Sequence record: MN018232.1
Reading direction: 5' to 3' (one strand)
DNA: 64,000 nt
The first letter of the stretch is position 1, and each line of letters opens with the position of its first letter. This document shows, one piece after another, positions 1 to 64,000 of the stretch. The notes under the pieces were generated by a model. That model did not search any database and was not told the origin of the DNA. It saw only the letters and a program-made list of their open reading frames with translations. The position numbers and the translations under genes were made by a program.

Positions 1-263
1 AGGAGGGCACTATCATAAACAGCAGCAATCGTGGCGCGGAAAGTAGTAGTCGCATAGGTTCCGACATACACTTCATCACCTACAGAGAATGCCGTGGTGT
101 TCTTGGAGTAAATCTCCAAGTATGCTTTCCAGGGTTGTGGACGACCCACGAAGAAATACATTCTGGATCGTTCGGCGCTAGTATCTGTAGCACCTTCAGT
201 TAGCGATTCGAGGAATTGCTTCGCGTTAAAAATTCTAAACTTATCAGAGATAATAGCAGCCAT
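1..263 (-). CDS. gp8: Baseplate wedge protein gp8, N-terminal part (runs off window edge)
   Basis: Manual translation from ATG at 263: MAAIISDKFRIFNAKQFLESLTEG...MYFFVGRPQPW, typical cyanomyophage gp8 N-terminus; directly downstream of gp7. Confidence 0.85.
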   Translation of the reverse strand, partial: MAAIISDKFRIFNAKQFLESLTEGATDTSAERSRMYFFVGRPQPWKAYLEIYSKNTTAFSVGDEVYVGTYATTTFRATIAAVYDSAL

Positions 264-303
264 TGGTTTTTCGTTCCGACGTAATTTGTGCCTGAGTTAT
301 TTA

Positions 304-310
304 TATTTAT
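304..310 (-). promoter_or_regulatory. T4-type late promoter ATAAATA upstream of gp8
   Basis: tatttat on + strand, about 40 nt before the gp8 ATG. Confidence 0.6.
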
Positions 311-318
311 GTGGTTAT

Positions 319-3300
319 TTAGGTTAAATCAAATGGGACTATTTCATCCGCAACGCTGATGTTCGAAGAACCCCTAATAACCGAGCATCCACCAAAACTA
401 TTTGAAGTTTTGCTAGTGTACTCAATAACAGTTCCACCAGAAGTAAATAGATATCCACTTGATGGGAAATATGTTGTATCCTGAACAGTAAGAGAAGTTC
501 CAATAGATCCTGTTACAAACGAGACAGTTACTGGATTTTGGATAGACGGATTAGTCAAATTAAAATATGAACCAGATAAAGTGTAACTGGATTTTGCCCT
601 TTCTGTAAAATCTCTAATAGTCAGAGCAGGATAATGGAATTCCATCTCTAATAAAGTCATTGCAGAAACATTTGCGGTGCCATCATCAAAAATTGAATTA
701 AAACTTCCAATTGTTGGACCAGCATTAGTTCTTTCATAATTACCAATATATTCGCCACTATCTCCAAACAAACTGTTTGTTACAAAAACTACATCGCCAT
801 TTCTCTTAACAACTCCGTAAGAATCATCAAGATCAACAAAACCATTTAATCTAGTTAAAATTGGATCGGAAATATAAATAGACTCCTCATATCCATCAAC
901 AGCACCAGATGGGGGTGGAATTCTCAATAATTCAGTAGTAGATTCTGATAGTGTATTAATAGGTGAAACAATTTGTCTTTTTGTTTCTCTTTCTGCAGTT
1001 CCTACTTCAATACCACCTTTAACACTTACAACACCAACTTCAGACTGAATTGTTGCAACGCCACCAAAGACACTGGATACTAGATCGGGTACTTGTCTAA
1101 TAAATGTTCCTGCTGTCCAGAATTGAGGTGTTGTATTATCTTGTCCTCTCTGAACCATGATGAAACGATCAGAGAGTTTGCGATAGTATCTTACAACCTC
1201 ATTACCAATCAACAGATAACCATTAGTTTTAAATTTAGCAGTATCTGGAATATAGACGATGGTATCTGTTGCATCCAAATCAATATCGAGGTAAGCACCA
1301 ACAGCATAGTAATTAACGTTAGATAGCGCGTCATTATGAATTAGATTTTCGAATGTAGTAGTAATTGCTCTACTTACTGTAGAAATAGAATTGACAGATA
1401 CAATATCTTGAACCTGTGCAGATAGTACAGTTGCATCATGGAATACATCAATTACAGGTACATCATCTAAATTAGCACTAGTTGTTGAACTAAATTCTCT
1501 GTCTGCAATTGACAGTTCAGTATTTTGTTCAACTAACTGAATTTCTGCAGTAATAACTCTATCACTATCAACTGGACTGTTGAAAAGAATAGAAGTAAAC
1601 GTATTAATACCAGAAACTTGATTTCCTAAAACACTAATGCTAGAAAATGCATTCATGCCAGTGGTTTCTAGGAATGGATTAATTCCTACATTAATTAGAG
1701 AAACGCCAATATCTCTTTCACTTAATACATCATATCTTCTAGAAACTACAACTTTTGGTGCTTCTGTATATCCAGATCCACCATCGATGAGATCTACACT
1801 GATAACCTGACCTTTACTAACAAGAACATTGGCAATTGCACCACCACCATTTCCATCTTGTGGAATGAAGTGAAGAACTGGTGGAGTATAATATTGATAA
1901 GCAGTTGGTTGAGTTAATGGATCATAACTACGCTGGTTCCACTCAAGATCTACAACTGCACCATTTTCAATCTTTGCAACAACACTAAGACCTTCACCTC
2001 TAGTGATGCCATTATATCTTTCAACATCTACAGTTCCAAATAGTGAATTTGAAACTTGCTGTTGAACTCTTTGCTCCTTACTAGTTGTGAGAGATGGAAG
2101 TTTCTTGATTCTTCTAAATCCTTCCTCTCCTTCCAATCTGATAAGATCATTATTTGAAAGACTTACGAAAGGTTGTTTGTAAGTTTTTCCTAGAGAAGTT
2201 CCTGCCCAAATCTGATTGTTATCAGAAAGAACCAATCTTCCTTGATCGTCTACTTGATATGTGATAGAAGATGCACTGTGATCAAAAGAAATAACTGAAG
2301 AAATATTATATCTTCCAGAAACAGCGAACACTACATCTAAACCATTAATTAATTCAGATTTTTGACCAAAAATCTCAAAGTTGAGTGTAGATCCACTAAC
2401 AAATGCATTTGAAATTTGACCAATGATATTATAAGTGTTATCTGGTTTTATTTGCAAGGCATGGATGGGAGATCCAATGTATTGACCCATCCAACTATAA
2501 TTGATAAAGTTTGAAAGACCAGATGTTACCTCAAGACTTACATTGCCTTTAGCATAGAAATTATCTGGTGCAAAATCAAAAACGTTTAGAATCTGTCCAA
2601 CATCTCTGCCATACAGATATCTAATATCAATCTTCATTTCCTTTTTGATAGGAACATTGAAATAAATGTTTGGACCAGAAACTGTGTAAGAATACTGTTC
2701 TCTCTGTAAAACACCATCAAGGAAAACATACAGATATCTAGAATCTTCGATGTTTTGAACAGTATAATCTTCTACATCTAGAATCAAGAAAGGACCAGAT
2801 CTTACGCCATCAACCAAGTTATAATCAATAGTCAGTCTCTTGTAATTTCCTACACCAATACCAACAACTTTTTCTACTGCTGTTGGTTCTCCAATAGTTT
2901 TAGCACCAAAATCTTGATCCCAAATAGGTGCAACATCAAATACAACACGGTTTGGAATTACAGTTCTATCAATATAATAAGCATCTTCTTGTGGATACGT
3001 TGCGGTATACTTTGGTCTTTGTAATACAGCGTTGATAGTCAAGAACAAGTCTTCATCTTCTTCTGTGTTAACTTCTGTACCATCTTCCCAATACAGATCA
3101 AAGATAGTATTTTCACCGTCAACATAGTCTGGTCTGGTTTTTGTAACTACTTGATTATTCAGTACCGATTCAAAGTTATCATACAATGAATCCACAGAAG
3201 AAACTACATCGTCACATTCTTGTGAAATTAATAAAGGATCTGGAATAATATTATAGTTTGAATAAGTTGGTGTGTTTGACCAGAAACCAGACTTGTTCTC

Positions 3301-4491
3301 ATTGATTTCAACTACTTCAACAACACCAGTTCCATTTGCAATGATATCCTTTACGATATCAATCATTGTATTAATAGAAGATTCAACTTCGGCACAATAT
3401 GGAGATACAGAATCTGCAATGACATTAGAGTCTGTAAATGGCGGAATTGCTGTATAAGTTCCCACTCCAAGAGAATTTCTCATAGCAAGAACCATTTTTT
3501 CTGCAAGTTTATTCCAAGCATCAATAGCAGCAGTTGTCTCCTCTGGAGTTCTATTGATGTAAGTTAATTCTTCACCATATGGATAACCAGTGTTAGTATA
3601 GTAAAGTTGTGCGAAATTAACAACTTTTTCATTGCCACCAAATCTTAAGTGATAAACAACAGCATCAATTAAATAACCAAGGTCTCTGTAACACTTTGTT
3701 TTATCCCCCTGTGGGAGGTTATAAGTGGCATAGATGTACTCACTAATTTCTTCTTGTAGATATTCTTTATTCGAATTGATTAAGTTAGAAGCATCATAAT
3801 ATGTTCCATTATTAATACCACTCAAATAGAAAGTTGCAACGTCAGATCCAGAGAAAGATACAGGAGCTATTAATTCGTCTCCTGGTTGAACGGAAAATGT
3901 GTTTCCTGGTGCAACAGAACCAGTGTTTGTAGGTAGAATGTAATTTCCATTGGTTGTTCCGTTCAAATCGGTATTACCAGCAGATGCTCCACCTCCACCA
4001 CCAGAGTTTGCAAGTGCAGCAGATGATAGTGTAACTTCAGTAGCACTGTCAATAGAAACAATCCTAGTTCCTTCATTAAAAGCTCTACCAGAACTAATAT
4101 ACATTCCAACTGCTAACCTATTTGTATCGGTGACAGTAACCGTTCTTGATCCTTGAATATAATTTACATTCTCTTCTACGATATCCCAGTTTCTAATTGC
4201 AAGTTTTGCTAGATTTGTAGCATACTTAAAAATTCCCAAAGACTCGGACTTATTCTTTGTGATATAATCATATTCATCATTATTGTCAAAAATATTGACG
4301 TAATCGACTGTCTTAGTATTTCCACCAAATCTCAAATCGTGCTCATAAGCATCGAGAATGAATCCAATGTCTTTAGAGTAGTCATCAAGTTTGGTGCTCC
4401 AATCCAAAGAAGGATATTTAAACTTACCATATCCAACAGATTCTTCCACAATGAAAGTTTTGTTTCTTTCAATTTGATTTGCAGAATCCAA
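319..4491 (-). CDS. gp7: Baseplate wedge initiator gp7, C-terminal portion (continuation of 7238..13718)
   Basis: Its first 121 codons duplicate the end of the 7238 ORF; GSGY repeats; lies immediately upstream of gp8. Confidence 0.8.
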   Translation of the reverse strand: MDSANQIERNKTFIVEESVGYGKFKYPSLDWSTKLDDYSKDIGFILDAYEHDLRFGGNTKTVDYVNIFDNNDEYDYITKNKSESLGIFKYATNLAKLAIRNWDIVEENVNYIQGSRTVTVTDTNRLAVGMYISSGRAFNEGTRIVSIDSATEVTLSSAALANSGGGGGASAGNTDLNGTTNGNYILPTNTGSVAPGNTFSVQPGDELIAPVSFSGSDVATFYLSGINNGTYYDASNLINSNKEYLQEEISEYIYATYNLPQGDKTKCYRDLGYLIDAVVYHLRFGGNEKVVNFAQLYYTNTGYPYGEELTYINRTPEETTAAIDAWNKLAEKMVLAMRNSLGVGTYTAIPPFTDSNVIADSVSPYCAEVESSINTMIDIVKDIIANGTGVVEVVEINENKSGFWSNTPTYSNYNIIPDPLLISQECDDVVSSVDSLYDNFESVLNNQVVTKTRPDYVDGENTIFDLYWEDGTEVNTEEDEDLFLTINAVLQRPKYTATYPQEDAYYIDRTVIPNRVVFDVAPIWDQDFGAKTIGEPTAVEKVVGIGVGNYKRLTIDYNLVDGVRSGPFLILDVEDYTVQNIEDSRYLYVFLDGVLQREQYSYTVSGPNIYFNVPIKKEMKIDIRYLYGRDVGQILNVFDFAPDNFYAKGNVSLEVTSGLSNFINYSWMGQYIGSPIHALQIKPDNTYNIIGQISNAFVSGSTLNFEIFGQKSELINGLDVVFAVSGRYNISSVISFDHSASSITYQVDDQGRLVLSDNNQIWAGTSLGKTYKQPFVSLSNNDLIRLEGEEGFRRIKKLPSLTTSKEQRVQQQVSNSLFGTVDVERYNGITRGEGLSVVAKIENGAVVDLEWNQRSYDPLTQPTAYQYYTPPVLHFIPQDGNGGGAIANVLVSKGQVISVDLIDGGSGYTEAPKVVVSRRYDVLSERDIGVSLINVGINPFLETTGMNAFSSISVLGNQVSGINTFTSILFNSPVDSDRVITAEIQLVEQNTELSIADREFSSTTSANLDDVPVIDVFHDATVLSAQVQDIVSVNSISTVSRAITTTFENLIHNDALSNVNYYAVGAYLDIDLDATDTIVYIPDTAKFKTNGYLLIGNEVVRYYRKLSDRFIMVQRGQDNTTPQFWTAGTFIRQVPDLVSSVFGGVATIQSEVGVVSVKGGIEVGTAERETKRQIVSPINTLSESTTELLRIPPPSGAVDGYEESIYISDPILTRLNGFVDLDDSYGVVKRNGDVVFVTNSLFGDSGEYIGNYERTNAGPTIGSFNSIFDDGTANVSAMTLLEMEFHYPALTIRDFTERAKSSYTLSGSYFNLTNPSIQNPVTVSFVTGSIGTSLTVQDTTYFPSSGYLFTSGGTVIEYTSKTSNSFGGCSVIRGSSNISVADEIVPFDLT

Positions 4492-4492
4492 C
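4128..4492. repeat. 365-bp inverted duplicate of 13354..13718 (contig overlap)
   Basis: Identical translation LDSANQIERNK...GSRTVTVT in both copies; both ends traced at base level, interior spot-checked. Confidence 0.9.
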
Positions 4493-4495
4493 AGA
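4485..4495. other. Breakpoint J1 (contig join)
   Basis: Identity to gp7 ends at 4492; an unrelated + strand gene fragment begins. Confidence 0.85.
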
Positions 4496-4820
4496 TGTTA
4501 TAGATAATAATGTAAGTGAAGTGCCCCAAGAGCACAAATCGCATAATTGTGTCGCTTTAGAGAATGGGCAGTTTGGATTGTACCCCAACAACAGGATGCG
4601 TTTGTATGACCTCTCTATCACTCCTGAGACGCCATTAACTCCTGATTTTAAAGTATCTACCGTGGAATATCAAGTTGAGAACGGAACCGATTGGGGACGC
4701 CTTGGAGATACTGATGATTATTTCTGGCAGACACCTAAAGAAAGGGATAGCAACCCCGTTAAAAGTTCTGATCAAACTTTTCTAACGGAGAAAAACGATG
4801 GGACTATTTCCAGTAGATAA
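4493..4820 (+). CDS. C-terminal half of a conserved cyanophage hypothetical protein (N-terminal half at 13719..14092, minus strand)
   Basis: DVIDNNVSEVPQEHKSHNCVALENGQFGLYPNNRMRLYD...PDFKVST recognised as the continuation of the EVWVRKEYL...FTLDN family. Confidence 0.7.
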
Positions 4821-5013
4821 AAGTGAAGAATTTATCGAAGAGGGTATGACACTGATTACCGAAACGGACAGTGACCGCCTCCTAGATGCCGCTGCAAAGC
4901 GTCGTAGAGCAAAGATGAAGGAAGAACTATACCCACTTCCTGAAGACCGCATGGAACGCCCATGTGGAGGAGCAGGTGGTTTTGATGATTTCGTAGAGCG
5001 TTGGCACGAGTGA
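4798..5013 (+). CDS. Conserved cyanophage hypothetical protein upstream of gp25
   Basis: 71-aa ORF (EFIEEGMTLITETDSDRLLD) followed by a late promoter. Confidence 0.6.
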   Translation: MGLFPVDKSEEFIEEGMTLITETDSDRLLDAAAKRRRAKMKEELYPLPEDRMERPCGGAGGFDDFVERWHE

Positions 5014-5020
5014 ATAAATA
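5014..5020 (+). promoter_or_regulatory. Late promoter ATAAATA for gp25-gp6-gp7
   Basis: gaATAAATAg about 25 nt before the gp25 ATG. Confidence 0.7.
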
Positions 5021-5044
5021 GAAACAGCCTATTGCTGTGTCTAA

Positions 5045-5437
5045 ATGCCGACCTTTCAGACATTCAAAGATCTGAGTGTTACTTTTAAGAAGCATCCTGT
5101 TTCCGACGATTTGGTAACAGTAAAAGACAAGGCAGCTATCGTTCAGGCGATTACTGCCTTGCTTCTTACTAGAAAGGGAGAAAGACCATTCCAACCTCAG
5201 TTAGGTTGTGGAATTCAGAATGTATTGTTCGAACCATTAGATTATGGTAGTGCTGGTATCATCCGATCCGAGATTAGAGATGTACTAAACCGCTATGAAC
5301 CAAGAATTAGTGTTGATAGTATCCGCTGCACACCAGATGATATGAATAATGGTTATGAAGTTGAGATGTCGTATACGATTGTAGGTAGAGACGACGCACC
5401 AGTAGCAGTAGAATTCTTCTTAGAGCGTACACGATAA
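5045..5437 (+). CDS. gp25: Baseplate wedge subunit gp25
   Basis: LLLTRKGERPFQPQLGC...LFEP...NRYEPRI, gp25/GPW motif. Confidence 0.9.
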   Translation: MPTFQTFKDLSVTFKKHPVSDDLVTVKDKAAIVQAITALLLTRKGERPFQPQLGCGIQNVLFEPLDYGSAGIIRSEIRDVLNRYEPRISVDSIRCTPDDMNNGYEVEMSYTIVGRDDAPVAVEFFLERTR

Positions 5438-7233
5438 TGCCTTATACTCAGGTTGCCAATCTAGACTTTGAAGACATCAAAATTGCTCTAAAGGATTATC
5501 TTAGGGCACAGTCGGATTTTACTGACTATGATTTTGATGGTAGTGCGTTATCAACGCTAATTGATACTCTCGCTTATAACACCTATTACACGGCGTTTAA
5601 CACCAATATGGTGGTCAATGAACTATTCATTGATTCAGCGACCTTGAGAGACAACGTAGTAGCGATTGCGAAGCAATTAGGATACAGACCCAAGAGTGCT
5701 ACGTCTCCAACAGCATATATCTCATTTACTGTTGATTACAGAAATCCCACGACCGATACAGAACTCATCCTTAAGAAAGGAACGGGATTCATTGCTTCTT
5801 ACGACAACAACATCTATCAGTATGTTGTATTAGATGATGTAACAGCGCAAGTAGCAAATCAACAAGCAATTTTCACTGATGTTGCCATTAGAGAGGGAAC
5901 ACAATTAGTAAACACATTCACAGTAAACACTGCTCTCAAGTCTCAAAGATTTGTATTAGACAATAGAGACATTGATACAAATACTATTAGAGTAAGAGTT
6001 TTCCCAACAGGTGGATCGTTCAACGAACCATATTTGGTTGCAGATAACATTTTGGGTGTTGACGGTGACTCAAAAATCTTCTTCTTGGAAGAAATCGAAG
6101 ATGAAAGATATGAGTTATTGTTTGGTGATGGTGTATTAGGCAAGAAACTTGAAAATGGATCTAGAGTCGAAGTATCTTACCTAACAACATCTGGTCCAGA
6201 ATCAAATGGAGTTAGAACTTTTGTATTCTCTGGAGTCATTGAAAATCCAGATGGTGTATCACCAAATGGTTTTGATGTTACCATTAACTCTACGGTCGCT
6301 TCAAGCGGCGGGGAGGAGGTAGAAACTACCAATACGATAAAGTACAACGCTCCTAAAGCATACGGCACACAGGACCGTGCAGTGACCGCTCAGGACTACT
6401 CTTCAATTGTTCGTAGAGTATATCCTTCGGTAAGTGATATTATTATCTTTGGTGGAGAGGATCAGGACCCACCACAGTATGGAAAGGTATTCATTGCTCT
6501 CAAACCAAAAGATGCTTCATACCTGACATCACTCACAAAGAATGAAATTGTAACAGAACTCAAGAAATATGTTGTTGCTTCTGTAGAACCTGTCTTAATT
6601 GATCCATCTATTCTCTATGTTGAGATGAATAGTAAGATTTACTACGATAGACAAGCAACGGATCAGACTCCTGCACAAATTAGGGACAAAGTTATTGGTT
6701 CTGTCCAAGATTATCTCGATACTTCCAACACAGAGAAGTTTAACGGGAAGTTCAGATACAGTAAAATGGTTGGTGTTATTGACGATGCTGATAGAAGCAT
6801 TAACTCTAACTTAACTTCTGTAACAATGAGGAAAGATTTTTACCCTCAGTTGAATTCAACTTTCTATTATGAGATCTGTTTTCAGAACGCTTTTGATGTT
6901 GAGTGTGACGAATCTATCCTTTCTACGACTGGATTTAGAGTAACCGAATATCCTACTTTTGATGTCTATTTGGAAGATAGGGATGGCAAAATTGTCCTAT
7001 ATAGACTAGACACTGTAACTGGTGAAAAAGTCGTCCTGGACAAGGAAGTTGGTGATATTGATTATGAAAAAGGTGAATTGAGAATGTACAATTTAACTAT
7101 CATTAAAGGTAGTTTCTTTGATAACCGTATATCAGTTAGAGTAAAACCACTATCAAACGATATTAAGGCACTCCGCGAGGTTTATCTTGATGTTGATGTG
7201 GCAAATTCCAGTTTCGTCGCGTACAAAGAGTAA
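5437..7233 (+). CDS. gp6: Baseplate wedge subunit gp6
   Basis: NLDFEDIK...FTDYDFDGS...AYNTYY and QDRAVTAQDY motifs. Confidence 0.92.
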   Translation: MPYTQVANLDFEDIKIALKDYLRAQSDFTDYDFDGSALSTLIDTLAYNTYYTAFNTNMVVNELFIDSATLRDNVVAIAKQLGYRPKSATSPTAYISFTVDYRNPTTDTELILKKGTGFIASYDNNIYQYVVLDDVTAQVANQQAIFTDVAIREGTQLVNTFTVNTALKSQRFVLDNRDIDTNTIRVRVFPTGGSFNEPYLVADNILGVDGDSKIFFLEEIEDERYELLFGDGVLGKKLENGSRVEVSYLTTSGPESNGVRTFVFSGVIENPDGVSPNGFDVTINSTVASSGGEEVETTNTIKYNAPKAYGTQDRAVTAQDYSSIVRRVYPSVSDIIIFGGEDQDPPQYGKVFIALKPKDASYLTSLTKNEIVTELKKYVVASVEPVLIDPSILYVEMNSKIYYDRQATDQTPAQIRDKVIGSVQDYLDTSNTEKFNGKFRYSKMVGVIDDADRSINSNLTSVTMRKDFYPQLNSTFYYEICFQNAFDVECDESILSTTGFRVTEYPTFDVYLEDRDGKIVLYRLDTVTGEKVVLDKEVGDIDYEKGELRMYNLTIIKGSFFDNRISVRVKPLSNDIKALREVYLDVDVANSSFVAYKE

Positions 7234-7237
7234 TTAA

Positions 7238-10200
7238 ATGGCTGTCAAGACCAAGAGAATCTCTACTCTTATTGAGTCACAACTTCCCGAGTTTATCTCT
7301 ACAGAGTACGAACTTTTTAGTAAGTTTGTACAGAAGTATTATGAAGCTCAAGAGGTTCAGGGCGGTCCTTTGGATATTCTTTCCAATATCCAAAAGTATG
7401 CGGACATTGACTACTACGAAAAGAATTTACTTAAGCAGAATGATCAACTAGCAGTATCAGTATCGGATTCTGATACTACGATCACTCTAAATGATGCCAG
7501 TTCATTCCCAGAAAAGAATGGATATGTAAGAATTGGCAACGAAATTATTTTTTATGCTACAAGAACAGACACTCAGTTGTTGGAGTGTTCTAGAGGTGTC
7601 AGTGGAAACACAACACTGGGAGACTTGTATGATGCATCCAAATTCTCCACCACAGAATCTGCCTCTCATGTGTCAGGTGAGAAAGTTTACAATGTAAGCA
7701 ATCTCTTCTTGTATGCATTTGTAAAAAACTTTGAGAACCAGTATTTGGGTTCATTCCCTGAAAAATACCTCAAAGGTGATGTTGACAAGAGAACTCTGAT
7801 TAAAAATATTCAGAAGTTCTATAAAGCAAAGGGAACTGATAGTTCAATCAAATTTGTCTTTAACACTATTGTCGCTAAAGACATCAACAACAAACCTTCT
7901 GTATATAAACCAAGAGACTTTACATATAAGTCTTCGGAAGCAGATTGGATTTCTGTTTATGCACTTAAGGTAAAAATTGTATCTGGAGATCCAAAGTCTC
8001 TGATTGGTCAGAAAGTTGTACAAACTTCTACCGATGAGTATGACTATGCATCAGCAACAGTAGACAACGTATATCAAGATGGAACTTCCGATGGAGAAGT
8101 TATCTGGAATATTGTTCTAGCTCCAGAAACTGTAAATGGCGAGTTTGCTGTTTCAACTAAGACTAGACTAGAAAAAGACTTACTAGATTCTTCTGGGGAA
8201 GGAAGCAGAGTAAATGTATTCTCAACTATTGGTTGGGGATCAACTGGTCAAGTTCTAATTGACCAAGAACTCATTTCGTTTGAAGATAAGAATGTAACTC
8301 AATTTGTAATTAGCGACAGAGGTGCAGTTCCTGTTCTACACGAAGCAGGTTCTTCAGTTTACAAACCAGTAATCATTTCAGGATCTGGTGCGTCACTACT
8401 AACATTAGGTGTTGTATACAATCTAGCACCTTCCGATTCTCACCCATACGCATCTGTTGGTGATAAAATCCAAGTATCTGATCCTGGTTTTAAAACTGCT
8501 GATCCTAGAATTACACTTCCTGGTACAAATCAGTCTAGATGGGTTTTAGGATCTGGTGCTTCTGTAAATATTCCAACTATTCCAGCCCTACAAACTTCTT
8601 TGAATGAAGTTTCGACTAATGTATCTGCTATTTTCGAAGATGAGCAATATTATTATATCACTGGTTCTAGTTATCCATCATACAAGATTCTTGATGGTTC
8701 ATCTGTAAATCAGGAACTAAAGGATCAAAAACTTTTAAGATTGCTCAGAAAGCGTCCAACTGTAACAACTGAGGTATACCAAACTCCAAAAAGGGATGTT
8801 GGAATTCTTGTAAATGGCGTTCCCATCTATGGTTATAAAGATGAAGAAAGCATCAGGTTTGGTAAACTAGTAGAAATCAAAGTTGATACTCAAGGAAGAG
8901 GATATGCAAAACCTCCCTTTGTACTATTAGATGGTGTACCAAACAAAGCAAGAGCAGTATTGTCTGGTCAGGTAGTTGAAAGTATTGTTGTAGAAACTAC
9001 TAGCATTTTCCCAAGAACACCAGAAGTGACAATTACTTCTGGTAGAAGAGCAGAAGTTCGTGCTATTGTTACTGGTGGAAAAGTAACAAGTCTTGTTATT
9101 GACAACCCTGGTGAATTTTATTCATCACCTCCAGTTGTTCGTATTCGTGATAATGCTGGAAGAGGTAGATTTGCTGAGTATAATGCCATTGTTGATACAG
9201 ATGGCAAGATCACTGGATTTGATAAAGTAGAAGAAGGAAACTTTTATACTCAAGATAGTGTAATTGTTGACATTATCCCAGTAGGACAAGGTGCATCTGG
9301 CATCGCTCTACTCAAAGAGTGGAACAAAAATAGATTCACAAAATTAAATTCTACTCTTGATACAAACTATGGTTATGTTTTTAGAAATTACAATAATGTC
9401 TTAGAGTATGGATATGCACATGTTGCAAATCCAAAGGCACTTAGAGTTTCTCTAGGTGATAACTTAAACTCTGCTGATACAGAACCAGCAAACAAAACAC
9501 ACTCACCAATCCTTGGATTTGCTTACGATGGTAATCCAATCTATGGTCCGTTTGCTCATCAGAATCCACTAGATCCACAATCTCCTATTGTTAGGATGAC
9601 ATCTAGTTATTCTTTGAATGGTTCTCGTCAAGACGGTCCATCACTGTCACAATATCCACTAGGATCATTTGTAAATGATTACACTTATAAGCATAAGAGT
9701 GGATCTTTGGATCAGAATAATGGAAGATATTGTGTAACACCAGATTTCCCAGAAGGAACATATGCATATTTCTTGACTATCAATAGTAGTCAGGTTCCTC
9801 AGTTTCCATATTTTGTTGGTGAGAACTTCTACTCCCTTCCAGTTGATAGTAACTATAATTCAAACATTAATCAAAACGACATTCCAAAAACTGCTAGAAG
9901 ATTCTTTATTCCTGGTATGCCAAGGAATGGAGAAGGTGTAATTGCTTCCATTTCAGAAGTTCAGTCTGGAACAGTAGATAATGTATCAGTAAACTCTTCC
10001 TCAAACAACTTCTCAGTAAACTCTAGTGTTTACTTTGATAATCAAGGAACTGGTGGATCTGAAGTAGAAGCAATTATCGAGTCGGTCAAAGGTAAGCAAG
10101 TTGATTATCTTGTCAGTAAAGAAAATAAAGTTGTAAAACTAACAACTATTCAAACAGCATATTTGTTTGCTGATGATACTTTAAGGCAACCATCATCAAG

Positions 10201-13200
10201 TGCATATGGTGAAATTGTGGGAACTGTTGCTAATGATAATGTAATTGTTCTTAAGAATGTTTCTGGAACCTTTGATACTACTGGCACATTCTCTGCAGAT
10301 ATCAAAACTTTCTCCGTTCTTATTGATCAGAACAGTTCATATACAGAAGGAGCAACTCTTTCACTAACTGATGGACTGAATCCACCAATTGCAACTGCAG
10401 AAGTCTTAGAAGGAACTAATAACCAAAACGTTGTTAAGATTAAAGTTCTTACTGGAACTTGGATTGTTGATGATACTTATTTTATTCAATCAAGTAATCT
10501 ATTCAATACTTCTGGATCTAGAATTGTAACACTTACATCACTAAGCGATGGTCTAGAACCATTTATTGTCAATCAAAGTGTTGCTCTGATCGAGACTACT
10601 GAAAATCATGGTCTTGGAGTTGGTGACAAAGTAACTATTGATATCAACCCAGACGATACCACAAAGACAAAAGATTATTACCTAAGAAAGAGACTTTATC
10701 AAGAAGTAACTTTTGCTCCTCCAGAAAACAATTCATCTATTGAAGATACTGGTGTCGGTAGATTCCAAATCTTAAACGGTGGTGCTGATTATACAGCAGG
10801 TTCATATAATAATGTTCCTCTAATTGGCGGATCTGGAACAGGTGCTACTGCATCAATTACAGTTTCTTCTGCTGGTGTTGTTTCTTCTTTAGTATTGCAA
10901 ACAAAGGGATCTGGTTATAAGAAAGGTGATTACTTAAGAGTAGATGACGAAAGTTTAGTAAGATCATCTGCTTCTCAAAGCACACAAAGACTCACTCTAT
11001 TTGTTGATCACGTTGGTTTTGCTGCTGGTTCAACTATTTTAAATGTTGCAAGTGGACTAGGATTTGCCGAAGGAGATTTATTGCAGGTTGGAAATGAAAT
11101 TGTAGAGATCGCTACAATCAATGAAAATTCCTTGACCGTTCTTAGAGGTATTGAGGGAACTGAAGATATTGACCACTACAATGGTCAATCAGTTTCTCTG
11201 TATAAACCAAGATATAATTTTAATGCAGGATTTGCTATCACTAGTGGTGCAGGAACTGGATATATCCAATCATACGATCTAGAAACTCAAAAAGCAACGA
11301 TAATTTATGATTATGCAATTAATCTGAATAACGCCAATGTAGTACAAATTAGCACTAGTTTCTTTGATTCGAGTGTACCACAAAGATTGGTAGCAGTGAA
11401 AACTGTATCTTCTACAGAATACAAGTTTGAATTTTCCGAGGATAATGTAAACTTTGCAGTAAATCCAAATATTGATTTACAAGAGTTTTACAGATACAGA
11501 TTTGATACTTCACACTCATCACTCACAAATACTTACTTTGATTTAAGCCCAAGTAAGAATTACAACCTCATTACCCTAGAAAAAACTGCTTCTACTATTT
11601 TACCAGGAAACCCTGGATCATTTACAGAAGTTAAGTTTGGTTTTGGTTCAAGACTTCAAGGAAATCAGTATACAGAAAAAGTTGGAACTAATTTCACAAA
11701 CTTCTATTATTTTGATAAGAATAATATTGTAAATTCAGAAGGTAAGTATTTTAAAATTATTACAGATCCTCTACAAGGAACCAAGACAGTAAACTATGTT
11801 ACTGCAAATCGATTTGTGTATGATTTGAACTCCACTCCTCTGTGGGATGGTTCTGGATCGATCAAATACACTACCACTGGACAGTTTGCTATTGGAGAAA
11901 TCAATACAGTAAAGGTTGTCAATCTTGGATTAAATTATAAAAAAGTTCCTGTTGTTCAAGGATGTGATCCAAATGTAAACTTTAGAGCAAAAGCAACTGT
12001 TCTGTTTGATCTAACAACAAATACGATCACTGGTGTCAGAATTGATGAAAAGGGTTCAAATTATGTCAATCCAAAGATTGTAATTACTAATGGTGATGGT
12101 GTAGATGCTAGATTTAACATTGTTGTTAGAGGAGGAGAGATTTTCTCTATCACAGTCGAAAACCCTGGAAAGGGATATACTTTTGCCCCAGAAGTACAAA
12201 TTATTGAAGGTAGTGTAAAAGCATACGTTGAGAGTTCAACTATTGGTGTTCCTCAAAGTGTTTCTATCACTAGAAACGGCGGTGCTTTCCACTTGGATAA
12301 AACTGTCTCTTCTAAGTTTACTTCGAAGTATGTGTTTGCTTTAAGTGGCATTAGTGGCGATTACCAAAAAGGAGAAGTCGTTGTACAAAGAGTTGGCAAC
12401 ACAGAAGTAGCAAGAGCTAGAGTTGCCGAGTGGAGGTTTGGATCAAACTTACTCAAAGTAGAAAATGTACAAGGAATATTCAGAGAAAATGTTTCTGTTG
12501 ATGGCATCATTTCAAATGCTACTGGTGTTGTAAAGTCAGTATTTGTAACTTCATTTGCAGAGGACATTTCTAGTTTCTACGACAACTTGGGATACTTCAA
12601 GTCTGATAGAGGTAAGTTAGGAGTATCTAACCAAAAACTATTAGACAGTGATTTTTACCAAGACTATTCGTATGTCGTAAAATCAAAAACACCAATTGAT
12701 CAGTGGAGAGACTTAATCAAGTCTACTACACACCCAGCTGGATTTAAGTTATTTGGTCAAGTTGATATTGAAGCAACTGCTGGCACCGAAATGCCAGTTG
12801 AATCTCCAAAGGCAAGTCACTTCACTGTAATTCAACTTTGGGATCCTGAAAAGAATAAGATAACGGTAGAAAACACCAGAAGAACAGTCACTCAGACTAT
12901 TCAGAAAGTAGAAAATCAAAGAATTAGAAAAGGTGCTGGTTCTGCCTCTACTTCAGAATTCAATTTCAATGAAACTCGTGCTTTTGAATTCACATTAGCG
13001 GCACCATTTGATGGAACATATAATTCGGATGGTCAGCTAGTTGGAACAACTACTTTCCAAGTATTAAATGAGGATGGATTACCATTCACGCCAGTAAATG
13101 CCAAGAGTCTTATTGTTACGCTTGATGGTGTTATTCAAGAACCAGAAGTTGCATACACCGTACAAGCAGATAAAATTATCTTTGCACAACCACCACTTGG

Positions 13201-13718
13201 TCCTGGATTAAAGCAGACGGGTGAAGGGTCAACTGATATCACTTATTATGATGGTGTTACTTTCTATGGTAAAGTATTTTATTTTAAAGATAATCAATAC
13301 AATAACAGATACCTTAAGAAAGTAAGAAACATTTTCCAAAGAAATGGAAGATGGTTGGATTCTGCAAATCAAATTGAAAGAAACAAAACTTTCATTGTGG
13401 AAGAATCTGTTGGATATGGTAAGTTTAAATATCCTTCTTTGGATTGGAGCACCAAACTTGATGACTACTCTAAAGACATTGGATTCATTCTCGATGCTTA
13501 TGAGCACGATTTGAGATTTGGTGGAAATACTAAGACAGTCGATTACGTCAATATTTTTGACAATAATGATGAATATGATTATATCACAAAGAATAAGTCC
13601 GAGTCTTTGGGAATTTTTAAGTATGCTACAAATCTAGCAAAACTTGCAATTAGAAACTGGGATATCGTAGAAGAGAATGTAAATTATATTCAAGGATCAA
13701 GAACGGTTACTGTCACCG
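7238..13718 (+). CDS. gp7: Baseplate wedge initiator gp7 (giant, VrlC-like, with YHYH-type domain), N-terminal 2160 aa, cut at J2
   Basis: IESQLPEFI N-terminus, IKNIQKFYKAKGT, HSPILGFAYDGNPIYGP, HPAGFKLFG; follows gp6. Confidence 0.85.
13354..13718. repeat. 365-bp inverted duplicate of 4128..4492
   Basis: See the partner copy at 4128..4492. Confidence 0.9.
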
Positions 13719-13722
13719 TTGT
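13716..13722. other. Breakpoint J2 (contig join)
   Basis: gp7 reading diverges after gtcaccg (13718); a minus-strand gene is cut after FTLDN. Confidence 0.85.
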
Positions 13723-14092
13723 CTAATGTAAACAAATACTGTCCTCTAACAAAACCATGATCTCTTGTATAGACTTCACAGTCCATAGATGAGACAAACC
13801 CTTTGTTAATGCACACAACGCCATAATCCATACAATTCCAAAATTGCAGGTTCTCCAAACTCATGTCTACGACTGGGGTTTGGGGCGATCGTACAAATGC
13901 GCTAATAGGGAGTTTGTCATACATTGCTCCATACTGAGGTAAGTATGTCTCAAAATAAAAAGCGCGTCCAGGTATGGACTTTGCCGATACCCAGACGCCC
14001 TCTACAAACTCCCCGTGACCATCTTGATGATCTCGTAAGTATTCTTTACGAACCCAAACTTTCTCTGCGGGAAGATTGCAGATTAAATTCAT
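13719..14092 (-). CDS. N-terminal half of conserved cyanophage hypothetical protein
   Basis: MNLICNLPAEKVWVRKEYLRDHQDGHGEF...FWNCMDYG...FTLDN. Confidence 0.75.
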
Positions 14093-14235
14093 CGACCTTG
14101 ACCGCGATACTTTTTCTTTGCTTTGTTACGACTAGTAGCAGCATACAGGGTGTGCTTTGAACTGCCCTGACGAGTCTTCTTGGGTTTCGACTCAATAATC
14201 TTCTTGCCGCTCAGTCCGACTTTTGCTCGTGCCAT
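14089..14235 (-). CDS. Small basic conserved cyanophage protein (48 aa, not in ORF track)
   Basis: MARAKVGLSGKKIIESKPKKTRQGSSKHTLYAATSRNKAKKKYRGQGR; ATGA overlap with the next gene. Confidence 0.75.
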   Translation of the reverse strand: MARAKVGLSGKKIIESKPKKTRQGSSKHTLYAATSRNKAKKKYRGQGR

Positions 14236-14270
14236 AGTGTTTAATCAATTGACTTCAGTATTATAGCATA

Positions 14271-14660
14271 TTATTCTGCTGGTGTGGGTGGTGCAGATGC
14301 TCCACCATCAGATCCTCCATTCGCAATCCATGTAACAATGCTAGTGTCTCTCACAAATACATTCCTACTTCCTTGCATCACCTGTGAACCATGTTGTGTT
14401 TTACTCATGAACTTTGCTAACGGTGTCCCATTACAAAATACAGTAGCAAAACCTTCAATGATAATATCAGGTGGAAGGTGGGGAACTGGAGGAATTGTTC
14501 CAGGAATCGGGTGAATCACCATGGTATTACCAACATGATGCACTGGTTGACCATTGACTACTACATTAGCAGCAAAACCTACAGGAGGTGGCAATGGAGT
14601 AGGTGGTTGGTGTCCATGTGAACTAAGCGGAATGCCCGCTAAACCAATCTGAATCGTCAT
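14271..14660 (-). CDS. PAAR-type spike tip protein (T4 gp5.4-like) with short C-terminal extension
   Basis: SSHGHQPP...NVVVNGQPVHHVGN...H...TVFCNGTPLAK...GSRNVFV. Confidence 0.75.
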   Translation of the reverse strand: MTIQIGLAGIPLSSHGHQPPTPLPPPVGFAANVVVNGQPVHHVGNTMVIHPIPGTIPPVPHLPPDIIIEGFATVFCNGTPLAKFMSKTQHGSQVMQGSRNVFVRDTSIVTWIANGGSDGGASAPPTPAE

Positions 14661-15874
14661 GGTGGTGCAAACCCAGGGTACTCGATACCTGCCCTATTTA
14701 GAAGAAACTCATTACGGAACTCTGCATACCTTCCATCATACCTTACTGGCCAATAGAAATACCAAATATTACTTAATAGATTGCTGGTCAACGTGTCGCC
14801 CAAGTTTAAACGATAATCACCTAATGTTATATCTTGTCCCGCAAGTTTTTTCTCTAGTACAACCTCATCTGGTGGATCTTCAATAATTGCAGTCACACAT
14901 GATACTTTGATCGTATAGACTACTGTATCAAATAACGTTGGCGTAATCTCTAGCAATTGACCCATCCTAGCACTAGGTCCATCACTATTGTACCTAGTAT
15001 ACTCATTCCAATACTCTGTACCATACCTATTTGCCAACAGCGGGTCGGTGATCGCGCTTGTGAGGTATGGTATCTCGTCGGCGCTATCCCGCACCCATCC
15101 AGGAGGCATATACCCATCACTCCTCGTAGGGAACTCTAAGATACCCTCATTCGGTACAGTGGCATTACGTTTCTTCCATGCACCATCAGAACGTAACCTC
15201 CATAGGTCTCTATAACCATCTGGGTACGTATCTCTGTAAAATTCATTCTCAAATGCATTCTGATTGAGTCCAGTACCATTCATGTACTTTAACTCTTGAT
15301 CAAAGAACGCATACTCGGAGCATCGCCCCTGAATATTACTAATACCGACAGAACCATCTAAAAGAAGTGGAGGTATCAGATTCTGTTGAATTTCTACCAA
15401 AGGATCTAGAGAGTCTACGTCATCGACTGTAGAAATGCCCCCAGCGGGTCCCCAACCCCATCCTGCGCGTGCTCGGGACTCCTCCCAGTCATTCGGGGTG
15501 TAATCCCATCCATTCGTCGCCTGGGGGTTCTCTGGGAGTCCATCCTCCTCTTCCCTAGGCCACCAGTCAATTCGGACAATACTGGTAGTGGTTGAGATAA
15601 TATACTCATTCGGTGTACCAGCAATCATCCAAATTTGGGTAGGGTCGATGTTCTCCCAACAATACCACGGCGGAGTCTCTGCAATTAATCCAATCTGATC
15701 CCTAAGTCTATCTCGCTCAATCCATATCCCCGTCGAGTCCTTCGGATAAAACCTCCCAGCATAAAATGGAATCCCATTGCCGTTCAACCGCGTTAACCTA
15801 TTGAAGTCATTGAGCTCAATAGGTCCAATGCCGCCTAACGATGGTGCTAAGATGTTTATGAAGGGTATTGCCAT
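14657..15874 (-). CDS. Hypothetical late/structural protein (405 aa)
   Basis: Long ORF translationally coupled to the PAAR gene. Confidence 0.65.
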   Translation of the reverse strand: MAIPFINILAPSLGGIGPIELNDFNRLTRLNGNGIPFYAGRFYPKDSTGIWIERDRLRDQIGLIAETPPWYCWENIDPTQIWMIAGTPNEYIISTTTSIVRIDWWPREEEDGLPENPQATNGWDYTPNDWEESRARAGWGWGPAGGISTVDDVDSLDPLVEIQQNLIPPLLLDGSVGISNIQGRCSEYAFFDQELKYMNGTGLNQNAFENEFYRDTYPDGYRDLWRLRSDGAWKKRNATVPNEGILEFPTRSDGYMPPGWVRDSADEIPYLTSAITDPLLANRYGTEYWNEYTRYNSDGPSARMGQLLEITPTLFDTVVYTIKVSCVTAIIEDPPDEVVLEKKLAGQDITLGDYRLNLGDTLTSNLLSNIWYFYWPVRYDGRYAEFRNEFLLNRAGIEYPGFAPP

Positions 15875-16167
15875 TACCTTGTAGTTGCAATTGTTATTAA
15901 GTCTTTCTTAATCCCTTCGACATTGTTATGCAAGTAATCTAAGGTCTCAGATAAACTCTCATGCTTACTGCTCTGTGGTCGCCTGTACATCAACTGGGGG
16001 CGCTCCAATGCCGAGATCCGTTGGTCCAGGCTCTGCAACCTCTCGGACAACTTCAGGAGTGCTGTCTCCAATATTTGCTGCTGCTTCTGTAACTCTTCCG
16101 TCATTCTGATCACCTCGTAGGAATGCATTTGCGGCGCGACTTTCAAACTCATCGCAGAACGCATCAA
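15874..16167 (-). CDS. Small coiled-coil hypothetical protein (start uncertain)
   Basis: LMYRRP...ETLDYLHNNVEGIK; 1-nt overlap with the next ORF. Confidence 0.5.
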   Translation of the reverse strand: MMRSAMSLKVAPQMHSYEVIRMTEELQKQQQILETALLKLSERLQSLDQRISALERPQLMYRRPQSSKHESLSETLDYLHNNVEGIKKDLITIATTR

Positions 16168-16213
16168 AGTTTTCTAATATACCTGTAAAATCTTTGAAAG
16201 GGTTTTCACTCAT
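15965..16213 (-). CDS. Hypothetical protein, first gene of the late operon
   Basis: MSENPF...ENFDAFCDEFESRAA; ATAAATA at 16271-16277 upstream. Confidence 0.6.
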   Translation of the reverse strand: MSENPFKDFTGILENFDAFCDEFESRAANAFLRGDQNDGRVTEAAANIGDSTPEVVREVAEPGPTDLGIGAPPVDVQATTEQ

Positions 16214-16270
16214 TTTTTTGCTGGGAAAATTTTTTAGAATTCAAGGTTTTGAAAAACCGATTTTCAAAAT

Positions 16271-16277
16271 TATTTAT
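16271..16277 (-). promoter_or_regulatory. Late promoter ATAAATA
   Basis: tatttat on + strand. Confidence 0.6.
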
Positions 16278-16342
16278 CGGTCGTCTGGATACTTTTGTAG
16301 GTTAGAGGGACCCTTCGATTTTCGCTTGGCGACCCCTTAGTA

Positions 16343-16382
16343 CAAAAATACCCCCCAACATACTGTCAGGGGGCGGGGGTGT
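16343..16382 (-). terminator. Probable intrinsic terminator ending the early small-ORF operon
   Basis: C-run/G-run hairpin followed by TATTTTT on the minus strand. Confidence 0.5.
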
Positions 16383-16383
16383 G

Positions 16384-16554
16384 CTAGACTGCCGCTAACT
16401 GTCTGGCGATGAGTCGGGCGGTGTGCTGCTTTGGTTTGTATGGGATGGAGACCTGCTCACTGTCGCCACGTCTCCAGATCTCGTGCTTGCTGCCCTTGCG
16501 ATGCTCAACCCATCCATTGACGCGGGCGAGGCGCTTAAGTTGCTTGTCTGTCAT
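16384..16554 (-). CDS. HicA-like (dsRBD-fold mRNA interferase) 56-aa protein, not in ORF track
   Basis: MTDKQLKRLARVNGWVEHRKGSKHEIWRRGDSEQVSIPYKPKQHTARLIARQLAAV; GSxH motif and size fit HicA; TGATG coupling to the upstream ORF. Confidence 0.65.
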   Translation of the reverse strand: MTDKQLKRLARVNGWVEHRKGSKHEIWRRGDSEQVSIPYKPKQHTARLIARQLAAV

Positions 16555-16799
16555 CAGAGGTCTGCCATCATCTCGTTCATCTCGTCTGCACAGATGGCGG
16601 GGTCATCCCAACGCACACCGTCGCCAGTCTTGACAAGGTGGCGACCGATCTGCCCGTCAGTCATGCAGCGGACGAACTTATCCCAAGGGGTCTCGCCCTG
16701 GGCGTACTCTACACATGCCTTAGCGGTGTTGTAGAGGAACTCATCGTTTGCCATCCAGAGGGAGGCATTCCAGGTCTCGTAATTTGCCCAACCGTTCAT
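16554..16799 (-). CDS. Early hypothetical protein (NGWxNYETW family)
   Basis: MNGWANYETWNASLW motif common in marine phage early genes. Confidence 0.7.
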   Translation of the reverse strand: MNGWANYETWNASLWMANDEFLYNTAKACVEYAQGETPWDKFVRCMTDGQIGRHLVKTGDGVRWDDPAICADEMNEMMADL

Positions 16800-16842
16800 G
16801 GTCTTGTCTGTGTTGATGTGATTAGTCTACAGGGTCAGCGCC

Positions 16843-17037
16843 TCAGTGGCGGTCGCTGATGTTCCAGATCTCAAATTGTCCCATGTCGTTGCCTGCCTCT
16901 GCTGCCTGACGCATAGCATGGCGGCGGGCGTTCTCACGGCGGAGTTGCTCCATGTAGGATGCCATTGCCATCTGACAGGCGGGGTCGTTGGCAGCGGTGT
17001 CGTTGACGAGGAAAGCGCCGTTGTGTTGTTTGATCAT
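16843..17037 (-). CDS. Early hypothetical protein, probably leaderless
   Basis: MIKQHNGAFLVND...; ATG 6 nt after TATACT. Confidence 0.55.
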   Translation of the reverse strand: MIKQHNGAFLVNDTAANDPACQMAMASYMEQLRRENARRHAMRQAAEAGNDMGQFEIWNISDRH

Positions 17038-17086
17038 GCTCTTAGTATAGGGGATCTGGTGGGCAGTGGGGAGAATGGTGGACAGT

Positions 17087-17302
17087 TCAGCAACCGAACA
17101 CCAGATCAGCGATGGCGTTGGTGTTAGCATCAGAGCGACACCAGCGGATGGGTTCACCAGCAGGGGGGCACATCCAGATCATGCATTCCTCGCCCCACAG
17201 TTTGGCGATCCTGAAAGCGTGGTTCATGTCCTTTGCCCAATCGCACCCGTGAGGATCGAACTTTCCCCATGCGGTGGGTTGGACTGCGATGGCGTGGTTC
17301 AT
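17087..17302 (-). CDS. Early hypothetical protein
   Basis: 71-aa ORF with TATACT upstream at 17327-17332. Confidence 0.55.
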   Translation of the reverse strand: MNHAIAVQPTAWGKFDPHGCDWAKDMNHAFRIAKLWGEECMIWMCPPAGEPIRWCRSDANTNAIADLVFGC

Positions 17303-17457
17303 GGTTCGTTTCGTTTCGATGTAACCAGTATAAGGGCACGGATGCCCCTGAATGCCGCGGCCAAGACCACTTTGAGGAATGTCACATCACTCCCCATGGC
17401 AGGCAGCGAGGGCATGGAATAATGAGACATGAGTTCAATTGTACCACAGGCAGCCGC

Positions 17458-17487
17458 GATTCTCAATAAGAAAATCTATTGAGAATC
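17458..17487. repeat. Perfect 11-bp inverted repeat GATTCTCAATA-N8-TATTGAGAATC
   Basis: Read directly from the sequence. Confidence 0.85.
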
Positions 17488-17682
17488 AGGGATTAGGTCA
17501 ATCAAAGTATCCTCATCGTACAAATCTGTGATCTCTTCAGTGATCTCATCCCAAGTGCATTTGTCGTATGCATCCAGTAGCAAATCCCAGCACAATTGCT
17601 CCATGGTTTGCATATCCATCCCGTCTAGGATATGCTGCACATAATTCTCTTTGAGTCGTTGCAGATCGCTAGGAGTAGGCAT
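17476..17682 (-). CDS. Early acidic hypothetical protein (68 aa)
   Basis: MPTPSDLQRLKENYVQHILDGMD...IPDSQ. Confidence 0.6.
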   Translation of the reverse strand: MPTPSDLQRLKENYVQHILDGMDMQTMEQLCWDLLLDAYDKCTWDEITEEITDLYDEDTLIDLIPDSQ

Positions 17683-17719
17683 GATGAATGGAGTGATGAT
17701 TGTGTGGACTAAGTTATGC

Positions 17720-18073
17720 TCAGACGAGCAGATCAGATGCAGCGAGAGCACCCAATCGCATACCAGAGCGAAACTCAGTGACGAAGAATTCAGTGCCATT
17801 GTAGAGGCGAATGAACCACTGATAGTTCTTCTGGAATACACCCTCACCTGCAATACCATGCTCGGTCATGATAGCATTGATGCGAGATTTGGTGGTGTTA
17901 GATTGCCAACCACCATCGTACAATTTGATGAAGTTGTCACCAACCTCAGCGATGAGATTGTTGTGGAGATAGACTTTGCTAACGTCGTCAATGTTGACAA
18001 CCTCAGTGTTGTCAAGTTTCCAATCTTTGGACTCGCTGATAGCAGCATTCATGAGTCGTTCGATCTTACGCAT
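17720..18073 (-). CDS. Early hypothetical protein (117 aa)
   Basis: MRKIERLMNAAI...YLHNNLIA...GGWQSNTTKSRINA, widespread marine phage family. Confidence 0.7.
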   Translation of the reverse strand: MRKIERLMNAAISESKDWKLDNTEVVNIDDVSKVYLHNNLIAEVGDNFIKLYDGGWQSNTTKSRINAIMTEHGIAGEGVFQKNYQWFIRLYNGTEFFVTEFRSGMRLGALAASDLLV

Positions 18074-18101
18074 GATTTGAAGCGGTTTGGTTGATGTGAT
18101 T

Positions 18102-18150
18102 AGTATGGCACCCCATGGAGGGGTTTGGGGAGAATGGTGGACACTCTCCC
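18102..18150 (-). promoter_or_regulatory. Repeated early-promoter module (other copies at 17044-17096 and 18538-18592)
   Basis: Minus strand CRGTTG-N6-TGTCCACCATT..CCCC-N18/19-(T/C)ATACT in three copies. Confidence 0.7.
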
Positions 18151-18158
18151 AACTGTCC

Positions 18159-18335
18159 CTAGTAGCGAGTGTCGGTCAGGTTCTGGTGGTAGATAACCTC
18201 AACGGCATCCCATTGCTCTTCAGTGAGCACACCACAATGTGCTTCCATGAAGTCATAAACCATGCACCAATCTGCGTCCATGTCATCAATGAACTGTTGG
18301 AGACTTTCGAGAACAGAGTTAAACATGTCAGACAT
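18159..18335 (-). CDS. Early hypothetical protein
   Basis: MSDMFNSVLESLQQFIDDMDADW... Confidence 0.5.
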   Translation of the reverse strand: MSDMFNSVLESLQQFIDDMDADWCMVYDFMEAHCGVLTEEQWDAVEVIYHQNLTDTRY

Positions 18336-18339
18336 AGTT

Positions 18340-18531
18340 TCAGTTACCATTGAGGAATTCTGCGAGTGCTTCGTCATACTCTGCTTTGGTCTCAAAGATT
18401 CTACCATGGATCTGGCGAGGGTACGTGGCATCAATGCCAGCATGAGCGACCATCTGGCAGTCTGCCTCATCGTATCCCATCTCCACCAGGGTGGCGACGT
18501 AAGGGTTGTTCGTTTGGGTTTCGTTTGTCAT
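18340..18531 (-). CDS. Early hypothetical protein, probably leaderless
   Basis: MTNETQTNNPYVATLVEMGYDEADC; ATG 6 nt after CATACT. Confidence 0.6.
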   Translation of the reverse strand: MTNETQTNNPYVATLVEMGYDEADCQMVAHAGIDATYPRQIHGRIFETKAEYDEALAEFLNGN

Positions 18532-18902
18532 GCACCTAGTATGGGTCATGATGGGGCACAATGGGGGCAATGGTGGACAGTCTGCCAACTGGTCGGGCGG
18601 CTGACCAGTTTGTGTTACTAACTCTGCGTGGTGTAATCTATATCGAACTCTGCCTCATATTCAGGTTGGTCAGTATCACCCTCATCACCAAACATTTCCT
18701 CAAACAAGTTAACAACCTGCTTGTCAGTTTCTAATGCCATGCTGCAGGGATCTTTGGGTTTGTTGTTAGATAGTTCCATGAGTTCGTAACAAGAAAGGGT
18801 TGACAATTTTGTGCCGTTGTGACCAGTGTAGAACATGAAAAAATCCCGTCAACATGTATACAATACATGTAAACGGGACGAATGGGGGATTAAGTGGACA
18901 GT

Positions 18903-19061
18903 TCAATAAGTGTCATAGTATTCGTCCGTTTCCCTCTTGAATTTGGTAACTTTCTTTTTAGTCTGCCTTCGAATGTTCTTCACTTCGTATCCATAATCTT
19001 CGAAATCTTCGTCGAATTGTTGATACTTACTGTCGGACGATTGATTGTAACGCTTGCCCAT
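18903..19061 (-). CDS. Small charged hypothetical protein (52 aa, not in ORF track)
   Basis: MGKRYNQSSDSKYQQFDEDFEDYGYEVKNIRRQTKKKVTKFKRETDEYYDTY. Confidence 0.55.
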   Translation of the reverse strand: MGKRYNQSSDSKYQQFDEDFEDYGYEVKNIRRQTKKKVTKFKRETDEYYDTY

Positions 19062-19095
19062 GATTTGTGGTTAGTTTCTAACTCAAATGACTAGA

Positions 19096-19332
19096 TTATT
19101 TAGTTACAGGAACTAGTTTACCCTCTTTAATATAAGAATTAACTAGTTTACCAATAGATTGTTCTTCTTTTAGAGTTTTAGACACAATTTCTTCGAATTC
19201 TACTGTATTTTCACAGTTAAACTCGTATTCTTTGTCAATATTACTATTATAAGTTACAAATACACTATCTTTACCCATTTTAATAGTAAAGATAGCTGAA
19301 CTATCCTGAAATTCGTAGGTTTTCACAAACAT
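19096..19332 (-). CDS. Hypothetical protein (78 aa)
   Basis: MFVKTYEFQDSSAI...SIGKL. Confidence 0.6.
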   Translation of the reverse strand: MFVKTYEFQDSSAIFTIKMGKDSVFVTYNSNIDKEYEFNCENTVEFEEIVSKTLKEEQSIGKLVNSYIKEGKLVPVTK

Positions 19333-19680
19333 TTAAAGATTAAAAAAGTTAAAAAACTGAAAAACTCAAAAATCTCATTTTTTTAAAAAGTCAAAAAAGT
19401 GAAAAAGTCAGATTTTTGAGTTTCTGAGAAAAGTGAAAAACCGCTGTGGTCCTCCCCTTGCCCCATGACAGTATTATAGGGTACTTCCGAGTGTTTCTGA
19501 GGTGTTGTGGACGGTTTCAGAGGTGTCACAGAGGCACTTGACATTCGTTAGACACCGTGCTAAGCCAACAACGACTCCGCACATTACCTATATTTTTTTA
19601 ACCATTTTTTATTATTGATTCTCAACTAGTCTTCACTATTGAGAACCATTGGTATGACTGACGCGGAAGCACCTTGAAAA
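19333..19680. other. AT-rich non-coding region with A-tract repeats
   Basis: No ORF in track; repeated AAAAA(A)GT/CT units 19341-19440. Confidence 0.6.
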
Positions 19681-19682
19681 CC

Positions 19683-29650: not shown

Positions 29651-30982
29651 TTAAAGTTCTGCACTGAGAAACCAATATGCACCATCACCAACACCACCCA
29701 CAGTATATATTCTATCATCAGTTACCGTAAAACCATTAGCAATTAACAGTACATGACTTGTATAAGGTGACCACTCATTAGCAGAATTTAAAGTAAGAGT
29801 TCCTGTTCCACCATTATCTACTCTTGCGCCACCACTATATGCATAAATTGTGCCGACTGTACTACCAGTCATTACTGGTTCACTTCTCATAGGAACTGCA
29901 AGTGGCACTGTAAACACAATACTTGTTGTTGATGCGCTTCTCCCTGCAAAAACACCAATAACGTCTGGATTAGTGCCGTCATTATCCAAAATAATTTGAT
30001 AATACCTTTGACATCTAGCAAGTTCATCACCATAAGAACGATGTTCAAAAGGTGTGGCTCTTTCGCCGACTTCTAATTGAACACCTGTAATGTTCCAGTT
30101 TGCTCCAGCATCGTCATGTAAATTGACTGATTGACCAGCGGCTCTATTTACGTTTGACTCAGCAGCCCAATTCGCAGGAAGTGTTCCAGTGGTAAAGTTT
30201 GTACCCGCCTGTAACCACCACTTGATTCTGAAGCCTTCACTATTACTGTCTGTAATTGAATTCGTAGTGTCGCCAGGGAATGTAATGGTCTTATATTCCC
30301 AAGTATCGGCAGTGTCAATCGTATAAGTCTTTGCGATATGTCTGCTTTCATTCGGTCTGGATATTTCTAAAACATACGTCCCAGTTCTGTTGCCTTTTAC
30401 ATAAAAAGACATTGTTAAAGTTTTTGCACTGGCTGCACCATAACCTAGGCTTTGTAGGTTAAGACCTTCTATCCTTTGGTTGAGGTATACGTTTGAAGCA
30501 GTAGCAATACTAGAATCGACGCTATCTACATTCCATTTGAAAAAAGTAGGAAACCCGCTTGGTCCGCCTGATGTTTCTTGAGTGAATGTGGCTTGAGAAG
30601 CATTATCTAGCTGCACTCGCCACCGATCACAAATAGGATAGTTCGAGTATTGGCTTTGAGTTTCAGTGGTGCCTCGTTGTGCCACTCTCATCGCACCGTT
30701 GTCGATCAAGTTACGATTACTTAATGGACCAGCAGAAGGATAACCTAAGTCATTAATACTACTAATATATGCCGTTGTTACACCGATCGTAGCACCAACA
30801 CCTGCAATATGAACATTACCTCCTGTAACTTCAATACCATTACGTGCAGTGATGACACCAATTGAATCTACATTGGTAACATCTTCATATGTGACTGTAC
30901 CACCTACAGATACACTCTGGTCAAAGGAATAACTTGTAGTTGCGCCAGTAATTGCACCGTCGCCTGAAATTGAAATTGGCAT
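29651..30982 (-). CDS. Tail-fibre/virion accessory protein (GPLSNRNL...GVQLE..ATPFEHR family)
   Basis: YPSAGPLSNRNLIDNGAM and GVQLEVGERATPFEHRSYGDELARCQRYY. Confidence 0.75.
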   Translation of the reverse strand: MPISISGDGAITGATTSYSFDQSVSVGGTVTYEDVTNVDSIGVITARNGIEVTGGNVHIAGVGATIGVTTAYISSINDLGYPSAGPLSNRNLIDNGAMRVAQRGTTETQSQYSNYPICDRWRVQLDNASQATFTQETSGGPSGFPTFFKWNVDSVDSSIATASNVYLNQRIEGLNLQSLGYGAASAKTLTMSFYVKGNRTGTYVLEISRPNESRHIAKTYTIDTADTWEYKTITFPGDTTNSITDSNSEGFRIKWWLQAGTNFTTGTLPANWAAESNVNRAAGQSVNLHDDAGANWNITGVQLEVGERATPFEHRSYGDELARCQRYYQIILDNDGTNPDVIGVFAGRSASTTSIVFTVPLAVPMRSEPVMTGSTVGTIYAYSGGARVDNGGTGTLTLNSANEWSPYTSHVLLIANGFTVTDDRIYTVGGVGDGAYWFLSAEL

Positions 30983-30993
30983 TTACTTACTCC

Positions 30994-31623
30994 TTACAGA
31001 ATGACCCATCTTTCAGAACCAGGGATAGTCACTGTAACCCCAGCTGATACTGAAACAGGACCAACACTGACCGCACTGTATCCTGATGTTAATTGATAAT
31101 TGGTTGTCACAACTCTCTGGTTCTCTTGGAAGACTTTATCAGGTCCACCACCTCTTGCACCACCAGAGATTGCAATATCAATAGAACCATCACCCTTCAA
31201 TGTGACTGTATTACCAGCACCAGTGAAGTTCAGTGTGGATGTAATACCAATGGTTGTACCACCTGATTGAATACCAACTTCACCAATACCATCAACACTT
31301 GCATAAAGTGTTCCAGTGACTACCAGGTCACCACTGATAGTCTGTGATGATGCTGAACCTACAATGGCATCAGGAACAGCAAAGGTATCAAGAACCTCAA
31401 TCGAGATTTCATCACCTGCTTGACAAGCATCATTCAGTGTGACAGTAGAACCATCAGCTGCTGTGTAGTCAGTGGAATTCGTCAGACGAACACCATTTCT
31501 AAACAGAGACAGTTTGCCGAGGGTATAACCATCAGTGACTGTAAATAAAGTCTGTCCTGCAGTTGCGGAAAACCTTAATACTCTATAATTATTTTGACTG
31601 GATATAGGATTTCCAATGGCCAT
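30994..31623 (-). CDS. Virion fibre/baseplate-associated protein
   Basis: FSATAGQTLFTV...LFRNGVRL...DYTAADG; GGARGGGPDKVFQEN...V.IP.G..WVI. Confidence 0.7.
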   Translation of the reverse strand: MAIGNPISSQNNYRVLRFSATAGQTLFTVTDGYTLGKLSLFRNGVRLTNSTDYTAADGSTVTLNDACQAGDEISIEVLDTFAVPDAIVGSASSQTISGDLVVTGTLYASVDGIGEVGIQSGGTTIGITSTLNFTGAGNTVTLKGDGSIDIAISGGARGGGPDKVFQENQRVVTTNYQLTSGYSAVSVGPVSVSAGVTVTIPGSERWVIL

Positions 31624-31632
31624 TGTAAAACC

Positions 31633-31646
31633 TTTTTAGTTATTTA
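31633..31646 (-). promoter_or_regulatory. Extended late promoter TAAATAACTAAAAA (also 29601-29614 -, 32124-32137 -, 46360-46372 +, 48894-48907 +)
   Basis: The same 13-14-mer precedes five structural genes. Confidence 0.75.
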
Positions 31647-32114
31647 TTATTCACCAACAAGAGCTTCATCAGCTCTTCTTTGCCATGGAGTAACAGGATT
31701 ATCTTTCTGATACTTCAATGGGTTCAATACTTTATCCTTTGCTTCTAAAACAATTGCCTCATTGGCATCCATATGTTTTTGTTTTTGAACTGGATCAGCA
31801 TCCAATGCCCATTGTACTACAGTATCCTCCTCAAGGTCATCATATGTTTGGAATGATGAGATATTATCAGTATCAAGATTTACAAAAATTTGTGATGTTT
31901 TTTCTGCTACCTTAGTTTCAGTAACTGTTGTTTCTACACCTTCACTTCCAGGATTTTCATACACCACTTTGGTATATGTGTGGTCATAAGAAATTGATGA
32001 ATGAATTCGAACAGTAACTTGTTCAATCACATCATAATTAGAATCAACCTGCCCTACAGTCTGTAGAGAAGGAATTGTGAAGTTGTGAGTAACTGAATTA
32101 GATGTGACAATCAT
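31647..32114 (-). CDS. Tail-associated hypothetical protein
   Basis: 155-aa ORF in the fibre cluster with its own late promoter. Confidence 0.6.
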   Translation of the reverse strand: MIVTSNSVTHNFTIPSLQTVGQVDSNYDVIEQVTVRIHSSISYDHTYTKVVYENPGSEGVETTVTETKVAEKTSQIFVNLDTDNISSFQTYDDLEEDTVVQWALDADPVQKQKHMDANEAIVLEAKDKVLNPLKYQKDNPVTPWQRRADEALVGE

Positions 32115-32138
32115 TTTCGACAGTTTTTAGTTATTTAG

Positions 32139-34890
32139 TTACTTGGCATTAGCAGTTGTAAATGGACTTTCCATCCAACAGGCAAAGATGTAAGTTCCAC
32201 CAGAGGCATTAAGTGCTCCGGCATTACTTCTCCATTTGAAACCATTGGAAAGAAAATCCAAATACAATCCAGCACCACCATCAACTTCAATATTTGAAGA
32301 ATTTGGTTGTAAGAAGTTACTTACAGAATTTGATGAATTTCTTGAACTGTCAAAAATAAACCATTCACCAGTTGTATCAGTTCTTTTAATCATTACAAAT
32401 GCTGGCTTTCCTCCCGTGTATATAAATGGTCCATCAGCACTTCCATTACCTTCATAACTTCCAAATTTACTGAAACCTTCTATTTCTGCCCAACTATAAG
32501 TTACAAAATCATAAGCACCTGTTAAATCGCCAGCAAGGTTAATAACGCTACTTGTTGGTAAAGCACTATATGCTGGTTGACTTTGTTGTGCTCCTGTATT
32601 AAAAAATAAAGTATAGTCGTATGCGGTTAATGATTTATGCCATATTCTCCAATGAGTAGCAAGATTTCTATGTTTTGTTATCACAAATGATGGAGTTTTT
32701 CCGAGTCCGTGTCCTATACTTCCTGTGCTTCCAGTCGCCGTATATGTAGCAATACTAAACCCAGCATCCTGGTTCGCAGAAACCTGAGAGGTGATTGTTC
32801 CATCTGTGTTTGATACTGCGGCACCACCTGCTTTCCAACACCAGGCGACATAAGTTCTTCCGCTTCCATTGACTCCAGTAGATGAATAACCAGTTCCCAG
32901 AGAAAAACCATCATCATCAAAACTGGTTAAATTATTTGTATCAGTTTCTTCAGCATCTGTGCGATTTGAAAACAAACCAAGTGCAGGACCTCTTACACTA
33001 TCATATAAAGCATTACTCGATACTTCACTTCTTGCTTTCAACCAAACTAAATCTGGTTTGAATCCGATACCTTGTATGCTTCTTGGAGTCTGACTTCCAG
33101 TATAAAGCACAGTCTTAGAGTAATCACCAGGATCAGCAACAGCAGGAGCAGGTAAGTTGTCCTCACATAATGCTAAGAAACCACTTGGAGGTTGATATCT
33201 AAATTCACCTTTTCCATTGGAATCAGCATTTCTTTGTGTTGATGCTGCTGAAACTTGACCAGAGAATGTTGGGTTTTGACCAAAGTTTGCACTACCAGCA
33301 GGTCCACCACTCCCATATCCTTCAACAAGAGGAACTAAAACACTATCAGTCAAACCATTAAAAATATTTGATGCCATTGGATTTGTTCCAGCAACTGGGT
33401 CACCAGAATTTTGCCATACTCCATTTTTACTTGCAAATATTCTTCCATTATCTGCATCTAATGCAATACCAACGATATCACCAGTAGTCCAACTATCACC
33501 ATAAGCAGTATTTACTGGATAATAATTTCCATTAGTGTTTCTATAACTAAAATATCCAGTAGATGTAATTTCATATGATGTTGCTGCCCAACCAACAGCA
33601 CCACCTCTTGCACCACTTAGGTCGCTTGCATAGAATTCAAAATACCATTTATTTCCTAATGCAGAAGATATGCCAATAGTTCCCTGTGAAAACTCAGCTG
33701 CTCCGCCAGCAACAGTAAGATTTCCATCTGTTAATGTATCGGGAGATGGTATTAATGGATTCCAAGTCGCAAAGTTATTCGCAGTGGTATCAGAAACTGC
33801 TCTCCAAGTTGCAATACCCACTGGTGTATAAGGTTTGGGAACATCAAAACCACCCTTGTATTTTGCTACGCCTTTATAGACACGGAGGTCTTGTATGTAA
33901 CCATTAAAATCTTGATCTTCAGCAGCATTTAATATACCAATTCTTAAAGGGTCGTCAGTGTTTTGATAAATTGATCCTGCGTTTGTGTCAATACCAACAG
34001 CAACACCATTAACATATCCAGTCATTGTGTCATTATTTTTAACCATAGCAATGTGGTGCCATTGACCACCAGGAACAGAATCATTCGCAGTTGTAATATT
34101 AGAAGAACTGGATCCATCAGTAAACCATTCAAACCTTAAAGCAGAGTTTGTTCTAGTTTCAATTTGCCAAGATCTTCTAGCAACACTATTCTCAAATACT
34201 CCAACTAATGTTTCTGTCGTGCTGGTTACATTTCTATAAACCCAAAACTCAACAGTAAAATCACCATTAAAATAAAAGTCACTACTATTAGGAGTGGTGA
34301 AGTAATCATTAGTCCCATCAAAACTCAAAGCACTTCCATAATATGATGGAATCTCATAACCCACACCAGCATTTCCATTTGCCGTAAGAGTCTTATTAGT
34401 TCCACTACCTTTGATGTCCGCAGAGTAATCTAGTGGTGCATCATCAACTTGTCTTACCTTGACATTATCAATGGTTAAGGTTCCACTAGTGGAACTATTT
34501 CTCATTGAAATAGTAGTAGTGGTTGATGTTGCTGTAAATGTATATCTCTTAATTCCAGTGTCAGTTGTTGACGCAAATACATTTATTGCACCACCAACAT
34601 CAAGAACAAATCCACCAGTTGTTCTTGCAACTAAATCAAGTACCAGATGATATACTTTACCATTTACTGTGGTTAAATCTTGGCTAAATTTTGCAGTAGA
34701 TCCTGTTCCATCACCATTTCTATTATATACTAATTGACCATCACTATTGACCGAATAAGTTGCTGTTGAACCAGTAGTATACCAACCAGTAGGAGGGGTA
34801 GTTCCACTGGCACCAGTCCACTCATATCCATTACTAACTATATCTGCTCCTATTGCAGTACCAATACCAGGAACAGCAAGAACCAAGTTC
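32139..34890 (-). CDS. Tail fibre protein with LamG/ConA and SPRY-like domains, N-terminus cut at J5
   Basis: FDGTNDY...DFTVEFWV...WHHIA...GYIQDLRVY; GIALDADNGRIF; GFKPDLVWLKAR. Confidence 0.8.
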
Positions 34891-34898
34891 TGGAACAC
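34880..34898. other. Breakpoint J5 (contig join)
   Basis: Divergent genes both lack native starts. Confidence 0.75.
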
Positions 34899-37800
34899 TG
34901 AAAGGTGTTTTAAATGGAGTTTCTGTAACTTTATCAACTTTATCTACACAAGTTACATTAGCATCAACTGTTGGTATTGTTGCTGGGATGGAGGTATATA
35001 ATACAAACCAATTAGATCCTGGACAAGTTGATCCAATCACAACTGTTTTAAGTGTTGATAGTCCAACTCAAATAACATTGTCCACTGCTCCAATATCTGA
35101 TGGGGCAGGATCTCTTGATTTTATATCCACTGGATCATTAAGTGAGGTATCAGTTTCTTCACTTACTGGTTTGTATTCTGGTTTGGTGGTAACAGTTGCT
35201 TCTGGAACTGGCGTTTTGCCAGCAAATACTACAATTTTATCAATTGATTCTCAAACAAATACAATTGTCTTATCAGCAGATCCAACTACAGCAGGAGTCT
35301 GTACATTTTTATTCTCCCCTCCTTTTGGGTCTCCATCAAATTCGTTTTCTTACACAATTACAAATCTAGGTGCTGTAGAAAGCATAGAAATTGCAGAAGA
35401 GGGAATTGGATATTTTATAGATGATTTACTAACCGTAAATCCATCTGATTTAGTAAGTCCTATAGAAATACCAGTAAAAAATGTTACGGTAGCATCAGTA
35501 ACATTTACTACAACAGTTTCATCATCCGCTTTTTCTGTTGGAGATCAAATTGAATTATCTGATGGCAATTCACAAGTTCCTGGAGAAGTATATGATGTGA
35601 TTACTTCAGGTGCAAATATTGTTTCTTTGTTAATTACCCCTGATTTTCAGATTGGTGATGAAATACGAGTAATTGGATCTGGAAATAATTATACAATCGA
35701 TACTCTTTCCACAGGATTTAGATATTTTCTGAATACTGGTTCTGGATATGTTTTGACTCCAGATTTAACTTTTTATGTTGGAAATACATATAAATTTGAT
35801 TTAAGTGATGTATCAAATACTGATCATGTATTTTCACTAAGTGAGTTTAGAGATGGTAAATGGAGTCCCAGTCTTGTAGAGAATGTTTCTACAACTTTAG
35901 ATACATTAAGTTATGATATAACTGTTGCTTCTTCGTCTGGTATTCTTCCAGGGATGGCGGTATCGGTTTCTTCTGGAATTGGTGAGTTAAATCAATTAAC
36001 TCAAGTAGTATCTGTAAATGGAAATACAATTACTTTAGATACATACCCAATTACTTCAGGAAATGCTGTTCTTACTTTCCGTGGAGTTGAATATACAGAT
36101 AACGTAACAAGAGAAGAATCGGCTTTAATACTTAAAGTAACAGATACTACCCCACAATTATATTACTATTGCAATTCTCTTGATGGTCACGACAATGAGG
36201 GTGGAACTGATAATAATGAAGCTGTTATCACAATAGATCCAAACAATCCAAAGGTATTTGGATCTGGATTTGAATTAAGAGTTTTGTCCGTACAATCAAA
36301 CTCAACTGTTTCATTTGATATTGCAACAGGAACAGGAGATTTTGATTTGGTAGAAAGCGTTGGAGGGAACTTCAATACAATTACAGTAGAATCTTCTGTC
36401 AATACCACTAATTTAGAAGCAGGTTCCATTTCTACATCTTCTATTTCTGCTCAAGATTCCGTTGCTGGAATATCGGTTGCCTCAAAAATTAATGTATCTG
36501 GAAATGTAACTGTAGGGACTGGAGGATTTAGCATTGCAGCATCTACAGGAGATTTGAATTCTCCTGGATATGTATTTTCAAATCAATATTTCAATTCACA
36601 AAATAAATTAAAAATTGAAGGAAAAACTATCACTGCAACGGTAGCAGAAGATTTAGAAATTAGTCCATTCACTGGAAGAATTGCTAAAGTAACTGGTTCA
36701 ACTGCTCTTGTTATTCCTGTTGGAAACAATACAGATAGACCAGGACCAGGAGTAAGACAAAGTGGTGCAATCAGATTTAATACGGAAACAAACCAATATG
36801 AAGGATACAATGCATCTACTACAACTTGGTCCTCTCTTGGTGGTGTTCGTGATATTGATGGAAACACTTATATCTTAGCAGAATTAAATCCTGGCGACAA
36901 TGATAATACATTGTGGTTCTATAATGATTCCGTCAATACATTAAAACTGACTCCAAATTTCTTAGACTTTAGATCAGTAAAGAAAATATCTTCTGGTAGA
37001 TTGGGTCTACCAACATTCCAAGAGTGGACAGCAAATACTTCAGTAAGTGTTGGACAATTTATAAAATTTAGAAACAATCTTTACGAAGTTACTGGTGCTG
37101 GTAGCACTGCTACTGTTGGTAGTGAACCTACACATACCAGTGGTGTTCAAAATAATGGCACAGCACAATTCACATGGTATTCACCAGCAGTATCACCATT
37201 ATCATTTACAGAAATTGAAGAGTTAAGAGTAGCACCAGATAAAGATGCTCCACTGATTGTCAATCAATCATTGAAATTGGGAGGAAAAACAGCCGAGGAG
37301 TGGAATACTATTTCTACTTTGGTAGAAGATTTGACACTAGAACCAAATGATGGCAAAAAAGTTGTAATTAAAGCAAACACTCACTTAGCAATTCCTGCTG
37401 GTAATAACAACCAAAAGAATACTGCATCTGCTATTCCTGGATCTATTAGATTTAATACCGAGATTCAACAGTTTGAGGGATATAGTGGTACTAACTGGTC
37501 TTCTCTGGGTGGGGTTCGTGACGTTGATGGTAATACTTACATTATTCCAGAAACTGCACCAGCAGCAAATGAAAATATCTTATATTTCTATAATGACAAT
37601 TTGAACACAATGCAGTTATCAACAACTGCATTAGATCTCACTAACATTGATACTATTACAACATCTGGATTAAACAACCTATCTTTAGATACCCCACTGG
37701 TAACTCTAAATCTAAATGATACAACTATTGATAATAGAGATGTCACTAGAACCTTTATCAGTTCCAGTAAGCAATATCTTGATCTTGGACTTTCATCTGG

Positions 37801-38266
37801 ACTAAATGTTGATCCCGTTTTACGCCTTGATGATCAAGGTGATGTGTATTTAAATACAACGTTTGGAACAGGAACTTTCAATGGAGTAAAAGTTTTTGAT
37901 GGAGAATTGAAGGAATTTGAACTTGCAGATTATGCAATAAAAACTACTACATTTTCTCTAGGAAAAGGAGCAGCAGAAACTTCTGCTGTAGATCTATATT
38001 CTTCTATAACAAATAAAGGATGTAAAGTAACAGTTGTTTCAAAATCATCATCTGGCAAAAGATCAATTTCAGAATACTCTGTTATTGATGATGGAACAGA
38101 TATTTACCACAATGAATTTGGATCTCTAAATACATCACTTGATCAATACACAGCATCGTTTGATTATAATGCTACAAATGATGTCAGAATTACACTGACA
38201 CTCACAGATGATCACGTCAATGGCGATATCATTTCATTCACCGTACTAACACAGGTAATCAAGTAA
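34890..38266 (+). CDS. Large virion structural/fibre protein, C-terminal part
   Basis: Two GxIRFNTE.QFEGY...WSSLGGVRDxDGNTY repeats. Confidence 0.75.
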
Positions 38267-38267
38267 A

Positions 38268-38768
38268 ATGGCAACTAATCAAAAAGAATTTGATTCTTTA
38301 GGTGGATTCTCAGTTGATCAAGTTTCTGTAGTTGATCAACTCAGAAATGCCAAGGATCTAAACACACTAGAAGTAAAAAATCGTTTTTACAGTGACAGTA
38401 AAACTACAAAATATATCTTAAGAGGAGCAAATACAGCAACTCTTGCTCTCGATGATGTAGGAACTGCCATCCCAATTCAAGATTCTACAATCAATTTTAT
38501 AACAGGACATTTCTTAGCAGTAAATCCAGCTGGAGTTGTTTATACTGGGAAGATTGAGTCATCTGTTTTATGCAATTCATCTAGTGCTGTTGATATACAA
38601 TCAAGCATGTTGACTATTATTAAACATGATGTTCCCAGTGGAGAATCTTGGGAGATTGACACATTTTCTTCCGCCAATAGATTTAGTTATAACGTTGTTA
38701 GAACTGGCACTACACAGATAATCAAATGGGTTGTTTCTACTGAGGTAGTAAGTATTGCCTGGGCATAA
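38268..38768 (+). CDS. Conserved virion structural protein
   Basis: KEFDSLGGFSV...KHDVPSGESW; between two large structural genes. Confidence 0.65.
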   Translation: MATNQKEFDSLGGFSVDQVSVVDQLRNAKDLNTLEVKNRFYSDSKTTKYILRGANTATLALDDVGTAIPIQDSTINFITGHFLAVNPAGVVYTGKIESSVLCNSSSAVDIQSSMLTIIKHDVPSGESWEIDTFSSANRFSYNVVRTGTTQIIKWVVSTEVVSIAWA

Positions 38769-38817
38769 TGCTAAATATACAATAGGATAGATTTAAGGCA
38801 AGGAGCTAGGCAGCACC

Positions 38818-41138
38818 ATGAGTTTTCATATTAATTCCGACAAAGAGAAAATTAGAGGCGTAAACCCTAAACTCATCGGTGATAATGAAGCTACAATCAG
38901 AATCGGTACTGGAACTGACGAGCGAGAAGTATTCAGAGCTCAGTTAGATCCAAATAGTAATCTACCAAGAATCGGTATTAACAGAACTGGTCAAAGGGTT
39001 AACAATATTAATGTTACCGCTGGTGGTTCTGGATATACTTTAGCGCCAGTTGTTACTATTTCTGCTCCTGGTGGCGGTGGAACTCAAGCTCTTGCTTCTG
39101 CTTTTATCTTCAACGGATCTGTAACTTCAATTGCTGTTAATGAACCTGGAAGTGGTTATACAGTTCCTCCCACAGTAACAATTACTGGCGGTAACGGTGC
39201 AGGTGCTCAAGCAGAAGCAGTTCTGGATACTATCGATTTTGAACTTGATATCAATGGTGCTATCAGAACATCAACATCTATCATTTCTGATACTGCAAGA
39301 GTATTAAACCTAGATATTGAAAACTTTGTTACTCCAGATTTAGGACTTAGGGGTCCAAATCTTAAGACCTACATGAATGGTACTGGAACCATTTGGTCTT
39401 CCAATGTCATCCTTCAAAAAGATGATTACAGATACTTTGGTGCCAATGTATATCAAGCACTAAACTCTGGACAAACTGGAAATATCGGTCCTGTTCATAC
39501 TGATGGCACTGCGCTGAATGGCGAGGTTGTATTCAAGCACATTGGATTTAGAGTAACTGATCCAAATGCAAAAGGATTTTTAACAACTGGAGAATCAGGA
39601 CAATTTCCAAGATCTATTACACCATTGCTTGGTGATAGATCCGATAAAATTGCTACTACAGAATACGTCCTCAATCTAGCAACAAATGATGTTGGTGGTC
39701 GTATTTACGTTTCATCTCAAATTGGTTCTGATTTGAACGATGGTCGTTCTGCGGTAAACCCAGTTAGAACAATCAAGAAGGCAGCACAACTCGCTTGGGC
39801 TACTCCTGGGGTAAAAGAGACTCTGGTTGTTTCTGGTGGTGACTATGTAGAAGATAACCCAATTTCTCTACCTCCAGATTGTTCAGTTGTTGGTGATAAC
39901 CTCCGTCTAGTAATTATCAGACCAGGAAATCCAAACAAACATATTTTCAAGTTTGGTGATAAGAACTACGTTACTGGAGTTACATATAGAGACCAAGTTG
40001 ATTCAAACGGCGACTCTGTTGCAACTTGGGACTTTGCAATGGTCTTTGACGACAAGCAAAGAATTCAGGTAGATTATGATGCCAATGGAGATTTTGGTGT
40101 TAATTTCCCAATCGGTCATCAAATTTTTGGACCAAATAGATTTAGAGTTGCATTCCAAAATAACACTGGTTTATCTAACTTTGTTACTGGTGTAGAGGTA
40201 GTTGGTGTTAACACTGGTGCTAGAGCAGACGTTTTAGACGTAATATTCAACACCACTACAGGAGCTAGCGCGTACATCTCAGGTACTATTGATGTAGAAA
40301 TTTCATCTGGTTCTTTTGTTGAAGGTGAACAATATACGTATATTACTTCAGCATCAACAGGATCTGCAATTAGTTTAACTATTAGTCAAACTGCAGGAAC
40401 AAATGCTTTAAGATTTACTGATGATCCAACATCTACTATTCCCGTTGGATCATATGTGTATCTAGATGACACAACAGATGCTAACTTCACTGCAGGTTAT
40501 TATCAAGTAGGTTCTATTGATGATGCAAATGCTCCTACCTATTGGGATGTTCAATTTGTTCCTATTCTTAACGCACCCTCTTGGGATACCTCTGCAAGTG
40601 CATCAATCACTATCAATGATGCAACCCCAGTTATTAATACTATTGATACAACTTCACTGAGATCAATTAGAGCTGAAGGTGAGGTTGTATCGGTTGACAA
40701 AGATATTGTTTCTACTCTCCCAATTACAAGATTAGATTTCTCACTGCAAGGAGATCCAAGCATTGCTACCGAAGGTTTCCAATTTGAGCAGTTTGGAAAT
40801 GCTGAAGATCTTGGTGGTGTTGTATTCTATACAAATGATCTTGTTGGAAGAACAAATACTCACGAATTTAAAGAAGGTCAAGAGATTTTAATTGAAGGAT
40901 TACCAACAGCAAATCCAGACCTATCAGCACTAAATGGAAAACAGAGAATTTACAAAGTTTTAGAAGATGCAGATGGTCGTGCAAGAAGATTTGTAATTCC
41001 TAAAAAATTCCCAGCACTCGCAAATTCAGATTTTGATCCTGGTGAATTTGCTACAGTAAAATCATATACAACTTCTGTAACTCTTTCTCTACTAAACTCA
41101 CCAAATAAATTTCAGATTTCAACACCAGTTGAAAGAAA
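38818..41138 (+). CDS. Large virion structural protein, N-terminal part, cut at J6
   Basis: [12 protein letters not shown]...[18 protein letters not shown]...[13 protein letters not shown]; TAAATA at 38772. Confidence 0.75.
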
Positions 41139-41146
41139 TTCAATTA
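41130..41146. other. Breakpoint J6 (contig join)
   Basis: Convergent ORFs overlap by about 220 nt, each with an antisense-derived tail. Confidence 0.8.
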
Positions 41147-43244
41147 GACTGACACCTCTATTTGTTCCTGCAAGACCACCTCTATGTGTCTTGCTAAAGG
41201 CACCAGCAGTTCTTGCAAAATCAGCTTCTACTGGGTTGATCGCATCAGTCCCTGGCATAGGTGGAATGACACCACGTCCAGTTCCATATCCAGACTCCAG
41301 TGACGCATCCATGTGGATTTCAATGACTTCATAACCTTGTTTCTCTAGAGCCTTGAGTTTGTTTTGTTGTATTGTAAATGCTGCATCAGTATTAGGAGTT
41401 TCATCATGCATGTCTAACAATTTAACAGGAATATTAGAACCATACCTTGCCTTCAAGTTATCAACAGTTCTTCTTGCAAGATCTCTTACCAACTCCATTT
41501 CACCAGGAGCTCCTGCACCAGCAGCATGACCAGGAACAATAATGTAACCTTTAGAACCTGCACCACTTCCCATACCAAAGTCTCTAATTGGTGCCGAACC
41601 CTGTCTTCCCAAGACAACACCACCACCTTGGAAACCTTGGATTTTACCAAACTTAGGTTTGTTACTACCACCAGCCATTGCATTAGCAGCAAGAAGATTG
41701 TCGGCACCGAACATATCGACTGCCTTCTTACTCATCATAATTTCACCAGGTTGTGCAGCAATCAGCTGGGTGTCTTTACCCATACCTTTGATTGTCATAC
41801 CTGTCATCTTGTCGATGGCACCACCATCAAAGAGTGAAAGGTTCTTGATGTCTACTACTTGACCACCACCCTCTTGTTGTTGCATCCATTGAGGATAAGG
41901 TATCTGTGGTATATTTGGAATCGCAATATTAGGGATGTCAGGGAACTTAGGGACCTGTATAATAGGTACTATTTTTTGAATTTGTTTTAATGCAAATTCT
42001 AATTCATTAAACGCTGAGTTCAACGTATTAATATAGACATTAATAGGATATAAAACAGTATTATTGATGAAGTTAATAATGTTGTTCAGGAAATCAACTA
42101 TACTATTTCCAAAATCAATGATAGGTTTCAAATACTTACCAGGATTCTGAACGATATCCAAAATCAGATTAATTGCACCACCAAGTAAAATATTCTTAAA
42201 GAAATCTCCGATCATATCGAAGATACCCTTCGCTGGTTTTAATGCCTTTTCAATCTTCTCACCTTTCTTTTTATCTCTTGCCTCAAGTTTTGCTTCCTTC
42301 TCTCTGAACCCTTCAGTCTCTTCCTTTGCTGCAAGTTTTCTTGCAGTCTCCTTTTCAAGTTCTAACTTATCCTGATTGATCTTTAAAAGTTTCTGTAAGT
42401 TCTTATCAATATTAGTGAGAGACTTTGAGATAGGGACAAGTTTCTCTTGTACATCCTCTTGGAGGTCTGCCTTTACACTCTCAGGTACATTTGAAGCTGA
42501 CGACGTGGATGATGGAAGTAACTTATCTGTCTGAACTTTGGTTGGTCCAGTGGGTTTTGATTTACTTTTTCTATTAACAAAGTTCGAAGTCCTTACAGTC
42601 TTTTTCCTAGACTTTGGTTTAAATCTACCAGACTTAGACTTTACCTTTTTATATTCATCATCAATTAATTCACTTTCCTCAGTAGGAATTTTACTACCAG
42701 ACATCCTGGCAGCCATCATTCTCTCCTTTAAGAGAGTTTTATATGTATCGTAATCTAAGTCACTGACATCTTCTAATCCAAGGAGACTTAGAATTCTTGG
42801 GTCTACATCTTCACTCTTGGGTGGTGTAGTTTTCTTTTGAGTAACACTCTTTACTATTGCAGTAGTCTTACCTTTTTTGTCACCACCCTTTTCTTTTTTG
42901 AGAGTATCTACATCATCTCTGATTTCTTTCAGAAGGTCATCAAGACCATCTGGAATTTGTTGTTGTTTTTTATTTGACTTTTTTGCAGCCTTTACATTCT
43001 TTGTAGTTACATTTCCAATATTACCTTTCTCATCAAATTCACCTGCAAGTCCTCTTGCAATATCAGTGAAGTCATTCGATCTTCCTTGAATGAGTTCACT
43101 ATCAAGTTTAGATTGTTCTCTTTCGTTAAGTGAATTGTAGTATTTTGATAGTTGAGCAATATGAGCATCAGAAAGTTTATCGGCAAGTTTCTTGCCGAGT
43201 TTCACTTCGTAAGCCTTTCTTAGTCTAGCTGGGTCTCTAGCCAT
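41138..43244 (-). CDS. Baseplate hub/tail-length-type protein with Amidase_3-like domain, cut at J6
   Basis: Coiled coil, [19 protein letters not shown], then VPGHA..GE..EIHMD..LIE; follows gp26-gp51. Confidence 0.6.
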
Positions 43245-43404
43245 TCCTTGCCTTCATCTTTTGCTCTTCTTCCTCAAGATGTTCTTGGAGTAATGCAACA
43301 TAGATGTCTCGTTCCCAAGGCATCATATTTTCAAGCTCTGTTAATGAATATTTATGGTACTGCATCAAGGCAAAAGTTAATCTGAAGTAATTCTCCAGAT
43401 CCAT
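43237..43404 (-). CDS. gp51: Baseplate hub assembly protein gp51 (55 aa, not in ORF track)
   Basis: MDLENYFRLTFALMQYHKYSLTELENMMPWERDIYVALL. Confidence 0.8.
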   Translation of the reverse strand: MDLENYFRLTFALMQYHKYSLTELENMMPWERDIYVALLQEHLEEEEQKMKARNG

Positions 43405-43415
43405 GTGGACAAGGC

Positions 43416-44132
43416 CTATCCGAAAAAACTTGATAACCCTTCCAATACTACAGTACTCTTTACTTTAGTGACAGGATTTTTTACCTCAATAGTATGAGAT
43501 AACTTAGGCATTGTCTCAAAGAACTTCTCAATCTCTTTGAACTGAGTGGAACTCATCTGTTCAAGGAATTCGATTACTTCTTTATTAGTAACGTCAGCAG
43601 TTGACCATACCTCTTCTTCACTATAAATCTTGTCAATACAAGTTGCAATCAATTCAAATGATTTATCAACAGAGTTATCATCAAAGTCAAAGTTGTTCTT
43701 GATGAACTGATCCAGTGATGGATACTTCATCTCCATCATCAAAGTGTCGTCAAGTTTGATTTGTTTTGAATGGTTCTCATTCTCCACCACCTTGATATCC
43801 TCAAGGTCAATCTTCACATTGATCGATGTCTCACCATCATCAGGTGCAATAATACCTACCTCAACTTCTTCACCAACAGACTTACCTCTAATGTTTAAGA
43901 AGAGATACTCAATATCAAATGTAGGAAGTTCCTCAACCTTAATACCTCTGGTAGAGATACAGTTCTTGATTACGGTTTTAATTGCAGTTGTAATCTGTTG
44001 AGTATCCTCACTCTCAAGTGCAAGGACAAGAAGTTTTTCTTCCTTTACAAGGAAAGGTCTAAATTTGATTTTCTGTTTGGTAGAAGGCAACTCAAGCTCA
44101 TAAGTTGGAGTAACAATCTTTGGTAAAGGCAT
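43416..44132 (-). CDS. gp26: Baseplate hub subunit gp26
   Basis: MPLPKIVTPTYELELPS...FRPFLVKEEK...FDIEYLFLNIRGKSVGE. Confidence 0.88.
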   Translation of the reverse strand: MPLPKIVTPTYELELPSTKQKIKFRPFLVKEEKLLVLALESEDTQQITTAIKTVIKNCISTRGIKVEELPTFDIEYLFLNIRGKSVGEEVEVGIIAPDDGETSINVKIDLEDIKVVENENHSKQIKLDDTLMMEMKYPSLDQFIKNNFDFDDNSVDKSFELIATCIDKIYSEEEVWSTADVTNKEVIEFLEQMSSTQFKEIEKFFETMPKLSHTIEVKNPVTKVKSTVVLEGLSSFFG

Positions 44133-44162
44133 GATATCTGATAATGATTTCAGTAAAAATAT

Positions 44163-44642
44163 TTAGTTACGTTTTTTACGTTTCTTTGGTTGAGGAATAC
44201 CGAGGTCATGTTCGGTTAAGACCTTGAATTGTACACCATTGTCTTTGGCAAACTCTGCTGCTGCATTCCACTTGGCTTGGTTTATTGCGTAGGTTGTACA
44301 CTCATTGATATAAGCTTTTGTAACTCTAGCCTTCTTCTTTGGTTCGACACATTGTTTTGCTGGTTTGATTTCAATGATGTATCGACACACCCTACCATCC
44401 TGGTGTCTTATCTGTACAATCCCATCAGGATAATATCTATGGACACGATTGTCAACTGGACTGACATAAGGTATTGAAAATTCTTCCGATGCATACTTAA
44501 GAACAGCATCGTTCCTGTCACACCACTTTAAAAAGTGTAGTTCCCAACTACTACGGTAGACTATATTCCTCGCATCCCCCATATATTTTTCAGGATGCTG
44601 AGGATGAAATCTACCTTGATGGTACTTCGAACCCCTAGGCAT
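44163..44642 (-). CDS. gp4: Head completion nuclease gp4 (TnsA-like)
   Basis: PEKY.GD..NIVYRSSWE...HRYYPD...IEIKP...NQAKW.AA. Confidence 0.85.
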   Translation of the reverse strand: MPRGSKYHQGRFHPQHPEKYMGDARNIVYRSSWELHFLKWCDRNDAVLKYASEEFSIPYVSPVDNRVHRYYPDGIVQIRHQDGRVCRYIIEIKPAKQCVEPKKKARVTKAYINECTTYAINQAKWNAAAEFAKDNGVQFKVLTEHDLGIPQPKKRKKRN

Positions 44643-44679
44643 CAGTTATACATAGTATTGATATAGTAACTGTATTTAG

Positions 44680-45369
44680 ATGCCTGCACCAGGTGGAGCA
44701 CCAAAACCAAAGTCTATAAAGACATCTCAGATTAAGAGTAGGATCTTAAACGTTGCTACTCCTAATAATTACATCGTAAAATTTACACCTCCCTCTAAGG
44801 TATCCACATTCATGGAAAATCGTGGATTACCATACAATATTGTAGGTGAAGATATTGAACTGAGATGTATTCAAACAACCACACCAGGGACCTCATTCCT
44901 GACACATTCTGTCAGTTCTGACCATCAGGGTATTGTAGAAGAGATACCTTATAGAAGAGCATATGAGAATGAAATCTCAATGACCTTCATTGTTGATAGT
45001 AACTATGAGACCGTTGCATTCTTTGAGGCATGGGTCGATTATATGAGTGGTGTTGGTCCAACTGTTGCAAGAGAAGCATACTATGGTGACTATGCTATCT
45101 ACAGAATGAATTATTTTAATGACTACAAGTGTAATCTATTCTTGACAAAGTTTGAAAAAGATGCGACTGATAATTCAAGGATCAGTAAATCTCGTCGAGA
45201 CAAGAGAGCACTTCAGTATACATTGATTGGTGCATACCCAAAACAAATAAATAGTATGGACTTACAGTATGGTGAAGCGTCTGATTTTATGAGACTTGTA
45301 GTGACCTTCGGTTACTCAAGATATGTAAGAGAAAGAGTCAACATCCAGGACAGCAATGAAGACATTTAA
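44680..45369 (+). CDS. gp54: Baseplate tail-tube initiator (gp54-like, tube family)
   Basis: IPYRRAY...MTFIVD...FFEAW...YTLIGAYPKQI...VTFGY. Confidence 0.65.
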   Translation: MPAPGGAPKPKSIKTSQIKSRILNVATPNNYIVKFTPPSKVSTFMENRGLPYNIVGEDIELRCIQTTTPGTSFLTHSVSSDHQGIVEEIPYRRAYENEISMTFIVDSNYETVAFFEAWVDYMSGVGPTVAREAYYGDYAIYRMNYFNDYKCNLFLTKFEKDATDNSRISKSRRDKRALQYTLIGAYPKQINSMDLQYGEASDFMRLVVTFGYSRYVRERVNIQDSNEDI

Positions 45370-45988
45370 TCAATTCAACGAAGACGCATCATCATCTGCC
45401 TCGTCTGCTATCAGTGGATCAGGTTCCTTTAAAGGTTCCTCTGACGCACTTAGACTAAAATACGATCAAAGTTTTAAGAAGAGACCATCGACTGGTCTTG
45501 GTGGACTTGCCAAAGATGCTGCTAAACGTGTTGGAAGTGCAGTAAAAGATAGACTGAAGAATAGACAAGGTAAACCAAGACCTGATGGTCCAGGTAAACA
45601 ACCTGACAGAAAACCACAACCATATAGAAGTTCAAAACCTCAGAGCACATCACCTCAAAGTAAAGAACGTCCTGCACTACCACAAGGTAAAGAACGTCCT
45701 GCACTTCCTGCAGGTAAGGATTCAATGGTAGCAAGAAGAACAGCTGCTGCTAAACAACCACCACAACATAAACAAATCTCTGCAAGACCAGCATCAACAG
45801 CAATGGCTGGTAGTAGACAAAGACCTGCAATCAAACCTGCAAAGTCTAATCTCTCCAGAGATAACATGGGTGTTCAGAAGGTCAATGTCAGAGACGAAGG
45901 ACCGACTCAACAGAAGAGACTCAATCCTGCTCAACAAAGACAACTTCCACCCGTAAAACAAAGACAGTTAAAAGCTGCTGATGGATGA
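45356..45988 (+). CDS. Basic low-complexity late protein with internal repeat
   Basis: MKTFNQFNE N-terminus; QxKERPALP twice. Confidence 0.6.
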   Translation: MKTFNQFNEDASSSASSAISGSGSFKGSSDALRLKYDQSFKKRPSTGLGGLAKDAAKRVGSAVKDRLKNRQGKPRPDGPGKQPDRKPQPYRSSKPQSTSPQSKERPALPQGKERPALPAGKDSMVARRTAAAKQPPQHKQISARPASTAMAGSRQRPAIKPAKSNLSRDNMGVQKVNVRDEGPTQQKRLNPAQQRQLPPVKQRQLKAADG

Positions 45989-46370
45989 AGAACAACAGGA
46001 GTATCTGAATAGTAAGATCAACAGATTTTCTGAAGAGGAAGTCAATCGTATCAAGGCTATGAGAGTCGAAGATGATATGATGTTGGAGATCATTGAAAAA
46101 CTTCAGACAGAGGTTGAGGTAGTTCCTGATGTTGGTAAGTATTTTACTTTCATCTATACAGCAAAGACACCCAGAGTTGAGTATGATAGGTTCCCTTTAG
46201 TTGCAGTCACTGGTTTATTCAGATGGGGATTCAGAGGACTTAATTATCACTGGGGTGATTTCAGAAATTACACCTGGGAAGAACTACAGAGCAATCTATA
46301 CAAAGTATATCCCATGGAACTGAAGACTCTTAGAGCCATTCCATATCAAAGTTTCACGATAAATAACTAA
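45981..46370 (+). CDS. DNA end-protector-like protein (gp2-like)
   Basis: PDVGKYFTFIYTAKTP..YDRFPL...WGFRGLNYHW..RNYTW. Confidence 0.65.
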   Translation: MDEEQQEYLNSKINRFSEEEVNRIKAMRVEDDMMLEIIEKLQTEVEVVPDVGKYFTFIYTAKTPRVEYDRFPLVAVTGLFRWGFRGLNYHWGDFRNYTWEELQSNLYKVYPMELKTLRAIPYQSFTINN

Positions 46371-46385
46371 AAGTATCCTAGTATA

Positions 46386-47256
46386 ATGTCGGACGTTGTT
46401 AAGTCATCTGCAATTTGGAACGGACTTAAGGTAGATTCTTATACCAACGTGCGTACAGGAGAGATCAGTTTATATCAACCTGGTAGATTAACACCTGTTC
46501 TTCTTGCAAGATCGATACCTGCAAATGGAGCAGCAAAATGGTCCTATGAGGGTAATGGAGAGAACTTTAGAAACATCTATAATGATCAGCAAAGAGCAAT
46601 TGGTGGAAAAGAATTAACTCAAAAACAATTTAACCAACAATTTTTCACAAAAGGAACAACTGCGTTTAATAATATCAGAGGAACAATTCTTAGAACAGAA
46701 AGTAATTACGTTAATGCTGGTATTCCAGTGACCGAAAGAGAACTCATAAAACAAGGTCACTTTGACAATAGAGTGCCTGGATCAGTGGATCCTGCATCAG
46801 ATATTATGGTGAACTCCGATGGCACCTTACCAGATAGAAGAACTTCTGGAGAGGATCTTATACAGAGAGATCCTGTTATACCTACACGTACAGGACCTGG
46901 ACCTGGAGGAGGAGGTGGAGGAGGTGCCGGTGATGGTCAAGTCATATCTATCACCGATATAGAAAATGCAGGTAATGAGGAAAATAGAAGAAACCCAAGG
47001 GGCAGAACTACAGAATTATTGAGGTATCCATTAATTGAACCACCTCCAGAGTTCCAATATGATTACATAAGTATAACGGCATATGACTATATACCAGATA
47101 AAGGACTAAAATTAGGAGAAGAAAGATTTGCAAATTTAGGAAATCCTGCAGAAACAGTCTTCCTTCCTATGCAACCTCAAATATCAGAAACCAATGCAGT
47201 AAGTTGGTCCGACGATCAACTTAATCCTGTCCAAAAGGCTCTGGGTAATGCAGCAA
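46386..47256 (+). CDS. gp48: Baseplate tail-tube cap gp48-like, cut at J7
   Basis: LRYPL...DYISITAYDY...TVFLPMQPQISETNAVSW. Confidence 0.65.
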
Positions 47257-47262
47257 TAGGGC
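47248..47262. other. Breakpoint J7 (contig join)
   Basis: gp48-like frame switches to NRAGTGSPTFSEG, the interior of a fibre-gene N-terminus. Confidence 0.75.
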
Positions 47263-48526
47263 AGGAACTGGATCACCCACATTCTCTGAGGGTGTGAATG
47301 TTGTTGGTATCTCCAGTCTCGGTATTACGACTGTGACTGGAGTTGGTCAGACTGCTCTGACAGTAAATGGAGATGCTAGAATCACTGGAGTTCTGACAGT
47401 TGGTCAGGGTTCAGTTACGATTGGTAGTACCAATATTACCACTGAATACATTAATGACTTACAATATCCTACTGCTGGTCCATTAAGTAATCGTAACCTG
47501 ATTATCAATGGCGCGATGCAGGTTGATCAGAGAAATAATGGTATTACTAGTACAGCATCAGCCAGTGCCGAATATTGTATTGACAGGTTTACAATTCAAG
47601 CCAATGTTGGTACTGGACATACTACAATTCAAAGTAATGATGCTCCTGATGGATTTGGTCACTCATTAAGACTAGAAGTAGGAAGTGGGAGTTCTCCTGG
47701 AGCAGATGATTTTGGTAGAATATATTATAGTATTGAAGGATATGATGTTAACTGTCTGAACTTAGGCACAGCAGAGGTTGAAGCATTTACATTATCTTTT
47801 TATGTTAAATCATCACTAAGTGGAACATTTGGTGGTACTATTAAAGACGAGGGTGCACCTAGTGCAACCTACACATTTTCCTACACTGTAAGTGCAACAA
47901 ATACTTGGGAACGTCATACAGTCACAGTACCTGCAGGAACATTTACAAGTGGAACATATCAAACTCAAACTGGTCGTGGATTATTAGTATCATGGGATTT
48001 GGGAGAAGGGGCAAATAGAAGTTTATCAACTGGATATAGTACAACTGCTCCTGGGGGTCAACTGGGATTGACGGGTGGTGTAAAAGTTTTAGAAACTGCA
48101 GGGGCAACTTGGTTATTGACTGGTGTCCAACTAGAAATAGGCACAAGGGCAACACCTTTTGAGCATAGGACATATTCAGAGGAATTATTAAAATGTCAGC
48201 GATATTTTGTAAAGATTAGAAATCTTTCAAACGGAGTAGCAAGAACAATGATAATGGGTGGTTTTACTTCTACAAGAGCATTTGGTGGAATTGCATTACC
48301 CGCCATGAGAATTGATCCTACAACAACTTATAATAATATGAGACTTGAAGAACTTGATTTGACTGGATCAGCTGTTATGACAAGGTTTTATACTTATACA
48401 ACCCAATCAGATGGTTGGATGATAGGAATGGAGGCAAATGTAGCCTCTGGATTAGTTGCTAACGTTCCATATTATGTGAGATTTTCTGACGACACTTCCT
48501 TTGTAGCCTTCGACGCCGATTACTAA
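47255..48526 (+). CDS. Tail-fibre/virion accessory protein, paralog of 29651..30982 (first codons missing)
   Basis: YPTAGPLSNRNLIINGAM and GVQLEIGTRATPFEHRTYSEELLKCQRYF. Confidence 0.75.
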   Translation, partial: NRAGTGSPTFSEGVNVVGISSLGITTVTGVGQTALTVNGDARITGVLTVGQGSVTIGSTNITTEYINDLQYPTAGPLSNRNLIINGAMQVDQRNNGITSTASASAEYCIDRFTIQANVGTGHTTIQSNDAPDGFGHSLRLEVGSGSSPGADDFGRIYYSIEGYDVNCLNLGTAEVEAFTLSFYVKSSLSGTFGGTIKDEGAPSATYTFSYTVSATNTWERHTVTVPAGTFTSGTYQTQTGRGLLVSWDLGEGANRSLSTGYSTTAPGGQLGLTGGVKVLETAGATWLLTGVQLEIGTRATPFEHRTYSEELLKCQRYFVKIRNLSNGVARTMIMGGFTSTRAFGGIALPAMRIDPTTTYNNMRLEELDLTGSAVMTRFYTYTTQSDGWMIGMEANVASGLVANVPYYVRFSDDTSFVAFDADY

Positions 48527-48527
48527 A

Positions 48528-48896
48528 ATGTATAAAATTATAGAACAAAATTTAAAGGTAATTCAACTTATCTCCAAAAACGTATTTTTTAAAGTGGGAG
48601 ATAATCGTTATTTCAAGAAATTTCTTGAAGATATATCGAATGATGGATTAGGTATAGTTGAAGGTCCTGATGTTATTGAACCTTCTTATTCCGAACTTAG
48701 ACGACAAGAATATCCATCTCGTGAGGATCAATTAGATATGCAGTTCCATGATCAAGTAAATGGGACCACTACTTGGAAAGATACTATTCAAGGAATTAAA
48801 GATAAGTATCCAAAGACCATCACTGGTGGAACTTCTATTGGTCCAATTCCTGATTGGGTTCAAGAAGAAGTTGATAAGTACAATTCTTCTCTCTAA
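48528..48896 (+). CDS. Probable fibre assembly chaperone
   Basis: YSELRRQEYPSREDQLDM...WKD.I..IKDKYPK motif after a fibre gene. Confidence 0.6.
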   Translation: MYKIIEQNLKVIQLISKNVFFKVGDNRYFKKFLEDISNDGLGIVEGPDVIEPSYSELRRQEYPSREDQLDMQFHDQVNGTTTWKDTIQGIKDKYPKTITGGTSIGPIPDWVQEEVDKYNSSL

Positions 48897-48915
48897 ATAA
48901 CTAAAAAGTCTTCAG

Positions 48916-49872
48916 ATGTCTAGAATAAGAGCCAATAACATTGTCAATGGTGCTGGTACTGGAGCTCCTACATTTCCTAATGGTGCAGTCATCAGTGGAA
49001 TTGCAACAATAAATGCTGATATTGATTCGAATAGTAATATTACTGTGAATCAGATTACATCATTACAATCACTTGGAGTCGGTACTGGAGCAACTGTTAC
49101 TAACCCTGCTGATAATGAACTCGCATTTAATACTAATGGAACTGAGAGAGTTCGTGTAGATTCAAGTGGCAACGTAGGTATTGGTACTGAAGAACCAACA
49201 AAAGCTTTACATATATCACAAAATTCTGACGTTGCAATCAGACTTCAGGCTAGAAATGCAAATGTAGATAATACATCATGGGAAATTGTAGTAGGTGGAA
49301 ACCCTTCAAATGATGCAGAAATGGTCTTCAGAACCAGAAATGATGCTGGTACTGGTGGTTCTGAAATAGCCAGATTTACAACTGGTGGAGACTTAAAATT
49401 CCCTAGTGGTGGTGGTATTGACTTCTCTGCGACTGCTGATGGCAGTGGAACTACGACCAGTGAAGTACTCGATGACTATGAGGAAGGCACTTGGACTCCA
49501 GTGAACGGGAATGGAACTGGCACGTTTGACCCAAACACCTGGGGTCGCTACACAAGAATTGGTCATAGGGTTTGGTTAAGTGGTTATGTAAAAATCGACA
49601 CCATGGATGATACTACAAATACTTTTGAAGTAGACGATATACCTTTTGCTCCTATAGATCCTGGTACAGGAGGCTTTGCAGGGACCATAATGGCTCAAAG
49701 GTTAACTTTTGCTACAAGTACTACTACACAAATTACAATTTATGGTACTAGCGCTGCTAGTGGATTAAGACTCTATGGCATGCAAAATAATGCATCCTGG
49801 GCCCTTGTAGACAATGTTGACTTAAATACTGGTGATTCTTTTTACTTTAGTATCAGCTATGAAGTTGCATAA
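48916..49872 (+). CDS. Tail-fibre-like protein
   Basis: MSRIRANNIVNGAGTGAP, ERVRVDSSGNVGIGT, LDDYEEGTWTP, YTRIG. Confidence 0.8.
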   Translation: MSRIRANNIVNGAGTGAPTFPNGAVISGIATINADIDSNSNITVNQITSLQSLGVGTGATVTNPADNELAFNTNGTERVRVDSSGNVGIGTEEPTKALHISQNSDVAIRLQARNANVDNTSWEIVVGGNPSNDAEMVFRTRNDAGTGGSEIARFTTGGDLKFPSGGGIDFSATADGSGTTTSEVLDDYEEGTWTPVNGNGTGTFDPNTWGRYTRIGHRVWLSGYVKIDTMDDTTNTFEVDDIPFAPIDPGTGGFAGTIMAQRLTFATSTTTQITIYGTSAASGLRLYGMQNNASWALVDNVDLNTGDSFYFSISYEVA

Positions 49873-49939
49873 CTTCCAGCCCGCAACGGCTAAAAACTAT
49901 GTCTAAACCTGTTTTATCCTCTGGATTATCCGAAACCAC

Positions 49940-49990
49940 TTGACAAACTGTCACACCTGACCTCCAGATGACCTCTGGAGGTCTTATAGT
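49940..49990 (+). promoter_or_regulatory. Early promoter with internal 10-bp inverted repeat
   Basis: AACTGTCACAC element, GACCTCCAGA-N5-TCTGGAGGTC (49959-49983), TATAGT 49985-49990. Confidence 0.6.
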
Positions 49991-50011
49991 ATGCTCAGTT
50001 ACCTAAGGGAG

Positions 50012-50113
50012 ATGACCACCACACACAAACTAATATTCATCGCATCCTTTATGTGGATGATGAATTGGGGTACCAGAGTTGTCTATCAAGGATTGTCACA
50101 TGCATTCTATTGA
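50012..50113 (+). CDS. Small hydrophobic peptide (33 aa, not in ORF track)
   Basis: MTTTHKLIFIASFMWMMNWGTRVVYQGLSHAFY; overlaps the next start. Confidence 0.45.
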   Translation: MTTTHKLIFIASFMWMMNWGTRVVYQGLSHAFY

Positions 50114-50438
50114 AGTTGTCCCGTCATTTACACCTGTACCGTCTTGTAAACCCCTTCTAGAGTGGTTCATGACAGAATATCTGTCTGACCATGGTGTAGA
50201 CCTTACAGTGGTCTATATGGACCTATCTGATGAAGGTGTTGATGGTTGGTGTATGAGAGAACAAGACAATGAGTTTGTCATTCAAATCGATGAAAATCTA
50301 AGGGGTGATGAACACACTAAGACATTACTCCATGAGTGTTATCACATGTACCAACATTTGATGGGTATTCCACGATGTGAGATATGTGCTAATCTATCAG
50401 AAAACTTGTTACTTGACAAGTACAACAATCAGGACTAG
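50100..50438 (+). CDS. HExxH zinc-metallopeptidase-like protein
   Basis: DGWC...FVIQID...TLLHECYHMYQ. Confidence 0.6.
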   Translation: MHSIEVVPSFTPVPSCKPLLEWFMTEYLSDHGVDLTVVYMDLSDEGVDGWCMREQDNEFVIQIDENLRGDEHTKTLLHECYHMYQHLMGIPRCEICANLSENLLLDKYNNQD

Positions 50439-50441
50439 AAT
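50413..50441 (+). promoter_or_regulatory. Sigma70-type early promoter TTGACA-N17-TAGAAT
   Basis: Read directly from the sequence. Confidence 0.75.
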
Positions 50442-50484
50442 AGGCTTGTCCTGGAAGATGAGGATCCTTTAAGTTATTAAGACC

Positions 50485-51405
50485 ATGAAGACCAAGTTCA
50501 TTTGTGTACAACCAAAATCAAATAAAGCAAAGAACCGATTTGCAAATCTAATGAATGAACTACACAGTTGTCGTGTAGAACAAGAGAAAGAGGACAGTAT
50601 GTTCCTGAGTTCTATTACTGGAAATTACAGTTTCTGGTTTCAAAAACAAAATGACCCTAACTGGATGGTGATCAAATGAATTACGAAGAGATTCGTAAGG
50701 AATTAGAGACTTCAGAGGAGGAAGGATGGAAGAAAAGATTTCATCCCTACCACAATGTAAAGAAGACTTACAAAAAGGTAGACCTATACTCTGAAATATG
50801 TAAATATTTCAACAACTGAGTGTTGATTCCATGACAATGCCTAAGGGAAATGATCTCTCAAAGAAAGAGATTGATTCAATGGAAATTGCTGTCAAAGAGG
50901 CAAGTATCACCGCCATTCATCCTGATCGGATGGAGGCATTCGCAGATTACCTTGTTCAAAAACTTCAAAATAATGAAACTCGACCCGAAACAAAAACTTG
51001 TGATTGCACATGTTCAAGTGGAAAATCTTCTTGCATTAACCGAGGAGATGGAGTATGAAAGTTACATTCAAAGTAAATTGTATAAACTCAAATATGAATT
51101 TGAACGTCAAATGAAATGTCTTGACATTTCTGTATAAATCAACTATAGTTTACGAAAAATTACAGGAGTAAATGAAGTACCTCTACACTGTGGATCATTA
51201 TGTACCCTTTCCACAATCAGAATATGGTGGTTTGTGGGTAGTCAGAGCATCTGATGATGAGGAATGTTTTGATTTGATTACATCAGCAGATAATGAGTTA
51301 TATCCTGAATTTTATGGTAAACTCAGGGAGAACATCAGTCATTCAAATAAATATGAATTGGTTGGTGATGCACCATCTGAAGTTGTAGAGAGTTTCCTAA
51401 CATGA
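50485..51405 (+). CDS. Run of small early hypothetical ORFs (50485-50679, 50676-50819, 50831-51058, 50983-51137, 51172-51405)
   Basis: Dense same-strand ORFs behind sigma70 promoters. Confidence 0.55.
51121..51149 (+). promoter_or_regulatory. Sigma70-type promoter TTGACA-N17-TATAGT
   Basis: Read directly from the sequence. Confidence 0.75.
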
Positions 51406-51602
51406 CAAAAGAAAACGATCCCAACGATAAGTACGCAGAGTACGAAGTTGATTTTCACGCAAATGAACCTCATTCAGATGATGAGGTAAAAGAAAGTGAA
51501 GGAGTAGTCAACGATTGGCATTCACGCCATAGAGATAAACTTCTTGACGATTTTTGCGATACACATCCAGGTTCCCCACAATGTAAAGTTTTCGATGACT
51601 GA
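51402..51602 (+). CDS. CP12-like protein (C-terminal motif only)
   Basis: Ends DFCDTHPGSPQCKVFDD, matching the CP12 YCxxNPxAxECxxYDD tail. Confidence 0.65.
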   Translation: MTKENDPNDKYAEYEVDFHANEPHSDDEVKESEGVVNDWHSRHRDKLLDDFCDTHPGSPQCKVFDD

Positions 51603-52528
51603 TCCTGAAAAAAAGGCTCTTGGTCTTATGATCGAGAGTGTCCTCAAACCAGACAGTAAACTTCGTGGTTGTGCTCACAATCAGGAATGTTTCGAAGAAT
51701 TAATGGAATGGCGACAGAAGATGTTAGATCTTCTGTACTCTTATCAAAATGAAGAACGTGATTATGAAATTTCCTCACAAGTGTCCTGAAGGTTTCAAAT
51801 ACGAGACCGATCAATTTTCGAAAACTGTAATTCGCATTTGGATTCGTAATTGTAAATATGAATTCGTAGGATGTTCAGATCCACATCCTAAATCAGTATG
51901 GGGTTTTTTCTGTCAAAAGACTAAACAATTTAAAGCTCCTATTCACAAAGACAAAATAGGTAAAATTGTAAAACCAGAAGACACAACACCGTATTCTGCC
52001 ATGCAGTTGAACCTCAATCCACTCATGTCAGCATTTCAATGAAAGACTTAGACCCATCACAAATCACATTAGAATCACCATCTAAATCTTTTGCATACGA
52101 GAAGATTTCGCGTGATATTGATGAACTTAATGATGTTGTGGTGTTAAAAGAAGCTCTTCGTTGTTACGTTAAACTGTACTTCAAACAACAAGAAACAATT
52201 TCTCTTATTGGAGCACCAAATATCCACAATGAAAACATTTGATGTTCAGGTTAATGATTATGTGAAGTGGCATCACAATAATTTGTGTGATGAGGGTTGG
52301 GTATATTTCAAGTGTGATGACTATATTACCATTGAAGTTGGTGTCAAACCTAAACCCTATTGTAATATTGTCAAAAATAAGTTACACTGTAATGATCACA
52401 TTCTAGTCGTCTGTCAATCACAATTTTGGGATGAATTAGAATATATTAAAACGAGAGAATCTAAAGATGAAAATTCGCAATGTTTTGTTAGGACTATCAC
52501 TGTTGATCGTCCCTCCAGCAATGGCTAA
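51595..52528 (+). CDS. Four small hypothetical ORFs (about 51595-51789, 51764-52042, 52039-52242, 52229-52528)
   Basis: Coupled ORFs; starts approximate. Confidence 0.5.
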
Positions 52529-53114
52529 TGAGACAAAGATTACTAAAGGGTACAATACCATGGATGCCATGGGTTGTATGATTGTAAGAGAGTGTACAAA
52601 AGACGTGAATGAAGTCTTTAGTCTTCTCGATATTTCAAGTCAGTACCCTAACACTGAAGAATTTTCATCAGTTTCTCTTGAGTTTAATACTCTGTTGATG
52701 ACACTGAATCAAATTGGTGTCAATGTATATCTAGCAGATCAAAAATATTTTCCAAAGAATCATCGTGGTGTATATCATACTGTAACTAATAATTTCTACC
52801 TGAATAAAGATTATATGGGTGATCCAAGTGTCTTGATGCAGTTGATGAGACATGAAGGATGGCATGCCGCACAGGATTGTATGGCAGGCAGCATCAAGAA
52901 TAGTATGATCGCTATCATCATGCCAGAAGAGGACGTGCCTATGCTGTGGCGCGTGATGGTTGAACGTACCTATCCCGCATCTGCAGTACCCTGGGAGGCT
53001 GAAGCACAATGGGCAGGACGTACTGAAGGAATGACACAAAAAGCATTGACTGCATGTGCCAAAGGTAATATGTGGGAAACATATACACCAACACCAAAGA
53101 CTAAAGAGTGGTTG
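52467..53114 (+). CDS. Conserved cyanophage protein with signal peptide and HExxH motif, cut at J8
   Basis: MKIRNVLLGLSLLIVPPAMA; MRHEGWHAAQDCMAG; PWEAEA. Confidence 0.7.
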
Positions 53115-53122
53115 TTATATAC
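53105..53122. other. Breakpoint J8 (probable contig join)
   Basis: The protein switches after PTPKTKEWL to a Ser/Thr-rich fibre-like tail. Confidence 0.6.
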
Positions 53123-53459
53123 CGTAATTAAAACATGTCCTGCAAACACTTCAACAAATATTTTTAGGATGGACAACTCAAACGGTGCTCGTTGTTTTAC
53201 CGTTTATCTAACTTGTTCTGAAAGTTCTTATTCAGTATCAAAGATATATCACGTTGCATGTCAATATGGTAGTAATCCAACTCTTAATCTAACTGCAGAT
53301 ACGGGTCAATATAGTCCTAACCACAACTTCTCTATGACTGGGAGTGTGTCTGGTTCTTTACATACTTTTGCAATTTCTCAAGGAAACACTGCATCAACAA
53401 TTTATGCAACTATTGTTCTTGGAGAAATGAATTATCCATTAGGATTTGAAAGACTCTAA
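53115..53459 (+). CDS. C-terminal fragment of a probable fibre-like gene
   Basis: Beta-rich S/T/G/N composition; late promoter follows at 53469. Confidence 0.45.
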   Translation, partial: LYTVIKTCPANTSTNIFRMDNSNGARCFTVYLTCSESSYSVSKIYHVACQYGSNPTLNLTADTGQYSPNHNFSMTGSVSGSLHTFAISQGNTASTIYATIVLGEMNYPLGFERL

Positions 53460-53497
53460 AGGTAACTGATAAATACACATAAACCACTTATAGGATG

Positions 53498-53656
53498 ATG
53501 GCATCTTTTATAAAGAAAGTGATCTGTGACAAAGAGGTATATTACAAAGGTAGAGAACAGTGGACTGATAAGTTTTCAGAAAGAAAACAATTCACCACTG
53601 AAGCTGATGCCAGAGAAGAATATATCAGGTATGCAGGTCTTGTAGTAAACGAATAA
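53498..53656 (+). CDS. Small conserved late protein upstream of gp3 (52 aa, not in ORF track)
   Basis: MASFIKKVICDKEVYYKGREQWTDKFSERKQF; ATAAATA 53469-53475. Confidence 0.65.
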   Translation: MASFIKKVICDKEVYYKGREQWTDKFSERKQFTTEADAREEYIRYAGLVVNE

Positions 53657-53657
53657 A

Positions 53658-54206
53658 ATGACACAACCTCTTACAAACCAGATATCTGATAGAAACTTTC
53701 TACAGGCTACTGGGTTTAGTTTCACTGTCAACAGGGCACCTAAACTTGGGTTCTTTGGTAATGCAATCAATGTACCTGGTCTTGTCATGGGAACTTTGGT
53801 ACAACCAAGTTATACAAGACAAATTCCAAGACCTGGTGATATCTTAGAATTCAATGACTTAAGAATTCGTTTCTTGATTGACGCAGGTCTTGAGAATTAT
53901 ATGGAGATACAAACCTGGTTAAGAGGTATTGGTTTCCCTGAAAGTCTTGATGAGATTTATGCATTCCAAAAGACTGGTCCCGTCAAACAGACACCCAACA
54001 GCGAGATTAACTTGTTCTCTGATGGAACCCTCACTATCCTGAACGGTATCAATAGACCAGTATTTGCGGTCAAGTTTAAGGACTTATTTCCTACCACATT
54101 GTCAGACATTCAGTTTGACGCAACAGGAACTGATGTAGAATACTTGACAGCTGATGTCACCTTCAAGTATTCTAACTATACTATAGAAGCATTTGAGTGT
54201 TGCTAA
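53658..54206 (+). CDS. gp3: Tail completion / sheath stabiliser gp3
   Basis: RNFL...F.F...P....F....N.PG...PGD.L.F..L...FL.D..LENY.EI..W. Confidence 0.85.
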   Translation: MTQPLTNQISDRNFLQATGFSFTVNRAPKLGFFGNAINVPGLVMGTLVQPSYTRQIPRPGDILEFNDLRIRFLIDAGLENYMEIQTWLRGIGFPESLDEIYAFQKTGPVKQTPNSEINLFSDGTLTILNGINRPVFAVKFKDLFPTTLSDIQFDATGTDVEYLTADVTFKYSNYTIEAFECC

Positions 54207-54641
54207 ATGATTGACCTACCTACACTTCAACAGATGTGGGAAAAGGATTCTAAAATTGACATTGACAACTTACATACCGAGTCTCTGAACATTCCAGTTC
54301 TGCACTCAAAATATTATGACATTTATAATAACCTCATGTTGTTGAGGAAGAAAGCAGAACAACAAAAAAAGAATGTAAGGCACGAAAGATATGAGTACTA
54401 TTCGGGTAAAGCAGACCCTGATGTTTATGTCAAAGATCCGTTTCCCAAAAAGATCCGAGATAAAGACACTATGCAAAAATATTTGGACGCTGATGAGAGA
54501 CTCTCAGGAATTTCGTTGAAGTGTGAGTATTACGAAGTGATGTTGAGATATATAGAAGAGATTCTAAAAATGCTGCACCAAAGAAACTATCAAATCAAAA
54601 ACAGTATTGAGTTCATGAGATTTAGTTCAGGGTTAGGTTAA
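54207..54641 (+). CDS. uvsY: Recombination mediator UvsY
   Basis: MWEKDSKID...LH.ESL.IP.LHSKY...YYSGKA...RNYQIKNSIEF. Confidence 0.88.
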   Translation: MIDLPTLQQMWEKDSKIDIDNLHTESLNIPVLHSKYYDIYNNLMLLRKKAEQQKKNVRHERYEYYSGKADPDVYVKDPFPKKIRDKDTMQKYLDADERLSGISLKCEYYEVMLRYIEEILKMLHQRNYQIKNSIEFMRFSSGLG

Positions 54642-54826
54642 TGGAAGAAGAAAGACCTTATGTAGAATTAGATTTAGATATTGAAGATGTCTATCTTATC
54701 TACAACTCTGTGAAGTTTCATTATGAGAAATGGCCTGGTGGTCATCCTGATGAACAAGCAAGATTAAATTTTATGAAAGACTTTCTATATCGGATTGTTT
54801 TACAATATAAGTTTGAAAATATGTAA
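54641..54826 (+). CDS. Hypothetical protein
   Basis: KWPGGHPDEQ motif; between uvsY and uvsW. Confidence 0.65.
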   Translation: MEEERPYVELDLDIEDVYLIYNSVKFHYEKWPGGHPDEQARLNFMKDFLYRIVLQYKFENM

Positions 54827-54855
54827 TAAATACTTGTAGGTGAGAACCTACATGT

Positions 54856-56322
54856 ATGGCTGATTTGACTATAGAAAAGGTAAACGAAGTTTACCTAAAG
54901 ATTACGACAGAACCACACATCGAGTATGAACTGAGAGATAGGTTCACCTTTGAGGTTCCAAATAAAAAATTCATGCCACAGTATCGGAGTAAGTACTGGG
55001 ATGGATTTGTTCATCTATTCAACATGAAGACCAAGAGAATCTATGTGGGTCTTCTTGATAAGATTATTGCATTCTGTGAGAGTGCAGGATATACGTATAA
55101 GTTTTTAAATAATAAATTCTACGGTCCACCATTTGAAGTGAATGACTTTGTAAGTCAAGGTGGTACTAAAGATTATATGGAAAGTATATCACCTGGTATC
55201 AGTCCCCGTGACTATCAGGTAGAAGGTGTATACGAAGCATTAAGGTATAACAGAAAACTACTCATCTCTCCTACGGGTTCTGGCAAATCTTTTATGATTT
55301 ACTCTGTAGTGAGATATCACGTTGCACGTGGTAATAAGATTCTACTGGTTGTTCCTACCACATCTCTTGTAGAACAGATGTTCAAGGACTTCCAACAATA
55401 TGGTTGGGATGCAGAGAATCATTGTCACAGAATTTATGCTGGACGTGAGAGAGTCAATACAAATGAGGTAACCATTACCACTTGGCAATCTGTCTATCAG
55501 TTGGATCGTAAGTTCTTTGAGGAGTATGATGTAGTCATTGGTGACGAGGCCCACCTTTTTAAGAGTAAGTCTCTTATTGGCATTATGGACAAGTTACATC
55601 ATGCTAAGTATAGATACGGGTTTACGGGGACACTAGACGGCTCTCAGACCCATAAATGGGTGTTAGAGGGACTCTTTGGTCCATCATATAAAGTCACTCA
55701 AACAAAGAAACTACAAGAGGAAGGACACCTTGCTGAACTTGATATTCAGTGTCTTGTTCTGAAGTATAGACCTAAGAAGTTTGATACCTATGAAGATGAG
55801 ATTCAATATCTGATATCACATGAGAAGAGGAATAATTTTATTACAAATCTAGTCAAAGATTTAGATGGCAATAGTCTGGTGTTGTATTCCAGAGTGGAGG
55901 CTCATGGTGCCATCTTATTTGACTTAATAAATAAAAAGGTAAGTGAAGACCGTAAAGTATTTTTTATTCATGGTGGTGTAGATGCCGAGGATAGAGAACA
56001 AGTAAGGGAGATTACTGAAAAAGAAAAAGACGCTATCATCGTCGCATCTTACGGAACATTCAGTACTGGTATTAATATTAAGAACCTTCATAACGTAATA
56101 TTTGCCTCTCCATCAAAATCTAGAGTAAGAAACTTACAAAGTATTGGTAGAGTCCTACGTAAAGGCAAAGATAAGGTTAGTGCAAAACTTTATGATATTG
56201 CAGATGACTTTACTATTGGATCAAGAAAGAATTACACATTGAATCACTTTATTGAGCGTGTAAAAATTTATGTTTCAGAACAGTTCAATTACGACATTTA
56301 TACTATTGACATAAAAGACTAG
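54856..56322 (+). CDS. uvsW: DNA helicase UvsW
   Basis: PRDYQ, SPTGSGKS, GDEAH, GFTGTL, QSIGRVLR. Confidence 0.95.
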   Translation: MADLTIEKVNEVYLKITTEPHIEYELRDRFTFEVPNKKFMPQYRSKYWDGFVHLFNMKTKRIYVGLLDKIIAFCESAGYTYKFLNNKFYGPPFEVNDFVSQGGTKDYMESISPGISPRDYQVEGVYEALRYNRKLLISPTGSGKSFMIYSVVRYHVARGNKILLVVPTTSLVEQMFKDFQQYGWDAENHCHRIYAGRERVNTNEVTITTWQSVYQLDRKFFEEYDVVIGDEAHLFKSKSLIGIMDKLHHAKYRYGFTGTLDGSQTHKWVLEGLFGPSYKVTQTKKLQEEGHLAELDIQCLVLKYRPKKFDTYEDEIQYLISHEKRNNFITNLVKDLDGNSLVLYSRVEAHGAILFDLINKKVSEDRKVFFIHGGVDAEDREQVREITEKEKDAIIVASYGTFSTGINIKNLHNVIFASPSKSRVRNLQSIGRVLRKGKDKVSAKLYDIADDFTIGSRKNYTLNHFIERVKIYVSEQFNYDIYTIDIKD

Positions 56323-56336
56323 AAAAAGGAGATTGT

Positions 56337-56723
56337 ATGATAGAGGATGATTTTTACGCAACAATCAAACTCAAATGTGGTGATGAAATCTTTTGTAAGG
56401 TAGCAGCATCTGATGAAGATGATAGAACTATGCTTCTCATCTCTCATCCTATTTGTGTTCAACCAATTAAAACAAGAGGTTCAATTACTGGTTACAAGTT
56501 TGAACCATGGTTAAAGACTTCGCATGAAGATCTATTTGTAATTAATCTAGAAGATGTTCTCACAATGTCTGAATCAGAGAACATTGAAATGATTATGAAC
56601 TATCAAGACTACATTAGAAAAACAAACCAAGGTAACTTTGCTAAGTTAGATAGAAGAATGGGTTACTTAGGAAATGTAAGAGATACGAAAGAAGTCTTGG
56701 AGAAGCTTTATAAGTCCTCTTAG
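56337..56723 (+). CDS. Conserved cyanophage protein between uvsW and gp55
   Basis: FYATIKLKCGDEIF.KV...FEPW.K. Confidence 0.7.
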   Translation: MIEDDFYATIKLKCGDEIFCKVAASDEDDRTMLLISHPICVQPIKTRGSITGYKFEPWLKTSHEDLFVINLEDVLTMSESENIEMIMNYQDYIRKTNQGNFAKLDRRMGYLGNVRDTKEVLEKLYKSS

Positions 56724-56782
56724 TAGTACCTATAACTTATCTATCATCCTGGACAAGCCTAGTCTATATGGCTTTTGATACC

Positions 56783-56811
56783 TTGTCAACACTTGATATC
56801 TCTGATATAAT
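56783..56811 (+). promoter_or_regulatory. Sigma70-type promoter TTGTCA-N17-TATAAT for gp55
   Basis: Lies inside the ORF-track N-terminal extension, supporting a start at 56834. Confidence 0.65.
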
Positions 56812-56833
56812 AAAGACAACAAAAAGAACCATT

Positions 56834-57313
56834 ATGCCTAAACCCAGAAATGCAGAACACTATGTAAATAACAAGGAGTTTCTGAACGCACTTGAGAACT
56901 ACTTTGCACGAGTGGAGAAAGCAAAACTCAATGATCAACCCAAACCAGAAATTCCTCGTTACATTGGTGAGTGCTTTCTGAAGATTGCAAATCACTTGTC
57001 ATACAAACCAAACTTTGTCAATTACATGTTCAAAGATGACATGATTTGTGATGGTATTGAGAACTGTGTGAGATATATTCATAACTTTAATCCTGAGAAG
57101 TCAAAGAACCCCTTTGCATACTTTACTCAGATCATCTACTATGCATTCCTGAGAAGGATCTCTCAAGAGAAGAAACAGTTAGAGATCAAGAACAAGATCC
57201 TAGAAAGAACTGACTTCGATGAAGTCTTTGATGCCAACGACCTTGACATTGGTAACTACTCTGATTATAATTCGATTAAAGATGCAGTGCATCAGAAACT
57301 GAGAAATTCATGA
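56834..57313 (+). CDS. gp55: Late transcription sigma factor gp55
   Basis: HYVNNKEFL...YIGECFLKIANHLSYKPNFVNY...NPFAYFTQI. Confidence 0.93.
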   Translation: MPKPRNAEHYVNNKEFLNALENYFARVEKAKLNDQPKPEIPRYIGECFLKIANHLSYKPNFVNYMFKDDMICDGIENCVRYIHNFNPEKSKNPFAYFTQIIYYAFLRRISQEKKQLEIKNKILERTDFDEVFDANDLDIGNYSDYNSIKDAVHQKLRNS

Positions 57314-57627
57314 TTGGAAAACTGGATCCAGAAGAACGCGTTATGTACAACCCTTTGAGAGTGAAAGCTCAAATACTGGAAGCAATCAATACCCTTGGTT
57401 GGGATGAACTTGACGAGATTAGTGTAGAGATTGGTGGAACAGCTGTCTCTGGTATTGATGTTGGTGAAGAGTACAATAAAAAGTGGCAATCACCTATTGG
57501 TACTCGTAAGTACAACAAAGATGCATTCATTGTCATCAAGAACCAAGGTCGTAGAGATCTGACTAAATCCCAACCCATGGAAGAGTTTAACCCTAGACAT
57601 CCACATGAAAGTAGCAATAATAACTGA
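57310..57627 (+). CDS. Conserved cyanophage hypothetical protein
   Basis: KWQSPIGTRKYNKDAFIVIKN; between gp55 and gp47. Confidence 0.7.
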   Translation: MIGKLDPEERVMYNPLRVKAQILEAINTLGWDELDEISVEIGGTAVSGIDVGEEYNKKWQSPIGTRKYNKDAFIVIKNQGRRDLTKSQPMEEFNPRHPHESSNNN

Positions 57628-58192
57628 TACTCACTACGGTGCTCGTAAAGGTTCTAAACTCTTTCACGATTACTTTGAAAAGTTCTACAACGATGTCTTC
57701 TTTCCAACCATAGACAAAGAAGGTATTGATACTGTCATTCATATGGGTGATGCGTTTGATAGCCGAAAGGGTATTGAATTCAAATCACTGAAGTGGGCAA
57801 AGAGAGTTGTGTTCAATCCTCTCAAGGAACGTGGTATCAAGATGCATCTGATGGTTGGTAATCATGATGCATACTACAAGAACACAAATGAAATCAATGC
57901 TGTTGATCTTCTACTGAAAGAATATGATAATGTTGAGGTTTATTCTTCTCCTACAGAAGTATCTGTGGGTGATCTACCCATTCTATTCCTTCCTTGGATC
58001 AACGAACAAAACGAAAAGGAAACCAACAACATTATCAAGAAGACAAAGTGTCCAGTCGCAATGGGACACCTCGAACTTAACGGGTTTGTCGCAACCCCTG
58101 GCCACATCATGGAGCACGGTCACGACGCAAGAGCCTTTAATAAGTTCAGGAAAGTCTTTTCGGGACATTATCACTCTCGATCCGACAATGGG
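57605..58192 (+). CDS. gp47: Recombination nuclease gp47 (Mre11/SbcD-like), cut at J9
   Basis: ITDTHYG, GDAFD, GNHD, GHLE, SGHYH. Confidence 0.9.
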
Positions 58193-58200
58193 ACCCAAGC
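58186..58200. other. Breakpoint J9 (contig join)
   Basis: gp47 stops about two-thirds of the way through and the strand switches. Confidence 0.85.
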
Positions 58201-58230
58201 ATGAGTAGAAAATAAGGGTGTAATTATTTA

Positions 58231-58359
58231 TTATACACCCTCATATACTGGTTGCATTAAACCACTATCGGGACCATTATCATCATCGTCTACATCATCT
58301 GTAAACAACACAGAATAGAAGATGAAGGTCCCTAACAGGATGGAACCTATTAATAACAT
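58231..58359 (-). CDS. Small membrane peptide with acidic tail (42 aa)
   Basis: MLLIGSILLGTFIFYSVLFTDDVDDDDNGPDSGLMQPV. Confidence 0.6.
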   Translation of the reverse strand: MLLIGSILLGTFIFYSVLFTDDVDDDDNGPDSGLMQPVYEGV

Positions 58360-58364
58360 ATCGT

Positions 58365-58472
58365 TCACCAGATGCCAGGAATGATTTGACCTGTGGTTGC
58401 GTATGCACCCATGGCTGCCATGACACCAATCATTGCTGCCCAACCATTAATACGTTCTGCTCTTTCGTTCAT
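58365..58472 (-). CDS. hli: High-light-inducible protein (35 aa, not in ORF track)
   Basis: MNERAERINGWAAMIGVMAAMGAYATTGQIIPGIW (AExxNGxxAMxG). Confidence 0.9.
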   Translation of the reverse strand: MNERAERINGWAAMIGVMAAMGAYATTGQIIPGIW

Positions 58473-58618
58473 TGTTTTTCCTCTTGTGTCTTGTTTGTAA
58501 TGATGATCTTTTGACCATCGTGGGTAAATTGTAACTCATCATCTGGATCCCACAGTAACTCTTCATACAAATCATCGAGTTTCTGCATATCAATGTAGAG
58601 TTGATCTGGATTAGGCAT
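58469..58618 (-). CDS. Small acidic hypothetical protein (49 aa, not in ORF track)
   Basis: MPNPDQLYIDMQKLDDLYEELLWDPDDELQFTHDG. Confidence 0.6.
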   Translation of the reverse strand: MPNPDQLYIDMQKLDDLYEELLWDPDDELQFTHDGQKIIITNKTQEEKQ

Positions 58619-58900
58619 ACTTATCAAACATTTTACGAATATTTTGAGTAATACCCATACCCCCAGTAAACTCTTCTAGTTTGTTTCCTTCCCCATCAAC
58701 AATGACAAGAACAGGAGTTGCAGTCACACCATACTGCTTTGCAAGATCAAGATTCTCTTGTGGGATAGGTACATCACTTACGTCTTCAAGGTCAACCTTT
58801 TCAAGAAGACTGGTACGTTCATCTTTAATGGAACGCATGTATTTGTCCACTAACATACATGGACCACACGAATCTTTTGAAAAGAGATAGAACTTGTTTG
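58611..58900 (-). CDS. Thioredoxin/glutaredoxin-like protein (start uncertain)
   Basis: FSKDSCGPC, YGVTATPVLV. Confidence 0.8.
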
Positions 58901-59194
58901 TCACAAATTTTCCTCCTGCTCTGAGAGAATTACACAATCACTAGTCGGATATGCGACACAGGTCAGAATGTATCCCTCTTCAATTTGGTCATCATCCAGG
59001 AAGGATTGTTCTTCGTTGTCCACAGTTCCACTGATGATCTTACCAGCACATGCAGAACATGCACCAGCCTTACATGAGTAAGGAAGGTCTACACCTGCCT
59101 CTTCACCAGCCTCTAAAATGTACTGATCATCAGCACACTCAAACTTTGACTCGGTTCCATCAGGGGATTGGATAGTGATGCTGTAAATTGCCAT
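58901..59194 (-). CDS. petF: Plant-type [2Fe-2S] ferredoxin
   Basis: [13 protein letters not shown]...QSFLDDDQ...LTCVAYP. Confidence 0.95.
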
Positions 59195-59280
59195 TAGTAA
59201 GTCTCAGATAGTTTTTCTACAGAATACGCCAACAATACAAAGAAGGCGATACTCGTTAGTGTAAAGAGTGTTGAAGTCAT
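59194..59280 (-). CDS. 28-aa single-helix membrane peptide (not in ORF track)
   Basis: [28 protein letters not shown]; TAATG coupling to petF. Confidence 0.55.
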
Positions 59281-59282
59281 TG

Positions 59283-59492
59283 TCAACCTTTAAGTGTGAG
59301 ATAAAACTTGGTTTCATCACCTGGAGTATTCTCGTAGATGGATGAGTCACCATATGTTTTGTGGTCTTTGTATCCTACCATACGACCTTTAGTGTTCTGA
59401 AGTGCAGGCATAAAGGCGATGAGAAAGAATACGGCAGGTGCTCCGATGATAAGAGCACCAGAAATCACATAATAAGTAATAAGTTCAGCCAT
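59283..59492 (-). CDS. Small membrane protein
   Basis: One hydrophobic helix, then PALQNTKGRMVGY. Confidence 0.6.
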   Translation of the reverse strand: MAELITYYVISGALIIGAPAVFFLIAFMPALQNTKGRMVGYKDHKTYGDSSIYENTPGDETKFYLTLKG

Positions 59493-59710
59493 CAGAATCC
59501 AAATGCTCCGAAGAAGAACACACTACCAGTCGTTGCATAAGAAACAACTGCTGCAACAAAACCAAGCATTGCTACACGTCCATTCAACTTCTCTGCTTTC
59601 TCAGCATGAGTTTCGATACCATAACGGTCAAGGTCTTCCTTGGTCATGTACATTGCTGGTTCAGTAGCCCACATATTTTGTTGGCCACGATCATTAGTAG
59701 TAACAGTCAC
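59492..59710 (-). CDS. hli: High-light-inducible protein
   Basis: AEKLNGRVAMLGF. Confidence 0.92.
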   Translation of the reverse strand: MTVTTNDRGQQNMWATEPAMYMTKEDLDRYGIETHAEKAEKLNGRVAMLGFVAAVVSYATTGSVFFFGAFGF

Positions 59711-59738
59711 GGATCTCTCCTGTGTGAAGTATTGTTAC

Positions 59739-59768
59739 ATTATATATGTTTTCTTAATATTCTGTCAA
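59739..59768 (-). promoter_or_regulatory. Sigma70-type promoter TTGACA-N18-TATAAT for the hli-petF operon
   Basis: tgtcaa 59763-59768 and attata 59739-59744 on + strand. Confidence 0.7.
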
Positions 59769-59770
59769 GT

Positions 59771-59795
59771 AAAAAGGACAGTCTCTCGACTGTCC
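59771..59795 (-). terminator. Intrinsic terminator after pstS
   Basis: GGACAGTC-GAGA-GACTGTCC-TTTTT on the minus strand. Confidence 0.85.
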
Positions 59796-59809
59796 CTGTG
59801 TTCATATGA

Positions 59810-60778
59810 TCACTTAAGTGTTTCTACAACACCTAAAGCTCGTTGTCGAAGTTCCTCTGGGAGAGGGACATAACCAAGAGAATCTGAAAGAGCTTGTGAC
59901 TCTTCACTCAACATAAAACGAAGGGTGGTCTTCACTGCTTCATTATTATCTGCCTCAGGATACGCTAGGATCCAAGTAAGGGAGACAATAGGGTATGCAT
60001 TGGCACCCCTAGGATTAGGATCAGCACCACGAAGCTGATCGTCAAGGATGATCTGTGATAAACCAGCTGCAGATGTTTCAGCATTTGCTTTAACATAGTT
60101 ACCATCTCTGTTTTGAAGAGAAACTTGTTGGAACTTTCCACCGTTTACATAACCATAGTTAAGATAACCAATCGAACCATCAATTTGTCTGATCTGTGCA
60201 GCTACACCAGAGTTACCTTTACCACCAACACCAACAGGCCACTTAACTGACTTACCAGTTCCTACACGTTCTGCCCATTCAGCAGAGAATGCAGACAGAG
60301 AGTTTGTGAAACCTTTGGTAGTACCAGAACCATCAGAGCGATGGACAGTCACGATCTTCTTATCAGCACAACCAAACTCAGACCAGTTGGTGATATTACC
60401 AAGGAAGACATCAGCAAGTTGTGCTTGAGTCATCTTGGCATCACAACCAGAATTGTTGTAAGCAGGAACAATTGCACCACCAGTCATGGGGATATGCACC
60501 ATGGGCAGTTTTTGTTTCTTATCACTTACAGCACCATCAGAGGCACCGAAGTCAACAGTCTTAGCAGTGAACTGACGGACACCAGCACCACTACCAACTG
60601 CCTGGTAGTTCACTTTGTTACCAGTCTTTTCTTGAAAATTTTGTAACCACGCAGTGTACAGAGGTGCAGGGAAAGTAGCACCAGCACCATTTAACTTGAA
60701 TGTAGTTTCTTTAGAACCACATGCGACAAGAGTGCCACCAACGGCGATGGCACTCAGAACTTTGAGAAAGTTTTTCAT
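59810..60778 (-). CDS. pstS: Phosphate-binding protein PstS
   Basis: Lipobox LVAC, GAGATFP, YQAVGSGAG, DFGASD, RSDGSGTT, YPIVSLTW. Confidence 0.95.
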   Translation of the reverse strand: MKNFLKVLSAIAVGGTLVACGSKETTFKLNGAGATFPAPLYTAWLQNFQEKTGNKVNYQAVGSGAGVRQFTAKTVDFGASDGAVSDKKQKLPMVHIPMTGGAIVPAYNNSGCDAKMTQAQLADVFLGNITNWSEFGCADKKIVTVHRSDGSGTTKGFTNSLSAFSAEWAERVGTGKSVKWPVGVGGKGNSGVAAQIRQIDGSIGYLNYGYVNGGKFQQVSLQNRDGNYVKANAETSAAGLSQIILDDQLRGADPNPRGANAYPIVSLTWILAYPEADNNEAVKTTLRFMLSEESQALSDSLGYVPLPEELRQRALGVVETLK

Positions 60779-60781
60779 TTA

Positions 60782-61141
60782 TCAGAACCTGTACTTAGTG
60801 CCCAGTTCAACTTTCCAATCACGGGTGTTGTCTTCCATGAAAAGATTTTCCCACTTTCCATATGCAGACAGACTATCTGTCAACTTTACTTTACCACCAA
60901 CTTCCAGAACGGTAAAGGTCTCACTCTCCTTTCCATCAGGAGAAATGATACCAGCACCACCCTCGATGTAAGGAGTGAAGGAACCAAACTTTTTATCAAC
61001 ACCAATACGAGCAGAATTTACAGACTTCGAAAAGTCCTCGTCAGTCCCTTTAAACTCATGCTTAGTTTCTACATAAGGACCAGCGAATGCAGGTGTCGCT
61101 ATTGCTGAGAGTGCCAGAGCGGCAAGTGCAATTGATTTCAT
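60782..61141 (-). CDS. Small outer-membrane beta-barrel protein (119 aa)
   Basis: Signal peptide ending AFA, GPYV start, alternating beta strands, C-terminal KYRF. Confidence 0.7.
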   Translation of the reverse strand: MKSIALAALALSAIATPAFAGPYVETKHEFKGTDEDFSKSVNSARIGVDKKFGSFTPYIEGGAGIISPDGKESETFTVLEVGGKVKLTDSLSAYGKWENLFMEDNTRDWKVELGTKYRF

Positions 61142-61170
61142 TTTTTTATTAAGGTAAATTACTTTGTCCG

Positions 61171-61276
61171 AAGACTCTAGTATTATAACAGAGTCTTTGT
61201 GGTTTGTATTTAAGATCAAGTTAAATTGATTTGAGAACAAACCTTGGTATATATACTGGCTTAATTTAAAATTAAC
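61171..61276 (-). promoter_or_regulatory. Promoter with TATAAT (61182-61187) and Pho-box-like TTAA repeats at 11-bp period
   Basis: TTTAACTT-N3-CTTAAATA (61225-61207) and GTTAATTT-N3-ATTAAGCC (61276-61258). Confidence 0.5.
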
Positions 61277-61279
61277 CAT

Positions 61280-61308
61280 AAAAAAACCCCCTCATAAAGA
61301 GGAGGTTT
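61280..61308 (-). terminator. Intrinsic terminator after the first barrel gene
   Basis: AAACCTCCTC-TTTAT-GAGGGGGTTT-TTTT on the minus strand. Confidence 0.75.
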
Positions 61309-61326
61309 GATTATCTGGTATTAGAA

Positions 61327-61701
61327 TCAGAAGCTGTACTTCAGACCCAGTTTACCACCAGCATTCAGGGCGTCAAAGTCGCCACCATCGGTAGTGGTTG
61401 CAGACAGTTCACCGTATGCACCCAACTTCGAAGACAGTGCAACAGAAGCACCAACCTTACCAGAGAACTCAGTCTCGGCTTCTTCACCGTCAAGGGAAAC
61501 GATGGAAGGACCGCCTTGGACATACCAAGCAGCATCTTCGCCCAGAGCACCTTCGTAGCCGACGTGCAGATCAGTTACTGCACCAGTGTAGTCATCACCG
61601 ACCCAACCAGCGTTGGTCTCAACGTTAACGTAAGGACCTGCAACAGCAGCGCCAGCGGACATAGACAGAGCAGCAGCAGCTGCGAATACAGATTTGAACA
61701 T
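61327..61701 (-). CDS. Small outer-membrane beta-barrel protein (124 aa), paralog of 60782..61141
   Basis: Signal peptide ending AVA, GPYV start, C-terminal KYSF. Confidence 0.7.
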   Translation of the reverse strand: MFKSVFAAAAALSMSAGAAVAGPYVNVETNAGWVGDDYTGAVTDLHVGYEGALGEDAAWYVQGGPSIVSLDGEEAETEFSGKVGASVALSSKLGAYGELSATTTDGGDFDALNAGGKLGLKYSF

Positions 61702-61814
61702 TAGTTTTACCTCGTTTTTACTTGTGGAATGGTTACCCACAGATGGAAAGGGAATCGACACTCCCTGTTTTATTACCAATTGTAACTTTAATTACTGAAA
61801 GACAAAAGGTGAAG

Positions 61815-61848
61815 TATTTATAGTAACAGACAACTGTAACTTTGTCAA
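61815..61848 (-). promoter_or_regulatory. Overlapping sigma70 promoter (TTGACA-N17-TACTAT) and perfect T4 late promoter TATAAATA
   Basis: tgtcaa 61843-61848, atagta 61820-61825, tatttata 61815-61822. Confidence 0.7.
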
Positions 61849-62645
61849 CCCTCTTGTGGGGGTTGTACGTTAGATGGATCGGATACCCGACCCAGATATG
61901 GATTGAAGTCCATTAACTCAGAGATTTCCATCTGAGCCCCAGTCTGTGACCAGAAGTTGAATTGAGCTTGATAGTTGCTCTTGTGGAATACCTCCACATG
62001 GTCCTGGTGAATACTGGAACCTAGATCGGTCTTGTATAACAAAAGGGGAATGGCGTAAGTGTTACCAGAATTGTAGATGAGATCATCTGCAACAGGTCTT
62101 GGTCTTACATCATTATCAAGTTTGTATTTGTCACCACGACAGTGAAGACGAATTAGTTTCTCTGCGTGATGACGAGTGATAATATAACATGCTGTAGAGA
62201 ATTCATTCACGAAACGTTTATGAATCTTGATGTTGATATCACCAGTACAGATGATTGAGATCTGAGTTACATCCCAATCATATGGAATCTTACTAAAGAA
62301 ATCCCTCCATGTAAAGTTCCAGAACCTGACCAGATCAAGTTCACAATCATCTTCCATCATGATTGCGTATGGTTCACCACTATCATAGAACTCTTTGATA
62401 GCCTTGAGGTGAGAGGTCACACAACCGATCTCACCTGGTGAACACATGTCAGGGTACCTACCCTTCAGAATGTGTCCCAGATCGTCTTCTCGACCGTCGT
62501 AAGCGGACACACGGGTATAGTTAGTGATCTCCCAGTACTTGAACTGGTCCTCCATGTACTTCCATCTCTCGGGTTGTCCATCGAGATTGATACAATAGAT
62601 CTTTGGAAGACCTTGAAGTTTGAATACGGCTTTGTTTCTATCCAT
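61845..62645 (-). CDS. Glycosyltransferase family 25 (LPS-type)
   Basis: YCINLD...ERW...VSAYDG...GEIGC..SHL..I...MEDD. Confidence 0.85.
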   Translation of the reverse strand: MDRNKAVFKLQGLPKIYCINLDGQPERWKYMEDQFKYWEITNYTRVSAYDGREDDLGHILKGRYPDMCSPGEIGCVTSHLKAIKEFYDSGEPYAIMMEDDCELDLVRFWNFTWRDFFSKIPYDWDVTQISIICTGDINIKIHKRFVNEFSTACYIITRHHAEKLIRLHCRGDKYKLDNDVRPRPVADDLIYNSGNTYAIPLLLYKTDLGSSIHQDHVEVFHKSNYQAQFNFWSQTGAQMEISELMDFNPYLGRVSDPSNVQPPQEG

Positions 62646-63094
62646 TACAGTATTTCCCAATGGTCAGGGTACAAATCTTTAGTGTCTAAGTGAGCATTGT
62701 TTGGTCCAAACCATTTGGAAGGAGCAATGACTCTACCACAGTTTGCCAACCATGCACCCCACCATGAGAATGTAGAGTTGGCAATGATAAAGTCACTACA
62801 CTGAGTCATCAGGTACAGATCATGATAGGAACTGTTACCCTCAGACAGAAGGAATCTATCTGGTTTGAATAGTTCTTGAGAAGCAGCCCAGAATGGGTCA
62901 TCAGTGAATAGAATTACTTCCCTGTCTGGGTCAAACTTACTCAAGGCTTTCTCGTACCATTCAAGAGAAAGGTTGTGGTGATTACCACTGTTGATCAGAA
63001 AGTCTCCCCTACGAATATGTAAAGCAATGGGACTTTGATCGAACACCTCATCAACGATAGGTTCAGACTCTCCTTGAATCGTAGAGTTGAACTT
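62645..63094 (-). CDS. Glycosyltransferase family 11 (alpha-1,2-fucosyltransferase-like), C-terminal part
   Basis: [27 protein letters not shown]. Confidence 0.85.
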
Positions 63095-63100
63095 TGCAAC
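63088..63100. other. Breakpoint J10 (contig join, in-frame by chance)
   Basis: D1 tail stops at ESTPVA; GT11 lacks its N-terminal half. Confidence 0.8.
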
Positions 63101-64000
63101 AGGAGTGGACTCAGCAGCAGCCAGATCCAGTGGGAAGTTGTGAGCATTACGCTCGTGCATGACTTCCATTCCGAGACCTGCACGGTTCAGAACGTCAGCC
63201 CAGGTGTTGAGGACTTTACCCTCAGAGGACTGAATAGACTGGTTGAAGTTGAAGCCGTTCAGGTTGAATGCCATGGTGGAGACACCAAGTGCAGTGAACC
63301 AGATACCAATTACTGGCCATGCTGCCAGGAAGAAGTGAAGTGAACGGGAGTTGTTGAATGATGCGTATTGGAAGATCAGACGACCGAAGTAGCCATGAGC
63401 TGCAACGATGTTGTAAGTCTCTTCTTCTTGACCAAACTTGTAACCGTAGTTCTGTGACTCGTTCTCAGTGGTTTCACGAACCAGTGAGGAGGTAACCAGT
63501 GAACCATGCATTGCGGAGAACAGTGAACCACCGAAGACACCAGCGACACCCAACATGTGGAAGGGGTGCATCAGGATGTTGTGTTCTGCCTGGAAGACAA
63601 GCATGTAGTTGAAGGTACCAGAGATACCCAGGGGCATACCATCAGAGAAAGAACCTTGACCGAAAGGATAGACGAGGAAGACTGCAGATGCAGCTGCAAC
63701 AGGTGCAGAGTAAGCAACACAGATCCAAGGACGCATACCCAGTCTGTATGAAAGTTCCCACTCACGACCCATGTAGCAGAAGACGCCGATGAGGAAGTGG
63801 AAGACTACCAGTTGATAAGGACCACCATTGTAGAGCCATTCATCCAGAGATGCGGCTTCCCAAATGGGGTAGAAGTGAAGACCAATTGCGTTGGAAGAAG
63901 GAACAACTGCACCAGAGATGATGTTGTTACCGTACATCAGAGAACCAGCGACTGGTTCACGAATGCCATCGATGTCCACTGGGGGAGCAGCGATGAACGC
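63095..64000 (-). CDS. psbA: Photosystem II D1 protein (partial at both ends)
   Basis: [16 protein letters not shown]...HNILMHPFH...[12 protein letters not shown]...[13 protein letters not shown]. Confidence 0.98.

Follow-up and report, generated by a model that had tools for sequence, protein, structure and literature searches.

Do the mid-gene breaks that recur along the 64,000 nucleotides analysed here (the window) belong to a real phage chromosome, or were they created when the sequence was assembled and deposited? The window is 100% identical to positions 124001-188000 of MN018232.1, the record of Synechococcus phage S-B43, which was deposited as a "complete genome" of 213,993 bp. The breaks are real as an observation, and they are an artefact of assembly and deposition.

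Size-sorted blocks in the S-B43 record

Megablast comparison of the whole record with RB11-B (PV261925.1; 210,127 bp), a phage of the same host (MW02), revealed that S-B43 is composed of approx. 24 blocks (matches 98-99.9% identical), which correspond to scattered sites, on both strands, of the colinear RB11-B sequence. The lengths of the blocks fall strictly across the record, from 55,834 to 710 bp (Table 1), which is one ordering among 24! (approx. 6e23). Such a decrease had originally been noticed for the nine complete pieces of the window; it persisted with the refined lengths (9226 to approx. 4900 bp) and extends to the entire record. The accompanying proposal, that a bin or single-virus assembly had been joined by size, is upheld as regards joining in size order without spacers, but the record is a GenBank entry of a cultured isolate and not a metagenomic bin.

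Table 1. Blocks of the S-B43 record, seams between them and chimeric ORFs (window coordinates unless stated otherwise; blocks G to O are the nine complete ones)
Feature	Position (strand)	Length (bp)	Seam at right end (original prediction)	Counterpart or description
Blocks preceding G		55834, 18564, 16235, 13407, 12589, 11863 (F)		
Block F	record 116630-128492; tail in window, 1..4492	11,863	4492/3 (4492)	second phage
Block G	4493..13718	9,226	13718/9 (13718)	second phage; both ends cut
Block H	13719..21188	7,470	21188/9 (21188)	second phage
Block I	21189..28281	7,093	28281/2 (28278)	RB11-B 83641-76549 (minus), 99.6% identical
Block J	28282..34886	6,605	34886/7 (34890)	RB11-B 184265-190337 (plus), tail-fibre region, patchy 86-99% identity
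Block K	34887..41136	6,250	41136/7 (41138)	second phage
Block L	41137..47259	6,123	47259/60 (47256)	RB11-B 10407-16534 (plus), 99.2% identical
Block M	47260..53117	5,858	53117/8 (53114)	RB11-B 179541-173667 (minus); both end genes cut
Block N	53118..58195	5,078	58195/6 (58192)	RB11-B ~105700-100217 (minus)
Block O	58196..63094	~4,900	63094-63096 (63095)	RB11-B 39405-44304 (plus), 99.6% identical
Block P	record ~187095-191799; start in window, 63095..64000	~4,704		RB11-B 29174-33878 (plus)
Blocks following O		~4704 (P), 4041, 3802, 3337, 3085, 2897, 2503, 1820, 710		
Chimeric ORF QDH50676.1	62645..63979 (-)	465 aa		deposited as "photosystem II protein D1"
Chimeric ORF QDH50655.1	52467..53459 (+)			join at 53117/8

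The two phages have the same genes, RB11-B being 98-99.9% identical to blocks I, J (patchily), L, M, N, O and P and to most of the remaining record. They differ in that RB11-B has intact genes, with its modules ordered as is usual in T4-like cyanophages, whereas the S-B43 pieces are sorted by size, with scattered order and orientation. In addition, RB11-B stretches of 1.4-4.7 kb located between the blocks are absent from S-B43 – uvsX/recA (RB11-B 84038-85045) and psbD (RB11-B 27468-28529) fall into these gaps – and 35 kb derived from a foreign phage have been added.

The breakpoints recurred when S-B43 was compared with S-B05 (MK799832.1; 208,857 bp), another phage of this host, which is 93.8-99.9% identical to the same blocks (99.86% for block I) and in which they are again scattered over both strands. 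The comparison of synteny with complete Kyanoviridae relatives, originally suggested as a check, bears out the view that gene order across the breaks is meaningless. S-B05 is likewise labelled as a complete genome, yet relative to RB11-B it is rearranged in approx. 11-12 blocks and contains ORFs that are truncated or fused. It differs from S-B43 in its block boundaries and in its rough, not strict, size order, and it carries two annotated 102-bp "repeat_region" features at block ends.

Annotation and Pfam searches identified the content of the window as that of Kyanoviridae: T4-like core genes (gp25, gp6, gp8, gp48, gp41, gp47, gp55, uvsW and uvsY) are accompanied by the cyanophage auxiliary genes psbA, hli, pstS and petF, and nearly all nucleotide matches were to myoviruses of Synechococcus and Prochlorococcus. 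A tRNA scan of the 64-kb window found none.

Cut genes, overlapping ends and environmental sequences at the seams

All ten of the breaks in the original prediction exist, each at most 4 nt from the position given there (Table 1). They were described as mid-gene, which is correct for at least one side of every seam; the left end of block K (34887) is possibly intergenic, as the first gene of the block is annotated to start only approx. 100 nt further downstream, and it is the other side of this seam (34886/7) that cuts a LamG-like tail-fibre gene.

Among the RB11-B-like blocks, block I begins 137 codons into the gene of the gp41 DnaB-like helicase, which in S-B43 is a 312-aa ORF with the DnaB_C domain only (457 aa in RB11-B and S-B05), and ends 19 codons short of the end of a cytidyltransferase gene. 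Both end genes of block J are cut: 13 codons are lost from the end of the one for a tail fiber-like protein, and 282 from the start of the one for the LamG-like protein. Block L starts within the gene of an 821-aa "endolysin", the last 119 codons of which are missing, and ends within that of the gp48 tail-tube cap, which retains 291 real codons of approx. 495 (303 aa in S-B43 versus 487-499 aa in five viral contigs). Block N (gp3, uvsY, uvsW and gp55) ends 150 codons short of the end of gp47, represented in S-B43 by a 199-aa ORF with Metallophos only (346 aa when intact). Block O contains the genes for hli, thioredoxin, ferredoxin, pstS and glycosyltransferases, and block P begins with the last 25 nt of psbA.

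That fusions across the breaks are meaningless, as had been claimed, is exemplified by QDH50676.1, composed of psbA without its last 8 codons and the C-terminal half of a family-11 glycosyltransferase, joined at 63094-6 (Pfam: Photo_RC, residues 12-261; Glyco_transf_11, residues 318-423, corresponding to profile positions 166-278 of 298). QDH50655.1 consists of the N-terminal approx. 217 codons of a "proteolytic enzyme" (block M) and the C-terminal approx. 114 codons of a tail-fibre gene (block N), and the annotated ORF 38818-41334 (tail fibre of block K) runs 198 nt into block L. Pfam searches found no domains in seam ORFs 52467-53459, 38818-41334 and 41112-43244 or in the purM fragments, the chimeric or truncated state of which rests on alignments.

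Self-blast of the record revealed four overlaps between non-adjacent blocks, all of which finish exactly at block termini. The last 365 bp of G (13354-13718) are the 100% reverse complement of the last 365 bp of F (4128-4492), and because of this identity the right end of G joins the right end of F head to head, and not block H. The last 854 bp of O (62241-63094) are in the same way the 100% reverse complement of record positions 103187-104040, the end of block D. The first approx. 470 bp of block N match the reverse complement of record positions 1-488 (98.8%), and the fourth overlap comprises 209 bp (100%).

Spanning of the junctions had been named as the observation that would speak against an artefact; in public contigs, nothing spans the four of the ten seams for which this was checked (two in metagenomes and two in IMG/VR). 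At 58195 and 63094/5, no contig from four metagenomes of four studies forms a bridge: the contigs stop fitting the window there and continue as RB11-B, with 0 mismatches in 30 on three of the four sides, and both loose ends in metagenome X5 are the RB11-B continuation. At 21189, seven IMG/VR contigs lose their match to the window and run on for kilobases along RB11-B, as do L025 and L026, obtained by a protein-guided search of IMG/VR, at 47259/60. Nine of the ten closely related IMG/VR viral contigs leave the window exactly at seams, and the tenth ends before a seam. Exact 30-mer scans of IMG/VR gave no match for the right ends of blocks I, L and M or for the left end of L, as can happen where relatives differ by a few percent. 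An apparent join of 59420 to 63096 in two metagenomes has only 36 letters on one side and was taken as a psbA-flank variant or a repeat. Seams 28281/2, 34886/7, 41136/7 and 53117/8 rest on the comparison with RB11-B, S-B05 and S-WAM2 and on truncated genes, with additional support for 53117/8 from a terminal overlap.

Blocks without a counterpart in RB11-B

The pieces, according to the original prediction, need not come from one phage. This is supported by the lack of an RB11-B or S-B05 counterpart for window positions 1-21188 and 34887-41136, which are occupied by blocks F, G, H and K; megablast of the whole record gave no RB11-B match for F and K, and none of the four was seen in S-B05. Their nearest relatives are S-WAM2 (NC_031935.1; Cymopoleiavirus), S-RSM4 and the ACG-2014e/i/j phages. 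With the S-WAM2 group they share the order small ORFs, purM, gp25, gp6, gp7-like, gp8, giant structural protein, virion structural proteins and giant tail fibre, but only approx. 35 kb is present and identity is only 71-82% at the nucleotide level and 37-83%, depending on the gene, at the amino-acid level.

Two genes lie on the minus strand in the tail of block F: one for a gp8-like baseplate wedge protein, and a giant gp7-like structural gene, which is cut at the right end of the block and of which the C-terminal 1390 codons are present. Residues 2042-3445 of the S-WAM2 gp7-like protein align to the reverse complement of F from its last base; S-WAM2 gp8 and then residues 1-1902 only of a 2694-aa structural protein follow, up to the first base of F. 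In block G, the C-terminal part of purM is accompanied by one hypothetical gene, by gp25 and by gp6, and the gp7-like gene (plus strand) is represented by its N-terminal 2160 codons; S-WAM2 is 75.4% identical to window positions 4798-13704, and residues 3-2162 of its 3446-residue gp7-like protein extend to 13717. Block H matches the minus strand of S-WAM2 at 50427-58466, directly upstream of the stretch matching G; its left end cuts purM, the N-terminal part of which lies on the minus strand, and it also contains a PAAR-motif ORF, numerous small hypothetical ORFs and a stretch of high GC content (0.46-0.52). Block K (71% identical to ACG-2014i/e) encodes two virion structural proteins and the first approx. 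770 codons of a giant tail-fibre gene, corresponding to residues 1-683 in S-WAM2, where the full gene has approx. 3,200 codons. One gp7-like gene is split over the non-adjacent ends at 13717 and 4491/2, and one purM over those at 13721 and 4497: PurM residues 7-122 finish at 13721 (minus strand, block H) and residues 130-205 begin at 4497 (block G).

Together, the four blocks represent one S-WAM2-like syntenic stretch. They duplicate, as a divergent and truncated copy, the gp25-gp6-gp7-gp8 module already present at record positions 31607-50185, the metagenomes that contain them differ from those that contain the remainder of the window, and no database record matches them at ≥95% identity except S-B43 itself. 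Blocks F, G, H and K (window positions 1-21188 and 34887-41136 together with record positions 116630-124000) are likely to make up approx. 35 kb of the genome of a Kyanoviridae species not yet sequenced, a relative of S-WAM2, S-RSM4 and the ACG-2014 phages that was propagated with S-B43 on Synechococcus sp. MW02 and occurs in a separate set of metagenomes (seawater, aquaculture and freshwater-labelled). Judged by nucleotide identity and the usual 95% criterion, it would be a different species from the S-WAM2 group. If this is true, the S-B43 record conceals a second, recoverable phage.

Apart from the flipped orientation of G, the window shows F, G and H in the order that they have in the second phage, where the three are genuine neighbours, and this can be read as an inversion; the seams themselves are still artificial. 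A real inversion of G between F and H was rejected, as it would split gp7 and purM, and as the identical overlap of F and G lies at the "wrong" ends, which is typical of unmerged contig ends.

Origin of the record and consequences for databases

Draft assemblies submitted as concatenated contigs (pseudo-molecules) are a familiar database artefact, and contig joins are normally flagged by runs of N or by a draft/WGS declaration. The S-B43 record resembles such pseudo-molecules in its longest-first order, arbitrary orientation and chimeric ORFs at seams; unlike them, it has no spacer and is labelled as a complete genome.

Could the S-B43 genome be truly rearranged, by natural inversions and translocations relative to RB11-B and by acquisition of a second baseplate/tail-fibre module? 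The hypervariable regions of T4-like cyanophages are mosaic, the deposit is labelled as complete, and the high identity of the blocks to relatives means that the sequence itself is good. This explanation is nevertheless close to refuted already by the strict length sorting, by the cutting of essential genes (gp41, gp48, gp47, gp7 and DNA polymerase), by the loss of uvsX/recA and psbD in gaps, by identical duplications of 365-854 bp exactly at block termini and by the absence of the four examined seams from every environmental contig. It is scarcely more probable that there was a single phage, with only the order being artefactual and the unmatched blocks being its own hypervariable regions. 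Tail-fibre and baseplate genes are indeed the most variable parts of such genomes, and block J is itself patchy, but block A (record 23982-50185) already has a full RB11-B-like set of gp25, gp6, gp7, gp8 and a 2539-aa structural protein (99.4% identical to RB11-B), against which the S-WAM2-like synteny, truncation and separate metagenomic occurrence of the second copy have to be set. That the seams arose from a circularly permuted or terminally redundant T4-like genome opened at different points can be dismissed altogether: permutation explains at most one breakpoint per record pair, and although block C does cross the ends of the linear RB11-B record, the signature expected, this point lies inside the block and not at a seam. 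Permutation cannot produce approx. 23 seams, strand flips or size sorting.

We therefore conclude, with a probability of approx. 97%, that the window is part of a deposited pseudo-molecule and not of a real chromosome, in which approx. 24 contigs of two phages were joined by size. According to this reconstruction, short-read assembly of the S-B43 lysate was left as approx. 24 contigs, and the contig file, in the descending order of length that is usual for assembler output, was joined head to tail without spacers and in arbitrary orientation; the ORF caller then yielded truncated and fused genes at each seam. Approx. 179 kb comes from an incomplete RB11-B/S-B05-like T4-type cyanomyovirus, with the 1.4-4.7 kb gaps between contigs, and approx. 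35 kb from one contiguous region of an S-WAM2/S-RSM4-like cyanomyovirus, the true order of which is rc(H)-G-rc(F)-gap-K. Some overlapping ends are 100% identical and one only 98.8%, which suggests that assembly was interrupted by repeats, such as those within the gp7-like gene, and by differences between co-occurring strain variants.

These findings bear on data quality and curation rather than on biology, and their biological interest is low. Both GenBank and INPHARED list MN018232.1 as a complete Kyanoviridae genome of 214 kb, and S-B43 is given with this size in a table of a later review. None of the passages on S-B43 covered by the literature search flags the record as faulty, and no publication on RB11-B was found in the literature searched. 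The artefact carries over into genome size, gene count, synteny, the intergenomic similarity used for taxonomy, and the presence or absence of auxiliary metabolic genes: a duplicate baseplate module owned by another phage is counted, and uvsX and psbD, lost between contigs, would look absent from S-B43. Any genome-scan signal crossing these seams in the window is void. Chimeric proteins, such as the 465-aa "D1" with a glycosyltransferase tail, were deposited with the record and therefore enter GenBank-derived protein databases. S-B05 shows the same kind of problem, and other deposits from the same pipeline therefore merit checking; according to the reference list of a later paper, the author groups of S-B05 and S-B43 overlap.

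Size-sorted blocks in the S-B43 record

The window was 100% identical to positions 124001-188000 of MN018232.1 (megablast against a phage collection and a letter-for-letter local check), the 213,993-bp record of Synechococcus phage S-B43 (host Synechococcus sp. MW02), which is labelled 'complete genome'. The whole record was compared locally with that of its near-identical relative RB11-B (PV261925.1), whose genes are intact according to the annotation and whose modules follow the usual order of T4-like cyanophages. This revealed approx. 24 blocks (lettered A, B, C and so on along the record), matching at 98-99.9% identity scattered RB11-B positions on both strands. Their lengths in order are 55834, 18564, 16235, 13407, 12589, 11863, 9226, 7470, 7093, 6605, 6250, 6123, 5858, 5078, ~4900, ~4704, ~4041, ~3802, ~3337, 3085, 2897, ~2503, ~1820 and ~710 bp. 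The strictly decreasing lengths that had been noticed within the window are thus confirmed, and the sorting extends across the entire record. With S-B05 as the reference, identical breakpoints were obtained. RB11-B stretches of 1.4-4.7 kb located between blocks are missing from S-B43, and the record is therefore incomplete.

The ten mid-gene breaks of the original prediction, which was made from the sequence alone, were all verified. They first showed in the matches of near-identical relatives, which start or stop at the predicted coordinates. In the phage collection (megablast), matches to S-B05 and RB11-B begin at window 21189, RB11-B matches cover 41137-47263 and 58195-63094, and those of S-B05 and RN05-S cover 53459-58195. 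Junction positions were refined from alignments, and the cut genes were identified from the annotations of S-B43 and RB11-B.

Blocks without RB11-B counterpart, and junctions with the genes affected (window coordinates)
Feature	Position	Details
Block F	1-4492	starts at record 116630
Block G	4493-13718	
Block H	13719-21188	
Block K	34887-41136	
Junction F/G	4492/3	F side cuts gp7-like gene; G side cuts purM
Junction G/H	13718/9	G side cuts gp7-like gene; H side cuts purM
Junction H/I	21188/9	gp41 helicase lacks first 137 codons (312 aa vs 457 aa in RB11-B and S-B05)
Junction I/J	28281/2	final 19 codons of cytidyltransferase and final 13 of tail fiber-like protein missing
Junction J/K	34886/7	LamG-like protein lacks first 282 codons; K side may be intergenic
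Junction K/L	41136/7	K side: giant tail fibre broken at ~codon 770 (S-WAM2 residue 683 of ~3,200); L side: 821-aa 'endolysin' lacks last 119 codons
Junction L/M	47259/60	gp48 has 291 real codons vs 487-499 aa in five IMG/VR contigs
Junction M/N	53117/8	two genes fused in ORF 52467-53459 (+)
Junction N/O	58195/6	gp47 lacks last 150 codons
Junction O/P	63094-6	psbA joined to C-terminal half of a family-11 glycosyltransferase

Fused genes, overlapping ends and independent sequence

Pfam searches identified only the DnaB_C part in the gp41 remnant, and detected both Photo_RC and Glyco_transf_11 in a single 444-aa ORF spanning the O/P junction, which bears out the view that fusions across the breaks are meaningless.

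Several such products have been deposited, and protein databases can be misled by them. QDH50676.1 (62645-64000, minus strand; 465 aa), named 'photosystem II protein D1', consists of D1 and the glycosyltransferase half, and the chimeric ORF of the M/N junction is QDH50655.1. Other chimeric or run-on ORFs cross seams at 38818-41334 (+) and 28203-29591 (-), and QDH50634.1 and QDH50627.1 are further deposited seam-ORF proteins.

Comparison of the S-B43 record with itself revealed four duplications, all placed exactly at block termini: (i) 854 bp (100%), window 62241-63094 being the reverse complement of record 103187-104040, (ii) 365 bp (100%), window 13354-13718 being the reverse complement of window 4128-4492, (iii) a 98.8% identical copy, window ~53118-53585 being the reverse complement of the record start (record 1-488 by BLAST), and (iv) 209 bp (100%), record 199641-199849 being equal to record 55626-55834. 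These are overlapping contig ends left unmerged, and the joins that they imply match the arrangement of the corresponding sequence in RB11-B and in S-WAM2.

Logan contigs of four metagenomes from four different studies were aligned on window 57601-63600. Contigs fitting at >=99% lose their fit exactly at 58195 and 63094/5, with unlike letters beyond, and none of the contigs listed bridges either site. In metagenome run X5, the 30 letters beyond the seam agree without a mismatch with the continuation of RB11-B on three of the four sides; the remaining side corresponds to the conserved psbA 3' end, present in variant forms. Seven IMG/VR viral contigs contain the 30 letters with which block I begins. 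In all of them the match to the window stops at 21189, and they follow RB11-B for a further 1.2-5.3 kb, completing gp41 and entering uvsX, with the longer ones reaching gp43. Two IMG/VR contigs lose their match at 47259/60 and proceed along the RB11-B course into gp53 and gp32. Sequence spanning the junctions, proposed earlier as a check, was thus found at none of these four sites among the metagenome and IMG/VR contigs examined. At the thioredoxin/ferredoxin gene boundary (58619-58907), a contig in each of two metagenomes (X5 and X6) has 15 other letters in place of 287 bp, a case of natural indel variation between relatives.

A second phage in blocks F, G, H and K

Whole-record comparisons revealed no counterpart of these four blocks in RB11-B or S-B05. 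Their nearest relatives are S-WAM2, S-RSM4 and the ACG-2014e/i/j phages (71-82% nucleotide identity), and the phage collection contains no match of >=95% besides S-B43 itself. Block A already contains full RB11-B-like gp25, gp6, gp7 and gp8 genes and the giant structural protein; the S-WAM2-like blocks duplicate this baseplate set, which supports the suggestion that the pieces come from more than one phage. On S-WAM2 the four blocks line up as a single syntenic stretch, in which rc(H), G and rc(F) are followed by a gap of ~2.8 kb and then by K (rc, reverse complement), and this is their real order. Residues 3-2162 of the S-WAM2 gp7-like protein align on G and reach its last base, residues 2042-3445 align on rc(F), starting at the last base of F, and PurM is divided between the left ends of H and G. 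No metagenome run was common to the best 24 for block G and the best 24 for N, O and P, which hints at two phages. The value of the analysis lies in curation; as a by-product, the record includes ~35 kb of an otherwise unsequenced cyanomyovirus (the four blocks with record 116630-124000).

Within block H, window ~15000-19000 has a GC content of 0.46-0.52 (vs ~0.37 elsewhere) and numerous short ORFs, which overlap and lie on both strands; homologous small-ORF regions exist in S-RSM4 and S-WAM2. The ORF at 14271-14660 (-), annotated 'helicase', scored 26.2 bits against the PAAR motif family (Pfam cut-off 27), and more likely encodes a spike-tip protein than a helicase.

Origin of the block pattern and related deposits

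Concatenated draft contigs are a known kind of database artefact. Here, contigs assembled from a mixed lysate were joined end to end, longest first and with no spacers, and were then annotated and deposited as complete. The joining of contigs in size order, as originally proposed, is supported by the scattered mapping on RB11-B, the cut genes and the terminal overlaps. The gp7-like gene has repeated internal matches in alignment, and these repeats, together with strain variants, are the likely cause of the assembly breaks; strain variants are suggested because one overlap is 98.8% and not 100% identical.

Three other explanations might be invoked: that the S-B43 genome was rearranged naturally, that only one phage is present and has hypervariable regions, or that the seams reflect circular permutation. 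All three fail, since they do not explain why blocks are sorted by size, essential genes are interrupted, block termini overlap, a module is present twice and the junctions are missing from independent sequence at the four sites examined. The block pattern is therefore confirmed as an artefact of the deposit and is no biological feature.

In the accessible portions of the literature on S-B43 and RB11-B we found no paper flagging MN018232.1, and one review tabulates S-B43 as a 214-kb genome. The sister 'complete genome' S-B05 (MK799832.1) is also scrambled relative to RB11-B, in ~11-12 blocks that are roughly, not strictly, size-ordered. It contains truncated or fused ORFs (a DNA polymerase of 626 aa vs 831 aa; a 1070-aa 'adenosylmethionine decarboxylase') and, at block ends, two annotated 102-bp repeat_regions (40399-40500 and 158813-158914). 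In MK016663.1 (S-H68, 79,639 bp), some stretches are 98-99% identical to blocks L and O of this T4-like phage; the record probably represents a partial genome, or else a further set of collected contigs. Block C matches RB11-B across both ends of its record, and 138 bp of the block (record 80733-80870) match twice there (1-138 and ~209987-210124), which suggests that a short terminal duplication remains in RB11-B from circularisation; the very end of RB11-B carries an annotated 223-bp 'tRNA-Leu'.
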